Source of the DNA: a virus
Strand: one strand, 5' to 3'
Virus record (IMG/VR): IMGVR_UViG_3300033149_001989
Location: 1-64,000 of that record
DNA length: 64,000 bases
Of this stretch, positions 1 to 64,000 are shown one piece after another. A program made the translations under genes and the position numbers. The notes below the pieces were generated by a model. The model saw nothing but the letters and a program-made list of their open reading frames with translations. It was not told the DNA's origin and searched no databases. Positions within the stretch are counted from its first letter, which is position 1, and each line of letters begins with the position of its first letter.

Positions 1-2174
1 CCAAGTGACCTTGCTAACGCTGTTAACCCCCCTAACCTACCAAGCTGTTCCCTGTATGCTTGGATAGTTTCAGCACCTACCAATCTAACTTGAGTTGGTC
101 TTTGAAACTCAGCACCTACACGGGCATATACTCCTGTCCTCCTAGCCTCAATTTCCCTCTGTAAAATATCAGCTATATATTGATTAACTCTTTCAATAGC
201 TTTTTGATACTTCTCTTCACCAGTAGATTCGTACAGGTCTTCTAATGCCTCTCTTACACTATCAATATCATCAATAGTAGCATCAACGTTCGCAAGCTTC
301 AAAATCTCTGGAAAATCGACTTTGAACTTATCAACAGCATCATTAAGCCCTTGTAATGTCTGATATGACTCAACAATTCTTGTGGCTAGTGTTGGGTCCC
401 ACCTTTGAATCAGTAACCACTTGTCTTCTGGTATTCTATCTACCGTTATTCCAAACTCTTCAAGTATTGGTCTCAACCTCTCTACAGCTTCAACGTGAGC
501 GGCATAACCATAAGAAACACCAAGCAACACATCATACCAAGCTTTAAAATCTTCGGATGTCTTATTAACCTGCTGACGCAATAATTCGTGAACTTTGGTT
601 TGTTCCCATTCCTTGAGACCTACACCACTAATAACAGCACCAGTCTCCGTCATCAACTCTCTAATTCTTGCTTGGGATTCGCTATACCTATTGTTAATAG
701 CCGCAAGGTCTCTTTTCCTCTCAACCTGCTCAGGAATCGCCTCAGCTATAGCTTCAAAAACTGCTTTTTCTTCACCAAGGGCTACATTCACTCCACGAAT
801 TGCTGTCATATATGCCTTTGCTTCATCAGAAAGTTCCTGCCAAGCAATGTAATCTTCTTTCTTAGCCGCTCTGTACTCTTCAATAGTAATAACGCCGTCC
901 ACAAGAGCTTGATTCAATTCATTAAGAGCACCAAGACCTTTCTTCCATTCTTCCTCACCTGGGCGACCAAACGGAGCAAACGCCGCTCCACCACCAAATG
1001 TCCATCCTAATCTAGCTTCACCAAGTTGAACACCAGACAGCAATCTTTTCCAAAATGGTTGTGCTTCTGCTACCCTTGCTTCAGGAAACTGGGGTGCCGC
1101 TAACACCGCCGCTCTTCTCGCTTCATCTACTGTTTTTTCAGCTTCATCAAAGAATCTGCTCATAACATCTTCCATATCAAGTGTAAAATCTTCTGCCATT
1201 TCCTGGAAAACTTTACGCAGTCTATCCTCTTGTGATATGAAAGCATCAGCCATTGTATGACCAATAAGCGTACCAATACCAGCACCTACAACCATACCAA
1301 TAGGACCAAACGCACCACCGATAGCAGTACCTATGCCCGCACCAATGGCAGATTGCCACTCACCAGTTAGACCATACGCCGCCGCACCAGCACCCACAGC
1401 ACCAATAGCTCTACCCATTCCACCAATAGGTGAGACCATTGCTCTTCCGACTCTTCCCCAAGTCATAGGAATAAAGGGTTGACCGCCAACAGAAGGTACA
1501 GGAGCAAACCTACCAGCCGCAGTTCTCCAAGCTCCACCTTTCCACATTATATTTTGAAGCTCTGGAACTCTACCAAATACCCTTGCTCTCATAAATCCTG
1601 GTAAAAGACCCGTCAACCCCAACATACCAACACGTGCCGCAACCCCTGGAGCAATGATACCAATACCTGCCGCTCCTGCTTCCGCCGCCGTTGTAAACCC
1701 TCCCGCTTGGATAGCTCTTATAGCCGCAGGTGAGTGAGCAACAGCCGCAGGAGCGATACCGCCGAAACGTCCTAACATAGACCCAACTCTTGGGCCTACA
1801 CCTAGCCACCCCATAGCAAGAGAAGCAATCTTAAGTGCTCCTAAAGTTCCCACCAAGAACATAATGGCTCTTCCAAGATTCCACACAATATCGGGTGCAC
1901 TTGAAAGCCTATCAAACACATTAGTAAGCCCTTGCAGTACCCCTGTCAAATCCTCAATAGCCCCTGTTTGCCGACCGAGAGTAAATAATGCTTTATTCTG
2001 AGCCGCTGTAAATTTATCAAATGTATTAGTCAAGGTCTCAACGATTTTTTCGTTAGCATCCATCGCTTGACCTTGAGCCTCCATACTGATATTTGAAACC
2101 CGCATTGCCGCATCCCAGTTATTTAGCAAAGCCAAGAACTGAGCATAACGCCTCTGACCAGCACCAGCCGCTTT
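1..2174 (-). CDS. Tape measure protein, downstream part (runs off the window; -1 frame relative to 2123..3118)
   Basis: Frame reads KAAGAGQRRYAQFLALLNNWDAAMRVSNISMEAQGQAMDANEKIVETL..., a typical continuation of a tape-measure core. The same frame still reads plausibly at position 1. It has no stop in the window, so the ORF track omits it. Confidence 0.85.
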
Positions 2175-3118
2175 TCCAACCAGACAGCTTCATCTAAAAC
2201 TCCAGCCATCTTCATAGCGGAAAGCTGAGTCATAACTTCCCAAAAACTCCGAACTTCACCTGTAGTATTTCTAACAGCAACACCATACTTCTGTAGAAGG
2301 TTAATTGAGCTTGGGTTATATAGAGTTGACATAATAGCCCTGATAGCATTACCTACCTGAACAGGACCCAAAGTAACAGTTTCACTCAAAGCCGCAATCA
2401 AACCATTAATCTGGTCAATAGTAAGACCAGCCGCTCTACCAGCATCCGCCATAATAGCAAAACCTTGTGATAGGTCATTAACAGACACCGCAGCATTCTT
2501 AGCCACCGCTACCCACTTATCAAGCAAGTCAATACCTCTATCAAGAGTTAGACCAGTCTGCCTCAAAGAACCAACCAGAATGTCAATAGCCTTCCCATAT
2601 TGCATACCAGTAATATTAGCAAGAGCAGATGCAGACTCCAACAAGCTAATAGCAGTTGCCGTCCTCTTTGCACCAGTACCAAGGTCAGCAGTAGCACGCA
2701 ATGCTAAATCCATACCTGTTAATGTTTCCTGAATAGGCATACCAAACTTAATAGCTACATCGGCTACTTGCATAAAGTATTGCTGTAGCTTTGAACCAAG
2801 GGCTTCCGTTGTGATACTAATCCTTGCAAGAGTTACTTCAAAGTCTCGCCAAACCTGGATAGTCTCGCTGAATTTACGGATAGCCCCGTAAACAGCCATA
2901 ATAGCTAACTGCCAAACAAGAACTTTTCTAGTAGCATTGTCAAACGTTCTACCAAGGTTCTCAAGCGTAATCCTACCACGCCCAGTAGCATCGGCAAAGG
3001 TTATCGCCGTCCTAGACGCATTTGCCATAGCCACATCCCACTGCTGTGTCGCCTTTGTAGCCTCACTAATCTTTTGAGCGTCAAAAGCCGCCTTTGTGGT
3101 TGGAATTCCTAATGCCAT
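2123..3118 (-). CDS. Tape measure protein, N-terminal part (TP901/PhageMin_Tail-like core), interrupted by a frameshift near 2175
   Basis: Ala-rich helical protein with core motifs (DKWVAVAKNAAVSVNDLSQG, QVGNAIRAI, GEVRSFWEVM); lies directly downstream of the tail chaperone genes. Confidence 0.9.
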   Translation of the reverse strand: MALGIPTTKAAFDAQKISEATKATQQWDVAMANASRTAITFADATGRGRITLENLGRTFDNATRKVLVWQLAIMAVYGAIRKFSETIQVWRDFEVTLARISITTEALGSKLQQYFMQVADVAIKFGMPIQETLTGMDLALRATADLGTGAKRTATAISLLESASALANITGMQYGKAIDILVGSLRQTGLTLDRGIDLLDKWVAVAKNAAVSVNDLSQGFAIMADAGRAAGLTIDQINGLIAALSETVTLGPVQVGNAIRAIMSTLYNPSSINLLQKYGVAVRNTTGEVRSFWEVMTQLSAMKMAGVLDEAVWLEKRLVLVRGVMLSSWLC

Positions 3119-3122
3119 ATCT

Positions 3123-3419
3123 CTATCTCTCTATTTCATCTTCATTCACAGGAAGACTAAATTCTATTTGTTTTTTACCATCGGAGAATGCTCTGTCGAA
3201 CCACTCATCAAGTTCAGAAGGTTTATCCCAAATAGAACGTGGGGGACGTTTATCTTCTGGAAGTTCTAAGTATGAATCAATCTGCATTCTCCTTTTAATA
3301 ACATAGTTTATTGAATGGGGATACTCTGATACTGATAATACACGTAAGCTCTCGTGGAGAGGGTATTTAAGCTCCTTGACAATGCGCCATACCCCCACAA
3401 ACGCATTGTCCTCCGCTAG
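3123..3419 (-). CDS. Tail assembly chaperone frameshift extension (gpT-like)
   Basis: Open in the -1 frame from the slippery heptamer A-AAA-AAC (3425-3419); lies between the chaperone and tape measure genes. Confidence 0.75.
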   Translation of the reverse strand, partial: LAEDNAFVGVWRIVKELKYPLHESLRVLSVSEYPHSINYVIKRRMQIDSYLELPEDKRPPRSIWDKPSELDEWFDRAFSDGKKQIEFSLPVNEDEIER

Positions 3420-3449
3420 TTTTTTAACTCTTCACCTGTAAGTTCAAGA

Positions 3450-4106
3450 TTAACACGCCTTTAACAGTTGATTTTTCAACTGAGGAGCACACTCTTCAAA
3501 TTCCTCATAAGAATCAAAAGCGGGTTGGGTGAACTTAGCATCATTAAATGTTCCTTTATAAACCTGATACTCCCTAAATACTCTAGTAAACTCTTCGACA
3601 CACTTCATATTTATAACAGAGTGAGTATACATTTCACGAAGTTTGCCTATATCCTCAATCTTATCTAGCTCCGCTCTCCTCTCTTCTGCCCTATTCTCAA
3701 TAAAATCAGATATAAACTTGGTACGTTCGTTTCTTATTTCTTCTAACTTGGTCTCGTAATTTTCTTGTTGTTCTAATGTTGGATTATCGGGAAGTTCTGG
3801 AAGACCCTTTTCAGGGGCTTGAAGCAAAGCTTCATCTCTGTAATCTGGAAGTTCACCAAAGCTAATCCCCATTATTAACTCATCCCTTGTTAATGAATCT
3901 ATATCCAAGAAATTTGATTTGTGCTCCTCCGAATTGGGGTCTCTTAGCCTTATCCTTAATTCTTTGCTTCTCCTAAGTGCAACACTTTTTGCTTCCTGAA
4001 AATCGGCATCACCGACCAGCCTCACGTAAACAGTTGCTAAAGTGCTGTCACCTTCCGTTATATCTACTTTCCTATGCCAACGAAATAATTTTGATAATTT
4101 TCCCAT
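3450..4106 (-). CDS. Tail assembly chaperone (gpG-like); likely true end at 3416 if a 2-nt deletion near 3455 is repaired
   Basis: Follows the major tail gene; ATG 4106 has a GAGGAGAGG RBS; acidic helical protein; the shifted frame continues VNLELTGEELKN* over the slippery site. Confidence 0.75.
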   Translation of the reverse strand: MGKLSKLFRWHRKVDITEGDSTLATVYVRLVGDADFQEAKSVALRRSKELRIRLRDPNSEEHKSNFLDIDSLTRDELIMGISFGELPDYRDEALLQAPEKGLPELPDNPTLEQQENYETKLEEIRNERTKFISDFIENRAEERRAELDKIEDIGKLREMYTHSVINMKCVEEFTRVFREYQVYKGTFNDAKFTQPAFDSYEEFEECAPQLKNQLLKAC

Positions 4107-4124
4107 TTTCCTCTCCTCACTGTA

Positions 4125-4173
4125 AAAATAAAGGGAAGCCTTCATAACATAATATGCCATTAAAGACTTCCCT
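4125..4173 (-). terminator. Intrinsic terminator after the major tail gene
   Basis: Stem AGGGAAGTCTT...AAGGCTTCCCT followed by TTATTTTT on the minus strand. Confidence 0.6.
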
Positions 4174-4234
4174 AATAACCTGGTGCGTACACCAAATTCC
4201 TTTTAAATCTTTGTTTAAGTTTTTAATTAATTGC

Positions 4235-5404
4235 CTAGCTTGAGGCACCACTGTAAACAATGCACTGTGCGTCATTACTCATAAATGAGAATGTTTGAGT
4301 CAACTGACCCCCCACATTAGCAGTTGTTCCATCTGAAGTAATCCTCATATTAGGAATTCTAACTGTCTTTCGAATTGTTGTATTGTCCGCAGGGTCTTTC
4401 AGCTGTACTTCCAGAGCCAATGTTCTCTCTTCGTACTCGCTAACCCCGTACTCACCGTAACCATCACTGTCATCCTTGCTACCAGTAGTAAGCAAGGCTA
4501 CTATTTCATTATCAGTATCAAGAACAGTAATATCACCACTAATATCTGGTGGGTCAACAACGTAACCAACCACTGAGATATTACCCATCTCCACAACCTT
4601 AGTGTTAGGAAAGGTTCCCCTAATAGTAACACTCTGTACTCTGTACATATGCTCAACACCAATTGTTACAGGAACGTTCTTACCTCTAATAGCCACAGGA
4701 ACGGTTGAGTCACTAATATCAGACCAACTTAACACACCGCTCTGAGTATGATATACGGCTAAGATAGTCTCAGTAGTACCACCACTTACCGTAACCGTAG
4801 TACCAGAAACACTATACTCCGCTCCCTCCTCTAACCAATCTCCATCAACGATACAACTTAACAAGTAGTCGTTATTCTTTAACTGATTTGGGTTGTAGGT
4901 CAAAGAGAATGTTCCGCCACTCAGGTTACCAGAATCAACTACAACATCGTACGCAAAATATCTCTTCTCACTGCCAGCACAACTGTATTCTTCAGTACTC
5001 TCACCGTCAACACTATAAGTATAAGTAAAATCAGTGATTCTCATATACTTAGCGTGAATACACTTAAGCATCTCAGCCACACTTGCTTCCTTAACATAAG
5101 CAATAAGGTCACAAAATCCAAGATTACTTACATCCACACCAGCAACTGGGTAAGCATCTGGGTCTTCACCAACCAAATATGAGAAAATCTTGTGTGACAC
5201 ATCAAACGCTTGGAATGTGGCAGTAATTTCTGGAATATCAGTAATGACACCAGCGTGCTGCGAGTTACCAAGCTCGTTGATTGTAGTATTTGGCAAGTTA
5301 GCAGGTATATCTAACCTTTGAACACGGTGTGCATAAAAGTCAGCAGAAGGACCAACAATTCTAAGCTTTACCTCTTTATACGGTACTGCTACCCTCTTTG
5401 TCAT
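4235..5404 (-). CDS. Major tail (tube) protein
   Basis: 389 aa, beta-rich and acidic; strong RBS; synteny tail terminator - tail tube - chaperones - tape measure. Confidence 0.75.
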   Translation of the reverse strand: MTKRVAVPYKEVKLRIVGPSADFYAHRVQRLDIPANLPNTTINELGNSQHAGVITDIPEITATFQAFDVSHKIFSYLVGEDPDAYPVAGVDVSNLGFCDLIAYVKEASVAEMLKCIHAKYMRITDFTYTYSVDGESTEEYSCAGSEKRYFAYDVVVDSGNLSGGTFSLTYNPNQLKNNDYLLSCIVDGDWLEEGAEYSVSGTTVTVSGGTTETILAVYHTQSGVLSWSDISDSTVPVAIRGKNVPVTIGVEHMYRVQSVTIRGTFPNTKVVEMGNISVVGYVVDPPDISGDITVLDTDNEIVALLTTGSKDDSDGYGEYGVSEYEERTLALEVQLKDPADNTTIRKTVRIPNMRITSDGTTANVGGQLTQTFSFMSNDAQCIVYSGASS

Positions 5405-5588
5405 CGTATCTCCTCAATCCAATCTCTCAAATAAACCGTTTTACCAGTTAACCCATAATCCACGATAAATCCACACCTTTAATTAACCCGAATTTCGTTC
5501 TTCCACACCGAGAGATTTATTAACCTTTTAATTTTATTCCTAATCCAATCCAACCTTACAACCTTGCCCACCTTCTCCAAACCACTCC

Positions 5589-6092
5589 CTAACTCGCTTG
5601 AGTAGAAACAGTTTCAAAAGAAACCGTAGACCTCCAATACTTAATCTTAGAATAGAAATTGAATGCGTGTGTAGGTCGTATTGTCCGATTTTCTGGATTC
5701 ATATATTCAACTATACTTAATTCAGTTCCAGCCAAACTTAAACCTGTTGCTTTCCTATACCCAGAAGAATAATCTCTAATCGGAATAGCCACATCAAGAG
5801 CATTAAATATTTTGTCAGCTAAATCATCCCTCTGAACATCGTTATTAGCAAAAACGTCAATTGACCAACTACGTCTGTACCAATTAGCCCCTAATTCACC
5901 AGGTTCTTCAGATGTCAACATTACTTCTATAGCCACAGTTGGTAAAGTTAAAGTTCCTTCTTCAATATCATTGTAAGGATAACCATCTACAACCCTTGCT
6001 ATATCACCAATTGTAGTACTATCGTCAACCTCAATACTTTTGATGAAGAAGTAAACACTTAAATCTTCATTATGAAACTTACCTGTAGCCAT
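5589..6092 (-). CDS. Tail terminator / tail completion protein
   Basis: Motif WSIDVFANNDVQRDDLADKIFNAL; located just upstream of the major tail gene. Confidence 0.6.
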   Translation of the reverse strand: MATGKFHNEDLSVYFFIKSIEVDDSTTIGDIARVVDGYPYNDIEEGTLTLPTVAIEVMLTSEEPGELGANWYRRSWSIDVFANNDVQRDDLADKIFNALDVAIPIRDYSSGYRKATGLSLAGTELSIVEYMNPENRTIRPTHAFNFYSKIKYWRSTVSFETVSTQAS

Positions 6093-6105
6093 TTTTCACC
6101 TTTCC

Positions 6106-6366
6106 TTACGTAAATATCAAAGCCATTATAACCGATACAGCAATAGCAACTGTAACACCGATAGTTCTACTAAAACACTTTCTTATGTCCTTAGCCAATC
6201 CATTCACTTCTTCAGAAGTAGCCAGACCACCATTAAAAGACAGCGAACCAAAGGATGCCAAAATAACATCCTTAGTAGTGCAATTCTCGATTCCTTTTTC
6301 GGCTATTTTAGTAATCGCTTTTTGTATAGCACTCGCTAAAATACCATTTTGCTCTCTTGATTCCAT
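6106..6366 (-). CDS. Small protein with C-terminal transmembrane helix
   Basis: Hydrophobic C-terminus TIGVTVAIAVSVIMALIFT; GAGGAG RBS. Confidence 0.55.
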   Translation of the reverse strand: MESREQNGILASAIQKAITKIAEKGIENCTTKDVILASFGSLSFNGGLATSEEVNGLAKDIRKCFSRTIGVTVAIAVSVIMALIFT

Positions 6367-6375
6367 AATTTTCTC

Positions 6376-7242
6376 CTATCTCGGAAGCCAACCGTGCCAG
6401 GTCTTCAAAACATCTCCTGTTGGTGAAAGAACATAACCAGAACCAAAGGGTAATCTATTTCTAGTAGTAAGAGATTTTTTAAGAACAAAGATAATATTAC
6501 CCTTCCGTGACACCCACGAGAAACCACTAACTAATGTACCAGCCACAACAACCTGCGATTCCACCATCCGTTCAACAATCATATATGACCTTACCAGCGG
6601 TTCAACCTTAACCATAACTCTATGAAAAGCCGCTCTCATTTCCCTATTATAATAAGGTTTCATTGTTTCCAACGTATGCTTTCCAGAATGCGTTGGATAC
6701 GCTGGATACATATCATTACCAGTTTCAATTAACTCAGCAAAGGGTGCAATACTCTGACTTGCCATCATTGATAATCTCTGTTGAAGAGTATCACCAATTC
6801 TATCATCCTCTCCACGACGCCATCTATTATAAAAAGAAACCCACGCTCCTAAATTACCCGTTCCTCTAGGATACACTGCGTGCTGTATTTCTTGCAATTC
6901 TCGTAATCCACCAAGAGCGTCAGTATCAATAAACTTAGCCTGCACCAACTTAGGACCCCACTTAACTCCAATATGTATAGGAGATGATAAAGCCGCCTCC
7001 AAGACTGACCAATAATTAAGTACAGAATACTCTTCAATATCAAATATATCCTTGCGAAATTGTTGTTTAACTATAGAATTTAAATTTTTGGCTGCAATCA
7101 ATACATCTGCTTCAATAATAGTCATCACCAAGGTAATAAGCCTAGGATAACTCTTCATTGTTGGATTGGCACCAAAATAATGCAAAATCGCTTGTGGATA
7201 AAACAATGATATATTATGAGTAAATCTAGGACCCCAACCCAT
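6376..7242 (-). CDS. Hypothetical virion morphogenesis protein
   Basis: 288 aa ORF, translationally coupled within the head-tail gene block. Confidence 0.55.
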   Translation of the reverse strand: MGWGPRFTHNISLFYPQAILHYFGANPTMKSYPRLITLVMTIIEADVLIAAKNLNSIVKQQFRKDIFDIEEYSVLNYWSVLEAALSSPIHIGVKWGPKLVQAKFIDTDALGGLRELQEIQHAVYPRGTGNLGAWVSFYNRWRRGEDDRIGDTLQQRLSMMASQSIAPFAELIETGNDMYPAYPTHSGKHTLETMKPYYNREMRAAFHRVMVKVEPLVRSYMIVERMVESQVVVAGTLVSGFSWVSRKGNIIFVLKKSLTTRNRLPFGSGYVLSPTGDVLKTWHGWLPR

Positions 7243-7466
7243 TAGTCCTCCTCAATACCTTCCACACTAATTCCTACGATAGTGAACATACTCCTTGTAT
7301 AACTATTTATATTATCCAGAAAAATCTTTCTTACTGATTTAAACAACTCTTGGTCATCAATTATTTCTTCAAGGTCGTTAAGTGCAATAGCGCAGTACCT
7401 CTTTTTCTTCTTCTGGATAAGTTTTATAATTTCTAATTCCTCTAAACCTTGAAAATCTTTTCCCAT
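7242..7466 (-). CDS. Hypothetical protein
   Basis: Start MGKDFQ after an AGGAG RBS; tightly packed in the operon. Confidence 0.6.
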   Translation of the reverse strand: MGKDFQGLEELEIIKLIQKKKKRYCAIALNDLEEIIDDQELFKSVRKIFLDNINSYTRSMFTIVGISVEGIEED

Positions 7467-7470
7467 TCCT

Positions 7471-7938
7471 TTACTCCTTACCCCACTCTTTACAAACAAA
7501 CCTTATACGGTCTCTACTTGGAACTCCCCTATAAATCGTTCTATAAACTTGTAGCCTACGTGAATCGGCTCTCACTTCTTTTATCTTTGCAATGTTAGCC
7601 TCAGATAAATCATTTATATTAATAGTTATAGTACAATCACCTTCTGGAATTTCTCCACCAACCGTATAATCAGGTTCATCCTGTCTCCTCCATCTTACGT
7701 GTGCAACAACCCCAGACAGAACGTCAGACGAATCTAACCAATATCTACCCTCACAAGTTGGGCAATACGGATTCAAGCTTGACTCATTAACACCATCATA
7801 TAGATTGGCACCACTACAAACAGGACACGCTGTGGGGTCACCTTCCAATACAAAAGTTACTGTTTGCCCGATTGCGCTCCTAATTTCATCTTTAATCACC
7901 TTAGTTGAGGGAAACTTTATTATCATCTCTTTGTTCAC
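7471..7938 (-). CDS. Putative head closure / head-tail joining protein with two CxxC motifs
   Basis: CPVC...CPTC insert in a beta-rich connector-like sequence; synteny. Confidence 0.5.
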   Translation of the reverse strand: MNKEMIIKFPSTKVIKDEIRSAIGQTVTFVLEGDPTACPVCSGANLYDGVNESSLNPYCPTCEGRYWLDSSDVLSGVVAHVRWRRQDEPDYTVGGEIPEGDCTITININDLSEANIAKIKEVRADSRRLQVYRTIYRGVPSRDRIRFVCKEWGKE

Positions 7939-9214
7939 CAGCGGCTGATAGTTTATCTGCCTCTTCAGAGGATTCTGGTATTTCTTTCATTATTTTCTCA
8001 TCAACAGAGAACTTCTTGGATAATGATTCGTTACCAGCATTTAGAACCTCATTAATCATAATATCAAACTGATTAGCAATATACTCCCAAGTAAACTCGT
8101 TACGATGAACATATTCATACGCTTTCTGAGCATACGTATCCAATTTATCTCTATGATGGTAAAGGTCATCAAGTATTGCCACCATACTTTCCAAATCAAT
8201 AACACCACCCTCAGTATTAATACCACCAGTTAAAACTTCCCAACGAGCAATGTCAATAAGTGGTGCCTTGCCTTCCCACAACTCCTTAGTAGCCGAGTGA
8301 TTAGGAACAACCTGCGCCACCCCACACGCTGCACTCTCAAACGGGCTTAGCCCAAAACCCTCCCCCATAGATGTCATAATATGAACATCGGCGCAATTGT
8401 AAATTTTACATAACATGGATAGTGGTACACCACGTGCAGGTGTCATACTGCTTTGGTCTGTAATAAGAAACCTATCATCAATACCCCACCTCTTAGCAAG
8501 AGATATTAAATTCCAGCCAACGTCCCTTAAAGTACCATGATAATATAACCTTATATTGTCCCTATCCGATTTAGGTAGTCTATCAAGCCAAATCTGCATT
8601 CCTTTAAGAAACAGGTCTAATCTTTTTCGTGGTTGATTTCTATTTACATTCTGAACTACGAAGGAATCTTCTGGAATATTAGCCAAGAACCTTCTAGCAT
8701 CATCCATCTGATAGAACTCGTCAGTGTCTACACCGTGACCCACCACATCAATCTTAATATCACTATTAGCATCTAGTATACCACGCTTTGCAAATTGCGT
8801 ATATGTAGTAACACGAGCGTTAACTTTTTCCAAGTTATCTACCCATACCTTATCAACAGGTAACGCATCCACTGGAGAATACGTGATAATTCTATTATTC
8901 TCTGGAATGAACTTAATGTATTCTGATAAAATCCACAAATCATTAAGTAGAATAATAACATCAGGTTTTTCCCTTGCAATTACCTCTTCAACCCTATCAA
9001 ACCCATAAATATTACCCCTCGCTCTGGCGGGGTAAATTCTAATCATACCCTCATAGCGGTGCGGGTCACCTATCGGATGATTTATTCCTAAAACCGATAC
9101 TTGATAATTCCCCGTCTGTATCAACCCTTCTAAAATACCTTGAGCAACTCTTCCGAAACCCGTAGTAACGGCTGGCGAATCTCCAATCCAAAGAAGTTTA
9201 ATTTTTCCACTCAT
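7901..9214 (-). CDS. Glycosyltransferase, GT-B fold (GT4-like)
   Basis: LWIGDSPAVTTGF N-terminus, NRNQPRKRLD, and GEGFGLSPFESAACG (EX7E motif). Confidence 0.92.
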   Translation of the reverse strand: MSGKIKLLWIGDSPAVTTGFGRVAQGILEGLIQTGNYQVSVLGINHPIGDPHRYEGMIRIYPARARGNIYGFDRVEEVIAREKPDVIILLNDLWILSEYIKFIPENNRIITYSPVDALPVDKVWVDNLEKVNARVTTYTQFAKRGILDANSDIKIDVVGHGVDTDEFYQMDDARRFLANIPEDSFVVQNVNRNQPRKRLDLFLKGMQIWLDRLPKSDRDNIRLYYHGTLRDVGWNLISLAKRWGIDDRFLITDQSSMTPARGVPLSMLCKIYNCADVHIMTSMGEGFGLSPFESAACGVAQVVPNHSATKELWEGKAPLIDIARWEVLTGGINTEGGVIDLESMVAILDDLYHHRDKLDTYAQKAYEYVHRNEFTWEYIANQFDIMINEVLNAGNESLSKKFSVDEKIMKEIPESSEEADKLSAAGEQRDDNKVSLN

Positions 9215-9543
9215 AATCCAATCCCTTCCTTATTTTTCTTATATCTTTTCTAAATAGCACTTCAAGGTTGTGTGTTAAAGAAAACTCACTTGTTTTATAT
9301 TCTTTATCATTATAATCACACTTTATTTCTATCCACTTATCAAAGTTTGGAAGATAAAAGTCTGGTATATAATAACAATTAGTTAATTTGAAGACTATTG
9401 GTTCATATAACCAATTTTCCACCAATTACTGCACCACGTGCCTTTTGATACCACTCCCGTGAACAATACTTAAACGATTGGTTAGGATTAGCATATACTT
9501 CTTTAGTTTTACCACAATGTTCACAAGTAACTGTTACTTTCAT
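9198..9543 (-). pseudogene. Decayed zinc-ribbon plus PD-(D/E)xK (homing-type) endonuclease
   Basis: CEHCGK...KYCSREW in one frame and WLYEP...YIPDFYLP...WIEIK in another; the middle portion appears to be missing. Confidence 0.55.
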
Positions 9544-9547
9544 TTTG

Positions 9548-10249
9548 TTACCACGCTGTCCTTTTTGCTCTAATAACACGTGGAACATTTACTATCTCGT
9601 GATTAGGTTTAATCAAAATAAGCATATAACACGCATTACCGTGATACTTTAATGATACACAAGAAAAAGCATTAGGAAATTGTGATTTTGGTTTCTTATA
9701 TTTATGATACAACCTAATTGGATTATGAAGATGCCCAAAATATACCGCCCTAAGATTATTACTCAAGCAAACTTCATTTTCACGGGGTTCTATAGCATAT
9801 GGGTGATGTGAAAATACTAAGTGATACTTATCATTAGATTTAAATCTATCAATTAACCACTCATACTGCTCTGGGTCTTCTTTTTTCAGAACATCGTTCC
9901 AACCAACTGCGAACCTATGCTTCATAAATGATGTATCTAAGAAGTCAATACAATACCCATTTAAATCGAGCGATTTCAAACGTACCACTCCAAAGTATCC
10001 ATTAAAAAGTTCACCATTATCGTAATCACCAGGAAGAACAACAGTCCTATGCCTAATCTTATTTAATGTGTTACTTGCCACCTTGTATAATTCATTATCA
10101 TTAAAATGAACTGTATCACCAGTGACCACAACCAGGTCAACATCCTCGCTGTTAATCGAATCAACCATCGGAGCCAACAAATTGCTGTGTGGTTTAATGT
10201 GTAAATCAGATATTTGAAGTATCTTCAAAGCGAATCCTTCCCTATCCAT
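9548..10249 (-). CDS. Calcineurin-like metallophosphoesterase
   Basis: ISDLH, VTGD, PGDYD (variant of GNHD), SHHP and GHLH motifs. Confidence 0.88.
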   Translation of the reverse strand: MDREGFALKILQISDLHIKPHSNLLAPMVDSINSEDVDLVVVTGDTVHFNDNELYKVASNTLNKIRHRTVVLPGDYDNGELFNGYFGVVRLKSLDLNGYCIDFLDTSFMKHRFAVGWNDVLKKEDPEQYEWLIDRFKSNDKYHLVFSHHPYAIEPRENEVCLSNNLRAVYFGHLHNPIRLYHKYKKPKSQFPNAFSCVSLKYHGNACYMLILIKPNHEIVNVPRVIRAKRTAW

Positions 10250-10362
10250 AAATTATCTCCTAAACAATTAATGCAGTAGCAAGGACTTTCTCCCTGGTAC
10301 TGTAAGATATTTTATTAGACATTATTTAATTGATGCCTTACACACCAATAATTAGCACTACA

Positions 10363-10848
10363 TTAGTCCCACTCATGTTTCCAGCCATAAAGTCTGCCAT
10401 ATTTAGGCTTCGCTAACTTGATTGGGAACAATGCATTTAACTCATCAATATCATCTTGTAATGTGGAGCTTCTCTGTCTTGCTGATTGAACATTAGAGTA
10501 AGAAATCTCTTCATCACGCCAGGTAACAGCATTACCAGACTCATTCCACTTGGTGCTACTTTTCAAAATAATGGACGCCTGCAACACTAAAGCCCGTTCA
10601 TCCTGATACTGGATGACAGGTGGTTCAGAAAATTCAAATATCTCTTCATCACCACTACGAATAATTAAATCCTCTACACCATCTACTGTTGCAACACGGT
10701 ACTTATTATGCCACCTATTCCCCAACGCTTTAACGGCATCAAACAAGAAACCAGATAATGTGGCATCTGTATACGTATAAGGAGTATCATAATCACTTAT
10801 ATGCCGCCTAAGTTGTGGAATAAGATACGCTAACGTTGTTGTTTCCAT
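10363..10848 (-). CDS. Putative head-tail adaptor protein
   Basis: Helical N-terminus LRRHISDYDTPYTYTDATL; second gene after the major capsid gene. Confidence 0.5.
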   Translation of the reverse strand: METTTLAYLIPQLRRHISDYDTPYTYTDATLSGFLFDAVKALGNRWHNKYRVATVDGVEDLIIRSGDEEIFEFSEPPVIQYQDERALVLQASIILKSSTKWNESGNAVTWRDEEISYSNVQSARQRSSTLQDDIDELNALFPIKLAKPKYGRLYGWKHEWD

Positions 10849-10878
10849 AACACCTACCAACAAGAACAGTTCTAGAAA

Positions 10879-11379
10879 TTACCCCGAATTGCTTACTTTC
10901 ACACCGTCTAAGTTAGCTGTACTAGGTGCCACTGAAGTATCAAATTTCCTTAAGGTATTCTTCAAAAATTCTATTGTTTTATAAGGTTTATCCGCCTCTA
11001 TAGCAAACTTTAAGATTCTAGATACAGGAACTGGAGAAGTAAACTTGTCTACCCTACTCTTCATCTTAGCATAAGGTTCCTTCAACAAATCTTTCAAGAA
11101 ACCATCGGTTACCGCATTAACTTCATCAAGCTCCATCTCGTAACCCTCTGTTATCTCAAGCAAGTAACCATTTACAATGGCATTCTTATTATGCTTAAGG
11201 AAAAATTTCTCCGTCTCTTCATCGGCTATCTCAACTGTTATCTTCTCTATGGGGGATGACACTGGGTCTCCCTTCAACAAAAACTCCTCCTCAATATACG
11301 CATCCCCACGCTTTGTTAGTATTTTGCCACCAACAGCACACTTTACAGCTTTCTTAAAAACTCTAGGATATGTCTTCAC
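10879..11379 (-). CDS. Hypothetical protein downstream of major capsid gene
   Basis: GTG start with GAGGAG RBS; 166 aa. Confidence 0.65.
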   Translation of the reverse strand: MKTYPRVFKKAVKCAVGGKILTKRGDAYIEEEFLLKGDPVSSPIEKITVEIADEETEKFFLKHNKNAIVNGYLLEITEGYEMELDEVNAVTDGFLKDLLKEPYAKMKSRVDKFTSPVPVSRILKFAIEADKPYKTIEFLKNTLRKFDTSVAPSTANLDGVKVSNSG

Positions 11380-11441
11380 TTTAATTCTCCTCTGTTATTT
11401 TTATACTGAGTTTCTGAGCCTCTCTTCCACCCAGATAGTAG

Positions 11442-11475
11442 TTTGGGGGAAGGCATCAAAGCACTTCCCCCTCAA
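11442..11475 (-). terminator. Hairpin after the major capsid gene (terminator or mRNA stabiliser)
   Basis: GGGGGAAG...CTTCCCCC inverted repeat immediately after the stop codon. Confidence 0.5.
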
Positions 11476-11478
11476 TTA

Positions 11479-12393
11479 TTATGTAGCATCGGTTCTTATG
11501 ATACCAACATTCTCCATACGGTCAAACAAAAGACCAAACTGCTGATAGATTCTTAGATGCCAAGTTGGAGGTGCAGTGCCCATATCTGTCCACTGGTCCT
11601 CCCTTACATCACCGTAAGAGATAAACTCTCCACAGTTATCACCTATCACAACAATAAGGTCATCTTGTATTAGACCATTTCTGTCGTATGGGTTATCATA
11701 AACCTGCTCTAAGGATATAAAGTTGGCTCCGTAGTAAACACCAAACCAACCTGTTCTCCTTATCTCCTCCAAAGCACTTGGTACAGGAACGGCGTAGCCT
11801 GTTTCACCAGCACCAACACCAACTCTGTAACCAGCAAACTTTGTAATAGGAGCAAGAGTAGGTCTCCTACCAACCACAGCTTTCACTGAACCTGCAACAT
11901 CGGCAATACTATCAATAGCATCCTCTAGTATACTTCTAGTTAATGATGTCTCATACCAAAAGTTGGTACTATCATCAATAGTAGCCAATGTGTACAATGC
12001 GTTCATAACCTTTACAACGTAAAAGTCGGAAAGCTTAGCAATCATTTCACGTCTTATCTCGTCAACTGTGCCAATCTCGCCAGACTCTACTTCCCACTCA
12101 TTATGTGAAACTTCCGCATACGCAGTATCAAGGTTGAAGTGAACCGTTTCCTTTACTGTGATTTGGCTCGCAAGTGTATCTTGTCCAGGTACTAATTGTC
12201 TAACTTCGATTCCCCTACGCACTTTCTTCACAAGAGCATCGCCAGGATTCAATGCCCTAGTAGTTAGGAACATACCAACAATGTCCTGAGTTATGTGTTT
12301 AGGGTCAATATACTCAACAATAAGTTCGGACAAGGCACTCTTATCAGTTTTAGCAACTTCGGCTAAAGCTTCTTTAAATTTCTTCTCGTCCAT
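11479..12393 (-). CDS. Major capsid protein (HK97-like fold expected)
   Basis: 304 aa; order protease - scaffold - decoration - this gene; flanked by hairpins; EEIRRTGWFGVYYGANF resembles capsid A/P-domain motifs. Confidence 0.8.
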   Translation of the reverse strand: MDEKKFKEALAEVAKTDKSALSELIVEYIDPKHITQDIVGMFLTTRALNPGDALVKKVRRGIEVRQLVPGQDTLASQITVKETVHFNLDTAYAEVSHNEWEVESGEIGTVDEIRREMIAKLSDFYVVKVMNALYTLATIDDSTNFWYETSLTRSILEDAIDSIADVAGSVKAVVGRRPTLAPITKFAGYRVGVGAGETGYAVPVPSALEEIRRTGWFGVYYGANFISLEQVYDNPYDRNGLIQDDLIVVIGDNCGEFISYGDVREDQWTDMGTAPPTWHLRIYQQFGLLFDRMENVGIIRTDAT

Positions 12394-12405
12394 TTATTTT
12401 ACCTC

Positions 12406-12450
12406 TAGGGAGGGGGTAGAACACTCATTAACGGTCACCCTCCTCCCCTA
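12406..12450 (-). promoter_or_regulatory. Strong hairpin immediately 5' of the capsid RBS
   Basis: TAGGGGAGGAGGGT...ACCCCCTCCCTA inverted repeat. Confidence 0.45.
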
Positions 12451-12457
12451 AATTACT

Positions 12458-13063
12458 TTAGGCTGTTATGCCTGTCTTAATAGTTAGCGTGTTCTTTGTA
12501 GTATTCTGCTCGAACACAATACCAACTTTACCGTCACTTGACGCATACCATATACCGTTAGTCTTAACACTAATAGCAGCACCAATAGTGTATGTACCAG
12601 CTTCGAAGCAACCACTTGTTACAGTGTATATACCCGCATCGTAAGCAAGCATCGGTGCACCTGAAGGAATGATAGCACTCTCTTTCAGTCTCGGTACAAC
12701 CATTCTAAGAGTAACATCTTGAGGTAGATTTTCATCACCAGCCTCAAACTCCCTCAAAGTGTAAGGGATACTAACACTACTTTCATTCTCAGAAGCGAGG
12801 TCATCGTAAATTGGAGGTTTCTCGTTGTAAACCCTAAATGCCGCAACGTATCTAGCATCCTGGTCATTATCTGAAGTAGGTAATGATGCCCCCTGTGTCA
12901 CGCTGAAAATGCCCCCCTGCAAACGAGGGTCGGTATCTGGATTACCCAACAGCACCTTCGGAGAATTTGAAGCTGCTCCAAGTTTAACAGCAAGACCTGC
13001 TGTTATATCTTGTTGTGCAATACAAGGTATGGCGGTTCCTCTTAATCTAATTTCTACTCCCAT
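12458..13063 (-). CDS. Putative capsid decoration/cement protein
   Basis: Between scaffold and capsid genes; IAQQDITAGLAVKL and GKVGIV beta motifs typical of cement proteins. Confidence 0.55.
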   Translation of the reverse strand: MGVEIRLRGTAIPCIAQQDITAGLAVKLGAASNSPKVLLGNPDTDPRLQGGIFSVTQGASLPTSDNDQDARYVAAFRVYNEKPPIYDDLASENESSVSIPYTLREFEAGDENLPQDVTLRMVVPRLKESAIIPSGAPMLAYDAGIYTVTSGCFEAGTYTIGAAISVKTNGIWYASSDGKVGIVFEQNTTKNTLTIKTGITA

Positions 13064-13074
13064 CTAATTTACCT

Positions 13075-14022
13075 CTATTTGTCTCCCCTGTTTTTCTTAA
13101 TTTCCTTAAGACCTTCTGAAGCAATTGACTTTGCGTCAGTATCACTTCTATTAAGGCGAGGGACTTTTATACTTGCTGAAGCAGTCTCTGAATCAGCTTC
13201 TTTCTTAGCCTTAAGCCTCTCAATAATCTTATCAAGATTATCGTCGGACTGACTCAACCAGAAATCAGGGTCGGCATCTACATCATCATCAACGTTAGCT
13301 TCTTCAAGCTTAGCCTTGATGTCATTCAGTTTCTGCTCTCTCTCTGCGGCTTCATCAGTATCCTGCTTGAACTTCCTAAGAGACTCAAGCTCTTCTTTCT
13401 GCTCATTAAGCTGAGTTGTTAAACTTTCCAGCTCCGTTGATTTAGCCTCAAGTTCGGTCTTTGTATTACCAAGTTCCTCCTTGACACTTTCAAGCTCAGA
13501 AGTTGCCGCAGTTAGGTCGTTCTTAACTTTATCGAAATCTTCTTGCTTTATTTCACTCATAATTTCCTCTCTAGTGGCGTCATCTTCAAGTTCAATGAAA
13601 TCACAACGCTCACCCATCGTTTCACCATCATAGTATTCTACAAAGGCTTTTTCCCAGTCAATAAGTTCCGCTTCACCAGATTCTAATTCAAGGTTGTAGT
13701 GGCTTTTAGCATAACTCTTAATCTTGCTAACAATTTTAGACCATTTACTACCTAGAATAGTTTTATTCTTTTGCTGATGAACATATCTCCATGCCGCCAA
13801 ACATCTTGACTTTGTATTAAGCGGGTATCTATAACATTCTGGGTCTGCGTATTCTGATTTTTCTTTTGGATACCCTTTTGGCGGACTCTTATGACAAAGA
13901 TATGACTTATTGTCAGCGGCATCACCATCCTTCTCCGCTTGAGCAGTTACACCAGCGGTTAAAACCTTACGGATGGTTAACAACTGCGAACTGGAAATGC
14001 CACTCAAGTCTAATGTTTTCAT
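13075..14022 (-). CDS. Capsid scaffold-like coiled-coil protein with extra N-terminal domain
   Basis: Long acidic coiled coil in the C-terminal half; N-terminal YADPECYRYPLNTKSRCLAAWRY domain. Confidence 0.65.
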   Translation of the reverse strand: MKTLDLSGISSSQLLTIRKVLTAGVTAQAEKDGDAADNKSYLCHKSPPKGYPKEKSEYADPECYRYPLNTKSRCLAAWRYVHQQKNKTILGSKWSKIVSKIKSYAKSHYNLELESGEAELIDWEKAFVEYYDGETMGERCDFIELEDDATREEIMSEIKQEDFDKVKNDLTAATSELESVKEELGNTKTELEAKSTELESLTTQLNEQKEELESLRKFKQDTDEAAEREQKLNDIKAKLEEANVDDDVDADPDFWLSQSDDNLDKIIERLKAKKEADSETASASIKVPRLNRSDTDAKSIASEGLKEIKKNRGDK

Positions 14023-14024
14023 AA

Positions 14025-14600
14025 TTACACCACCTCACGCTCTTTGAGTTCTTCATCTATCAATTCTATTAAATCTTTCGCACTAATAGAAATCAAAGGT
14101 GTTCTTCCGTCATATGCAGGATGTTTAACTGCTGTCACTGCTTTAGTAGTTACTCCTTTAAGCCACTCAATACCATCTTTTTCTTCCGAATCTTTATATC
14201 TTATCTCCCAAGAAAAATCTACACTACCACCATCCACCATCTCACTCTTGAAGAACTCAACAACTTCGGGATACTCATCATTAAACAAAGCACCAATAGC
14301 CACAATTTTATTAGCCTGCTGTTGCCCTGCTTTAATAACACCAATTACGTGAGCATTAGAATGACCCTGAATCCCAAAATCTGAATCAAAATTAGCCTTA
14401 ATGGGCATATATGACATAGACTTCAGCAGGTTCGGAAACTCATCCTGACTAATACCTTGATTATTTGCATTTGGTTCATCATCAGTAAATACGAACTTTA
14501 CCCAAGTTAATAACGGATTTCTATATTCCTCTGGAATTCCAGCCTTAGCAAAATCTTCTACTAATCCTAAACTAACATTAAAAATACTGATATTTTCCAT
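14025..14600 (-). CDS. Prohead protease
   Basis: NANNQGI, GHSN, FSWEI (candidate catalytic Ser) and AVKHPAY motifs; upstream of scaffold and capsid genes. Confidence 0.7.
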   Translation of the reverse strand: MENISIFNVSLGLVEDFAKAGIPEEYRNPLLTWVKFVFTDDEPNANNQGISQDEFPNLLKSMSYMPIKANFDSDFGIQGHSNAHVIGVIKAGQQQANKIVAIGALFNDEYPEVVEFFKSEMVDGGSVDFSWEIRYKDSEEKDGIEWLKGVTTKAVTAVKHPAYDGRTPLISISAKDLIELIDEELKEREVV

Positions 14601-14640
14601 AATTCACCTATTTGGGGCAAAACAAAGCCCATGCCCTCTA

Positions 14641-14678
14641 CTATTATACTATCATTTTTTGCCAATTTTGACCAGTTT
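14641..14678 (-). promoter_or_regulatory. Putative phage-specific (late) promoter AAACTGGTCAAA-N12-TGATAGTATAAT
   Basis: The same 12-mer and spacing recur at 42264-42304 upstream of the tmRNA. Confidence 0.45.
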
Positions 14679-14698
14679 TTTGCGAAAATTGGTAAAAA

Positions 14699-15850
14699 TT
14701 AATCAACAAAACTTAATCTACCACCATTCGCTGATGAAATGGCGTGAAAGACCTTGTTAGAAACAGTTCGCCAATCAAATTTGGTATGGTTAACCGCAGC
14801 CAGTGCATCCTTTTTTCTATCCGCCAAGTAATTTCTATCAGAATATAACAAATTTAGCTTTGCCACAAAATCGTCAACACTTATAACACTACCCTTAAAT
14901 AAAGTACCAGCCATATACTCAGAACGTTCTATTTCTATATAATCAGCAGCGTTTCCCCAAATATCAAACAAATTACCGTGTCGTGGACATAGTATTGGAA
15001 TACCTGCCGCAGCACCTTCAACTAGAGATAAGCCAAACCCCTCACCTAAAGATGTATTAACATTAACATCCATAGTGTTATAAAGAATATTAATCTTATC
15101 AACAGTTAAAACTTTAGTACTAAGAATAAGTTTATCAGAAATACCGAAGTCATCAGCCAACGTTGGTAAATCATACGATATATCCTGATTAATAGAATGA
15201 ATTAGACATTTAACATCATCCTTATCTTTAGCAAATTGAGAAAAACCATCAAGAAACAGGTCAAGTCGTTTCCTATAACTATTTGAATTTATATTACCAA
15301 CTACAAAATATTTACTAAGACCAAACTGTTCCTTGACACCATCAATAGGTACAAATATACCCTTATCAACACCGTGATAAATTGCAGAAACATTTATAGT
15401 CGGATTAATTTCTAGTATCTTACTTTTAGAAAAATTGGTATATGTAAGTATCTCTTTTACACCAAAAGTACTAAGTGACAAAACATCATCCTTACTAATT
15501 GGTAAATTATTAATTGGAAATATCACCACAAACCTGGTATTACTTTCATAACCGCTAATTGTATTCTTAATATACTCAAGATACCTTATAACAATTGGTA
15601 AATCATTAAAAATGACCGCAACATCTGGATTTTCTCTCAAAACTAGATTTGCCGCAAAATCAAAAGAATATATATCCCCAGGAACACACCCAGGGTATAT
15701 GTAGTAATTACACGGATGCCTCATCCTTCCATCATAATTAATACCAAAAACACTCAAATCGCACTTGTTACAAAGATAATTACATATATTATGTGTTACT
15801 ACAGCAAACCCAGTTTGTTTTACAGCGTCTCCAATCCACAGTACCTTCAT
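14699..15850 (-). CDS. Glycosyltransferase, GT-B fold (GT4-like), paralog of 7901..9214
   Basis: VLWIGDAVKQTGF, NSNSYRKRLDLFL, GEGFGLSLVEGAAAG. Confidence 0.92.
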   Translation of the reverse strand: MKVLWIGDAVKQTGFAVVTHNICNYLCNKCDLSVFGINYDGRMRHPCNYYIYPGCVPGDIYSFDFAANLVLRENPDVAVIFNDLPIVIRYLEYIKNTISGYESNTRFVVIFPINNLPISKDDVLSLSTFGVKEILTYTNFSKSKILEINPTINVSAIYHGVDKGIFVPIDGVKEQFGLSKYFVVGNINSNSYRKRLDLFLDGFSQFAKDKDDVKCLIHSINQDISYDLPTLADDFGISDKLILSTKVLTVDKINILYNTMDVNVNTSLGEGFGLSLVEGAAAGIPILCPRHGNLFDIWGNAADYIEIERSEYMAGTLFKGSVISVDDFVAKLNLLYSDRNYLADRKKDALAAVNHTKFDWRTVSNKVFHAISSANGGRLSFVD

Positions 15851-15858
15851 TAGTCTCC

Positions 15859-16350
15859 CTATCCTGTTATATTACCATAGGTGATAACTCTATTCTTACC
15901 TCTAGACATCCTTGGAACTTTAGGTGATTCTTCTGATTCGCTTACAGGTTCATAAGTAGTTACACGCTCAACCTCGATTGCACTACTCCAATCCACAGTA
16001 ACATCATCACCTTGCATACTCCAATTAAGTTTATAAAGTTTGTTATCTTTCTCAACGATTGCAAAATCGTCAAACACGTCAGCAACCCAAGGACTACTCT
16101 GCACCTCATCCACTCTAGGTCCATTAATTGCTTCACGTATTTTCTTCTCCAGTTCCCAAAGCTCTTCCCCCATACTTAACTCACTTTCTGAGTCACTAGG
16201 AACCTTCCAATTCATTTTCTTTAATTGAGCCTTGCATATAGCAATTGCTCTTGATTCCTTATATTTTGGATTTTGCTTCATTACAGAACTAACACACTTT
16301 TCCATCCAAGCCGTTTGCTTGGGTGTTTCATTTTTTATTCCATATGGCAT
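15859..16350 (-). CDS. Hypothetical (probably head-associated) protein
   Basis: MPYGIKNETPKQTAWMEKCV...SRAIAIC N-terminus resembles small phage head-module domains. Confidence 0.55.
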   Translation of the reverse strand: MPYGIKNETPKQTAWMEKCVSSVMKQNPKYKESRAIAICKAQLKKMNWKVPSDSESELSMGEELWELEKKIREAINGPRVDEVQSSPWVADVFDDFAIVEKDNKLYKLNWSMQGDDVTVDWSSAIEVERVTTYEPVSESEESPKVPRMSRGKNRVITYGNITG

Positions 16351-16351
16351 T

Positions 16352-16846
16352 TTACTTTCTCCACACTTCAAATATTCTTTTACTATGGTCTAAGTTACAA
16401 ACATCTTCATTAAGTATATCTAGATTAATAGACAAATATTTATAAAAACCACACGATTCAACTACAAATCCTAATTTAGTAAGTATCCTAGAGGTGGTAT
16501 CCCACCGAGAGGCTTCTATAACCACAACTCTAGCGTCAGATAAAAGACCAAAAAACTCCCCAATAACTTGATTTGTATTTCTTCTTAAGTCTACTCCGAG
16601 GGCAACTATAGCATCAAAACTACCATAATTAGGTTGTTCCCCCAGTTTACGTCTATACAACTTAACCGTATCAGTAATTAGTGGTTCCACATTAGGGTCA
16701 ACACCAACAAATAGGTCATAACTATCCAAGTAATTATATAGAGGATTATTTCCGCACCCAACCTCAAATATCCTGCGATACCCTTTAACATAATAAGCAG
16801 CCAGTGCTTGACGAACACTAAAAATATCTTTATCTAAGTAGTGCAT
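16352..16846 (-). CDS. SAM-dependent methyltransferase-like protein
   Basis: IFEVGCG motif I followed by VGVDP. Confidence 0.6.
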   Translation of the reverse strand: MHYLDKDIFSVRQALAAYYVKGYRRIFEVGCGNNPLYNYLDSYDLFVGVDPNVEPLITDTVKLYRRKLGEQPNYGSFDAIVALGVDLRRNTNQVIGEFFGLLSDARVVVIEASRWDTTSRILTKLGFVVESCGFYKYLSINLDILNEDVCNLDHSKRIFEVWRK

Positions 16847-17484
16847 TTTCTTGCCTTAATTCTTAATAAACATTTTGGAAAACCCGCTTTGTAACCGACC
16901 TTAGAAGCCAAACTTTTTGAGACTTCTAACCACCCGTGCACCTCACAAACAACATAATTCTCATCCTCAATCTCAAAGCCATCAAACAATCTGTTGATAC
17001 GGTTAGTATCATAAACCCTATAAAAAGGTTTACCTTTTGAGTTATTAACAATATAAGGAATACCAAAAGGTATTTGAGCTAAAATAACACCACCATTCTT
17101 AAGAACCCTTGAAAAGTGCTTAATACCCACTAAATCACCGTCTACAGCAAAACCACCACCATAATGCCCCAACCCCAAATGCTCTAGTAAAGATGGGCTG
17201 AAAACAACGTCAAAAAAGGAATCATCAAACGGCAAATCAAGAAGTTCACATTGTTTATATTCAAAATTATCTGCTCGCCACACATACTTCCAATTACCTC
17301 TGTCAGCACCATACACGGTAAAACCATAATCGCACAGCACTTTGGTAATCATATTATGACTAATAAATCCAGTATCTAATACTACATTACCCTCTATATT
17401 CTTCAAAAACCAAGGATAGTCTATATACCACTCTGTCTTTGGCTTAAAAAATTCCTTGTAATTAAAGTCAGTTACTGTTCTCAT
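16834..17484 (-). CDS. Class I SAM-dependent methyltransferase
   Basis: VLDTG, DLPFDDSFFDVV, LEHLGLGHYG and RVLKNGG motifs. Confidence 0.8.
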   Translation of the reverse strand: MRTVTDFNYKEFFKPKTEWYIDYPWFLKNIEGNVVLDTGFISHNMITKVLCDYGFTVYGADRGNWKYVWRADNFEYKQCELLDLPFDDSFFDVVFSPSLLEHLGLGHYGGGFAVDGDLVGIKHFSRVLKNGGVILAQIPFGIPYIVNNSKGKPFYRVYDTNRINRLFDGFEIEDENYVVCEVHGWLEVSKSLASKVGYKAGFPKCLLRIKARKCTT

Positions 17485-18380
17485 AATTGATATTTCCTTA
17501 AAAAATCAACAATCCTCTTTTTATCTATCTTGTCACCCACACTAAATGTCATTTTTCTATCACCAACCCAACTTGGATGCGTTTTGGTTATACTATTATT
17601 ACCAACTTCTCTAAGCCAGCACCTTTCATCCCCTGGATTAGCCTGCCATACCATACCAACCTCAATAATAGGAATATCTGGTATATGGAATGCAAAACAT
17701 CTAGGGCCAGAATGCCCACCGACAATAAGAGAACAATTGCGTACCAACCTAGTGAACTCATCTATATTATTATACATCATAGGTATTACTTTGTCAAACT
17801 CACTATCTATATCCGACGGTTCTCCCATTTTCCAATACTCATACTTATCACCAAGATGGTTACGCACAATATCATATACTTTATTAATATCATTAATAGA
17901 AGTAATTCTATCCCTCGCTCTCACACCAAGTTTATTATTTCTATTCTGAAATATAATATACGATTTTAGCACTTTTTCACGCCTCAAGTACAACACTGGC
18001 AATCCCTTACCATATTTCAGATAGTACAAATCGAAGTATTGATAAATATAACGACACGTGTGCTGCACACCAGGGAAACCTGGATATAAAGAATTTGGTT
18101 GGCTAGTGTCAATTACTTTGTCCCAATTCTTATCATTTATATCCTTGTTGCGTGGATAATATTTCCAAGGAAGATAATAAGTTTGCTGCCAATTCCAATC
18201 GTCAACACTTAACTTCCATCTTTTAGACTCATAACCAAGAGGTGGAAAAACAATGTACACTTTATCATACCCCATATTTCTTGCTTTAAAATAGCAAGCT
18301 AATGAGTATCTAAAAATATCTGCAAACCCGATTGTACGTTTTGGTAGTTTTTCATACCCTCTAAACAATATTGTCTTCAC
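17481..18380 (-). CDS. Putative glycosyltransferase (GT9-like C-terminus)
   Basis: LVRNCSLIVGGHSGP resembles the GT9 'DSGP' motif; sugar-cluster context. Confidence 0.45.
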   Translation of the reverse strand: MKTILFRGYEKLPKRTIGFADIFRYSLACYFKARNMGYDKVYIVFPPLGYESKRWKLSVDDWNWQQTYYLPWKYYPRNKDINDKNWDKVIDTSQPNSLYPGFPGVQHTCRYIYQYFDLYYLKYGKGLPVLYLRREKVLKSYIIFQNRNNKLGVRARDRITSINDINKVYDIVRNHLGDKYEYWKMGEPSDIDSEFDKVIPMMYNNIDEFTRLVRNCSLIVGGHSGPRCFAFHIPDIPIIEVGMVWQANPGDERCWLREVGNNSITKTHPSWVGDRKMTFSVGDKIDKKRIVDFLRKYQL

Positions 18381-19507
18381 TACATAATCCCCATTGGAAG
18401 TATTATTGATTTTGGATTCGACTTCAATAGCTTATCAACAATAGGTCTTGAAAAATTTATTGCAGTAACTACAACGTCCATCCCATCAACAGCATATTCA
18501 TTCGTTATAGAAATAGGTAAATTAACAAAATATTTTTTATCTTTACTAACGTCATCATCAACAATATACTTCATATTTAACAAAGATGGCATATAATATG
18601 TTAAAACAGGTAATTGTAACGCTGCTCCATAACCAATTAGATTGCCACTTGGTAGTTCTTCCGACATGATGCCCATCCTGCTGATAAAGAAATTAAACTT
18701 CCTTATAATCTCCTCAGATTCAATTGGTTTAAAGGAATATGTTATACCGTTTAACTTAGATAATAAAACCATAAAAGTGCCCCAATACTGCATATTAAAG
18801 TCAAAACCCATAATACCAAAACCAAATTTTTTAGCAAGATAAGCAATAGACCTCATAGAAAAGTATTGACAGTGATGAGTATATACTTGGTCAAATCTAC
18901 CATACTTTACCAACGCATCCAAGCAGGGGAATTCCAACGCTATAATAGACTTATCATCCAATTGTTGCAACGATTCCATTAAAATACACGGTTCTTCTAT
19001 ATGTTCTAAAACGTGGCTACTAACAACCAAAGAATTCCTGAATTTACTAAAATCAACATTTTCGTAAAAATCGCCAATTATTGTAACACCAGGAAAATAA
19101 CCCTCTTTCAGTATTGGGTCAATTGCCGTAATATTCTCACCAAATTGTGATAACAAACCTAATGTCCCTAAATCGTTGGCACCAATCTCAACAACGTTTT
19201 TAAACGCTCTATCTCCAATAATTTCCCGCATAAACTGATAGAACCTTTTCTTATGTTTAATAGAACTATCACTCCTAGATGTTCTAAACGCATAGTTGTC
19301 ACCATATAAAACCGCAGGGTCTGGTAATGCCCCAACCTGAACGTGAGAACACTTTGGGCATCTCTGTAATTGTTGGTCTACGAACATATCAGAATCACTA
19401 GGTTTCTCATCTGTAAGCATATCAGTTAGCGGAAAACTGGGTAAATCCCTTATAATACTTACACTGCTACCACAAATGCAACATTTATCCCTATGTCTCG
19501 TAATCAC
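18380..19507 (-). CDS. NDP-sugar C-methyltransferase-like protein
   Basis: N-terminal CCIC...CPKC zinc site, VEIGAND, HVLEH, YTHHCQYFS and GYGAA motifs. Confidence 0.8.
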   Translation of the reverse strand: MITRHRDKCCICGSSVSIIRDLPSFPLTDMLTDEKPSDSDMFVDQQLQRCPKCSHVQVGALPDPAVLYGDNYAFRTSRSDSSIKHKKRFYQFMREIIGDRAFKNVVEIGANDLGTLGLLSQFGENITAIDPILKEGYFPGVTIIGDFYENVDFSKFRNSLVVSSHVLEHIEEPCILMESLQQLDDKSIIALEFPCLDALVKYGRFDQVYTHHCQYFSMRSIAYLAKKFGFGIMGFDFNMQYWGTFMVLLSKLNGITYSFKPIESEEIIRKFNFFISRMGIMSEELPSGNLIGYGAALQLPVLTYYMPSLLNMKYIVDDDVSKDKKYFVNLPISITNEYAVDGMDVVVTAINFSRPIVDKLLKSNPKSIILPMGIM

Positions 19508-20339
19508 AATTTCTCCCCTTAAGATAACCATATAAAGCATCTTGCCAACTACGACTATCACGAAGTTTCTCCGATGCCAGAGCCGTAAATCTTGGTTTTA
19601 AATTATACTCATCAAATTCATCATGATTCGCAGGTTCAATTTCAGTATCGCTTCCGATTATATGTGCAATTTCCGTAGCAAAATTATATAAACTGGTGTA
19701 ACCGCTATTTGTTATATGGTAGACACCATAATCTATATCCGCAATGGTACGGTATATACCATATGCCACATCACCAATATAAGATGGAGAATCGAACTTA
19801 TCAACCGCCATTCTAATTTTATCTTTAGTATTTAGCCACTCGATTATCTTTTCAACAATACCAGGTGCGCCGCCATGCCTCTTACCATAACAGATTGGTA
19901 AGCGAAAGATATAATACTTCGAGCAAATATTTTGTACAACCAACTCAGCCGCATATTTAGACACACCATATATACACCTTGGGTTAGGAATATCACTCTC
20001 CACATACGGTTTAGTAGCATAACCATCAAAGACGGTTTCCGAACTTATCTGTGCCAAGGTAATATTATTATCATAACATATTCTAGCCAGTTTGCTAGTA
20101 AAGACAGTGTTAATTTCAAACGCCTTAACAGGATATTTCTCACAAGGTTCTACACTATTAAGAACTGCACAATTAATAATAACTTCTGGATTATACTGCT
20201 TTATAAAATCAACAAGGTCATCAAACTGTGTCACATCGAAGTCATCACTACCAACACTAGCAACCTTCCACTTATTTAAAACAAATTCCTTGGTAATTCC
20301 AGTACCAACCAAACCAGTTCCGCCAAAAATCAATATCAT
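19491..20339 (-). CDS. rmlD: dTDP-4-dehydrorhamnose reductase-like SDR
   Basis: GGTGLVG, INCA, ISSETVFDG, PYVESD and YGVSK (YxxxK) motifs. Confidence 0.88.
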   Translation of the reverse strand: MILIFGGTGLVGTGITKEFVLNKWKVASVGSDDFDVTQFDDLVDFIKQYNPEVIINCAVLNSVEPCEKYPVKAFEINTVFTSKLARICYDNNITLAQISSETVFDGYATKPYVESDIPNPRCIYGVSKYAAELVVQNICSKYYIFRLPICYGKRHGGAPGIVEKIIEWLNTKDKIRMAVDKFDSPSYIGDVAYGIYRTIADIDYGVYHITNSGYTSLYNFATEIAHIIGSDTEIEPANHDEFDEYNLKPRFTALASEKLRDSRSWQDALYGYLKGRNCDYET

Positions 20340-20348
20340 ACTTAACTC

Positions 20349-21452
20349 CTAAACAAAATTTATGTGTGGTGGAGGGTTTTTTAAAGTATATAAAAAGTCA
20401 TTTATATAGTGATGTAAACAGTTGGTCTCGCATTCCTTATTAACATTAAGCGTCTGAACTTTTCTTTGAACTTCCCAATATCTATCACCTTCCACAATGT
20501 CACTGAATGAAGTTTCTTTTATATTACCCATATAAAACTCATCTTTCCGATAACCAAGCAAATGCCCGCACGGTGCAACATCACCATTGGCATTGATTGT
20601 CATATTAAATTGAGTACCATAACAAACCTTGAAGTCATTTTTACCCATATTAAGTAACTTATTTCTTTTCATCACTACGTCATACTCATTAGTAGCCAAC
20701 TTCTCAGCCTCACGTAAGATTGGTTCTAATTTGTAATACTCCTCGTGCTTCACATTAAGCTTACCATCTGGGGTATCAGAACAAGGTTTCGCCACAAAAT
20801 AATCCACCCCCAAATCTTTGCTCAGCCGTGCTAATGGAAATATTTGAAACATATTATCTCTAATAATAACCATCTGGGTGCCAATAGTGACAGGTAAATT
20901 ATATTCCTTTTTTAGTTCAACAGACTTTCTTATAATATCAATAACATGGCCAAATCTGTCCTTACCGTGAACAATTTTATAAATATCCCTATTCGCTGCG
21001 CCAATACTAAACCTAACCCACACAAACGATTCCAAAAACTCAAGAAGCCGAGATTCTTTTAAAGCAATTCCATTAGTAGCTATACCAAAATCAATATTAC
21101 TCTTCCTGCAACACTCAAGCATATCATATAAATCTGGATGTATTGTATTTTCTCCTTCACCGACAAGACTAATCGACCTAACACCAAGTGACTCAGCATC
21201 TTTAAGTAATTCACAAAATACATTCTTTGGTAGGAGAACCTGCTCACCAATAGATGTCTTACCAATTACAGTACCATAACAATACTTACAAGCCAAGTTA
21301 CACCCACTAGCAACCCCCATTTCTATATGAAGCGGAGCAACTCTTTCGCCACGTTGCCAAGCCTGTAATCTATCCAAATGCCACAATAATTTGTGACCAG
21401 TCATATTAAACCTATCCACTACTCTTTTCCCAAACTTATTATTGCTGGACAT
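20349..21452 (-). CDS. Radical SAM protein with SPASM/twitch domain
   Basis: CNLACKYC (CX3CX2C), GEGEN, and C-terminal GDVAPC...MGNI...CETNC. Confidence 0.9.
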   Translation of the reverse strand: MSSNNKFGKRVVDRFNMTGHKLLWHLDRLQAWQRGERVAPLHIEMGVASGCNLACKYCYGTVIGKTSIGEQVLLPKNVFCELLKDAESLGVRSISLVGEGENTIHPDLYDMLECCRKSNIDFGIATNGIALKESRLLEFLESFVWVRFSIGAANRDIYKIVHGKDRFGHVIDIIRKSVELKKEYNLPVTIGTQMVIIRDNMFQIFPLARLSKDLGVDYFVAKPCSDTPDGKLNVKHEEYYKLEPILREAEKLATNEYDVVMKRNKLLNMGKNDFKVCYGTQFNMTINANGDVAPCGHLLGYRKDEFYMGNIKETSFSDIVEGDRYWEVQRKVQTLNVNKECETNCLHHYINDFLYTLKNPPPHINFV

Positions 21453-21886
21453 TCCTTAAAATATGAATCCATAACAGCTTCTCTAGTTTCTTGAGAACTT
21501 TTCGGGAAATAACTTTTAATATTCACAAAATGTTTAAAAATCTCATCACTAGCAATGGTGTGTGAAGGTCCCAATGTAGGATAATAAGCATAACCAACAA
21601 TTTTAACATTAAGATTTTGTGAGTCTATATCAAGTTTTATCTGCTCAAACGGTCTCTCTAATATAAAAGGGGTAATCGAATAGATATATGGTTTGTACCC
21701 TTCCAATGCCATACCAGCAGCCATACCAACGATTGTTTGTTCACAAATACCAACATTAATTATTTTGTTAGGAAATGATGATTTAATATTATCGAAAATA
21801 CCATACCCAATGTCACCGAGTAGAAGAACAATCTTATCATCCCTAAAAACTAATTCATATAATACCTGCCCGAACTCTTTTCTCAT
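21419..21886 (-). CDS. Transketolase-like, pyrimidine-binding domain only
   Basis: NVGICEQTIVGMAAGMALEG, ERPFEQIKLD, LGPSH. Confidence 0.85.
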   Translation of the reverse strand: MRKEFGQVLYELVFRDDKIVLLLGDIGYGIFDNIKSSFPNKIINVGICEQTIVGMAAGMALEGYKPYIYSITPFILERPFEQIKLDIDSQNLNVKIVGYAYYPTLGPSHTIASDEIFKHFVNIKSYFPKSSQETREAVMDSYFKECPAIISLGKE

Positions 21887-22607
21887 AACTGTCAAGCTCC
21901 TTCATTGCCATATCAATTTCCTCATCGCTTGATTTGCGAGCGTGCCACTCTGGTTTATTCTCCATAAAACTAACACCAAGCCCCTTAGTAGTATTACATA
22001 TTATAACTAGTGGATTATTGGTCTCCAAGGATAAACGCTGTAACTCGTTAAAATTATTTCCATTAACTCTAACAACAGAAGCACCAAACGCCACAAACTT
22101 GCTAGATAAATCGCCGAGGGAACAAATATTCTCGACAAAATCCAATGATTGTAATTTGTTATTATCTATAAACACTACCAAATTGTTAAGGTTGTGATGA
22201 GACGCAACCAACATAGACTCCCAAGTTGTACCCTCTTGACATTCACCATCTCCAATTAGGAGAAATATCCTGCCACCAACATTAAATATTTTACGAGACA
22301 ACGCCGCACCAACTGCTATTGGTAAGCAGTGACCAAGACTGCCTGCGTGACAATATATTCCATTATCTGGGTCTCTATGAGTACAACCCATTAACTGCGG
22401 GTCAAAACCACGTTCCCTAAGCATAACATAGTAACCAAGACATCCGTGACCCTTACCGTAAATAAACACGTCATCATCCTCAAGGTTGTCGAAGATAAAC
22501 CTCAAAATTTCTACAGAAGATAGTGCCGATGGAATGTGTGCTTCACCACTGGTGTAAGCCAGTTTGATAATCTCTTTTCTTAGTCTTATACTTTCTGTGT
22601 CTAACAT
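21855..22607 (-). CDS. Transketolase-like, N-terminal TPP-binding subunit
   Basis: AHIPSALS, KGHG, GSLGH and GDGECQEG...IDNN (TPP motif). Confidence 0.9.
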   Translation of the reverse strand: MLDTESIRLRKEIIKLAYTSGEAHIPSALSSVEILRFIFDNLEDDDVFIYGKGHGCLGYYVMLRERGFDPQLMGCTHRDPDNGIYCHAGSLGHCLPIAVGAALSRKIFNVGGRIFLLIGDGECQEGTTWESMLVASHHNLNNLVVFIDNNKLQSLDFVENICSLGDLSSKFVAFGASVVRVNGNNFNELQRLSLETNNPLVIICNTTKGLGVSFMENKPEWHARKSSDEEIDMAMKELDSYEKRVRAGII

Positions 22608-22609
22608 AT

Positions 22610-23671
22610 CTATATATAATTATCGTATGGTTGAGGATTTTTTAACCTCCATAAGTATAAGTTGATTTTATCCATTCTACAATTGCTGCGACATTGCTGA
22701 ACATCAAGCTCCTCAATCATCTTTTTAACTTTCTTCCTACGATTAGAATGCCAAATGGTAGAAAAACTATCCTTATTTATATTACCATAAATAAATTTAT
22801 CATTACCAATAAAAGAACTACACGCCCACAAATTTCCATTAGAATCCAAAAACGACCAAAAATTACACGCATTGCATTGCGAATAACCCTTCTTAGCATT
22901 AAGTTGCTTCATTGTATTATACCTAAAAATAATCTTAAAATCATCTGTCTCACACTTTGATAATTCTTCGGCTATTGAATAATAACTTTCATAGGATATA
23001 TCCTTGTACGCCTTATTATTACTCATAGGATGCTGAGAGTATGGTTTGATAACCAAATAGTCAACACCAATGTCCCGAACAATATTTGCCAATTGAACAA
23101 CCTCTTTCGAATTCTCAGGAATTAGTAACAATTGAGCACCAATTGTGCAACCAATTTCGTTACTTTCCCTAAATTTTACAGCATAGTCTATATTTTTAAG
23201 CAATCGTTCAAAGTCGTCTTCCTTAGTGCCGTGAATTAATGAATATGATTTCTTATTGCTCGCATCAACACTAAATTTAATCCAAGTTAGCAGCGGGAGT
23301 ATTTGAGACGCTAAAAGAGGTTTAAGTAAAACACCATTAGTTCCTAAAGCCGTATCAATATTAACCTTTTTGGCTACCAATATTAGTTTAGCAATATCTT
23401 TATGAATAAGCGGTTCCCCTTCTCCAGCAAACAGCATACTCTTAACACCCATCAATTTCATATCCGATACGGCAGACGTAAAATTACTGACATTTAAGGA
23501 GTCAGCCTTATAGTTCAAGTAGTCAAACGCACAAAATACGCAACGATGATTACATAATTTTGTCGGTGACACTTCAATATACATCGGAACTATATCCTCA
23601 CCACTCAACCACCTATAAACTTCGTGAGGATGGTACATGAGTTTCTGTGCATCTATTTGATACTCATCCAT
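22610..23671 (-). CDS. Radical SAM protein with SPASM/twitch domain (paralog of 20349..21452)
   Basis: CNHRCVFC, GEGEP, VDYLVIKPYS and C-terminal GNLWAC...YGNI...CRSNC. Confidence 0.9.
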   Translation of the reverse strand: MDEYQIDAQKLMYHPHEVYRWLSGEDIVPMYIEVSPTKLCNHRCVFCAFDYLNYKADSLNVSNFTSAVSDMKLMGVKSMLFAGEGEPLIHKDIAKLILVAKKVNIDTALGTNGVLLKPLLASQILPLLTWIKFSVDASNKKSYSLIHGTKEDDFERLLKNIDYAVKFRESNEIGCTIGAQLLLIPENSKEVVQLANIVRDIGVDYLVIKPYSQHPMSNNKAYKDISYESYYSIAEELSKCETDDFKIIFRYNTMKQLNAKKGYSQCNACNFWSFLDSNGNLWACSSFIGNDKFIYGNINKDSFSTIWHSNRRKKVKKMIEELDVQQCRSNCRMDKINLYLWRLKNPQPYDNYI

Positions 23672-25170
23672 TATTTAAATAACCCCTCAATAAATTTGCA
23701 AATTTTGTCATGTTCTATACTTACTTTATTACCGATATAAGTAGTCGCAATAGAAGCAAACACGCTTCCACAAAATAGAACAATTTCTACTGGAGCATTA
23801 TTACACGCTAAAGGAGCGACCACAGAAAGAAACGCATCACCTGCCCCAACTGGGTCTATAACATTATTAACCATTGCAGGTACAGTAGCAACTCTACCAC
23901 CTATCTTACCAACACAACCATTAGGACCCCTAGTAACAATTATGTCACCAGGAAATTTCTCTACCGCCTCATCAATACTATGATAATCCTCTAATTGCTC
24001 GTGCATCGCCAATATAAATTCACGTTCATTAACACAGAATAATTGATTTCCCTTCCTCTTAAAGTATTTACGTAAAGAATGGCGACCAGTGTTACCTGCA
24101 TTCATTTGCGTATTAACAGCCAAGTATTTAGACTTTTTAATCAGATAACTTCGTGCCTCTTTATTTAGCATACCGTGTCCAGAATCACAAACCAATACTA
24201 AATCATACTTGGCCGCATCATCGAAAGAAGAATTAATCAAACCGCTACGAACTGGACTAGAATCAAATTCGTAAACTTCAAACACGCTTCCAATTGGGTA
24301 CTCATTAACATAACGACGTTTAGTAATAGTATTGGCACCCTGTCTTATAACTGGTAAAAACTTAACCCTATTGTCTAAACCATCCTCTATCACCTTTTCC
24401 CAATCATTTCCAACCATAGCAACTAACTTAACATTATCACAAAACCCAGAAAGATTATTAGCAATATTAAGCGGTACACCTGCATGCCGCTCAACTCGGT
24501 CAGTACTAAATACTAGCATTGGTGCTTTGTTTGACTTACCAATAGTTCTACCATAACAATACTCATCAATAACAGCTTCACCGATAATAAGGATACTCAT
24601 ATCTCTTATATTATCAAGAAATGATACAACGTCAGCACCTGTATAATTTTCCGATAACACGTCAATATATGATAAAGCCTCATCTGTAATAGCAGACATA
24701 TACCTATTTATAAGGCGAGTAGAACTAAAAGTAAGTTCATCAGTAGTAACAAATTTACCACCGCAAGAAGTTACTGCTTCCTCTTCACGCTTTAGTGCGT
24801 CCATATAAGTTTTACTTGCGTCTATACTACGTTTACCTTTAGCATACACGTCTGGCTTAATATATTTAATAGTCTTAACCGCATCACTCCACTGGTTTAC
24901 AGCAACATAATCAACATAAACTAAAGACGCAATTGCTTCAGCACGTATATGTTCATTAAATGCTGGTCTATTATAACCCTTATTAACAAACCTGTCTGGG
25001 GTTACTGTAACCACTAAAATATCACCCAATTTGCTGGCTGCCTCCAAATGACGTAAATGACCAATATGAAGGAGGTCAAAAACTCCATGACACAACACCA
25101 CAGTACTACCATTACTTCGCCAGTCTACTCTTAGCTTAGATAGTGTTTCTAAATCAGTTATCTTACTCAT
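23671..25170 (-). CDS. Bifunctional nucleotidyltransferase + PfkB sugar kinase (HldE/RfaE-like, reversed domain order)
   Basis: HGVFDLLHIGH and FSST in the N-terminal half; IGEAVIDEY and DPVGAGDAF in the C-terminal half. Confidence 0.9.
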   Translation of the reverse strand: MSKITDLETLSKLRVDWRSNGSTVVLCHGVFDLLHIGHLRHLEAASKLGDILVVTVTPDRFVNKGYNRPAFNEHIRAEAIASLVYVDYVAVNQWSDAVKTIKYIKPDVYAKGKRSIDASKTYMDALKREEEAVTSCGGKFVTTDELTFSSTRLINRYMSAITDEALSYIDVLSENYTGADVVSFLDNIRDMSILIIGEAVIDEYCYGRTIGKSNKAPMLVFSTDRVERHAGVPLNIANNLSGFCDNVKLVAMVGNDWEKVIEDGLDNRVKFLPVIRQGANTITKRRYVNEYPIGSVFEVYEFDSSPVRSGLINSSFDDAAKYDLVLVCDSGHGMLNKEARSYLIKKSKYLAVNTQMNAGNTGRHSLRKYFKRKGNQLFCVNEREFILAMHEQLEDYHSIDEAVEKFPGDIIVTRGPNGCVGKIGGRVATVPAMVNNVIDPVGAGDAFLSVVAPLACNNAPVEIVLFCGSVFASIATTYIGNKVSIEHDKICKFIEGLFK

Positions 25171-26113
25171 TAATCTTTATCACCACTGACTTAATACCGC
25201 TTGGTCTTTTAGCATTACCAATACCAAGATATTCAAATGACCTATTAAACTCTGTAACAAATTCTTGCAACGCTCTATATTCATGGTCCATCCATCCTCC
25301 ACCAAAAACATCATAACCACAAAATTCGTCAAAACATATGATAGTCCCAGGTACAATACAATTATTTATATTAAACAACACATCTCTAGTTGATGAATAC
25401 AAGTCACAATCAATATGTATAAACGAAAGTTTGGTATTAAAACGACTAAAATTTGGAACAGTATTCTTAAACATTCCTATCCAAAGTTTAGTTCCATCAC
25501 CAAAATCGGGAATCTCATCAACCCTGTACTTACCCTTCTTATTATCCATAAGAGTTCTATTGCCCGATATTTTCCAGTCCTCTGGTAGTCCTTCAAAACT
25601 ATCAAACAAGTGCAACGTTACTCCTGCTGGTAGGTACTGTAGTATCTTCTTAGTTGATGTGCCACTGCTCACACCAAATTCCGCCCAATCACCATCAATA
25701 GCGAGATTACGAAGCGCAAAATCTAAAGCCTTATCATCAAATGCTTTTGATACCATATATTCTAAACTATCCTTACTAACAGGGCTAATTTTACCACTAG
25801 GAAGCTTACGAAATACATCATTATCACTGTGATGCGTAGAAATTTCCAAAATTTTTACAGGAGAAATACTCCTAAATGAGTGGTAAGTATTCGGTTTTAT
25901 TGTTATTGGTTCATCATAAGGTAACAATGGAATATCTACATTCTCATATTTAAGAATCCCACCACCTTCAACACAATAAAAAGTTTCATACTTCTTTTTA
26001 TGACAATGATAACTTGAAGTGTACCCTCCAGATAACTCTAAGAATTTACCGCAGTACAAATCATTATTAACAATCCAAACTTCTCTTCCCCAATCCTTAA
26101 AAACTATCTTCAT
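25163..26113 (-). CDS. Cupin (sugar isomerase-like) fused to TylF/MycF-type O-methyltransferase
   Basis: KDWGRE...SYHCHKKKYETF...YHSF cupin; EFGV, FDSFEGLPE, IHIDCDLY and FDE TylF motifs. Confidence 0.85.
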   Translation of the reverse strand: MKIVFKDWGREVWIVNNDLYCGKFLELSGGYTSSYHCHKKKYETFYCVEGGGILKYENVDIPLLPYDEPITIKPNTYHSFRSISPVKILEISTHHSDNDVFRKLPSGKISPVSKDSLEYMVSKAFDDKALDFALRNLAIDGDWAEFGVSSGTSTKKILQYLPAGVTLHLFDSFEGLPEDWKISGNRTLMDNKKGKYRVDEIPDFGDGTKLWIGMFKNTVPNFSRFNTKLSFIHIDCDLYSSTRDVLFNINNCIVPGTIICFDEFCGYDVFGGGWMDHEYRALQEFVTEFNRSFEYLGIGNAKRPSGIKSVVIKINE

Positions 26114-26935
26114 TTAATACCTCCTGAGCTTCTTAATTATAGGAAGCTCAGAGTCATACACCACCTTCTTTCCATCACCAAGAGCAAATTGAATATTTTT
26201 AACGTAACGACCAATACGAAACATATCTTCTGGTTCTATGCTTGCTGCTTGGTCTGTACCATACATTGCCCTATCAAGGGTAACGTGAAATTCAACCGCC
26301 TCAGCCCCAAAAGCCACCGCAACGGGAATATAAACAATATCTGGTGAGTGATTAGAAAATCCTATTTTATGTTCAGGATATTTTTTAACTAGTTTCGGTA
26401 TATAACTAAGATTAATTTCATTTGGTGAACAAGGGTAAGTAGACGTACAGTGAAGAATGTATTTTATTTGCTTACCAAAAAATTTCACAACATCATCAAT
26501 TTCTTTCTCTGTACTCATTCCAATTGAAACTATCAATGGAATTCTAAGACTTTTTAGCTTCTCCAGAAGTTCTTTATAAGTTATAAGAGCAGAGGGTATT
26601 TTCATAAATTCTGGGCTAAATTCAGCAATCATGTCTGCTGACTTAACATCCCACACCGAGGCAATCCATTTAATACCAATTGCCCGACAATATCTATCTA
26701 TTTCACAATAAGCATCAAAATCCAGCTCGAGACCCTCTTTTTGTGCCCTATTTGTAGTCCCCCAAGGGGATTCTCTATACTTATCAAGCTCCTCTCTACT
26801 ATATACCAAATCAATAGTTCTTTTTTGGTATTTAACATAATCCATACCAGCACTTTTAGCCAAAGCCATAAGTTTTTTCGCTATTTCTAAATCACCATTA
26901 TGGTTTATGCCAATTTCCGCAATTTTAATTACCAT
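26114..26935 (-). CDS. neuB: Nonulosonic acid (NeuB-family) synthase, without C-terminal SAF/antifreeze domain
   Basis: IAEIGINHNGD, VKYQKR, KIPSA, LHCTSTYP, GFSNHS, EFHVTLDR. Confidence 0.93.
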   Translation of the reverse strand: MVIKIAEIGINHNGDLEIAKKLMALAKSAGMDYVKYQKRTIDLVYSREELDKYRESPWGTTNRAQKEGLELDFDAYCEIDRYCRAIGIKWIASVWDVKSADMIAEFSPEFMKIPSALITYKELLEKLKSLRIPLIVSIGMSTEKEIDDVVKFFGKQIKYILHCTSTYPCSPNEINLSYIPKLVKKYPEHKIGFSNHSPDIVYIPVAVAFGAEAVEFHVTLDRAMYGTDQAASIEPEDMFRIGRYVKNIQFALGDGKKVVYDSELPIIKKLRRY

Positions 26936-27620
26936 TCTTCCTCCCAACAATATATATCACGCCAGCCCCATGATAATTAATATCTAATGTCTCACAATAC
27001 ACAACCTCTAAGAATAACTTATTAAACAAGCGAGTTAAAGTTTTATCAGTAAAGTAAGAAACGTGGTCATTCTCTAGTGCCCGTTTCTTTTCATAAATTT
27101 TACCAAAATTTGGCACCTCAACAAATAAAACTCCATTAGTCCTTAATAACGAAACCCAAATTTGTAATACCTGTGTTGGATTGGGAACGTGCTCTACTAC
27201 GTGAGAAGCATAAATCAATTCCCAACCAGAACCAACAACGGTAATCAAATCTTTACTAGTAATATCCGCCTTTACAATGCTAAATCCCCTATCTCCAGCC
27301 AGTCTTATAAATTGATTATTTAAATCAACCGAAGTTACATCAATAGTAGTATTAGACAAATATGACTCCAAACACGCTGGACCCGAACCAAGGTCTAATA
27401 CTTCCTTATTAGTAAACTTGGACAAAATCTTCCAATTATATTCTAATTTACGATGATAATTCTTTCGGTGGCTAAACTTTTGAAATTCATATTCCGAATT
27501 TGCCTTGCTGTAATCCTGCTGTACAAACCCGCACTTTAAGCACTTATACAATTCAACTTCACCACCATGAAACGTCCTACCCCACTCTTCAAGATGCCCG
27601 TTACAAAGTTCACAATTCAT
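26925..27620 (-). CDS. Class I SAM-dependent methyltransferase with N-terminal zinc ribbon
   Basis: CELC...CLKC, VLDLGSG, SHVVEHVPNP, EVPN, HVSYF. Confidence 0.85.
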   Translation of the reverse strand: MNCELCNGHLEEWGRTFHGGEVELYKCLKCGFVQQDYSKANSEYEFQKFSHRKNYHRKLEYNWKILSKFTNKEVLDLGSGPACLESYLSNTTIDVTSVDLNNQFIRLAGDRGFSIVKADITSKDLITVVGSGWELIYASHVVEHVPNPTQVLQIWVSLLRTNGVLFVEVPNFGKIYEKKRALENDHVSYFTDKTLTRLFNKLFLEVVYCETLDINYHGAGVIYIVGRKNGN

Positions 27621-28266
27621 ACCCGCCCCTTAAAATAATTTCCGTTAGTTTCAAATCATCAATCGTATCAATATCTATTGCTTCTGCTAAACTTGTCTCA
27701 AGCATATAAGCCTTATCGATTAAACGACAACTACCAGCAACAAGTTCCCCAGTTAAAATACCATATATTGCACCAGTTTCGAAATAATCGTGTCCAGAAA
27801 AAGTATGCTTAAGTGGTCTATTACATGGGTCATAATTCTTAGCACTACCATTAGCCCACCAAAATTTGTCAAATTTACATACAGACAAACCACTCTTGCA
27901 ACCAGATTGTTCAAACCCCTTAACAAACGAGTTAACAGTATCCACTCTTAGCAGGGGGACAGTGCATTGAACTAGATAAGAATACTTGGCACCAACTTTC
28001 TCAGCAGCATTTTTATACACAATATCAAGATTAAAGTTATCTGTAGCAGTATTTGGGTCTTGGCTAATCACTCTTGCCCTGCAACCCCAAGCCACATCCT
28101 TAATATCATCACTATCTGATACAACATATACACTATTACCAAATACACTTCTCCGCAAAGTTGATATAACATATGATATAAGCGGTTTGCCATTCAGTAG
28201 GTATATGTTTTTATTCTTTAATCTCTTACTACCACCACGTGCAGGTACAAAAACCGCCCTATCCAT
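27610..28266 (-). CDS. neuA: CMP-nonulosonic acid synthetase (acylneuraminate cytidylyltransferase)
   Basis: PARGGSKRLKNKN, GKPLI, ETGAIY, IDIDTIDDL. Confidence 0.92.
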   Translation of the reverse strand: MDRAVFVPARGGSKRLKNKNIYLLNGKPLISYVISTLRRSVFGNSVYVVSDSDDIKDVAWGCRARVISQDPNTATDNFNLDIVYKNAAEKVGAKYSYLVQCTVPLLRVDTVNSFVKGFEQSGCKSGLSVCKFDKFWWANGSAKNYDPCNRPLKHTFSGHDYFETGAIYGILTGELVAGSCRLIDKAYMLETSLAEAIDIDTIDDLKLTEIILRGGYEL

Positions 28267-29221
28267 TCTCGTCCAACTCCATCAGTACATTTGCTATTCT
28301 CTCTGCTGAATGTCCATCCAAAACGATTTTCTTCGCTACCCACGCTTGCTGCTCTGCTAAATAGGTGTCCAAGTGAGTTGTAAAATCAACTAAGTGACGT
28401 TCATCACGTAAAAACCACTTCTCTGGAATAGCAGTGTGTGCCCGCTTTTCAGTACTCCAAAACAAAGTCGGTACTCTAGCACACAAACAAGTTAGAAAAG
28501 TGCTTATACTAGATGCCACCAGCGCAAAATCTACATCCTTTATTAAATTCTCAGGAAAATCAATGCCTACTTTTGGATACGCAATTCTATTAAAAACGTT
28601 TTGGACTTTAGTGAATCTACTGGCTCTAGGATGACTCGAAACTAAAATCTCTCTTGGTTCGAGAATTTTTATGATTCGCCACCATCTTTTGTACCTCTCA
28701 ACAGCCTGACTTTTATCTCTTGGATACGACTTATCATAATGAATAGTAAAAGTATCAAAAATCATCACTCTACCAGGTTTGGGAGTTCTTATAGTATTAA
28801 ACGCTGCATCATAACGTGGATTACCAGTTAAATGCCAAGTTGGAGGAATAACACCAAACCCTGCGTAATCAACTTCAAGCATTCCAGCAACAAACATATG
28901 ATATTTAACACATCTTTTGGCATCCAATGATTTTATATCAACTAAATCCTCAGAAATAGTACCAAAATGAACACCTTTATCTATCAACCGTTTCAAGTCG
29001 TTCTCATATCTACTGTGAAACGCAGATACAACAACGTCCCCACGATGAACATCATCCACATTCTTAACTATCTTGCTCCCCCCATCACTGTGTTGAACAG
29101 TAATATATTTAGCCGCTTGTGATGTACTACCAGCAGTAAAAATAAACCTCTTTTTTAAATGTTTAGCCACCTCGTTGAGCACCCTACCTTGATGCTCGTG
29201 ATAAGCATTAAGATATATCAT
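28259..29221 (-). CDS. Putative GT-B transferase (sialyl-/Kdo-transferase-like)
   Basis: TGNPRYD, SHPR and DGHSAERIA motifs; located between kdsC and neuA. Confidence 0.55.
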   Translation of the reverse strand: MIYLNAYHEHQGRVLNEVAKHLKKRFIFTAGSTSQAAKYITVQHSDGGSKIVKNVDDVHRGDVVVSAFHSRYENDLKRLIDKGVHFGTISEDLVDIKSLDAKRCVKYHMFVAGMLEVDYAGFGVIPPTWHLTGNPRYDAAFNTIRTPKPGRVMIFDTFTIHYDKSYPRDKSQAVERYKRWWRIIKILEPREILVSSHPRASRFTKVQNVFNRIAYPKVGIDFPENLIKDVDFALVASSISTFLTCLCARVPTLFWSTEKRAHTAIPEKWFLRDERHLVDFTTHLDTYLAEQQAWVAKKIVLDGHSAERIANVLMELDENG

Positions 29222-29672
29222 AATTCCTCTCCTTTAGTCTTAAAACAGCCTCCAGAACGCAACCACAACCGCCACCACGCTTCAAAACAAAATCTGCCTC
29301 CTTTTTTACCTCTGGAAGAGCATCAGATGGTACAAATGACACAGCACATTTCTTGAATACTGGTATATCATCAAAGCAATCCCCAATGTAAGCAGTCTCC
29401 TCTAAATTAACTATACTTGATAACCCTTCATGTTTCTTCATAAAAGGAATGTAGTGGTACTCTATTCCAATCTCATCGGCACGCAACTTTTTAGTAATTT
29501 TATCACTACCAGAACTGACCATTATTACTCTCAAACCACTATCCTTAGCAAACCAACACCCAACAGAATCATTTGCGTGGAATGCTATACACAGTTTACC
29601 TTGCTTAGAATAATAAAGTCTGCCATCGGTTAAAACACCATCGCAGTCAAAAACCAAATTCTTAATCTTCAA
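29208..29672 (-). CDS. kdsC: KdsC/YrbI-family HAD phosphatase
   Basis: FDCDGVLTDG, AYIGDCFDD, GGCGCVLE. Confidence 0.9.
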   Translation of the reverse strand: MKIKNLVFDCDGVLTDGRLYYSKQGKLCIAFHANDSVGCWFAKDSGLRVIMVSSGSDKITKKLRADEIGIEYHYIPFMKKHEGLSSIVNLEETAYIGDCFDDIPVFKKCAVSFVPSDALPEVKKEADFVLKRGGGCGCVLEAVLRLKERNYDIS

Positions 29673-31164
29673 CGTCCTTTATCTCTTCATTAGGATTACT
29701 AGGAGCACCAATCTTAGGTGATGAAAATGGCATCGGTGGGGCACCAGGTAGATTCTTTTCCTTATAAATATCCTGCTCCTGCTCCATACGCTCAACCTCT
29801 TCATCAAGATTATAACCAACAGCCTCCATCCTGCTACGTCTTGAAATGTTACCCTCTTGATACATTGCTTGACCAATAATATTAATATCCATAAGTCTGT
29901 ATAGCCTCACTGGAGCAAATGTTGGAATAGGTTTATTCTTAAATTTATTTTTAACTCTTATTTCCTCATATAAACCTTTGGTCCACTCAATAAGAATATC
30001 TCTAATAGTTTCCATAGTTGCGAGCGGGGAAAAGGCAGCAAAATCCGAGCCACCCTGAACGTTTGACCTCAGTGTTTCACCAGTAATCAATGTTCTAGGA
30101 AACCCAAATCCAGAAATAATATCATCATTAACGGCACGATACTTCTCCTCATTAAGCATCGCTTCCGTATCTGGAAACACCCACGTAATCTTTAAAGTAT
30201 GGTTAGCAAATAGTTGGAATATTCTCTCCGCCTGACCAGCAGTAGTCTGAAGATTCATTTGTTCTTTAATATGTTCAAAGTCTGCTTCATCAGTACAAGG
30301 ATAATCATCACTGCCTAACTGAATTAACTGAATGGCTGATATAACCCTAGCAGCAATTGAGTAATCCATTTTTCTCATATTTCTCTTATGAATAAGGGAT
30401 TCAAGAGCATTGCTCATATAAGGAGTTGGATAATCATCTTCTGGCAATGTTCTACCAAATATAGGTCTTATACCTTCCAGTTTAACTTCTAACTGCGTTC
30501 CCTTCAAATTCCTAACTGCTTCAACAAACTCTGGGTAGTTCTTAACTAACTCCTCATAAGTTTCCTTATCAACAGTACCATCTCTAAGTTTACCTTTCCT
30601 TTTAATGAACTCTATCAACTCATAATCTACTTTAGCGTAGACATACTTCTTGTTAGGAATTGGTGAATTCCTAATTATAATAGTAGCAGGGTCTCTAAAC
30701 CATATATTATCTGGAACCATAAACCTTGTTCTTGAATTTAATTTAGGAGACAAATCACTACCCTTATATCTAGACCATTCATAATGGGGAACTACCAACC
30801 CCGACAGCAAGAACTCCAGACACACATTCCTATAAAACTCTTGTAGCATTTCAGCGAGAGAATTATACACTTCAAATTCTATGTCGGTGCATTCTGCTTT
30901 TCTATTCTTTAGTGGAGTAATGGCACAATCCACCATTTTATTAATAACTGTTCCAGCAACTGGGTCACGCTTATAAAAGAACCTACAAACTTCAATTAGT
31001 TTATGATACTTCTTAGGTATTTCCATCTTGTCTGTACTAGATGTAAACAAAAGTGAAGTTTGTGTAGGGTCATTTAATAAGTTAGCAGTTGCGTTCGCTA
31101 ACTTACCAGACTTTTTACTTACCGCCGTAGCCTTCTTGCTAGATTTCTTATCACCAGTAGCCAC
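29662..31164 (-). CDS. Portal protein
   Basis: 500 aa directly after the terminase; RFFYKRDPVAGTVIN, DIISGFGFPRTLITG and Pro-rich C-terminal tail. Confidence 0.8.
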   Translation of the reverse strand: MATGDKKSSKKATAVSKKSGKLANATANLLNDPTQTSLLFTSSTDKMEIPKKYHKLIEVCRFFYKRDPVAGTVINKMVDCAITPLKNRKAECTDIEFEVYNSLAEMLQEFYRNVCLEFLLSGLVVPHYEWSRYKGSDLSPKLNSRTRFMVPDNIWFRDPATIIIRNSPIPNKKYVYAKVDYELIEFIKRKGKLRDGTVDKETYEELVKNYPEFVEAVRNLKGTQLEVKLEGIRPIFGRTLPEDDYPTPYMSNALESLIHKRNMRKMDYSIAARVISAIQLIQLGSDDYPCTDEADFEHIKEQMNLQTTAGQAERIFQLFANHTLKITWVFPDTEAMLNEEKYRAVNDDIISGFGFPRTLITGETLRSNVQGGSDFAAFSPLATMETIRDILIEWTKGLYEEIRVKNKFKNKPIPTFAPVRLYRLMDINIIGQAMYQEGNISRRSRMEAVGYNLDEEVERMEQEQDIYKEKNLPGAPPMPFSSPKIGAPSNPNEEIKDVED

Positions 31165-31178
31165 TACATTCTTTACCT

Positions 31179-32780
31179 CTATTGAATTTTAACCACATTC
31201 CAATTTGGTCTGGCTAAATCACTATACTTGCCCTTACCTTTAGGTTTTTCTGGGGAATAGTATTTATAGTAATAACCATATATCCAAGTTAGTAATGAGG
31301 CTAATAAATGGTCCTCTCCTCTTTGACCACCTTGAGGTGAATATACAAAGAACTTAGGCTCTCCAACTAAGTCCCTAGTAAATCCTACACGCTCAAGTTC
31401 CGATATGACATCATCATCCTTAACTGAAAATGCTATTATTTGGTCATTCTGACTCCACTTTTGCAGAGTTTGGATTGTAAACTTACGCACTCTTTCCTTA
31501 ATTTCTCTTCCATCCTCATCATAACCAGTGGTCACACTAGCACCAAAATCAACGGGTACTAATCTTTTAGAGAAGTGCTTATGTTTAAAATCTCCCTCAT
31601 CGTCCTGAAGTATTTGACACAAAGCAAGACCTGAGTGACCAGCATCTATACATAGCATATTAAACCTGTAAATATTATCAAGCCAATCAATAATTTTAGC
31701 CTGCATAGGATATTTGATTCTTCGTAACTCAAACCTTACAAATTCACGCCATATTTTAGTTTCCCTATCACGCCATAATATAGTCATAATTGTTGGGTCA
31801 TTAGAAAAACCAGCATCTATACCAACCACCAATAAGTCATGTTTCTTCTCAATATCGTGAGGTAATTCTGGTGCTCTCAATATTTCATTAAAATTACCGT
31901 CATGCTGGTCAAGAGTAACATTGTTAAGAATAGAAATCATAACGTCATAATCTTCTATCCTCATTAATTTTCTATCAAACACAGAAAATGCGGGAGAACC
32001 GTGTTCACCAAGAACCAAGTGAACGTAATCATCGCCCTGCTCACCACCATATTGTTTTAGGTCGGCTTTGTGTTGCTGCTTGGTATATCTGACGCTCCTT
32101 AGACGAGTAACGTTATGTCTTGAAAATTTATCATCAACTTGGTCACATTCATAAAGAACATTTTTCTCTCTCAAACCATTTGGTACACCGCTAACCCACA
32201 ATTGAAAGTTGTCATCCCAGGTCGTGAGACACTGCATTAAGGAGTTCCAAGCAGTATAATTAAATACCTGAGCCTCATCAACAAAAATACAAGGAACGTG
32301 CAGCCCGATAACATTACTGTCGGCGGTAGAACCAACGATACGACAACGAATAGTACAACCATTCAGCAGACGAATTTCGTGATTAGACATATTAACACTG
32401 TTTCTATCTACGTAATGCTTAAATAGAAAATGACGTCTGAAGAAATTAATCAACCTAAGAAAGATTGGTTCTAATTGTGCCTTGTTCTGAACAACTAACA
32501 ATATTTCATTGGCACTAGCTTTTCTATACTTGTTAGCCGAAGAATACCACAATATTTTAGTTTCCATACTAACTGTTTTACCAGTAGTACGCCCAGTACA
32601 TATACTAATATGAGGTGAAGAATCTACTAACATTTCTCTTTGATAATTATCAAAATGCCATCCTTTACCTTCCTCTATTTCTTCATCGGTACTTCTAACA
32701 AATTCCCCAAAAAATACTGGGTCATCAAGAATCTCAAGAAGTGCCCAATCCCCTTCGCTTAGTACAACTTTTTCCTTCAT
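31179..32780 (-). CDS. terL: Terminase large subunit
   Basis: YQ adenine-binding motif, Walker A GRTTGKT, Walker B IFVDEAQ, nuclease VGIDAG. Confidence 0.9.
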   Translation of the reverse strand: MKEKVVLSEGDWALLEILDDPVFFGEFVRSTDEEIEEGKGWHFDNYQREMLVDSSPHISICTGRTTGKTVSMETKILWYSSANKYRKASANEILLVVQNKAQLEPIFLRLINFFRRHFLFKHYVDRNSVNMSNHEIRLLNGCTIRCRIVGSTADSNVIGLHVPCIFVDEAQVFNYTAWNSLMQCLTTWDDNFQLWVSGVPNGLREKNVLYECDQVDDKFSRHNVTRLRSVRYTKQQHKADLKQYGGEQGDDYVHLVLGEHGSPAFSVFDRKLMRIEDYDVMISILNNVTLDQHDGNFNEILRAPELPHDIEKKHDLLVVGIDAGFSNDPTIMTILWRDRETKIWREFVRFELRRIKYPMQAKIIDWLDNIYRFNMLCIDAGHSGLALCQILQDDEGDFKHKHFSKRLVPVDFGASVTTGYDEDGREIKERVRKFTIQTLQKWSQNDQIIAFSVKDDDVISELERVGFTRDLVGEPKFFVYSPQGGQRGEDHLLASLLTWIYGYYYKYYSPEKPKGKGKYSDLARPNWNVVKIQ

Positions 32781-33349
32781 CCTTCAGTCAACACAATGTT
32801 CTCGTTGGATTCCTCTGCCACAGAGTGAACACCTTTTTTATGGCACTTCCAACACTCACATCTAATCGTATACTTGTAAGGTTCAACTGGTACAATTTCA
32901 CTTTCTATAGAACCTTCCTCACCCTTCTCAGTAACATAAATAAAATATTTGGCTAAAACTTGACCACATTTAGGACATACCAACCTCTTTAAACGACTGT
33001 CTAAAAACTTAGAAGCCATATTCTGCAAATTCTCAATATGCTGGATTGGGCTTTCCTCAGTCTCGCTCTGCCTTTTCGCTCTATGAATTCCAAGTTTTTC
33101 CTGCAATTGAGCATAATTCTGGGTAGCATCACGCAAGGCACTATTCAACTCTCTAACCTTCTTAGAATCACTAACCTTGTCTTTTATTTTGTCAAGAGAT
33201 TCATTAATATCTTCAATATTTATTTCGAGGTGGCACAACTGCTTAAGAGAAGCCATATCATTAGCCTCATTCATTTCATCCAGTTCATAAGTCTCAAGAT
33301 ACTTCTCTAGTTTTTCCTGAAGTCGTGCCCCCTTCTTTTTCCTACCCAT
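32777..33349 (-). CDS. Putative terminase small subunit (coiled coil plus zinc ribbon)
   Basis: Overlaps the terL start; helical N-terminus; CPKC...CWKC. Confidence 0.5.
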   Translation of the reverse strand: MGRKKKGARLQEKLEKYLETYELDEMNEANDMASLKQLCHLEINIEDINESLDKIKDKVSDSKKVRELNSALRDATQNYAQLQEKLGIHRAKRQSETEESPIQHIENLQNMASKFLDSRLKRLVCPKCGQVLAKYFIYVTEKGEEGSIESEIVPVEPYKYTIRCECWKCHKKGVHSVAEESNENIVLTEG

Positions 33350-33617
33350 CTGTCTCTATACCCCCTAAAACTACATTATAGTCAGTATCAACATCCCACT
33401 TAGTACCAAGATAATATAATTTAGGACGTATCCCTCTTTTTAGAAACCTTCTCATACGGTCACGTCTTTTATGCTCCACATTTTGCAAATACCGAACCCA
33501 CCGTTCCCTACCTCTTATTTCTTTTTTCCACGTTCTAAAGCAAGTGGAACAAAAAAAGCTGCGCCCCCTTTTTCCACGAGAAATCTCTCTTAAACAAATC
33601 GAACAATAATATTTCAT
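33342..33617 (-). CDS. Basic zinc-finger hypothetical protein
   Basis: CSIC...CSTC; Arg-rich. Confidence 0.55.
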   Translation of the reverse strand: MKYYCSICLREISRGKRGRSFFCSTCFRTWKKEIRGRERWVRYLQNVEHKRRDRMRRFLKRGIRPKLYYLGTKWDVDTDYNVVLGGIETDG

Positions 33618-33624
33618 AGTTTAC

Positions 33625-36600
33625 CTAAGATAGAGAACACGAATCCCCATCACACTCCAAGCACAATTCCAAAACCTGCTGTTGCCTACTCCTATTGCGA
33701 AAAACAGTAAGACCTTTCAAATTAAGGTCATAAGCAAGTTTCAATATTTTTTCAACATCCTCAACAGTCGCACCAAATGGCATATTAATTGTTTTAGAAA
33801 TAGAATTGTTAACATGCCTCTGAAAAGCCGCTTGCATCCTGACATGGTTCTCTGGTAACACTTCCAACGCTGTTCTAAACACCCTCTGCCACTTTTCAGG
33901 AACCTCATCTAAACCAGTAACTCTACCACCATTTTTGATAATCTTATTAACAAGTATTTGAGAGAACCACCCCTCTCGCTTGGCGATAATCTCAAAAATC
34001 GGGTTCACCTCAAAAAACGTCTGGTTTTCAAGAATATTAGTTTTCTGATAAACAATAGCAAATGCTGGTTCAATACCACTTGATGTTTCAGCAATGATAG
34101 AAATAGAACCTGTTGGAGCAATGGTAGTCAAAGTTGCATTCCTTTGTGGTGCTGTTAGTATAGAATCATTAATACTAGGAAAACTACCCCTGTCCTCAGC
34201 CAACTTAATCGATGCCTTACGAGCTTCAACATTAATAAAGTCCATCACCTCTTCCGCAATTACCTCAGCCTCTTTAGAATCGTATGGAATACCGAGCATA
34301 AATAACATATCAGCAAATCCCATTACTCCAAGCCCAATCTTTCGATTTAACTTAACTCGCTTCTCTATAACCTCAAGCGGATAACTAGAAGTATCAATAA
34401 CATCGTCAAGAAACCTGACAGCGTGGTGAACAACCTTCCTTAATGAATTATAAACAATTTGTCCATCCTCAACAAACTTAGACAAATTAATTGAACCAAG
34501 AACACACGCCTCATATGGTAACAAGTCTTGCTCACCACAATTTGACACCACTATACCATTAACAATCAAAGAATGGGTAGTATTAGCAACGACCTCAAAA
34601 ACCTTATCTTCGCCATCGGGCTCAACAGACACCACTTCGGCAGTTTCAGTCCCACCTGCTTTATAATTACTCCAAGTATTAGCAATATTATCTTTTTGTG
34701 GAGACAAGTAAAAGCCGATAATATCTCTAAAAGCCAAGGCATCTCTACCAGTAATATTTAGCATCCAAGCCTGTGAAAAATTACTAACCTTATCCCCATA
34801 TTTTACACCCCTTTTACAACTATGAGCATAGATACTTGACTTGATACCAAAATAGCTCAACATTAATTGGACACGCTCTATTTTATTTTTATTTATAGAA
34901 GTGAGATTTATCACCCTATTTTTCTTGTTTGCTGAACCGTCCGCAGAGAACAACCCTTGTAGTATTCCCTTCATAATAGAAACATTCTTTAATAAGCAAT
35001 CAGGAATATCTCTATCACAACTCAACACACCAAAGTAGTCTCTAGCTTTAGCATTACCCACCTGCATCGTAAATATATTACCTTTTTGCTTATGAAAATG
35101 AACGTTGCCCAACCTAGAACAGTACTTTTCCAAGAACCTCATTGCAAATACTTCTTCACTATTACAAATAAAAGTGTACGAAGCGGGTTCACGCTTACTT
35201 ATATTACCATCGCCTAGCAACCACCCAATAACCCTACCATAATCAAGAGCAGACTCATCAATATCAAAAACGTTTATCGGTGCAATTGTTTGAATACAAA
35301 TTTTATCACCTTTTTTAAGCCCATCTGCTCTTACAAACTGATAAGAATCATAGCCAAAACTTTCTCTACAACCACCAACATCTACCAAAACCTTATGATT
35401 AGCCGTAAGACGTAACGATTGACCAGTGTTCAATATTACTTTATAAACAGGCTCTACACCTTGTGGTATAACTGTAAGTAATGTGCTCGTAACACCATTA
35501 GAATGAACAGAACGCAAATCTGTCAAAACGGGTACTTCACCAATATCTTCTATATTATAAATACCAGATGTAGTAAAAACTTTAGTACCTCTAGCCAACG
35601 CTAAATTTTTTATTAAATGTCCTTGCTTCGGTGTAGGGTTATCTTGTTCTATTTTATCCCAAAAAACAAAACCAGGTTCACCATTTCGCCACGCAGACTC
35701 AGCAATGAACCTAAATAAATGACGAGCATTAACTTTCTTAACAACTTTACCATCCTTTGGATTAAGCAACGAAAAGTCACTATCATTTTTTACTGCTCTC
35801 ATAAATTCATCTGTAATCGCTACAGATATATTAAAATTACTTAAATCGCCCTCTTCCATCTTGCATTGAATAAATTCTATAATGTCTGGATGATTAATCA
35901 ATAACAATCCAAGATTGCCACCACGACGTATGCCACCTTGCTTAATAACATCGCTAATGGTATTAAATATCCTCATAAAAGTAACAGGCCCACTAGCAAT
36001 TCCTTGTGTACTTTTAACAAAGTCTCCTGTTGGTCTTAGTTTAGAGAAGTTGAGACCGACACCACCTCCTGACTTCTGAACCATGCCACAATCCTTAGCT
36101 GTTCGTAAAATCTCCTCCATCGAGTCACCAATTTCAAAGGCATAACAAGCAAACAAATAATTCAGGTCACTATTACCAGCATTAGCAAGGCACGGAGTAT
36201 TCGGCAAGAATATTTGGTTAGCCATCAAATTATAGAAAACTTTACTCCAATAATCTGGATTACTACCATATTGCTTTTCTGCCGATGCCACGTGCTTCGC
36301 CACCCGCTTGAATAATTGCGAAGGTGTTTCTTTAGAACCATTAATATTTTTAAGATACCTCTGTTTCAGGAGTGCCAAGGCATTTACGCCAAGTTTCAAA
36401 TCGTCATCAACACCGATAGCCTCTCTGAAACCACGAATTTCCGCTCTTTTTGCTCTATAGAGAATATATGTCTTGGCAAGCTTAGTTCTACCAGAATTTA
36501 TTAAAACATCCTCTACCTTATCCTGTATTTCCTCTACAGAAATTTCTCTGCTACCATTTATAGTACTAGATACTCTTTCTGCAACCTCCTTAGCAAACCT

Positions 36601-36702
36601 CTCATCAACATCACCAATAGATGCCATCGCCCTGCTAACCGCAGTTACAATCTTATCTGAATTAAACTTTGCTATTCTACCATCACGTTTAATAATTCTC
36701 AA
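33625..36702 (-). CDS. nrdJ: Class II (adenosylcobalamin) ribonucleotide reductase with ATP cone and intein
   Basis: IIKRDG ATP cone, [23 protein letters not shown], (intein)[14 protein letters not shown]-terminal CLECDGDSC; no NrdB gene in the window. Confidence 0.93.
34540..35601 (-). mobile_element. Intein (354 aa) with LAGLIDADG homing endonuclease; Ala at position 1
   Basis: [10 protein letters not shown] block A, LTANH block B, GWLLGDG and GLFSADG LAGLIDADG motifs, IVVSN/C block G; interrupts N-L/CGEQ. Confidence 0.9.
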
Positions 36703-36703
36703 T

Positions 36704-37423
36704 TTAAACCACTCCTTTAACTAGTCTATTCATGCCTCTAAAAGCACCATTTGGTGTTATTAGATTTGATAAACCAGAAGCACGTACAGTAACCCAAGTA
36801 GCTCCATGTATAGTGCCGTCATTATCATTTTCCGTTGCATCGTAAGCGGTTGCTCCTGAGCCTTCGTCAAGATACCACAAGCCAACCGTGTGCTCATCAA
36901 GAGGGAATGGCCTTCCTTTACCACCATTCCAGTTAGCCGTTATTTCTTCTTGAGTCCTAGCTTTGTTGGAGATGCGAACTTGCGCTATAATACCAGTAAA
37001 AGACCCCCCTCCTGTTCCTGCTAAGTTATCACCAATATAGCATTTTCCATCGTTAGTATTGATGGCAATTGACTGATTGTCCTCGTTTGTGCTGTTGACA
37101 TAAAGGATTGTTACTCCCTCACTATGGACAAAGGCAAAGTAATACTCGTTTCCGTAGGAGACATAGTAATTAAATGTTACTATCGGACTGGAATATGCTG
37201 AATGGAAGGGCTGGCTACTACTTCTGATACCTACTCCTGACTGCTTTCCTGCTGAATTGTTGCCAATACTAGCTATGTATCCGTAAGATTTTTCCTGTTG
37301 TTTTGGTAAATAGACCCAAGCCTCAATGGTGTGGTCTCCACTTCCCACATTGAAGACCTCGTCATTGCCACAATTCACATAATCATTATCTCCATCGAAG
37401 CTGAGAGCAAATTCTGTAACCAT
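36704..37423 (-). CDS. LamG/concanavalin A-like domain protein
   Basis: ALSFDGDNDYV, TIEAWV, FTGIIAQVRISN, GLWYLDEGSG, GTIHGATW. Confidence 0.85.
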   Translation of the reverse strand: MVTEFALSFDGDNDYVNCGNDEVFNVGSGDHTIEAWVYLPKQQEKSYGYIASIGNNSAGKQSGVGIRSSSQPFHSAYSSPIVTFNYYVSYGNEYYFAFVHSEGVTILYVNSTNEDNQSIAINTNDGKCYIGDNLAGTGGGSFTGIIAQVRISNKARTQEEITANWNGGKGRPFPLDEHTVGLWYLDEGSGATAYDATENDNDGTIHGATWVTVRASGLSNLITPNGAFRGMNRLVKGVV

Positions 37424-37425
37424 TA

Positions 37426-37857
37426 TTAAACACCCTCAGTTACTAATAGTGTCATTCCCCCGCTTGCACAAATCCCCGCTATCGCTGCTGTACTAAGATT
37501 ACCTAATTTTGAACTCATTTCGTAACTTCCACCACTGGCAGGAATTCTTATTCCTGTGTTAACAGCAGCAGTGCCACCAATATTAATATAGATTTCCTCT
37601 GACGAATCATTAATCAAACAAAGATACTTTCTATTTGTATTTGCTGCTATAACTAGTGTTGAAGAAGCACCAATCTCTGGTGCTGTATGAGTCATGGTAA
37701 CTGTAGAATCAACAACAATATTACCATCAGAGTCAACCTTAACTACTTGATACTCATCGTCACCAACCTGGCCGACAAGCAGCGTTACCTTGCAGTTATC
37801 GTTAAAACTGAGTTCTTTTATTAAATCTCCTAATTGCGCTAATGTATATGTTGCCAT
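37426..37857 (-). CDS. Hypothetical (virion-accessory-like beta protein)
   Basis: VIAANTNRKYLCLINDSSEEIYINIG...GIRI motif, seen in phage surface proteins. Confidence 0.5.
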   Translation of the reverse strand: MATYTLAQLGDLIKELSFNDNCKVTLLVGQVGDDEYQVVKVDSDGNIVVDSTVTMTHTAPEIGASSTLVIAANTNRKYLCLINDSSEEIYINIGGTAAVNTGIRIPASGGSYEMSSKLGNLSTAAIAGICASGGMTLLVTEGV

Positions 37858-37864
37858 AATTTAA

Positions 37865-38335
37865 CTACCTCTTATCATGTACTCCCTCACCGTTCCAATA
37901 CTTATTCCAATGAACAAGCACCTCTACAGCACTATCAAAATCGGGGACAATGCGAGTAGCATAATACTCTAACCACCCACCAACATGGTTTTTGGCAATA
38001 ACAAGAGTTGGTTTAGGACAAATCCAAGTGGCATAATAAAACTCGCCAGCGGTCCCCCAACTGGCATCATCACCAGTTAACACAACTACAGCATCAACGT
38101 TACGAACATCATTTAAATCACGATTAATACACTCTTGAATTGTTAACCCATTCTTAAATACGCTATTATCAATCGTCTTACAACTAGTTAAATGCTGCTT
38201 ACCACGCATTGGGTTCCGACATTTAATACCAACCGCATTAAGTTTATCCGTAAGTATGTCTCTTTCTCTTATTGCCTCTTTATAACTTAAGTTGGCAACA
38301 CGACCAGAAAGATAGACTTCGTATTCCTTTTCCAT
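37865..38335 (-). CDS. Nucleoside 2-deoxyribosyltransferase / nucleotide hydrolase-like protein
   Basis: VYLSG, DLNDVRNVDAVVV, SWGTAGE. Confidence 0.75.
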   Translation of the reverse strand: MEKEYEVYLSGRVANLSYKEAIRERDILTDKLNAVGIKCRNPMRGKQHLTSCKTIDNSVFKNGLTIQECINRDLNDVRNVDAVVVLTGDDASWGTAGEFYYATWICPKPTLVIAKNHVGGWLEYYATRIVPDFDSAVEVLVHWNKYWNGEGVHDKR

Positions 38336-38345
38336 CCCTTTCCTC

Positions 38346-38777
38346 CTATTTTCCTGTAGAACCAAAACCTCCAGCACCACGCTCAGTAGTAGATAATTTA
38401 GTTACCACCTTAAACCCTGTAGGTTCGTTCCGCACTAATCTACATTGTGCAATTCGATGACCAACCTCAAAAATCTCGTGGTTATTCATACAAACACCGT
38501 AGAGTAGTACCATAATTTCACCACGATAATCAGCATCAATAATCCCAGGTGAATTTAAAACTACAATACCTTTGGATGCCATACCACTCCTTGGATATAT
38601 CTCAACGTGATACCCTTTTGGAATCTCAAAGATAAGCCCAGTCCCAGCCTTCTTGAAATAACCATTATAAAGAACAAATCGTTCACACGTATGCAAATCG
38701 AAACACGCCGCATCTTTGGTAGATATTTTCGGTATAATTGCTTTAGAGTTTACCCTTTTTACATTTATAATAGCCAT
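38346..38777 (-). CDS. dut: dUTPase (trimeric)
   Basis: ACFDL, PRSG, GIIDADYRGE, RIAQ, RGAGGFGSTG. Confidence 0.96.
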   Translation of the reverse strand: MAIINVKRVNSKAIIPKISTKDAACFDLHTCERFVLYNGYFKKAGTGLIFEIPKGYHVEIYPRSGMASKGIVVLNSPGIIDADYRGEIMVLLYGVCMNNHEIFEVGHRIAQCRLVRNEPTGFKVVTKLSTTERGAGGFGSTGK

Positions 38778-39352
38778 TATTCCTCTATCCTATCTACTAG
38801 TCCCATTTCTAAGCATTCTTCACTCTGGTACCACTGAGGAGTATTATCTCTAAGAACTTCATACCAAAAATTAGGATTGCTCCACTGAGTACCGTCCTTA
38901 CATCTCATCGCCATCAAATTAGCAAACTGCTCGTGCCAGTATTCTAACAATTTCCGCTCGGCATCCATATTTTTCATGTCACCAGTAAAACCTGTAGTAA
39001 CTCCGTGAGCCATCTGGACACACAACCGCCCCATCGTCCTCTCGTCACAACACTGCAAAATAAAAAAAGCCATAGAGCAAGCCTGACCGTGAACTTGTCC
39101 AATAACTCTTATACCACGACGTTGTGCTATCCTGATTCCCCTGATTATAGACAATCCAGAAAAAATGTTACCGCCTGGCGAAGCAATAATAATTACAATT
39201 GGTTTCTCAGAATTGCTCAGAAGAATCATATGAATATCTTCAATAAACTGAGCCGCAGTCCCAGACTCTATCTCACCACTTAATAAAATTATCCTTTTGT
39301 CCCTTAATTGTCGTCTTTCGTATTCCGCAATAACGATAACATCTTCACACAT
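38777..39352 (-). CDS. clpP: ClpP-like serine protease subunit
   Basis: RIILLSGEI, IASPGG, ACSMA (catalytic Ser), MAHG (His), ECLEMGLVD. Confidence 0.85.
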   Translation of the reverse strand: MCEDVIVIAEYERRQLRDKRIILLSGEIESGTAAQFIEDIHMILLSNSEKPIVIIIASPGGNIFSGLSIIRGIRIAQRRGIRVIGQVHGQACSMAFFILQCCDERTMGRLCVQMAHGVTTGFTGDMKNMDAERKLLEYWHEQFANLMAMRCKDGTQWSNPNFWYEVLRDNTPQWYQSEECLEMGLVDRIEE

Positions 39353-39528
39353 CAAGCCACTCCGTCTTTTCCAAAATATCTTTTGCAATTTTTTTGTCTC
39401 GCTCATTCATTTGCGAATAAACTGCTTTTATAACTCTACGAATAAGTTCCTGCTCGTAATAGGAAAACCCAGGGGCTGTTAACTTAGCCGTCATATCCCG
39501 AAGCCTTCTTAAACTTTCCTCTAACTTC

Positions 39529-39557
39529 ATTGTAACACACCAACACCGACTTGTCAA
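39529..39557 (-). promoter_or_regulatory. Sigma70-type promoter upstream of the clpP-dut-nrdJ block
   Basis: TTGACA-17-TACAAT with TG extension. Confidence 0.65.
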
Positions 39558-39559
39558 GC

Positions 39560-39823
39560 CTACCTGTTACGACAGCGACTACAAGTTCGGAAAATATCAT
39601 CAAGGTCTCTTCCTGATATTTTAGTTACTATTTCGGCATACCTGGGAAACTTACCCACCATATATTCTCTCTTCTTGGGGTCCGCCATATCAGCAATGTG
39701 AAGACAACACCACATACAAATTTGCTTTGTCAGTACTGGGCAAGTAAATAAAATACCCGCATAACCTGATTTTGTCATTTTTGCATGTTCTTCTTTTAAT
39801 TCATTTGCTAAAGCGCACTTCAT
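39560..39823 (-). CDS. Cys-rich hypothetical protein
   Basis: AGGAGG upstream; packed in the operon. Confidence 0.55.
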   Translation of the reverse strand: MKCALANELKEEHAKMTKSGYAGILFTCPVLTKQICMWCCLHIADMADPKKREYMVGKFPRYAEIVTKISGRDLDDIFRTCSRCRNR

Positions 39824-40029
39824 TTTTTCCTATCCCTCCTATGAAAATAATTATAGAGGTCAATTTCTATGTTTGTCAAATTATTAAACAGTGTAAACAA
39901 TTCCGAAACAATAGCAAACCTGGCAACCCTATTTGTTCTAGCATCAGAACCAAGTAACTCAAGATTATCTATAATGGTTTGCATCCTATCCTTCTCTATA
40001 TTAAGAGCCTTTATCAATTTTCTTAGTTG
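39820..40029 (-). CDS. Hypothetical protein
   Basis: Start MQLRK; coupled to the next gene. Confidence 0.5.
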   Translation of the reverse strand, partial: QLRKLIKALNIEKDRMQTIIDNLELLGSDARTNRVARFAIVSELFTLFNNLTNIEIDLYNYFHRRDRKK

Positions 40030-40134
40030 CATCGAACCCACAACTCCGATGTACAAAGTACGTACTATTATCAATTAATAATATATTATATAGTACTTAT
40101 TGTACATAAATTTTGGTATCTCATTTTTGGTGTT

Positions 40135-40725
40135 TTATACACGAGGTTTCCTAACAGAATTTCCTAACACCTTCTTTTTTGACACAGTTTTATCCATCTC
40201 TCTTTTTAAATGCTCAACATCGGAATCTGTGTACAAAATAAGTTTACCGCAGCGTTTACCTTTATTCAAATCCATTGGCAAATCCAGATGAGTTCCCCTG
40301 AACTTGTGCCGTCCATTTTTTATTTCACGCCAGTATTTACCACTCTCTGTATTTACAAATGCATGAATATTGAATTTGAACCCTCGGTAATAAATAACAT
40401 AATCTACCCCGCAAATATCAATTTTTTCGTCATACAAAACCTTCTTGAAATGTTTTCTAAGGATATATCCTAAATGATATTCCCGAACATATGACAAATA
40501 AGCTCTTTTTAATCTTGAGGTCAATCCTTTTAATTTTATTTTGGGATAAGTAGATTTGAACTCGTTTATAAATTCTTCTTGGGTTGGTGGAATTTCATCT
40601 TTAATTAAATTTCTAAATGTTGTTAACATAAAAGGAAGGGATTTATTTTCTACCTCAGACCCACGAAATTTCGGCTTGCTTATCTTGTACTTTGAAAGGA
40701 CAACCTCTAATTCCTCGATGTCCAT
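40135..40725 (-). CDS. TaqI-like restriction-fold endonuclease
   Basis: GLTSRLKRAYLSYVREYH...DICGVDYVI resembles the remembered TaqI segment GLEARLYRT...DAQGIDALI. Confidence 0.55.
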   Translation of the reverse strand: MDIEELEVVLSKYKISKPKFRGSEVENKSLPFMLTTFRNLIKDEIPPTQEEFINEFKSTYPKIKLKGLTSRLKRAYLSYVREYHLGYILRKHFKKVLYDEKIDICGVDYVIYYRGFKFNIHAFVNTESGKYWREIKNGRHKFRGTHLDLPMDLNKGKRCGKLILYTDSDVEHLKREMDKTVSKKKVLGNSVRKPRV

Positions 40726-40967
40726 AACTTTCTCCGATAGGCACAAAAAACCCGCAAGTAAACTGTCTTTGTTTACTAGGGTCACCTTCATCTTCTTCTG
40801 GATAACCTTTAGTGACACCTCTTGTGTCACAGTCATCGCATTTCCAAACTGACCTGTTAGAAGCAATGTGTGTGTATAGGTATCTCATCGGTTTCTTACA
40901 AACAGGACATCTCGGAACATTGCTAAATCTAATTGCTTTATTTTCCACTGGTCCCTTATGGGCGGTA

Positions 40968-41153
40968 TCATTCTTGTTTTTTGGCCTTTTCTTTATATAA
41001 ATCATCCCGCTGCTCAGGCGTTAGTTTCCTGAATGCTTCGAAACAATTATTTTTGGTAAAACACGAAAATCTAAATAGGCACTTGTTGCACAGATTCGTG
41101 CCGAGAAAAGGTTGGTCTCCCCTTAGTAATGCTGCGTTGTTCATTTGAACCAT
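40968..41153 (-). CDS. Small protein with CxxCxxRFxCxT motif
   Basis: CNKCLFRFSCFT; TAAGGA RBS. Confidence 0.6.
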   Translation of the reverse strand: MVQMNNAALLRGDQPFLGTNLCNKCLFRFSCFTKNNCFEAFRKLTPEQRDDLYKEKAKKQE

Positions 41154-41352
41154 TCCTTAATCGCCAACGTTTCTCCCTTAGCGTCTTAACTCTTTTATTA
41201 ATACCCTCTGCGGGAAAGGTAATTACTAAATCGCCATTTGACGTATAACATTTATATCTCAAAGCGCACCCATCACAATTAGTACAGTCGCACCAGAAAG
41301 AATCGTATTGTTTACCATTTGTATCTCGGATGAGTATTTGTCTACACTTCAT
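41071..41352 (-). CDS. Small protein with CxxCxxRYxCxT motif
   Basis: WCDCTNCDGCALRYKCYT; ATGA overlap with the upstream gene. Confidence 0.6.
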   Translation of the reverse strand: MKCRQILIRDTNGKQYDSFWCDCTNCDGCALRYKCYTSNGDLVITFPAEGINKRVKTLREKRWRLRNGSNEQRSITKGRPTFSRHESVQQVPI

Positions 41353-41813
41353 TGGTTTCTGTGTCGGCAGCACTCACTAACATCAATAAATGGAATCTCG
41401 TCAACTAAACCATTATATCCGTGAATAAGTTCTTGTAATTGGTCTTCATTCATATTCGATAATTCAGCAGAATCAATCATATGTATAATATTATCACGCA
41501 ATTCCCTGGCTTCTAAATAAATCTGATGAATACGGGTATCTTTCCAAGGTGCTATATCATTTAATAGTTTTTCTTGGTAAGATTTAATATCATTTATTTT
41601 ACCCTCATCGAATAAGGATACCGCAACGTTATGTGCCCACCTATTATCATTAAATCTACTTGATTGTGCAGGATAGTGTAGTAGCGTTGTCTCTTCAACA
41701 AATTTTACTTTGTGGCGACGGTGCATATTGCTTATCGCTTGAAACGTAGCGTAGGTACGTCTCTTCAATACAGAGTCAGGTCTACCGAATAATTTCATTG
41801 TTTTCCTTTTCAT
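41349..41813 (-). CDS. Hypothetical protein
   Basis: 154 aa, AGGAG RBS directly after the tmRNA. Confidence 0.65.
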   Translation of the reverse strand: MKRKTMKLFGRPDSVLKRRTYATFQAISNMHRRHKVKFVEETTLLHYPAQSSRFNDNRWAHNVAVSLFDEGKINDIKSYQEKLLNDIAPWKDTRIHQIYLEARELRDNIIHMIDSAELSNMNEDQLQELIHGYNGLVDEIPFIDVSECCRHRNQ

Positions 41814-41824
41814 TATATCTCCTG

Positions 41825-42164
41825 TGGAGGTGGGGAAGGGTCGAACTTCCCGTCCAATATGTCTCCCATTATAATTTCTACAGGTTTAGTTACTTTTTCA
41901 ATTTTCGAAAGGTTTTAGAAAGCAACATCTAAAACTCTCTAGCTTAATTATTTTTACAGTCTTATTAAGCAGCGACTGGTTCTGCTGAGAAACTTTCTTC
42001 TATAACAGCCTCAGCGTCACCGTTGTAGAAGAGTAGCCCTTCATCGAGAACTACGATAAGTACTGATTTCTCAGTTATTTTTTGTGGGCTGTTTTTAATC
42101 TGTTCCCACCTAAGATTACCTGCTTATATAATAAGCCAACACATTGTCGAATCCATGCACCCCC
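41825..42164 (-). ncRNA. ssrA: tmRNA (ssrA)
   Basis: 5' GGGGGTGCATGGATTCGAC; 3' GGAAG-TTCGACC-CTTCC T-arm and CACCTCCA; acceptor stem has the G3-U alanine determinant; internal tag ORF after ATAACT ends VAA-TAA-TAA. Confidence 0.95.
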
Positions 42165-42263
42165 GTGTTATCTATGCTCTGCTAAGGTATCCCGAACTAT
42201 TTTAAAATAACGGGATAGGACATTTCTGCATTTCTTATTTCAAAAATATTTTTATTTTTACCC

Positions 42264-42304
42264 CTATATATACTATATCAGTTTTATCCGACTTTGACCA
42301 GTTT
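42264..42304 (-). promoter_or_regulatory. Putative phage-specific promoter upstream of tmRNA
   Basis: AAACTGGTCAAA-N12-TGATATAGTATAT, matching 14641-14678. Confidence 0.45.
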
Positions 42305-42311
42305 AAACTAG

Positions 42312-42719
42312 TCATAAATTAACAAATTTCTTTTGTTTCGTGCTTTTTTCTCGCCAAACGTTTATCAAGTCTATGTCATCTGGTTTTAAACTAAAGATAA
42401 AGTCGAAAAGTAACATATCAAATTCGTTTGAGACATAAATGTCGGGCAAAGCAAGTACATCTGTCCCGACATCCAGCACGGGTTCCTTACTTTCAGGACC
42501 ATCAATGTAAATACCTATACAATTCTTTCTAATGACTATTTCAGCCTTAAATTGATAGTTTTTTTGTAATGGCTCAATTGGAATTGGTAAGAACATCTCA
42601 CCACTCCAGGGAAGACGTTTTAGAGTACGTTGAGCTATTGTTACTTCGTTAAGTAATTTATCATCAATGGTTAATTTATAGGGTTCACCAAAAACCCCAC
42701 ACACAAATAATGTTTTCAT
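42312..42719 (-). CDS. Hypothetical protein
   Basis: 135 aa; ATGA overlap with the upstream gene. Confidence 0.6.
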   Translation of the reverse strand: MKTLFVCGVFGEPYKLTIDDKLLNEVTIAQRTLKRLPWSGEMFLPIPIEPLQKNYQFKAEIVIRKNCIGIYIDGPESKEPVLDVGTDVLALPDIYVSNEFDMLLFDFIFSLKPDDIDLINVWREKSTKQKKFVNL

Positions 42720-42913
42720 TTTCTTCTAGCCTTCTCAACTATAATACCGATGTCACCAATCTTCTTACATTTAAACCACTCTCTAGCTGTGACAAATATG
42801 TATTTGTCACGACACGTCATACACCGAAAACGAAGCAAGCAAGAGGCACACTCACCGTGACACCAAGAATAACTGATGTATTTATCATCTTCAGTAACTA
42901 ATCTTCTAATCAT
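42716..42913 (-). CDS. Small protein with CxxCxxRFxCxT motif
   Basis: WCHGECASCLLRFRCMT; directly downstream of a consensus promoter. Confidence 0.65.
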   Translation of the reverse strand: MIRRLVTEDDKYISYSWCHGECASCLLRFRCMTCRDKYIFVTAREWFKCKKIGDIGIIVEKARRK

Positions 42914-42925
42914 CTTCCCATTATA

Positions 42926-42954
42926 ATTATATCATACGAAGGCAAAGTTGTCAA
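42926..42954 (-). promoter_or_regulatory. Sigma70 promoter
   Basis: TTGACA-17-TATAAT with TG extension. Confidence 0.85.
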
Positions 42955-43028
42955 GCCTTAAACGTAGGTTTTTATATATAAGTGCCGACATTACGGAACG
43001 AAGTTTGAAAAAATTTTTATAATTTTGG

Positions 43029-43052
43029 GAATGGGACGGCAAGTTTAAAAAT
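43029..43052 (+). repeat. Direct repeat copy 1 GAATGGGACGGCAAGTTTAAAAAT
   Basis: Matches 47901-47925 with one extra A in the second copy. Confidence 0.8.
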
Positions 43053-43451
43053 TGTTCTTATTGCGTGAGATGACCACAACAACGTGAAGATGTGCCACCC
43101 GCCCTATTTTTTAACGCTGGGGCGGGCGGCTATCTCAGTTCCAAGTATCATATAAGTCTTTACCGTCAATACGTAGGTAAAGATTTAAGGTGTCAACGTA
43201 ATAGGTATGCTGTTTTGTGATTAAGTCACAAAGTAATGTTAGGTAATCAAAAGTAGACAAAAACATAAATCACCCCCGTTTTTTGGTTTTACTTTGTCGC
43301 ATAGCATTTAAATCCTCTACTTGCTTTTTGTGAATTATACAAGTATTGCAATTCTTGTGTTTGCAATCTAAACAAGACATAAAGCACCTCTCATTTTTTA
43401 TTGCTAGTTTCATTTTATAGTCTCGAAACTAGCAAACTGTGACTATAGAGG

Positions 43452-44078
43452 TTAGCTAGGTTCGTCTTGGTTTTCAGCTAGGATGCGAGCTTGCGCATCA
43501 GTATCACTTTTTAATTTAATCTCAGGTGTATCAAGACTATCGTCACGGTATCCTGACCGTTTACTTATAGGTATCTTCCTTGGTGAATACTGATAACGCA
43601 ATTTTTTGCTTCCATCTTCCCATCCAGCTATGTGGACTGATAGTAATTTGGGTTTTGACTTGTCTACCACATGGGGAGAATGAATCATCGTCATCCCACC
43701 AATACCATCAAAAGCTGATATTAAATTGTCTGTTAGGGTAGTTGCGGTTTTAGCAACTTCTTTGAAGAGTACTATCATTTGTTTTGAAGACAATTTAACA
43801 TCACCCCGTTGAAATTTAATTGCTGTATTGATGGGTGCAAGAAAATCTTGCGTTTCGATAATTAAATTGTCTCTTGTTTGCTGGTCTTGCTCTCTCTTAC
43901 CACTATTAGATGGTTTATTGAGAGCACTGATAGCATTAAGGTACTCTTCGAACTCAATTCCGAAAATTTTAGCATCTTCAGCTTGACGCTTGGTAATATC
44001 AGCTTCAGTAACCCCGTCAATCTTTGCTAGGTTTTCGTATTCTTTGCGTTTTCTACCTAGTGTTGACTTGCTTATCAT
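43452..44078 (-). CDS. Hypothetical protein
   Basis: Start MISKST after a GGAGAGG RBS; about 208 aa. Confidence 0.65.
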   Translation of the reverse strand: MISKSTLGRKRKEYENLAKIDGVTEADITKRQAEDAKIFGIEFEEYLNAISALNKPSNSGKREQDQQTRDNLIIETQDFLAPINTAIKFQRGDVKLSSKQMIVLFKEVAKTATTLTDNLISAFDGIGGMTMIHSPHVVDKSKPKLLSVHIAGWEDGSKKLRYQYSPRKIPISKRSGYRDDSLDTPEIKLKSDTDAQARILAENQDEPS

Positions 44079-44274
44079 TTTATTACCTCTCCGTTTAGTT
44101 TTATCAATTTTACTACTTTGGTAGTCATTCACCTAGCATTGATTTACTAGCTTGGTACCAGTATAGCAAACTGGACTCAGTATCTCTACTGATAGCTTTA
44201 TGTTGCTTACTCTTACCTTTGCAACTAGGTTTATTGTTTTATCATTCATACTCCATATTTTTTATTCTACTCCA

Positions 44275-44303
44275 ATTATAAAGGATAATTCTTAATTTGT
44301 CAA
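44275..44303 (-). promoter_or_regulatory. Sigma70 promoter
   Basis: TTGACA-17-TATAAT. Confidence 0.85.
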
Positions 44304-44811
44304 GTGGTTTTTAGGGTTTTTTGGACTAATTTTAAAAAATTCGCTAAAAATCTAGCAAGGAGTAGCTGCTGGTTTTATACATATTTTCGTATGTCAAATT
44401 GGTACAAAAGCCATGGTATAGAACAACGAACAGGCAAAAATGCCCGAACCAGAACAACCAAACAGAACTGGCACCCCCTCTCGGCTAGTCGGCTATTGTC
44501 GGCTTCATGCTGAGTAGCAAAAATGCCGTAGATGATAAAAAATATGGCAAATATGCCAATGGTTGAACGGAAACAAACTATCAAGACTAGACTGTATTTT
44601 CAGGCTCAAATCTATTTATTTACACCCAAAAAACACTTCGCACAAAAAATTGCTACATCATGCTCTTCTACAAATTCGCCGTTTTCAATAATAGCAAAAT
44701 TGCCTGAGCTAGAATAACCAAGTTTTACTATATGGCAATTCTGCCAGATTGTAGAACAGCAGAGGGCAATGAGTTTTCGTACTACCCTCTAACTTTGTGG
44801 TGATTTTTTAT

Positions 44812-45102
44812 TTACTTACTTACCCAAAATTCACATTCCGCATCATCATCTATCCATTCTAGTGGTAATACCCAGACATAACCTTGCTTGTCAAATAGGA
44901 TTAGGTTATTAGAGTCATCAAATGTAGCACAACGTTTACGAGAGTTACATTTTATCTCCGCATTTATGATGGTATTAGGAAGATACGGAATTTTACCTTG
45001 CTCATACCAAAGTTTTGCTACTTTGTCACATTCTATATTGTTTTTGCAATTGTGACACTGACCTGACTCCTTTCTGGTAAATTTACTGTCTATGTAGTCC
45101 AT
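44812..45102 (-). CDS. Cys-rich hypothetical protein
   Basis: AGGAGGT RBS directly downstream of a promoter. Confidence 0.7.
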   Translation of the reverse strand: MDYIDSKFTRKESGQCHNCKNNIECDKVAKLWYEQGKIPYLPNTIINAEIKCNSRKRCATFDDSNNLILFDKQGYVWVLPLEWIDDDAECEFWVSK

Positions 45103-45127
45103 TACTACACCTCCTATATTTTCTTAC

Positions 45128-45156
45128 ATTATACCATAGTACATAATATTTGTCAA
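45128..45156 (-). promoter_or_regulatory. Sigma70 promoter
   Basis: TTGACA-17-TATAAT with TG extension. Confidence 0.88.
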
Positions 45157-45317
45157 GTTAAATTTGTGGCATACTTTCGGCTATTGATTATCAGAGGCAA
45201 TAATGCCTAATTGCAGTAAGGGCAAATATGCCTGGAGATGAACGGCATTCAATTTAAATTTGGGTACTATTGCCAAAGGGCTGAACAGGCAATATGGGAT
45301 TGGCGCCTTGGGCACTA

Positions 45318-45342
45318 AGAAAGGGGCGAAAAGCCCCTTTCT
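45318..45342. terminator. Intrinsic terminator hairpin
   Basis: AGAAAGGGGC-GAAAA-GCCCCTTTCT perfect stem. Confidence 0.7.
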
Positions 45343-45408
45343 CAAACCCAATATATCTTTACTTAATCGGCGGAACTCACCTCCCTTCTACTAGCAGTCA
45401 GGTGCCGC

Positions 45409-45612
45409 TTACTTGACCTTCACCACAACACCGTCACGTACCTCTACCTGAGCATACCAACGGTGTGGCTCTGGATAGTGAGGACCTTCCACAAATTCGA
45501 TACCGTTCTCTTTGGGGGTTCCTAAGCCAGGAGCATACAAAGTAATCTTGTCCCCACGTGCCACAGCTTCCTTGAATGCTTTTTTGTTTTTGAAGTTAAT
45601 GCTTGTATACAT
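45409..45612 (-). CDS. Small phage hypothetical protein
   Basis: AAAGGAG RBS; NFKNKKAFKEAV...VEGPHYPEPHRWYAQV resembles a recurrent phage family. Confidence 0.75.
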   Translation of the reverse strand: MYTSINFKNKKAFKEAVARGDKITLYAPGLGTPKENGIEFVEGPHYPEPHRWYAQVEVRDGVVVKVK

Positions 45613-45628
45613 TTTATAACTCCTTTCT

Positions 45629-45841
45629 TCATTTAATGTGGTCTGCCATAAAATCCCAATGCTCTTTGAAGACTTTACTGCCAGCTTTGTGCTTGCGGTT
45701 GCATTTGGTACAGAAGTAGGATTTAATAGCAGGTTTTGCCCTCTCTTCTGCTATCGCTTTGTCAACCTGAGCCTGACGCTCTGCAAGCATCTCTTTGGTC
45801 GGGTGTGCCGCATACCAATCTTCCTTCTTCCAGATCCTCAT
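45629..45841 (-). CDS. Small zinc-finger protein (possibly leaderless)
   Basis: CTKCNRKH...H motif; ATG about 10 nt after the -10 box. Confidence 0.6.
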   Translation of the reverse strand: MRIWKKEDWYAAHPTKEMLAERQAQVDKAIAEERAKPAIKSYFCTKCNRKHKAGSKVFKEHWDFMADHIK

Positions 45842-45851
45842 TGTTACTTAC

Positions 45852-45880
45852 ATTGTAACATATAGCCCGAAATTTGTCAA
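45852..45880 (-). promoter_or_regulatory. Sigma70 promoter
   Basis: TTGACA-17-TACAAT with TG extension. Confidence 0.8.
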
Positions 45881-46020
45881 GTCCCACTTGAATGCCAGGA
45901 GCTGTTATTAGGACAAAATTGCCAGACCAAATAAAAGGCAATAGTGCCCAGGACTGAACAGGAGATAGGCTCCGCTTTCCAGCTCTCTGACTGGATTAAA
46001 GCAAATCCTATCTTCAAGTG

Positions 46021-46176
46021 CTAGGCTTTTGTGACAGTTAACTTTATCTTATCAGGGTTGCCAAGCTCAGCGACTTCCGTCTTAAGGAGATAAAGCTGTT
46101 TAGGATGACCGTCTGACTGTTCGGCAAACCTGATGGTATTCTTGGTTACTTTGTCTTTGTATAGTATAACTTCCAT
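46021..46176 (-). CDS. 51-aa protein missing from the ORF track (MEVILYKDKVTKNTIRFAEQ...IKLTVTKA)
   Basis: AAGGAG RBS, ATG start and TAG stop, followed by a GAAGATAGG...CCTATCTCC hairpin. Confidence 0.7.
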   Translation of the reverse strand: MEVILYKDKVTKNTIRFAEQSDGHPKQLYLLKTEVAELGNPDKIKLTVTKA

Positions 46177-46330
46177 CTAACTCCTTCCTTGCCAGTGAGT
46201 GACAGGTGGGATAGCAATTACACCATTCACCACAGTAATGACACCCAAGCGGGCAATTATTGACTGGTGTTGCGTTTTTAATAATTTTCATTTTAACCCC
46301 CGATAACTCCGATTGCTAATGGTGCCTCCC

Positions 46331-46525
46331 TTACAAAGATTTCAACACTGACTTGAGAGCATCAGCATCTTTGCACGCCTGAGCAATTGCTTGCTGCTTA
46401 TGCTGGAGACTACAAAAGTTAAAACCATTTGGCTCATTATGAATAGCAAGACCAAGTATGGCTCTAACACTGATAGTCAACTTGTTGAGCGTGCCGTTAA
46501 GAGCAAGTTCATCGTTATTAGTCAT
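46331..46525 (-). CDS. Hypothetical protein
   Basis: AAAGGAGG RBS. Confidence 0.65.
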   Translation of the reverse strand: MTNNDELALNGTLNKLTISVRAILGLAIHNEPNGFNFCSLQHKQQAIAQACKDADALKSVLKSL

Positions 46526-46601
46526 TGGCTTCCTCCTTTCCCTATGTTATTTATCACACCGTAAAATATCACAGTAAATAGCGACAACTAACAACAAATA
46601 T

Positions 46602-46913
46602 CTACGAAATCGGCGCATTTTTCTTCAACTCCTGACAAATTTTACAATGGCGAGATAAATTCTTCTCCCGTTTCAGGCGTATCTCCCGATAACGTGCTTC
46701 CTGTTTTGTGGGATAGGTTTCTACTAGTCCTATCTGAAAGTCACATCCCTTATCAAGAGCATATCTGACTAACATTGAACCTGTCCCGTTACGATGTTTC
46801 TTGATACGCTCACTAACACCTAAACTGGTATATCCTATATAGTGTCTAGCATTACTCCAATAACGTTTATCAAAATGTAGAATATAGACCTGATTTTCTC
46901 GTGGCTTATTCAT
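46602..46913 (-). CDS. Stand-alone GIY-YIG nuclease
   Basis: VYILHF...HYIGYT...ERIKKH...EIRLK. Confidence 0.8.
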   Translation of the reverse strand: MNKPRENQVYILHFDKRYWSNARHYIGYTSLGVSERIKKHRNGTGSMLVRYALDKGCDFQIGLVETYPTKQEARYREIRLKREKNLSRHCKICQELKKNAPIS

Positions 46914-47095
46914 TTGTCTAACTCCTTCTATGCTTGCTGGCTCGGTTTCACCTGACCATCTGGTTTGCTCGGCACCAAACTAGCCGAAATCACACATCCC
47001 CAGCAGTTTCCCGATTATCACACCATTTCTTTGCCCCCCAATCAGTAAGGTCATTGGAATTAGTCCACAATCTTCACACCTCTATATTCTCCCTT

Positions 47096-47124
47096 ATCCT
47101 ATCACAATGCCATAGATTTGTCAA
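47096..47124 (-). promoter_or_regulatory. Sigma70 promoter
   Basis: TTGACA-17-TAGGAT with TG extension. Confidence 0.7.
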
Positions 47125-47327
47125 GTACAACTTACACGCCCACCAAATTCGTTTGGCAAAATTGCCCCACAAAATGAGACGGTTCGAAGGCAAAAACACC
47201 GAGCAAATTTTATGGCTTTAATGCCAAAGACTGAACAGCACCTCGGTTCTTGGCTTTGTAAGAACTCCATCACAGTTTCGGCTGTTTTTGTAATGTTATC
47301 TAGTAAACATCTTATGCCTCCCTGTAT

Positions 47328-47624
47328 CTATTTAATTTTGTAATAGGCTATGTCTCCCTGTCTATTAACATTTATCATCGTAAGCCTGCTATTCTTAGCC
47401 CCCGATAAAATACTCACAACATCATCTTGCCTTAATGTCTTGAAGTTAGCATAACCTAGCGGTGATTTAGTCTTCTTCCAATGAGATATAGCCCTTGGAG
47501 TTAGTTCAAGGTTATTGGGAATGTCTGCCCAATCGAAGCAGAATTTAGTATCCCAATTACGAGACAAACCATGAGCATATTTGTGCCCCCTCTTTATTAT
47601 TACAACTTTACTCCACCGCTTCAC
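47328..47624 (-). CDS. Basic hypothetical protein
   Basis: GGGAGG RBS downstream of a promoter. Confidence 0.65.
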   Translation of the reverse strand: MKRWSKVVIIKRGHKYAHGLSRNWDTKFCFDWADIPNNLELTPRAISHWKKTKSPLGYANFKTLRQDDVVSILSGAKNSRLTMINVNRQGDIAYYKIK

Positions 47625-47658
47625 TTCTTTTTAAACCTCCCTTATCGCTTTAACATAC

Positions 47659-47687
47659 ATATTACCACAAGCCATTAAATAAGTCAA
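47659..47687 (-). promoter_or_regulatory. Sigma70 promoter
   Basis: TTGACT-17-TAATAT with TG extension. Confidence 0.7.
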
Positions 47688-47900
47688 GTTATATTTTTAA
47701 GCCTTCTTAAATACTCATCCTTACGGCAAAATAGCCATATAGAACAGGACTTAGAACCTGGCTTTTTACAATAGAGTAACTACGTGGCAATAATGTTAGA
47801 ACCGAACAAGCACGTGGGGCAGTAGTGTTATCTTTCTTCTTGTCCCCTAGGCAATAGTGTTGTATAGTAGAACAGCATATGTATTAGAATGGAACGTCAA

Positions 47901-47925
47901 GAATGGGACGGCAAAGTTTAAAAAT
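47901..47925 (+). repeat. Direct repeat copy 2 GAATGGGACGGCAAAGTTTAAAAAT
   Basis: Matches 43029-43052. Confidence 0.8.
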
Positions 47926-48204
47926 GACTCTCCACGAGGAGAAAACGTTGCTAGTCATACCCTATAAGGTGCCCTCTTTTGCCTATTATTACACGTCTTA
48001 CACAATACTCTGAAGCCGTTCTTATATGTAATACCATTAACGGTGTAATCATTAGGATAATTATTATCTCTAAGCCATCTATAAAAAGCAGCACTATCAC
48101 CATGTTTTAATTCTTCCCTATGTTGCTTGCCATATGCGTATTTATAGGGGTAGGATGGAATGCCAATTTACAAAACCAAATCCCACGACGGCTAGAACCT
48201 GTGC

Positions 48205-48233
48205 TTGACACTTTTCAGGCTTTATGATAAGAT
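48205..48233 (+). promoter_or_regulatory. Sigma70 promoter starting the plus-strand arm
   Basis: TTGACA-17-TAAGAT with TG extension. Confidence 0.8.
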
Positions 48234-48266
48234 ATATATGAAACTGAGGAAGGGAGATAATACCAA

Positions 48267-48680
48267 ATGGCACGAAAAGGTAAGCAATCTGAGATATACC
48301 ATTGTGACGGTTATTACTATCACAAGGTATGCCCCTCTCGTGGGGAAGAAGACCCTGCCGACATCCGTATTGACAGTCAAGGATGGGTTCGGCGTTCCCG
48401 TTGTATCTGTAAGACATTAGGACTGTCACCATTCTCTACACCAAAATACGAAATGTGCCCCCACTGTGTTGAATTCAAAAAATACTTTCGACACGCACCC
48501 GCTCATGACCGAGCCACTCTCATTGAGCGGACACCGTTCAAGGCAATCAGTTCGGATTACAAAGTGCAACGGGCGTGGAAAACCCAAAGGTCATTAGTGA
48601 AGTTTTTGGCAGACCATCCTACCTGTCATGGTGTAAATGTAAATACAGGACAAATTATCTATGCTAAAACAGTGGTGTAA
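48267..48680 (+). CDS. Cys-rich hypothetical protein
   Basis: AAGGGAG RBS; first gene after the promoter. Confidence 0.65.
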   Translation: MARKGKQSEIYHCDGYYYHKVCPSRGEEDPADIRIDSQGWVRRSRCICKTLGLSPFSTPKYEMCPHCVEFKKYFRHAPAHDRATLIERTPFKAISSDYKVQRAWKTQRSLVKFLADHPTCHGVNVNTGQIIYAKTVV

Positions 48681-48707
48681 AAAAGAAGAAGAAAGGAGAT
48701 AGCCAGA

Positions 48708-49055
48708 ATGACCTGTAAGATATGCGGGGTGGGCTCCACGTCTATGTTATGTGGTGCTTGTGAGGCTAACAAAGACGAAATGGATAACTACTCTGGGCAG
48801 AACCATGATACTCTTATCAGCAGGATAATGAATATGCCAGACGATTTATTCTTCTATGGTTTAAAAAAGCATATTCTACTCAAGGACACAAATGGCACCC
48901 CTCTTGTTGATTATCTCTGCAAGGTAGATAATGGAACTATCTGGGAGAGGCTCAAGGGGTATCGTGGTAGTCGTGGCGTGTCATATCAATCTGACACCAA
49001 TTCTTGGGCAAATCCATATGATAGATATGATACTAACCCGATAAAATACTGGTAG
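48708..49055 (+). CDS. Hypothetical protein with N-terminal zinc ribbon
   Basis: CKIC...CGAC; AAAGGAG RBS. Confidence 0.7.
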   Translation: MTCKICGVGSTSMLCGACEANKDEMDNYSGQNHDTLISRIMNMPDDLFFYGLKKHILLKDTNGTPLVDYLCKVDNGTIWERLKGYRGSRGVSYQSDTNSWANPYDRYDTNPIKYW

Positions 49056-49064
49056 AGGTGAGTT

Positions 49065-49529
49065 ATGACCGAAGCCAAAGCAAAAGCGGAGAGAGTGGAT
49101 AATAGCATCCGCCAAGAACAAGATGAAGTCGCTGAACAGCGCCGTAGGGGTAATTTGGCTTGGAGAATAGCAAGGGAAATTGATACGCTATCCTTTGATA
49201 AGGATGGTATTATTTTTATCACTGATTGTAAATTCTCCGATAATGACATCTTCTACATAGACAGCAATGACATTGCCAAAGGGTTGGATACTGCAATATC
49301 AATTCAGAATTGTGTAGATAGGTATGGTGTCCCAGTACAGTTTAGAGTTGATATGCACTTTCGTCGCCACAGGTCACGTAATCGTAAGTATATCGTCATT
49401 ACTGAAGCAGATAGAGGCTATTCAATCAAAGTTACCAGAGCTAAAAGAATTAGCACACAAAGAGTAAGCAAAGCAACGGAAGCGTCAAAGTCAGAGAATA
49501 AATTAGAAAGGAGGCACCAAATGAAATGA
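49065..49529 (+). CDS. Hypothetical protein
   Basis: GAGGTG RBS; operon packing. Confidence 0.65.
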   Translation: MTEAKAKAERVDNSIRQEQDEVAEQRRRGNLAWRIAREIDTLSFDKDGIIFITDCKFSDNDIFYIDSNDIAKGLDTAISIQNCVDRYGVPVQFRVDMHFRRHRSRNRKYIVITEADRGYSIKVTRAKRISTQRVSKATEASKSENKLERRHQMK

Positions 49530-50203
49530 AGGCAAAAGTGATTTTGGAAGGGAAATCAATAAGCCCACCTCCAGGTACCCCTGTTGCTTCATCTCTAGAC
49601 AGCAGGTATGGTGGTGGCAGAAAAGGTAAAATTCTTGGTGTTCCAGTATGGCTTAAAGGAATTTCACCCACTTGCGAGAAGCTAAATTATGACCGTTCAC
49701 CATATTATGAAAGAGCGGCATATATTATTAGTGAAATGCTTGGTCTAAACCTTGTCCCGCCGACAATACTTTACTTACTAGAAGGCGAAGTAGTATCTGC
49801 TATGAAGTGGATGACTAGGGCAGAGGCTGCGTGGGATAGAGCAGAGGAAACCGACCCCCAGTGGAAACTGCGACTTGATGTATTTGATTATCTTATTGGT
49901 AACACTGACAGACATTGTGGCAACTGGTTAATCACGAAAACAGGTAGGGTGTGGGCGATTGATAATGCTTATGCTTTTAACTTTGCAAGTTATGATAATG
50001 GGCGTGGATATGGAGACGAATTTGACTTGAGAAAGGGAAGCAAATTGCCTACGAAGATTGTTCTAAAGATGCGGCAAACAGTGGAAAATCCAGATTACTT
50101 TCGTAGCCAACTGAATGGGTTGATAGATAAAGAAATAATAGAGGCTATCTTAAAAAGGATGGAGAAGATAGTAAAGAAAATAGAGAAAGGAGGTGCCGAG
50201 TGA
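49526..50203 (+). CDS. PI3/4-kinase-like / HipA-like protein kinase
   Basis: YERAAYIIS...GLNLVPPT, DYLIGNTDRHCGNWL catalytic loop, AIDNAYAF. Confidence 0.8.
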   Translation: MKAKVILEGKSISPPPGTPVASSLDSRYGGGRKGKILGVPVWLKGISPTCEKLNYDRSPYYERAAYIISEMLGLNLVPPTILYLLEGEVVSAMKWMTRAEAAWDRAEETDPQWKLRLDVFDYLIGNTDRHCGNWLITKTGRVWAIDNAYAFNFASYDNGRGYGDEFDLRKGSKLPTKIVLKMRQTVENPDYFRSQLNGLIDKEIIEAILKRMEKIVKKIEKGGAE

Positions 50204-50499
50204 AAACCTATAAAGCAGTCCTATTTAGCCCAGACGGAGATTGGGTGGTGGATTATGGAAATTGCGAAACAAAAGAACAAGTCATTGACAGGCTGGCAAA
50301 CCGAGGTTCAAGATGGTATTTCTTTCCGTTTGAGGGTATCATTTTGGATAAGGGCGGACTAACTACCGCAAATCAGCGATTGCTCGATGTGGCTCCAAAC
50401 TTACCAAGAGAGTTAGTTGGTAAGTCAATCAAGACAGTCAAGCGGTGGTTTGAGAGGCAGACTGATACTGACTTATACTATTATTTAACAGGTGGGTAA
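50200..50499 (+). CDS. Hypothetical protein
   Basis: AAAGGAGG RBS; GTGA overlap. Confidence 0.7.
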   Translation: MKTYKAVLFSPDGDWVVDYGNCETKEQVIDRLANRGSRWYFFPFEGIILDKGGLTTANQRLLDVAPNLPRELVGKSIKTVKRWFERQTDTDLYYYLTGG

Positions 50500-50905
50500 T
50501 GTTTATATTTGGCTACCAGATATAAATTGGAAGTTCTGGCGTAAAAAGAAATTAGTTCCCATAGTGGGATTGGTGCCACTGGAGAGTGGAAAAAGGGGAC
50601 TGAACGACGGAAACCAACATCTGGACAGCGACTCGTGGCAACTGAACAGAACTTGACAGAGAATAGGCTCTGTGGTAAGATGATAATAGGGAGAACAGAG
50701 AAGGAAAAGATGGTATTAAAGGTAATCCCAATAGACGAACTAGAAAAGGCGGCGGAGAATAGGAAAAGAATAGAGGAACAACGCCGAAAAGAACCTTACT
50801 ACTGGTGGGAATATCCTGATGTTGAGTATAAACAAGAAGCCAGTAATCCAAGAGGGTTAGCACAAACTCGTAAAGAATTAAAAGAGAGAAATGAAAGGAG
50901 TAAAA

Positions 50906-52267
50906 ATGGCAGAAATACGTAGATTAACTGTTGAAAGTTCTTATTGTAAGAACTGGACTGTTGTTGATGCCCTGCGGGAACTGATACAAAATGCTTTAGA
51001 TACGAAAACAAAAGTTACTTTTAATAATTGCGGCAGTAAATTGTGGGAGATTAGAGATAGAGGTCAGGGATTAAAGTTAACAGACTTTCTAATTGGTAGG
51101 AGTTCAAAACAGTCAAATGACGGAGTAATTGGGCAGTTTGGTGAGGGTGCTCCTATTGGATGCTTAGTTCTTGCTCGTAATAACCGTAAGGTAACGGTGC
51201 AGTCACTGGGCAAACAGTATTCATTCTCCCTCCAGTATGATAACCAGTGGGAAACTGACTTGCTGACTATCAGTATTGACACTTGTGATACTGGTAGAGG
51301 GACAGGCGTATTTGTAGAGTGTAGTGAAGAGGAGATAAATTCGGCGAAACATTTATTTATGAAATTAAACCCACCACTTGTATTGCACAAAGTGAGGGCT
51401 TCTACATTCAAAGCAGATATTCTGGACTGCCCCAAAATTATATATGTTAACGGATTAGTCGTAACGCAAGTTGACTCTATGTTTGGTTACAATTTCTATG
51501 ATAAGTCTCTTGTAAACAGGGATAGAGCGGCAATCGGTTATGATGCTGTTAGAGGGCAAGTCGAGGCTACATTAAGTAACTTAACTAATCAATATTTAAT
51601 TGAGAAATTACTCAAAAGTGCGGTGGGTAATTCTGATAGTTCTTTTATTGAATTTAATGTTAATTTTAACCCACGAAGAAACGTTTGGCTTAGAGTAATT
51701 AGAGAATGTTTTGGTGATAGAGTATGTTTGAGTAGCAATCCAAAGGATGATTTAAGAGCTACAGAAGATAACTGGTCTGTCCTTAAAGTACCACTTAATT
51801 TTTGCTTTTCACTTGATTTTATTCTACCGTATTCTACTAAGGTTGGTGGCAAAGATAAAAAAATAATACCACAAAAAGATTTATCAATATCAGAAAAAAC
51901 TCTTCTTGCTAGAGGCAAAGCAATTGCGGATGAGGTGGCGAAAGAAGTTGGTTTAGATACATTTCCTATTAAAATATTTGAGGATACTATCTCGCAAGAT
52001 ATAAAACGATTTGACTGGAGAGGATACTATCATAATGGCACAGTCGGGGTAGCGTGGGAGTTGCTAAAAACTGGCAGTATTAGCGATGTGGTTAAAACTA
52101 TCCTACACGAGTACATTCACGGTACAAATGGACACGAAGATAATTCTAGGGCATTTGAAAATGACCTGTGCGATGTTATTGCAACTTTAGCCCTAACTTG
52201 GATAGCAGAGAAAAACAATAAAGCCAGATGGAGTGGATTAAACTATGCGTTACGAGATATGTCATAA
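50906..52267 (+). CDS. GHKL (HATPase) ATPase with C-terminal HEXXH metallopeptidase-like domain
   Basis: ALRELIQNALD, IRDRGQG, IGQFGEG, GTGV; C-terminal ILHEYIH...GHED. Confidence 0.8.
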   Translation: MAEIRRLTVESSYCKNWTVVDALRELIQNALDTKTKVTFNNCGSKLWEIRDRGQGLKLTDFLIGRSSKQSNDGVIGQFGEGAPIGCLVLARNNRKVTVQSLGKQYSFSLQYDNQWETDLLTISIDTCDTGRGTGVFVECSEEEINSAKHLFMKLNPPLVLHKVRASTFKADILDCPKIIYVNGLVVTQVDSMFGYNFYDKSLVNRDRAAIGYDAVRGQVEATLSNLTNQYLIEKLLKSAVGNSDSSFIEFNVNFNPRRNVWLRVIRECFGDRVCLSSNPKDDLRATEDNWSVLKVPLNFCFSLDFILPYSTKVGGKDKKIIPQKDLSISEKTLLARGKAIADEVAKEVGLDTFPIKIFEDTISQDIKRFDWRGYYHNGTVGVAWELLKTGSISDVVKTILHEYIHGTNGHEDNSRAFENDLCDVIATLALTWIAEKNNKARWSGLNYALRDMS

Positions 52268-52541
52268 ACTAGCAATAGCATTTGTCGGGCTTAATGCTCT
52301 GGATGCGTTCCTGACATTAAAGATACTAGAACAGAACGGAACAGAACTAATGCCCCTTGCTAGAACAGTTATAGAACAACCATTGTTATTCTGGTCATTT
52401 AAAATAGGTGGCAGCACATTAGCGGCTTACCTTGTGCTTAGGCTGAACAATAGAAAATTTAGGTCTGCGAGTATTTTGGGGATACTGGTAATGGTTATGG
52501 TAGGTATTTGTATGTTTAACCTAGTAGGTATGCTAACTTGA
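52245..52541 (+). CDS. Small membrane protein (DUF5658-like)
   Basis: LNALDAFLT...ELMPL...FKI; three hydrophobic segments. Confidence 0.65.
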   Translation: MRYEICHKLAIAFVGLNALDAFLTLKILEQNGTELMPLARTVIEQPLLFWSFKIGGSTLAAYLVLRLNNRKFRSASILGILVMVMVGICMFNLVGMLT

Positions 52542-52566
52542 CATCATTCTTGGCATATAATAAAAT
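52538..52566 (+). promoter_or_regulatory. Sigma70 promoter
   Basis: TTGACA-17-TAAAAT. Confidence 0.6.
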
Positions 52567-52594
52567 AAAGACATTGAGAAAATGGGAGGAAACC

Positions 52595-53278
52595 GTGCTT
52601 AGTAACAGCGAAGTAGCTAACCAATTTGCACTTGGCAAAACACGTGGTAAAAGCAATCGTATGACGATTGAGGGTGATACTCTCTACTCTTACTCGGCAC
52701 CGATTGCGATTAGAGATGGTGAGAAATTTATTATCTCGAATAGAGCGTCATTTCTAGGGGGATGCCCCTATTCAATGACTACCTCTCATCATATATCTTG
52801 CGTTTACTATGCTTGTAAAGGAAAGGGCACGATAAGGCTGGTTGATGGTTGGGCAGAGCGTGGTAAACCTGAGTTTTATATTCCTCAATTACCTAGTTAC
52901 AAGACAGTCAGTGGGCTTATAAGAGGGTTTGTTACCCATCCATATTGGAATGGCACATGGACAGGAATATGGCACCCCGACACAGGAACTAAGGAAGTCC
53001 ATTGGCGAACAAAGAACGACCAACTTATCTCGCCAGAGGGTGATGTAGTAGCATTTCGTGAGTATATAAGACAGCCTTGTAATAAGGACTGTGATAATTG
53101 CCTTGCTCGGTTTCTTTGTCTGTCTAATAAAGAATTATTTAATGGGTATGTTGTAACAATTATAAAGGATAGCCCATACTTCGAAAAAGTAAATTATCAC
53201 ATTCAGAAAGCATACAAGTCTTATCGGTGTAAGTATCCCTCTAACGATTTGATGCTAGTTAGAAATACATATAAGTAA
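52595..53278 (+). CDS. Hypothetical protein carrying a CxxCxxRFxCxS motif
   Basis: GGGAGG RBS before GTG; N-terminal domain GDTLYSYSAPIA...YSMTTSHH; PCNKDCDNCLARFLCLS. Confidence 0.75.
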   Translation: MLSNSEVANQFALGKTRGKSNRMTIEGDTLYSYSAPIAIRDGEKFIISNRASFLGGCPYSMTTSHHISCVYYACKGKGTIRLVDGWAERGKPEFYIPQLPSYKTVSGLIRGFVTHPYWNGTWTGIWHPDTGTKEVHWRTKNDQLISPEGDVVAFREYIRQPCNKDCDNCLARFLCLSNKELFNGYVVTIIKDSPYFEKVNYHIQKAYKSYRCKYPSNDLMLVRNTYK

Positions 53279-53344
53279 GCAATCTGCGGGTCTGGCAGAG
53301 AATTGTAAATTCAGTATGAGGCTAAGCCTCAGAAGGAGAACAAA

Positions 53345-54127
53345 ATGGAAGATTATCTAGTAGAGGCAGAGGAACATCGGGGGCACAAGATTAAAATCTA
53401 TCAAGATATTGACCCACCTAATCCGAGAGAGTGGGAAGAAAATCTTGGCAAGATGGTATGTTTTCACAAGCGGTATAGTTTAGGTGATAAACACGACTTT
53501 CTCGATGCCAGAGACCTTATGGACTTCGTAGCAAGTGGGGATGTTGTATCCTTGCCCTTATTTTTGATTGACCATTCTGGACTGGCGATGAATACTGGTA
53601 GTTTCAGGCATTGTGACCCTCAAGGGTGGGATTGGGGGCAAGTTGGATTTATCTATGCCGACAAGGATGCTTTACGTAATGAGTATGGTGTCAAGCATAT
53701 TACAAAGAAAATCCGAGAAAAAGCCTTAACAGTTCTGCAAAACGAGGTTGAACGGTATGATAAGTTCCTGCGTGGCTGGGTTTATGGTTACTTGATTGAA
53801 GACGCCGATGGAGAGCAATTAGACTCCTGTTGGGGCTATTTTGATGAACCTTCTGATATAATCAAGGAATGTAAGTCAATAATAGACCACCACGTTGAGA
53901 AGAAGAATAAGCATTATCCTAAAGTAGAAGTGTTTGTAACTAAAGGAAACAAGTTCAGGGCACGTATTCGTGAAAGTATAACTGAACCTACTTATGAGGT
54001 AACAATTGGTGGTGAGGAGTGGCAGAAGGGTAAGGGGCGAAATCATTGGCAAAGAATAGAACTGTTGATGGATAAAATCCTGAAAGGGTTAGGTGAGGAA
54101 TACGGCAAAGCAATTAACAGAATTTAG
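53345..54127 (+). CDS. Conserved phage/plasmid-type hypothetical protein
   Basis: PPNPREW, HKRYSLGD, LIDHSG, WDWGQVGFIY, DSCWGYF; AAGGAG RBS. Confidence 0.75.
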   Translation: MEDYLVEAEEHRGHKIKIYQDIDPPNPREWEENLGKMVCFHKRYSLGDKHDFLDARDLMDFVASGDVVSLPLFLIDHSGLAMNTGSFRHCDPQGWDWGQVGFIYADKDALRNEYGVKHITKKIREKALTVLQNEVERYDKFLRGWVYGYLIEDADGEQLDSCWGYFDEPSDIIKECKSIIDHHVEKKNKHYPKVEVFVTKGNKFRARIRESITEPTYEVTIGGEEWQKGKGRNHWQRIELLMDKILKGLGEEYGKAINRI

Positions 54128-54148
54128 ATAAATCCTTTTGATATAAAG

Positions 54149-54559
54149 GTGAAGGAAGTGGTTACCCTTGACGAAGTTCTTGGCATATGCGATAATAAAG
54201 ATAATGAGGAAGCACTCAAAAAACTGTTGGAAGCCACGAGAGGGGGAGTAAATATGCGACACGCTAAAGCAAAGAAGTATGAGGTCGGCAGAAATAGACC
54301 GACAGAAAATCGGGCTAGTAATGCTATGCTTAATGAGAGCATTAACGAATGGGTAAATAAGGTGAGAGACGCTGGCAAGATGCAAGAGGGTGATGGGGTA
54401 CAGAGTATTGGGGATAGGGTTGCTGGTGTACTAGTAAATCTGATTGGAGAGATTAAAGCTGGCAGAATACAGAGAGAGGTAATATCAGGGGTTGTAGAAC
54501 GGTTGGGGTTACATAATTCATTGATTAAAGCCCAAGAAATCTTGGAGAGGAGAAAATAG
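54149..54559 (+). CDS. Hypothetical protein (start may be internal at 54253)
   Basis: Operon packing; internal GGGGGAG RBS. Confidence 0.5.
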   Translation: MKEVVTLDEVLGICDNKDNEEALKKLLEATRGGVNMRHAKAKKYEVGRNRPTENRASNAMLNESINEWVNKVRDAGKMQEGDGVQSIGDRVAGVLVNLIGEIKAGRIQREVISGVVERLGLHNSLIKAQEILERRK

Positions 54560-54940
54560 GAATGTCGCTGGCAAAGGGAGTTAAAGGTAAAAATAGAAAA
54601 TTACTCGTTTTCTTACATAGACAATCTAAATTTGAGGAAGCCTTTAATAGATACCTAAATGGCGAAGTTTCGGCTGAATATGTGGGGGAACGTGCAAAAA
54701 AACTAAAGAACATCAAGGGGAAATGAGAAAAAGAGGCAAAGTTAAAATGAAAGATATGCGGAGAATAAACGAAGTCTGGCAAGCGTGTAACCATTTGGGC
54801 GAATGGTTTACGTATGCACGTGTTGGAAGTAGCAAGAATGCTTTCATTACTACATTGGCTGTTGGTGCGATGGCAGACCGTTATCAACATTTAGTTGGAA
54901 AGAGGTATTCAAATGGCTGAAATGGTGTGGTGTAACTGAG

Positions 54941-55291
54941 ATGGCTAAAATAACTCAGGCGCAAATTGAACAACGAGAAGATTATCTTGCTAAGCAAGAG
55001 TATGGTATACCCTTTGAGGACTTGCCACCCGATATAAAACAGAAAGTGCATAATGCGGCACTTGATTATTTGGGGGTGCGTATGGTATTTAAGTTTAAGT
55101 GCTTGGATTGTGGTACTGTGTATGAAGAGGAAATAGACAGAGAATTGGCAACTATATACACGGAGATACAATCTGAGACTAACAAACATATAATCGAGAG
55201 TGTATGCCCATTCTGCTTGGATAAACGGAATGGAACAGAAATTGAACGAGAGGTAGACGAATGGGCGAGGAAGTCAGAAAGCGTTATATAG
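54941..55291 (+). CDS. Zinc-ribbon hypothetical protein
   Basis: CLDC...CPFC. Confidence 0.6.
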   Translation: MAKITQAQIEQREDYLAKQEYGIPFEDLPPDIKQKVHNAALDYLGVRMVFKFKCLDCGTVYEEEIDRELATIYTEIQSETNKHIIESVCPFCLDKRNGTEIEREVDEWARKSESVI

Positions 55292-55506
55292 AAGTTGATG
55301 GCAAGATATATTCCGCTTGGGTGTGTCCACGTTGTGTCGGTGGAACGATGGTGATATGTCAGGATAAAGCCAATAGTCGACCCTACTTTTGCTGTGTTGC
55401 TTGCGGTAAAAAAGTTAGAATTAGTGAAAAGTTTGAGAAAAAGAGAGAAGATGCCCCCAAATTTGTGCGTAAAACAGGTAAAAAGGGCAAAAATAAGGAT
55501 AAATAA
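55261..55506 (+). CDS. Zinc-ribbon hypothetical protein
   Basis: CPRC...CVAC; GAGGT RBS. Confidence 0.6.
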   Translation: MGEEVRKRYIEVDGKIYSAWVCPRCVGGTMVICQDKANSRPYFCCVACGKKVRISEKFEKKREDAPKFVRKTGKKGKNKDK

Positions 55507-55591
55507 ATGGTAATAAAATACAGTTTTTGGCAAATTACGCAAGCGTAAAGGTGCAATAAAATGTCATTTTGGCAATAAAATATGAGGACTG

Positions 55592-56506
55592 ATGATAACT
55601 TACCAAGATAAAAATCATTCACTATACGAAGGTTTGCCATTTATGGAAATTCGGGGGAATAGGATACCATTTCCCTGTTTTGCTGAGGTTAAACTCGATG
55701 GCGAATTTCAATACGTTATAAAAAATAAAGGTAAGGTATTCTTATTGAACAAAAGGGAGCACGGCAGAATACGAGAGGGTATGCCAATTACCAAGTTAGA
55801 TATTCCAGATAACACGATACTGTTAGGAGAATTAGTTTGGGGAGCAGGCAAATTCTTTTATGATTTTGCTAAACATAAATTGTCTCCAGATAACAATTTG
55901 GGAATATTTGGGTGCCTGCGGTGGGATGGTGAGGATATTTGGAAAACTAAAAATTATTTGGATGTTAGGAAATTTCTGGAAAGCCAGAAGTTTTATAATA
56001 GCAAAGTTGCTCTGACACCAAAAGCGATATGCCGAAACCAACAGGAACTAGATGGCTTTTTCAACAAAGTAGTTACTGCTGGTTATGAGGGGATTGTAAT
56101 TATAGACCCATATTCAAAGTTTGTAAATGGGGTAACAGTAAGACGAGCAAAGAAAAAGTTTGTTGCTGATAATGACTTTGTTATCATCGGCTTCCAAAAT
56201 GAAACGAAGCGAGCAAAAACACTTTCGGTTCTGGTGGGGCATAGAGTAAATGGTAAAGTTAAACGTTTATGCTATGTTGGTGGTGGGTTCACTTTAGAGC
56301 AAAAAAATACTTTATTAAGGGTTCTAAAGGATATGATTATCGCAAAGAATGGCGAAGAGTATTTAGTAGACCCCAAAATTATCATAACAGTAAAGCATTA
56401 TGGAATAATTAGGAATGATAAAGGTGAAGTTCACTCTTTACGCCATCCTCAATTCAAATGTTTTAGGTTAGATAAAGCAGTAAACCAGATAGATACAATT
56501 AGGTGA
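55592..56506 (+). CDS. ATP-dependent DNA ligase (minimal adenylation + OB domains)
   Basis: EVKLDGE (KxDG), LGEL, GYEGIV, YVGGGF, SLRHPQF...RLDK. Confidence 0.88.
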   Translation: MITYQDKNHSLYEGLPFMEIRGNRIPFPCFAEVKLDGEFQYVIKNKGKVFLLNKREHGRIREGMPITKLDIPDNTILLGELVWGAGKFFYDFAKHKLSPDNNLGIFGCLRWDGEDIWKTKNYLDVRKFLESQKFYNSKVALTPKAICRNQQELDGFFNKVVTAGYEGIVIIDPYSKFVNGVTVRRAKKKFVADNDFVIIGFQNETKRAKTLSVLVGHRVNGKVKRLCYVGGGFTLEQKNTLLRVLKDMIIAKNGEEYLVDPKIIITVKHYGIIRNDKGEVHSLRHPQFKCFRLDKAVNQIDTIR

Positions 56507-56534
56507 CATAAAATACAAACGTAGATGGCATTGG

Positions 56535-56810
56535 ATGAAACCAAGAGGCGACACAAATTGTAATGATTGTCCAAGACGTTTTGAGTGCTTTACTGGTAAA
56601 GGTGAAGCTTGCCCGACTATAAATGGTAGTGAGATAACCTATTGTTATCCTTGCTACAATAATGTTTGTATTGGGCTTAGTAAAGATGATACTAATGTAT
56701 TTTGGAAATATAGAATAACACCCGACCAAATGCTAAAGTTGGTACAACGAGCTAAGTTTCGCACTTACAAGAAATATAATAGAATTTATTTAGAGGTATT
56801 AGATGAGTAA
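56535..56810 (+). CDS. Small protein with CxxCxxRFxCxT motif
   Basis: CNDCPRRFECFT. Confidence 0.65.
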   Translation: MKPRGDTNCNDCPRRFECFTGKGEACPTINGSEITYCYPCYNNVCIGLSKDDTNVFWKYRITPDQMLKLVQRAKFRTYKKYNRIYLEVLDE

Positions 56811-57132
56811 AGGCAGTGTTGTAAATCCAAAAGATGTTGTCATCAAAGTTACTGAGATAGAAGATGAAAAAGGTAAGCCAATTGTAGTAGTACTTCCTGT
56901 TGCTGCTGGTGGCAGGAAAGAATTGTGGATAATGTCTGATGTTCGTTGTATGGATAAGGACACCGATGTTTGTAATAAATGCCGTCTGCGTTATCAATGT
57001 TATAGTGGTAATGTTCTCAAGATAGATTATCTTGATACATTTGACCCCAATGATTTAACTCCTTTGAGCAGGAAGATTGAAGCACATTTAAGACGGTACA
57101 AACCAGAGGTTGACAGTAAGCAGGGCAAGTGA
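56803..57132 (+). CDS. Small protein with CxxCxxRYxCxS motif
   Basis: CNKCRLRYQCYS; GAGGT RBS. Confidence 0.7.
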   Translation: MSKGSVVNPKDVVIKVTEIEDEKGKPIVVVLPVAAGGRKELWIMSDVRCMDKDTDVCNKCRLRYQCYSGNVLKIDYLDTFDPNDLTPLSRKIEAHLRRYKPEVDSKQGK

Positions 57133-57138
57133 TATAAT
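57110..57138 (+). promoter_or_regulatory. Sigma70 promoter
   Basis: TTGACA-17-TATAAT with TG extension. Confidence 0.85.
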
Positions 57139-57146
57139 TAGGTAGA

Positions 57147-57860
57147 ATGAAGTTTTATTGTAATCGCTGTAAATCTGCATTTACCACTTTCAGTAAAGAG
57201 GGTGGTGAAGCCAAGAGGAAAGAAAGGGAGTTTGCCTTTTCTCACGGAATTGAGAATAAAATGAGATGCCCAAAGTGTGGTGCATCTAATCCGCCCACAA
57301 GACTTGCTAACCCAAAGTATCAAAAACACTACCGCACAAGGTACCAACCGAAGCCAAGATATGCTACTGGTGAAGAAGATTATACTCCACCAACGATTAT
57401 CTTGCATCCAGATTGTCAAAAACGGATAATTAGTTCGGTGGGCAGTATTGGTGGTATGAAGGTTGTTTGTGAAGGATGCCCCCAAGTATTTAACTGCTGG
57501 ACTGGAAATGTTGATGATGGGTTGTGTAGCGAAATAAAGGCACCCGATGCGGACAAGGTAAAAGAAGCAACCAAAGCAATTGTTGAGCAAGATAAAATTT
57601 TGCTACAACTACAGAAGCAGCGAGCAGTATTTGGCAAAGTGAAATTCGGTTATGAAAGCAGAAACGGTTGCTGGTATTGTCGATTCGGGGGTACAGTTTG
57701 GAAGTTAGATACTAGTGACATTGAAGCGATAAAGAGTGGTAATTTTGGCACAAAAAAGACCACAATCATCAGGAATTCCCTGAAAAATAAGAAATTATCA
57801 CTAGCTGCGGTTACGTCACTACTGTTATTAGAGATGGAAGTGGCATCAAGTGGGCGTTGA
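57147..57860 (+). CDS. Zinc-ribbon protein with variant CxxCxxxFxCxT motif
   Basis: CNRC...CPKC; CEGCPQVFNCWT. Confidence 0.7.
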   Translation: MKFYCNRCKSAFTTFSKEGGEAKRKEREFAFSHGIENKMRCPKCGASNPPTRLANPKYQKHYRTRYQPKPRYATGEEDYTPPTIILHPDCQKRIISSVGSIGGMKVVCEGCPQVFNCWTGNVDDGLCSEIKAPDADKVKEATKAIVEQDKILLQLQKQRAVFGKVKFGYESRNGCWYCRFGGTVWKLDTSDIEAIKSGNFGTKKTTIIRNSLKNKKLSLAAVTSLLLLEMEVASSGR

Positions 57861-57886
57861 CATCTGCCCAAGGCTCGTGATATAAT
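57857..57886 (+). promoter_or_regulatory. Sigma70 promoter
   Basis: TTGACA-18-TATAAT with TG extension. Confidence 0.75.
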
Positions 57887-57897
57887 GTAAGTGTAAA

Positions 57898-58230
57898 ATG
57901 AAAACCAGAGAAAATGATTTTGAGCATTATGTAAAGTGTCATTGTGGCTGGGAAGGGTTCTCCGCATGGATGATACACGGTTATGAGGGGTATGGGCACG
58001 GTGAAGATTGTGATGTTGAACCGATGGATTACTGCCCAAAATGTCGCACACCAGAAATAATGGTTGAGGCAATAGTTGAATGTCACGGTGATTGTCTGAA
58101 TTGCTCAGATAGGTTTCTATGCTTGACTGTGTTCGACAAGTTGCCTGTCCTACGGAAACATTATGACGAAGACTCTCGTCAAAAAAGCAATACCAAATTC
58201 TATAAAGGAGAGGATAATGGCAAGAAGTAG
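57898..58230 (+). CDS. Cys-rich protein with CxxCxxRFxCxT motif
   Basis: CHC...CPKC and ECHGDCLNCSDRFLCLT. Confidence 0.7.
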   Translation: MKTRENDFEHYVKCHCGWEGFSAWMIHGYEGYGHGEDCDVEPMDYCPKCRTPEIMVEAIVECHGDCLNCSDRFLCLTVFDKLPVLRKHYDEDSRQKSNTKFYKGEDNGKK

Positions 58231-58972
58231 GGGATTTAAAATGTCTATTGCTGTTGGTGGAATGTTTTTAATTCCTGTTAGATTAGATAAAACCACCAGT
58301 GATAGCAAAATCAGCCTCCACGAATATCATAAAGATGATATGGGTAGCAGTGGTCGCAAGGCTTACTGTAAGTCTTGTGGTAAAGACCTAACCTCAGCTG
58401 ATATTGTTAAGGGTATTGAGGTAACGAAGGGGCAAGTGGTAACATTCTCTAAAGAGGAACTGGAAAGCCTACCACTAAGTACCACCAAGAATATTGAAGT
58501 TGACGGGTTTGTTAAGGCTGAGGAAATAAATCGTCTTGCTCTCGGCACTTCTTATTACCTTAGCCCTGATGAAACAAGCTCTCAGGCGTATAATCTGTTC
58601 GCACACGGGTTGAAGAAAATGGGTAGAGTTGCGGTGGGAAAGGTTGCTTTACGTAATCGTGAGAACTTGTGTATTGTCTATCCGATGAGTGGTGGTTTGG
58701 TACTTTCTATGATGTGCTGGCACGATGAATTCAAGGATAATCCATCAATTCCCAAGACAGAAATTACCGACACTCAGGCAGACCTGATGGATGTTATCAT
58801 CAAGAAGTATTCTAAACCATTTGACCATAGCGTGTATAGTGACCAGTATAATGATGCTTTAAAGAAGATGGCTGAACAAAAACTTAATGGTGATATTATC
58901 ACAATCAGCACTCCACAGGAACAGCAACCTCAAAATATTGAGGACGCCCTGAGAGCATTGGCTGCAGCATAG
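58217..58972 (+). CDS. ku: Ku DNA end-binding protein
   Basis: IPVRL, DIVKGIEV, EELESL, IEVDGFV, YYLSPD, VAVGKVALRNRE, YSDQY; AAAGGAG RBS. Confidence 0.9.
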   Translation: MARSRGFKMSIAVGGMFLIPVRLDKTTSDSKISLHEYHKDDMGSSGRKAYCKSCGKDLTSADIVKGIEVTKGQVVTFSKEELESLPLSTTKNIEVDGFVKAEEINRLALGTSYYLSPDETSSQAYNLFAHGLKKMGRVAVGKVALRNRENLCIVYPMSGGLVLSMMCWHDEFKDNPSIPKTEITDTQADLMDVIIKKYSKPFDHSVYSDQYNDALKKMAEQKLNGDIITISTPQEQQPQNIEDALRALAAA

Positions 58973-59014
58973 ATAATGTCTGAAAAGTTCAGATACCTCT
59001 GGTGAGGAGTAAAT

Positions 59015-59383
59015 ATGAATAGTAAAATAGGTAGAGCAGTTAGTTTTGTAACGGCACTTGCTATCTTTGCTGGTGTTTTGGCTGGAATGTCGGCATTGTT
59101 TATGCTTGCGTGGAATGTAGTAATGGTACAGGCAACAAATGCTGAACCACTTACATTTCTGCAAACATATGGGGGTGTAACTCTTGTGTTTGGCGGTATT
59201 GCTTTAGTTAAATTCATCCATAGTTATTTAGAAGGAACTAGGGAACGAATAAGAGCGAAGGTGGCTAAGGAGGCGATGGAAGGGTTAATGAACGAAATGG
59301 AGAAGATGAACGCCGAAATGGAAAAGACGAAGGGTGATGATGAGCTACCAGATGATGACAGTGTATTTCGGCACTTTATGTAA
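59015..59383 (+). CDS. Membrane protein (2 transmembrane helices)
   Basis: Two hydrophobic helices; GAGGAG RBS. Confidence 0.7.
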   Translation: MNSKIGRAVSFVTALAIFAGVLAGMSALFMLAWNVVMVQATNAEPLTFLQTYGGVTLVFGGIALVKFIHSYLEGTRERIRAKVAKEAMEGLMNEMEKMNAEMEKTKGDDELPDDDSVFRHFM

Positions 59384-59725
59384 ATGAAGAATTTACCAAA
59401 AATTTTAAAAGAACATATAGCAAACCAAAATAGTATGCTTGGTTCAACTGCGAAGTCAGGTGAGTTGAATAATTGGTTGAACGGTCAATTAAAAGAATTA
59501 AAGACGGCAAACCCCGAACTTTACGATTATATTATAAGTAGGAGTAAGTCATTTGCTAATGGTATAATGATGGTGCGTGACCCATATTCGATAGCCGTTT
59601 CATTATCATTAGAATATGTTTTGCTTTTGCGACTACTTGACATCGGCTTTGGTAAAGAGGCTAGTTTAAAGAAATTTACTGATATGATGGATAAGTGGGG
59701 GTTAGAGGGGCTGAATGGTTTATAG
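59384..59725 (+). CDS. Hypothetical protein
   Basis: Operon packing. Confidence 0.6.
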   Translation: MKNLPKILKEHIANQNSMLGSTAKSGELNNWLNGQLKELKTANPELYDYIISRSKSFANGIMMVRDPYSIAVSLSLEYVLLLRLLDIGFGKEASLKKFTDMMDKWGLEGLNGL

Positions 59726-60230
59726 GAAAGGCTACGGTTTTACTGCTGTTGACAAGGAAGAAGTCAGAAGCAAGTTTCTTGCCGTTCCAGAGAATAAGAA
59801 ATTATGGGATAGGTTAGAAGAAACAGTTAACCGTTTGCCTTGGACACGTTATTTAGTTGATAGTCTCAAAGATTGGATAGACCATCACGGCAGTTTAACC
59901 GCCAATCAAAAGTCACTGGTTACTAAATTATATTTGGATTGTTGTATTACTACTGAGGATAGATTGGCAGAGCAAAGGACTACACGAAAACTTTGTTATC
60001 GGCTGAATGAATTGGAGTTGGGCAAGTTACAAGTATTTATTAGTGATGTTTTATACAAAACTAATACAAGACCGTTTACGTCGGGACAAATAAACGCACT
60101 AAACAAGATTGCCCAAAGACACCAAAAAAAGTTGGCAGAAATTCCTGAGATACTTGATGAAAATTTCGATGGGTGGTTTTTCATAGAGCCTGATAAGTCC
60201 GAAGTTGACAATTCGGAAGGCATATGGTAA
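59715..60230 (+). CDS. Hypothetical protein with internal repeat (SLKDW...LTANQ / DVLYK...FTSGQ)
   Basis: GAGGGG RBS; operon packing. Confidence 0.6.
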   Translation: MVYRKGYGFTAVDKEEVRSKFLAVPENKKLWDRLEETVNRLPWTRYLVDSLKDWIDHHGSLTANQKSLVTKLYLDCCITTEDRLAEQRTTRKLCYRLNELELGKLQVFISDVLYKTNTRPFTSGQINALNKIAQRHQKKLAEIPEILDENFDGWFFIEPDKSEVDNSEGIW

Positions 60231-60233
60231 TAT
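60205..60233 (+). promoter_or_regulatory. Sigma70 promoter
   Basis: TTGACA-17-TAATAT with TG extension. Confidence 0.75.
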
Positions 60234-60262
60234 ACAAGAGAAAATAGTAAAGGGGATAGCAA

Positions 60263-61444
60263 ATGGAAAATATTGAACTCGTCAAATTATTGTTGCTTCA
60301 ATGCGGCAAAGTAGGAATTACACCAATGCTTTGGGGGCGTCACGGTATTGGTAAAAGTATGATTGTGAGGAGCATCTTTGAGGATGGGGGATATGAGGTT
60401 ATTGACCTTAGACTTGGACAGTTAGAAGTTGGTGACCTTATTGGTATGCCTGCTCAGGAATACTACTGTCCAAGTTGTAAAACAAAGTTTGGTTTTGCGG
60501 CTCGGTTCACTAATTGTCCTCTTTGCGAACAGAAAGGTGGTAAAGTTCCCATTTGCGGACAGACTGTTTGGTTACCCCCAAGTTGGTTTCCACAGCATGG
60601 CGAGAAGCGGTGCATCTTCTTTGACGAATTCAATCGTGGTCGGTTAGATGTTCAGCAGGCTGCTTTTCAGATTGTTCTTGACCGCAGAATACATACTCAC
60701 AAAATTCCTGATGATACCATTATCATTTGTGCCTGTAACCCACCATCAAGTGATGCAGGCACTGGTCAGGAATATAATGTTGAAGAACTTGACCCCGCCC
60801 TGCTAGACCGATTTGTGAATATTAAATTCACTTTAACTACTGATAACTGGTTACGGTGGGCACGAGAGAATAAAATCTTACAAGATATTATAGATTTTAT
60901 TGCTACTGAGCAGAAATTTCTCGGCAATGATGCAATAGATATTCCTATTGATATTACACCCTCTCCACGCTCCTACGAATTTCTGTCTAAACTGCTCTCT
61001 GGCGATACAATTCCTAAACGATACTGGACAGAGGTTGCTGAAACGGTAATTGGGTCAACTGCGGCTATTGCGTTTGTTCAATCCTTAAAGACTGATTTGG
61101 ATAAACCAATTAAGGCTAAAGACATATTTGACCATTTCGCTAAGGTTAAGAGTAAGGTTGAGGCTCAGGTTGGAACTGCGGATGATGGAAACGCTAGATT
61201 TGACTTACTCAGACTTACTCTTGATGAAATCACCCAATGTCTTGAGAATGATAAAAGCAGAAAGTATAATGAAAAACAACTTAATAATCTGGCTGATTTC
61301 CTTGTTATGCTTCCACAAGACTTGTCATTCTCTATGATTAAAGACTTGGCTACTAACCAAGATGTAAATGAGCGGCTGTTCCTTAATCGTGATGATTTGT
61401 TTACAATCCTAAAGACTGCTCGTAAAGGTGATATGAATGGCTAA
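60263..61444 (+). CDS. MoxR/dynein-related AAA+ ATPase with zinc-ribbon insert
   Basis: GRHGIGKS, DLIGMP, FFDEFNR, ACNP, LDPALLDRF, SPRSY; CPSC...CPLC insert. Confidence 0.9.
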   Translation: MENIELVKLLLLQCGKVGITPMLWGRHGIGKSMIVRSIFEDGGYEVIDLRLGQLEVGDLIGMPAQEYYCPSCKTKFGFAARFTNCPLCEQKGGKVPICGQTVWLPPSWFPQHGEKRCIFFDEFNRGRLDVQQAAFQIVLDRRIHTHKIPDDTIIICACNPPSSDAGTGQEYNVEELDPALLDRFVNIKFTLTTDNWLRWARENKILQDIIDFIATEQKFLGNDAIDIPIDITPSPRSYEFLSKLLSGDTIPKRYWTEVAETVIGSTAAIAFVQSLKTDLDKPIKAKDIFDHFAKVKSKVEAQVGTADDGNARFDLLRLTLDEITQCLENDKSRKYNEKQLNNLADFLVMLPQDLSFSMIKDLATNQDVNERLFLNRDDLFTILKTARKGDMNG

Positions 61445-62969
61445 TAGTGAACTAATTGAGAGTGAAGTAATTGAACTATTGCTAGAGGGAAAGCACTTTT
61501 ATGGGCACTTCCTCCAGCAGTTTCGTAGACACGCTGTTAAAACAGGTATAGGTGAGGGCAATATCGTAGACACTCTTGGTGTTCTTATCAATGAGGATTT
61601 ACAACCTCACCTATACATAAATACTGATTTTTATAATAGTGGTGATTATGACCCAAAAAATCCTGCAAAACATAGTTGGGGGCTAACGCCAACTGAGAAG
61701 ATTGCTTTATTGGAACACGAAATACTGCATATTCTAAACAAGCATTTAATTCGCACCGAAAATCGTAATCACTATGTTGCTAATCTTGCCCAAGACCTAG
61801 CAATCAATCAGCATATCAAGGGGCTACCAAAGGGCGGTGGTTGTCCAAAGTGTAATGCTTTTGTAAGACTTACTCAGTTGGGACAGTTTAGAACTACTTG
61901 CCCTAGGTGTGGTGAGCTGCTTGACCCAAAGAAACATACATCAGAATGCCTCGATATTGGTAATTTTAAGATAGAGGGTAAAAAGTTAAATTTTGAACGA
62001 AACAAAGCGTTTGAGATTTATTACGATGCTCTCTGGAGTAAAATGCCAAAGTATATGGTAGAAATTGGAACTGCCATTACTGATAGTAAAGAAAAAGGTG
62101 CTAAAAGCAATATCAAGGGAGAATGTTCTGGTGGTACGGGTGATGGCACTTACAAGCAGAAAGAAGCTCAGGATAGTGAGAATAAGAATAAGGTTGGTTC
62201 AGGAAACAATGTTCAGATACAGGGTGTAGAAATACCAATGCCAATGGACAACCACGAAACTTGGGCTGCTGGTTCTGATAATCGGGAGATGGCTCACGAG
62301 AAAATAAAAGAAATGGCAAGGAAGGCGCTGCACAAAGCAAATGCTAAAAATCAGGGTAATATGCCAGGATGGTTGAAATCTCTTGTTGACCAATGCCTAG
62401 CACACAAGACAATCAGTTGGAAATCAGAACTGAAAAGGTTTTACGGTTTTCGGGAATTTTCGCACTTTGTCCCCACTCGAAAGAGGCTCAACCGCAGGTT
62501 TAGTATTGCATTCCCAGGCTACAAAGTTAAGCGGAAAGCACATATTGTCGTAGCGACGGATAGTTCGGGCAGTGTTTCTGATGAAGATTTTGCTAAATTT
62601 TGGGCAGAGATTATGACTATGTTCTCTGCTGGTGTTACCATAACTCACGTTGAATGTGATATGGATATTACTCACGTTCAACCATTCAAGAGAAAGCCAC
62701 CAAAAAATACTAAGATAAAGCGTTATGGATATGGTGGAACTACATTCAAACCACCATTTGAATTGGTAGAAAAAGGTCATTACAAGAATGGTAATGGTGA
62801 GGAATGGAAGTTAAAAACCAAAGTGGATGGTATCATCTATTGCACTGATGGTTATGGTGATTTTCCTAAGAAGATACCTTGTCCTACGATATGGGTTGTC
62901 ACGGCTGAACATAGCACTCACGGTTGGAGTCCAAAACTTGGTAAAATGATTGTGATGACAGAGGACTAA
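61437..62969 (+). CDS. Metallopeptidase-like (HEXXH) + VWA domain protein (DUF2201-type)
   Basis: LEHEILH...NLAQDLAIN; MIDAS DSSGS, GGTTF, TDGYG. Confidence 0.88.
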   Translation: MANSELIESEVIELLLEGKHFYGHFLQQFRRHAVKTGIGEGNIVDTLGVLINEDLQPHLYINTDFYNSGDYDPKNPAKHSWGLTPTEKIALLEHEILHILNKHLIRTENRNHYVANLAQDLAINQHIKGLPKGGGCPKCNAFVRLTQLGQFRTTCPRCGELLDPKKHTSECLDIGNFKIEGKKLNFERNKAFEIYYDALWSKMPKYMVEIGTAITDSKEKGAKSNIKGECSGGTGDGTYKQKEAQDSENKNKVGSGNNVQIQGVEIPMPMDNHETWAAGSDNREMAHEKIKEMARKALHKANAKNQGNMPGWLKSLVDQCLAHKTISWKSELKRFYGFREFSHFVPTRKRLNRRFSIAFPGYKVKRKAHIVVATDSSGSVSDEDFAKFWAEIMTMFSAGVTITHVECDMDITHVQPFKRKPPKNTKIKRYGYGGTTFKPPFELVEKGHYKNGNGEEWKLKTKVDGIIYCTDGYGDFPKKIPCPTIWVVTAEHSTHGWSPKLGKMIVMTED

Positions 62970-62970
62970 G

Positions 62971-63279
62971 TTGTCGAAGTTGCCAATTACTATTGAGGGG
63001 TATCTCGGTAATGATAACCAAGAAGTTGACCGTGACGAATACGGCAGAATTGTGGAGAATTTTTACTATCTTGGTTGTCCTAATCTGGATAGTGAGCATA
63101 AATTAGGTTGGTATGGACAACCAAGGTTTATCTATGATGTAGAGAAAGATATTACAGATATACTACAAAACAATCTCGGAAAGTATATTAGAATAACCAT
63201 TGAGGCAGTCGAAATCGGGGGCAGGGCGGAATGTGAGGTTTGTAAGCGGAGATTTGAATGTCTGACCAAAATAAAATAA
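62971..63279 (+). CDS. Small protein with C-terminal CxxCxxRFxCxT motif
   Basis: CEVCKRRFECLT at the extreme C-terminus; GAGGA RBS before TTG. Confidence 0.65.
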   Translation: MSKLPITIEGYLGNDNQEVDRDEYGRIVENFYYLGCPNLDSEHKLGWYGQPRFIYDVEKDITDILQNNLGKYIRITIEAVEIGGRAECEVCKRRFECLTKIK

Positions 63280-63740
63280 CTAGGCACAAAATTGTACTAT
63301 GCTCTAACTGCGGTTTTACGCACACAAATGTTAAACCGTATGCCACAGTAGATATGCGGGGCAATAATGCCGTTATGGTCATCAAAGCGTTATGCCCCGA
63401 ATGTCGAAAGGAGCAATTGAAGAACGAGACTCGTTTAGTAAATTGTGCTTATTGTGGATTAACGAAAGGAGAGAAACTACACCCAACTCTGATTGAACGG
63501 AGGGTGTTTGACGGGCAGAACACTTGCAATTTCTTTATTCAACTATGTGATGATTGCAAGAAGATACCTCATAACATAATTCGAGAAAAATTAGATAAAC
63601 AACTACAAAGCCTATGTAATAGTTGTGATGATAGGTTTAAATGCTTCACTGCACAACACACGGCTCCGATGAAAAGTTACCCCACAAGGGATGGGGTTCA
63701 CAGGAATACAAGGTCGAAGCGATTTAGGAGGATAGTATGA
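63258..63740 (+). CDS. Multi-zinc-ribbon protein with CxxCxxRFxCxT motif
   Basis: Four CxxC motifs plus CNSCDDRFKCFT. Confidence 0.7.
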   Translation: MSDQNKITRHKIVLCSNCGFTHTNVKPYATVDMRGNNAVMVIKALCPECRKEQLKNETRLVNCAYCGLTKGEKLHPTLIERRVFDGQNTCNFFIQLCDDCKKIPHNIIREKLDKQLQSLCNSCDDRFKCFTAQHTAPMKSYPTRDGVHRNTRSKRFRRIV

Positions 63741-64000
63741 ACGAGGTAGAAATTTTAGAGGAAATGTTATCTATCTACAAACGATACTTTGAGGTAGTCC
63801 AAGAAATGGGGGCTATCACAATGTCAGAGGATGATAGTAAGCGACTGGCTGAACTGGAAACAAAGTTAGAGGCAATTCGGGATTAGTTGAACATGGTGAG
63901 AAGAATAATTCTTAATAATAAGGAGAGGGGCAATAAGAATATAGTAAATCGCTACGAGAGTTAACTAAAATAAGATTTAGGATGGTAAAAAGTTTATTAT

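Follow-up and report, generated by a model that had tools for sequence, protein, structure and literature searches.

The window analysed here is the whole 64,000-nucleotide stretch of DNA (positions 1 to 64,000 of IMG/VR record IMGVR_UViG_3300033149_001989) from an uncultured phage with a complete genome of 133,760 bp. A sequence-only reading of the window had described ten copies of a short Cys motif in otherwise dissimilar proteins. A six-frame scan of the window with the strict pattern C..C..R[FY].C[FYLMW][TS] gave 9 matches, and 10 were obtained with a relaxed pattern in which the Arg is not required; each lies inside an ORF named in that reading. Positions 1-40,000 gave zero matches in the same scan. 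Genes were called with a home-made greedy ORF caller, and motif ORFs were added by hand.

On the minus strand, a 61-aa carrier ORF (40968..41153, motif at 41055-41090) contains 4 Cys in total, the fourth lying 4 residues downstream of the motif, and shares 83 nt with the next carrier ORF. The latter (41071..41373, 100 aa, motif at 41242-41277) has Cys at 2 and 4 residues upstream of the motif, and its orthologs in the relatives G001, G002 and G004 keep the motif triad, C-x2-C-x5-C, plus one more invariant Cys. A 65-aa minus-strand ORF (42716..42913, motif at 42815-42850), with the fourth Cys at a spacer of 3 residues, had no homolog in G001-G004. The remaining carriers are on the plus strand. 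An internal motif (53090-53125), again with a 3-residue spacer to the fourth Cys, is found in a 246-aa ORF (52538..53278), the homologs of which contain the motif in G003 and G004 and lack it in G001 and G002. The 91-aa ORF 56535..56810 carries its motif N-terminally (56559-56594), and the G002 ortholog retains it. Exactly 4 Cys are present in the 109-aa ORF 56803..57132 (motif at 56971-57006), in the layout C-x7-C-x2-C-x5-C; all four are retained without exception by 8 orthologs of 23-38% identity, with the spacer of 7 becoming 9 in one of them, and the AF2 model of this protein is of low confidence. The relaxed match (57468-57503) lies in a 237-aa ORF (57147..57860), where Val replaces Arg, and this variant, followed by GNVDDG, is conserved in 4 orthologs. 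The 110-aa ORF 57898..58230 (motif at 58093-58128, fourth Cys at a 4-residue spacer) has an ortholog in G001. In the 102-aa ORF 62971..63279 the motif is C-terminal (63232-63267), ending 3 residues before the stop, and the sole other Cys, 52 residues upstream, is invariant in 4 orthologs. Finally, the 160-aa ORF 63258..63740 (motif at 63615-63650) has 12 Cys in total, and 9 Cys beyond the triad are invariant across 4 orthologs, that is, one plus two sets of four.

The ten copies first reported are thus all real, but their number was too low for the phage as a whole: the complete genome holds 27 strict and 33 relaxed copies, all confined to 40,968-116,877, and about one gene in eight carries the motif in this 134-kb phage and its relatives. 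The frequency is above chance. No strict match arose in 1000 within-protein residue shuffles of 105 window genes, against 9 observed, and five proteomes with 26-50 strict copies per genome yielded 0 in 300 residue shuffles of each. Among the copies compared the Arg codons AGA, AGG, CGT, CGG and CGC and both Cys codons, TGT and TGC, are used, in agreement with conservation at the peptide level rather than a DNA repeat. Carriers are absent from 0-40 kb and 118-134 kb of the genome, which are occupied by tape-measure, tail, glycan and RNR genes; their restriction to the non-structural 40-118 kb part bears out the claim that no structural gene carries the motif. A description of the motif was not found in the literature searched.

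The consensus is C-[DEN]-x-C-x-x-R-F-[KR]-C-[FYW]-T-x-[RK]. Across 257 unique copies, Arg occupies position 7 in 90% (Lys in 9%), Phe position 8 in 93%, an aromatic residue position 11 in 85% and Thr position 12 in 89%; positions 11 and 12 played no part in selecting these copies. When all CX2CX5C occurrences in five genomes were considered, 227 of 252 had [RK][FYW] at positions 7-8. Complete ORFs almost always contain a single motif (one copy in 242 of 245, two in 2 and none in 1), and 66 of the 245 stop within 3 residues after it.

Analysis of the Cys content revealed that one more Cys, usually 3-14 residues upstream and sometimes distant, completes the C-x2-C-x5-C triad. The extra Cys 3-8 residues upstream that had been noted in five of the ten window copies is correct for those five, and in the other five a fourth Cys lies 18-52 residues upstream or 4-6 downstream. 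Of 191 carriers, 189 contain 4 or more Cys, with a mode of 4 (52 carriers) and a second peak at 8 (28 carriers), and just 2 contain exactly 3; among small non-carriers, 171 of 939 are without any Cys. A Cys occurs within 25 residues upstream of the motif in 197 of 245 complete ORFs, most commonly at spacers of 3, 4, 7 and 9, and in 178 of 245 copies a spacer of 0-14 residues separates the motif from a fourth Cys on its upstream side. Across all 18 ortholog families of at least three members (24-46% identity), the triad never varies. Further invariant Cys number one in 10 families, five in 2, nine in 1 and zero in 5, and none of the 18 families has 2, 3, 4 or 6, so that 13 of 18 fit 1+4k. The lack of an aligned invariant fourth Cys in 5 of the 18 may reflect misalignment of the variable spacer.

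Outside the motif the carriers are unrelated. The 228 carriers of five genomes fall into 128 BLAST clusters, and the motif lies N-terminally, internally or C-terminally. After masking of the 12-mer, the ten window carriers yielded no pairwise blastp match at E<0.2, in line with their original description as otherwise dissimilar. Comparison of 18 carrier families by hhalign gave a probability of at least 70 in 141 of 153 pairs with the motif included, and in 1 of 153 after removal of the 14 motif columns. Codon usage, BLAST clusters and hhalign together support a portable peptide module, neither a DNA repeat nor a single paralogous family, and this module is spread over more than 100 unrelated small non-structural proteins. 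An existing domain can also gain or lose it. The uracil-DNA glycosylase (UDG) of G001 and G002 bears a 37-residue C-terminal extension with C-x9-C-x2-C-x5-C, which the UDGs of G003 and G004 lack, and in another carrier an L7/L12 C-terminal domain (E 8.5e-9) is followed by the module.

Seven related IMG/VR phages contain 16-62 motif copies each, with 0-1 for reversed-pattern controls; in the relative G003, copies occur every 250-300 bp in local tandem arrays. The motif is kept in 50 of 53 homolog pairs of carriers of this phage, confirming that homologs conserve it, and is under purifying selection in orthologs. One ortholog has a different Cys loop in its place, and another has lost Cys4 and retained R-F. 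The carriers come from a single uncultured clade of tailed phages with genomes of roughly 134-153 kb.

Judged from sequence, the motif is probably the core of a self-contained Cys4 metal-binding micro-domain of about 15-25 residues, holding Fe-S or Zn. A metal site is the best reading, given that carriers hardly ever lack a fourth Cys and that this residue does not vary within ortholog families. The Fe-S/Zn module originally proposed is to that extent favoured, but the CX2CX5C spacing is not unique to Fe-S, since the EBF/COE zinc knuckle and one Cas4-like nuclease hold Zn. Four thiolates would hold a single metal centre, either a [4Fe-4S] or [2Fe-2S] cluster or Zn, with a distant fourth Cys acting as a staple. 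Phe-8 and the aromatic residue at position 11 would pack on the metal centre, while Arg-7 and Thr-12 may hydrogen-bond it or cap a short helix. Such a module would provide a low-cost folded knob for a small protein, and may also present a common surface to a shared partner. Against this reading, the AF2 models were of low confidence (mean pLDDT 61.5 and 64.0, about 51-70 across the motif, where short helices were drawn). Neither Foldseek nor VIA-align retrieved a solved structure of similar shape, no match under E 0.19 came from profile searches of PDB sequences, and no IscA-type or IscU-type Fe-S assembly gene was found in the phage.

A second possibility, considerably less likely, overlaps with the metal-site reading: the site would still bind metal, but the selected function would be a shared surface, the metal knob serving chiefly to dock phage early proteins by the dozen to a single partner, whether a phage protein or a host hub (RNA polymerase, ribosome or DNA), or to place them under a common redox- or iron-dependent switch. 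The 85-93% conservation of four non-ligand residues (R7, F8, the position-11 aromatic and T12) over more than 100 unrelated families exceeds the usual need of a bare metal site and points to an added common function. The single copy per ORF, the frequent position of the motif at the very end of the protein and the restriction of carriers to the non-structural 40-118 kb are consistent with docking, as is the attachment of the module, with its own nearby fourth Cys, to UDG and the L7/L12 C-terminal domain, both of which also exist without it. Against this, a fourth Cys 23-52 residues away or downstream indicates a motif embedded in the fold, and the two orthologs with a different Cys loop or a lost Cys4 weigh against it as well. 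Carriers are also no more basic than non-carriers (median pI 8.3 vs 7.8, Mann-Whitney p 0.99), so general nucleic-acid binding is not indicated. The specific form in which an Fe-S/Zn knuckle serves as a metal-dependent address label, its invariant R-F...aromatic-T surface tying 30-60 unrelated early proteins per genome to one hub, is slightly more doubtful still. If it held, it would be a proteome-wide phage counterpart of poxvirus PRANC/F-box tagging or WhiB-type cluster-mediated docking, and with an Fe-S cluster as the metal the protein set would be jointly sensitive to oxygen, iron and nitrosative stress. Common redox or O2 control of the carriers, as first suggested, is purely inferential. 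The MoxR-like/DUF2201-VWA pair, earlier a candidate partner, is conserved in relatives, yet nothing ties it to the motif.

Descent of all carriers from a single ancient paralogous family, a lineage-specific expansion diverged down to the metal ligands as proposed for the zinc ribbons of Bacillus phage G, is very improbable. The tandem arrays of G003 would suit it, as would the few paralog pairs still similar after masking (74523/116536, 87163/87569 and, with an hhalign probability of 79, a pair from G003). Once the motif is taken out, however, hhalign assigns a probability under 50 to 152 of 153 family pairs (median 0.1). The variable position of the motif, its attachment to the independently originated folds of UDG and the L12 C-terminal domain, and its gain and loss on homologous scaffolds also argue against common descent. 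A little less credible again is a metal-free role in disulfides or a redox-active thiol switch: the even-number rule of triad plus one would fit two disulfides too, but C-x2-C-x5-C plus one Cys recurs as a metal-ligand spacing (PMC3466216, PMC4312928). The carriers, moreover, are cytoplasmic phage proteins with no signal-peptide indication. Least probable of all is that a phage radical SAM/SPASM enzyme, or another modifying enzyme, recognises the motif and performs RiPP-like thioether or other Cys chemistry on many substrates: SPASM maturases act on Cys-rich peptides and the window encodes a Radical_SAM + SPASM enzyme (20349-21452), but this enzyme sits in a glycosyltransferase/methyltransferase sugar cluster, the complete relative G004, with 40 copies of the motif (DNA pattern), gives no Radical_SAM match at E<=0.001, and carriers of 44-295 aa with the motif anywhere, even inside enzymes, are unlike leader-core peptides. 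The radical SAM enzymes once proposed as partner are thus unlikely, at least one of them belonging to a glycan cluster.

If the metal-site reading holds, few known autonomous metal-binding modules would be smaller, and this would be an unusual instance of a virus reusing one micro-domain in 11-22% of its genes, on over 100 proteins that are otherwise unrelated. A large block of phage ORFans could then be approached through its sequence, and protein engineering would gain a compact natural scaffold. Two testable questions follow, namely whether metal stapling stabilises small phage proteins, and whether the carriers are collectively addressed or regulated via one metal-dependent surface. A further question is how an infection by a phage that encodes no assembly genes provides metal, and possibly Fe-S clusters, for dozens of newly made proteins.

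Comparison with known families supports the earlier view that the motif is undescribed: no Pfam, PHROG or PDB entry covers it among the matches listed, which for the 33 carriers of this phage at E<=1 are the first 25 of 66 families; the 150 carriers of G001-G004 matched 9 families at E<=0.001. The cluster loops of WhiB and endonuclease III are C-x2-C-x5-C, and WhiB has C-x(14-22)-C-x2-C-x5-C followed by a G[VI]WGG turn. WhiB-like proteins are not among the matches listed and the logo shows no WGG signal after the motif; neither the WhiB nor the EndoIII family is among the 9 families of the 150 carriers. The SPASM/Twitch auxiliary cluster is formed by C-x2-C-x5-C-x3-C within a radical SAM enzyme. 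Position 14 here is R/K or the protein end, not Cys, and the matches listed include no Radical_SAM domain in carriers. A classical C2H2 zinc finger (C-x2-4-C-x12-H-x3-5-H) is rejected, no His pair following the motif; the PDB profile search reached ZBTB7A fingers solely over C-x2-C-x2-R-F (E 0.19-0.93), and one C2H2 array among 38 library matches is a false positive. DDE_Tnp_1_6 (PF13751) is matched by 1 of 33 carriers of this phage (41071..41373) at 17.7 bits, below the 25.1-bit cut-off. Among three real PF13751 members (IS1182-type transposases) fetched from bacterial genomes, two have the triad and two have further Cys upstream, and R-F is missing at positions 7-8.

The motif shares its spacing with the Cas4/AddB iron staple and the EBF zinc knuckle and, by its sequence, belongs to neither family. 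In the PD-(D/E)XK nucleases Cas4, AddB, Dna2 and Exo5, a [4Fe-4S] or [2Fe-2S] staple holds the protein together (PMC3466216, PMC4176176); in Cas4/AddB the Fe-S is bound by one distant Cys and three C-terminal Cys, and one Cas4-like nuclease has Zn in the staple instead of a cluster (PMC3466216). The carriers share its four conserved Cys, C-Xn-C-X2-C-X5-C, but have no nuclease domain (PF12705, PF01930) among the matches listed. The only PF12705 match in the genome, a PDDEXK_1 nuclease (110101-110799), is not a motif carrier and has a plain triad without R-F or aromatic-T, and PF01930 has no match. Unlike the staple, the fourth Cys lies mostly close by, indicating a local knuckle, and over 100 unrelated proteins bear the module. 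The EBF/COE zinc knuckle, H-X3-C-X2-C-X5-C, binds Zn (PMC4312928) and has the ligand spacing of the commonest local form here, x3-C-x2-C-x5-C. It is an autonomous unit of about 14 residues in short helices, similar to those drawn at low confidence by AF2, but with His as first ligand, set in a large eukaryotic DNA-binding domain and without R-F/aromatic-T. Spacing alone is shared, the first ligand here being Cys, and COE was matched neither in the PDB profile searches nor in Pfam among the matches listed. A parallel in a phage genome is Bacillus phage G, with a lineage-specific expansion of about 35 zinc-ribbon proteins (PMC7824862). Both have dozens of small genes of unknown function with a common Cys metal motif in one phage; in phage G the expansion is described as that of one domain family with a ribbon, whereas the carriers here are unrelated outside 14 residues and share a triad plus one.

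A six-frame scan of the 64-kb window returned 9 copies of the strict 12-residue motif C-x2-C-x2-R-[FY]-x-C-[FYLMW]-[TS], and 10 with the Arg left free, every one where the sequence-only reading had put it; positions 1-40,000 held none. Among the copies Arg is encoded by AGA, AGG, CGT, CGG or CGC and Cys by TGT or TGC, bearing out the earlier statement that codons differ; this synonymous variation indicates selection on the peptide and rules out a DNA repeat. Shuffling of residues within proteins (1000 times; 105 window genes, from our own gene calls) gave the strict motif 0 times versus 9 observed, so composition does not account for it. The window makes up the opening 64 kb of a virus record that is complete at 133,760 bp and has direct terminal repeats. 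This whole genome (G000) contains 27 strict and 33 relaxed copies, confined to 40,968-116,877, a part with small, non-structural genes. No copies occur in the regions for tape measure, tail, glycan and ribonucleotide reductase (RNR), in line with the remark that no structural gene carries the motif. The analysis confirms the earlier observation and extends it beyond what was noted; its interpretation as a portable tag, either an Fe-S/Zn module, a docking hook or a recognition motif, is partly supported.

The DUF2201/VWA protein (70% identity) led to two relatives, and a DNA pattern to five more IMG/VR records. The seven contain 48, 30, 62, 40, 48, 34 and 16 copies of this pattern, those with 34 and 16 being fragments (37-38% complete); thus each has 16-62 copies, versus 0-1 for the reversed pattern. 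Each of four related genomes (G001-G004) shares 63-106 of the 246 G000 proteins, at a mean identity of 47-55%, and on such sequence comparisons G000 and its relatives are assigned to one family-level clade. Apart from the exceptions described below, conservation is strong: homologs of the motif-bearing proteins (carriers) keep the motif in 50 of 53 pairs involving G000. Homologs were present in the relatives for 21/32 carriers versus 63/146 neighbouring non-carriers.

A narrowed DNA pattern matched 34 stretches, once each, in 185,579 species genomes. Thirty-two of these matches lie in short or stop-containing frames, or in ORFs without other signs of the module (the triad C-x2-C-x5-C plus a fourth Cys), and are chance-like; the only true cellular copies are on two contigs (L166 and L175) of one Rhodobacteraceae MAG, with two copies within 1.8 kb and one on a 2.6-kb contig. 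Both contigs are probably of phage origin and were binned with the MAG, which gives a weak hint of a Rhodobacteraceae host. When a profile built from the 33 copies of G000 was searched against 1.84 billion representative proteins, it matched 38 at E ≤ 0.001. The matches are 54-237 aa long with the exact signature, many from G000 itself; the exception is one eukaryotic C2H2 array, a false positive. Three library proteins from outside the five genomes (P0002, P0015 and P0038) have two motif-like copies with an upstream Cys near each, one of the two in P0038 having the variant spacing C-x4-C-x5-C.

The 228 carriers of the five genomes fall into 128 BLAST clusters, comprising 82 singletons, 38 carrier-only and 8 mixed clusters. 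With the 12-mer masked, the ten window carriers show no mutual resemblance (best E 0.22-0.49), as had been judged by eye. Profile-profile comparison of 18 families gave a probability of at least 70 for 141/153 pairs with the motif and for 1/153 after deletion of the 14 motif columns, the median hhalign probability then being 0.1. Masked BLAST and masked hhalign together rule out one diverged family, so the carriers are not full-length paralogs. One mixed cluster includes motif-less homologs, and in another the motif of one ortholog is swapped for a different Cys loop.

Pfam assigned to the 33 G000 carriers an L7/L12 C-terminal domain (E 8.5e-9), weak zinc ribbons and otherwise almost nothing. 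The L12 carrier (119 aa; genome 69378-69737, plus strand, L003:6378-6737 on a piece of G000) is without the L10-binding N-terminal part and ends in the Cys module at its very C-terminus. Its orthologs in G001 and G004 have both domain and module, and a homolog search with it returned only itself, 1 protein of 12 candidates. The 150 carriers of G001-G004 yielded only 9 Pfam families at E ≤ 0.001; besides ribbons there were two hits to uracil-DNA glycosylase (UDG), one to L12, and one member each for intein/LAGLIDADG and DNA_pol_A. In G001 and G002 the UDG lacks an intein and has a 37-residue C-terminal extension holding C-x9-C-x2-C-x5-C, those of G003 and G004 end before this extension and have neither, and the G000 UDG (74971-76476, plus strand, L003:11971-13476) is intein-interrupted and without the module. 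A decayed copy lies at genome 78704-79084 (plus strand, L003:15704-16084), where Cys4 is replaced by Tyr and R-F-I-C-L-T is kept; the orthologs in G001 and G002 have a full C-x3-C-x2-C-x5-C module.

Alignment of 257 unique copies gave the logo C1 [DEN]2 x C4 [KPE]5 x R7 F8 [KR]9 C10 [FYW]11 T12 x [RK]14, with R7 at 90% (K 9%), F8 at 93%, [FYW]11 at 85% and T12 at 89%, and flanks without signal beyond scattered Cys. The complete ORFs (n = 245; median 109 aa, maximum 295) contain a single motif in 242 cases; in 66 ORFs of this set position 12 is at most 3 residues from the protein end, and some other carriers start with the motif. A Cys occurs within 25 residues upstream in 197/245 ORFs, with spacer peaks at 3, 4, 7 and 9, and 29/245 have no Cys within 25 residues on either side. 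By our own gene calls in the five genomes, exactly three Cys occur in only 2 of 191 carriers; four is the commonest number (52 carriers) and eight forms a second maximum (28), and 171 of 939 small non-carriers have zero Cys.

The triad is invariant in 18/18 ortholog families with at least 3 members (identity 24-46%). Ten of these families have 1 further invariant Cys, two have 5, one has 9 and five have none, and no family among the 18 has 2, 3, 4 or 6; a Cys4 site accompanied by ordinary zinc ribbons would be expected to give such a pattern of one extra Cys plus complete sets of four. Depending on the family, the extra Cys lies upstream, at a distance of 2-12, 23 or 52 residues, or else downstream, and in the family of the window carrier at 56803-57132 four Cys are all invariant across 8 sequences (identity 23-38%). 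The best-supported reading is that the module is a self-contained Cys4 metal micro-domain, which we consider likely. At window 41071-41153 (minus strand) two carrier ORFs share 83 nt in different frames; either the overlap is true, or the upstream gene, with its long unconserved tail, is not translated in the way the ORF is drawn.

AF2 models were of low confidence and of little help: the pLDDT was 61.5 for the 56803-57132 carrier with 8 orthologs and 64.0 for a module of 38 residues aligned with 118 module rows, the latter model showing short helices over D-V-C-N and R-Y-Q-C-Y-S. Foldseek gave 0 PDB matches at E ≤ 10, VIA-align wide 0 chains with Z ≥ 2 among 48,161, and ESM Atlas no usable feature match, its structure rows being unrelated.

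A micro-domain of this kind could act purely as a structural staple. The small size of the carriers favours this role, as do a fourth Cys that is distal yet invariant in some families and the ortholog in which another Cys loop takes the motif's place. An added common function, with the module serving as an address, takes up about a quarter of the likelihood given to the metal micro-domain; for it speak the very high conservation of non-ligand residues across unrelated proteins, the single copy per protein, the preference for termini, and the joining of the module, own ligands included, to domains that work without it. No common partner was found among the radical SAM and AAA_5/DUF2201 candidates looked at. 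The AAA_5/DUF2201 pair is kept in relatives and has no other link with the motif. Of the phage radical SAM enzymes proposed earlier, the one examined (20349-21452) lies within the sugar cluster; such an enzyme is an unlikely partner, since radical SAM is absent from the complete relative G004. A general basic, nucleic-acid-binding character was dropped, since carriers show no pI difference. Fe-S assembly genes of the IscA-like (PF01521) and IscU-like (PF01592) types are absent from the phage.

Several other features were recorded. A one-piece tmRNA lies between motif carriers at window 41822-42164 (minus strand; Rfam RF00023, 112.6 bits, full model length). Six carriers are interleaved with 26 tRNA genes, including tRNA-Cys(GCA), at L004:7595-16908 and L005:5454-5526 on two further genome pieces (genome ~89.6-98.9 kb and 106.5 kb). 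Both ends of the carrier ORF at genome 90510-90860 overlap predicted tRNAs, which probably places the real start at a more internal position. An ATP-dependent DNA ligase (window 55592-56506, plus strand) and a Ku beta-barrel protein (58163-58972, plus strand, E 6.4e-38) form an NHEJ-like pair with four carriers in between. The RNR large subunit (33625-36702, minus strand) has an ATP-cone and a LAGLIDADG intein, and no small subunit NrdB (PF00268) was found anywhere in the genome. The early region encodes a small protein with a PI3/PI4-kinase-like or HipA-like kinase domain (49526-50203, plus strand, Pfam E 6.8e-9).

A literature search, with supplementary files outside its reach, found no description of the motif, PHROGs contributed 8 unnamed families of 1 member each, and profile searches of PDB sequences gave nothing matching (best E 0.19 and 0.26). 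Apart from one DDE_Tnp_1_6 match below its cut-off, nuclease, WhiB, HhH and DDE domains were found neither among the best 25 of 66 families for the 33 G000 carriers nor among the 9 families of the other 150 at E ≤ 0.001. In genuine DDE_Tnp_1_6 members the triad occurs without R-F. The phage's own PDDEXK_1 nuclease likewise has a triad without the R-F/aromatic-T signature, ruling out the module as a copy of its Cas4-like staple. The module's spacing equals that of the Cas4/AddB iron staple, C-Xn-C-X2-C-X5-C, which coordinates a [4Fe-4S] cluster (in one Cas4 a [2Fe-2S] cluster) and on which the integrity of the protein depends, the same four Cys holding Zn in a related nuclease (PMC3466216; PMC4176176). 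The commonest local form here, x3-C-x2-C-x5-C, shares the spacing of the EBF/COE zinc knuckle H-X3-C-X2-C-X5-C, a 14-residue Zn unit of short helices (PMC4312928), and a zinc-ribbon expansion is described in Bacillus phage G (PMC7824862). Since an Fe-S staple, a Zn-holding nuclease and a Zn knuckle have equal spacing, spacing does not decide the metal.

Further precedents for such spacing are endonuclease III, MutY, WhiB and FNR. Judged by domain and profile searches, membership of the carriers in these families, or in Cas4/AddB or EBF/COE, fails. The Cys4 metal knuckle or staple is itself known; the motif would be an undescribed, virus-restricted version of it, deployed here on an unusual scale.
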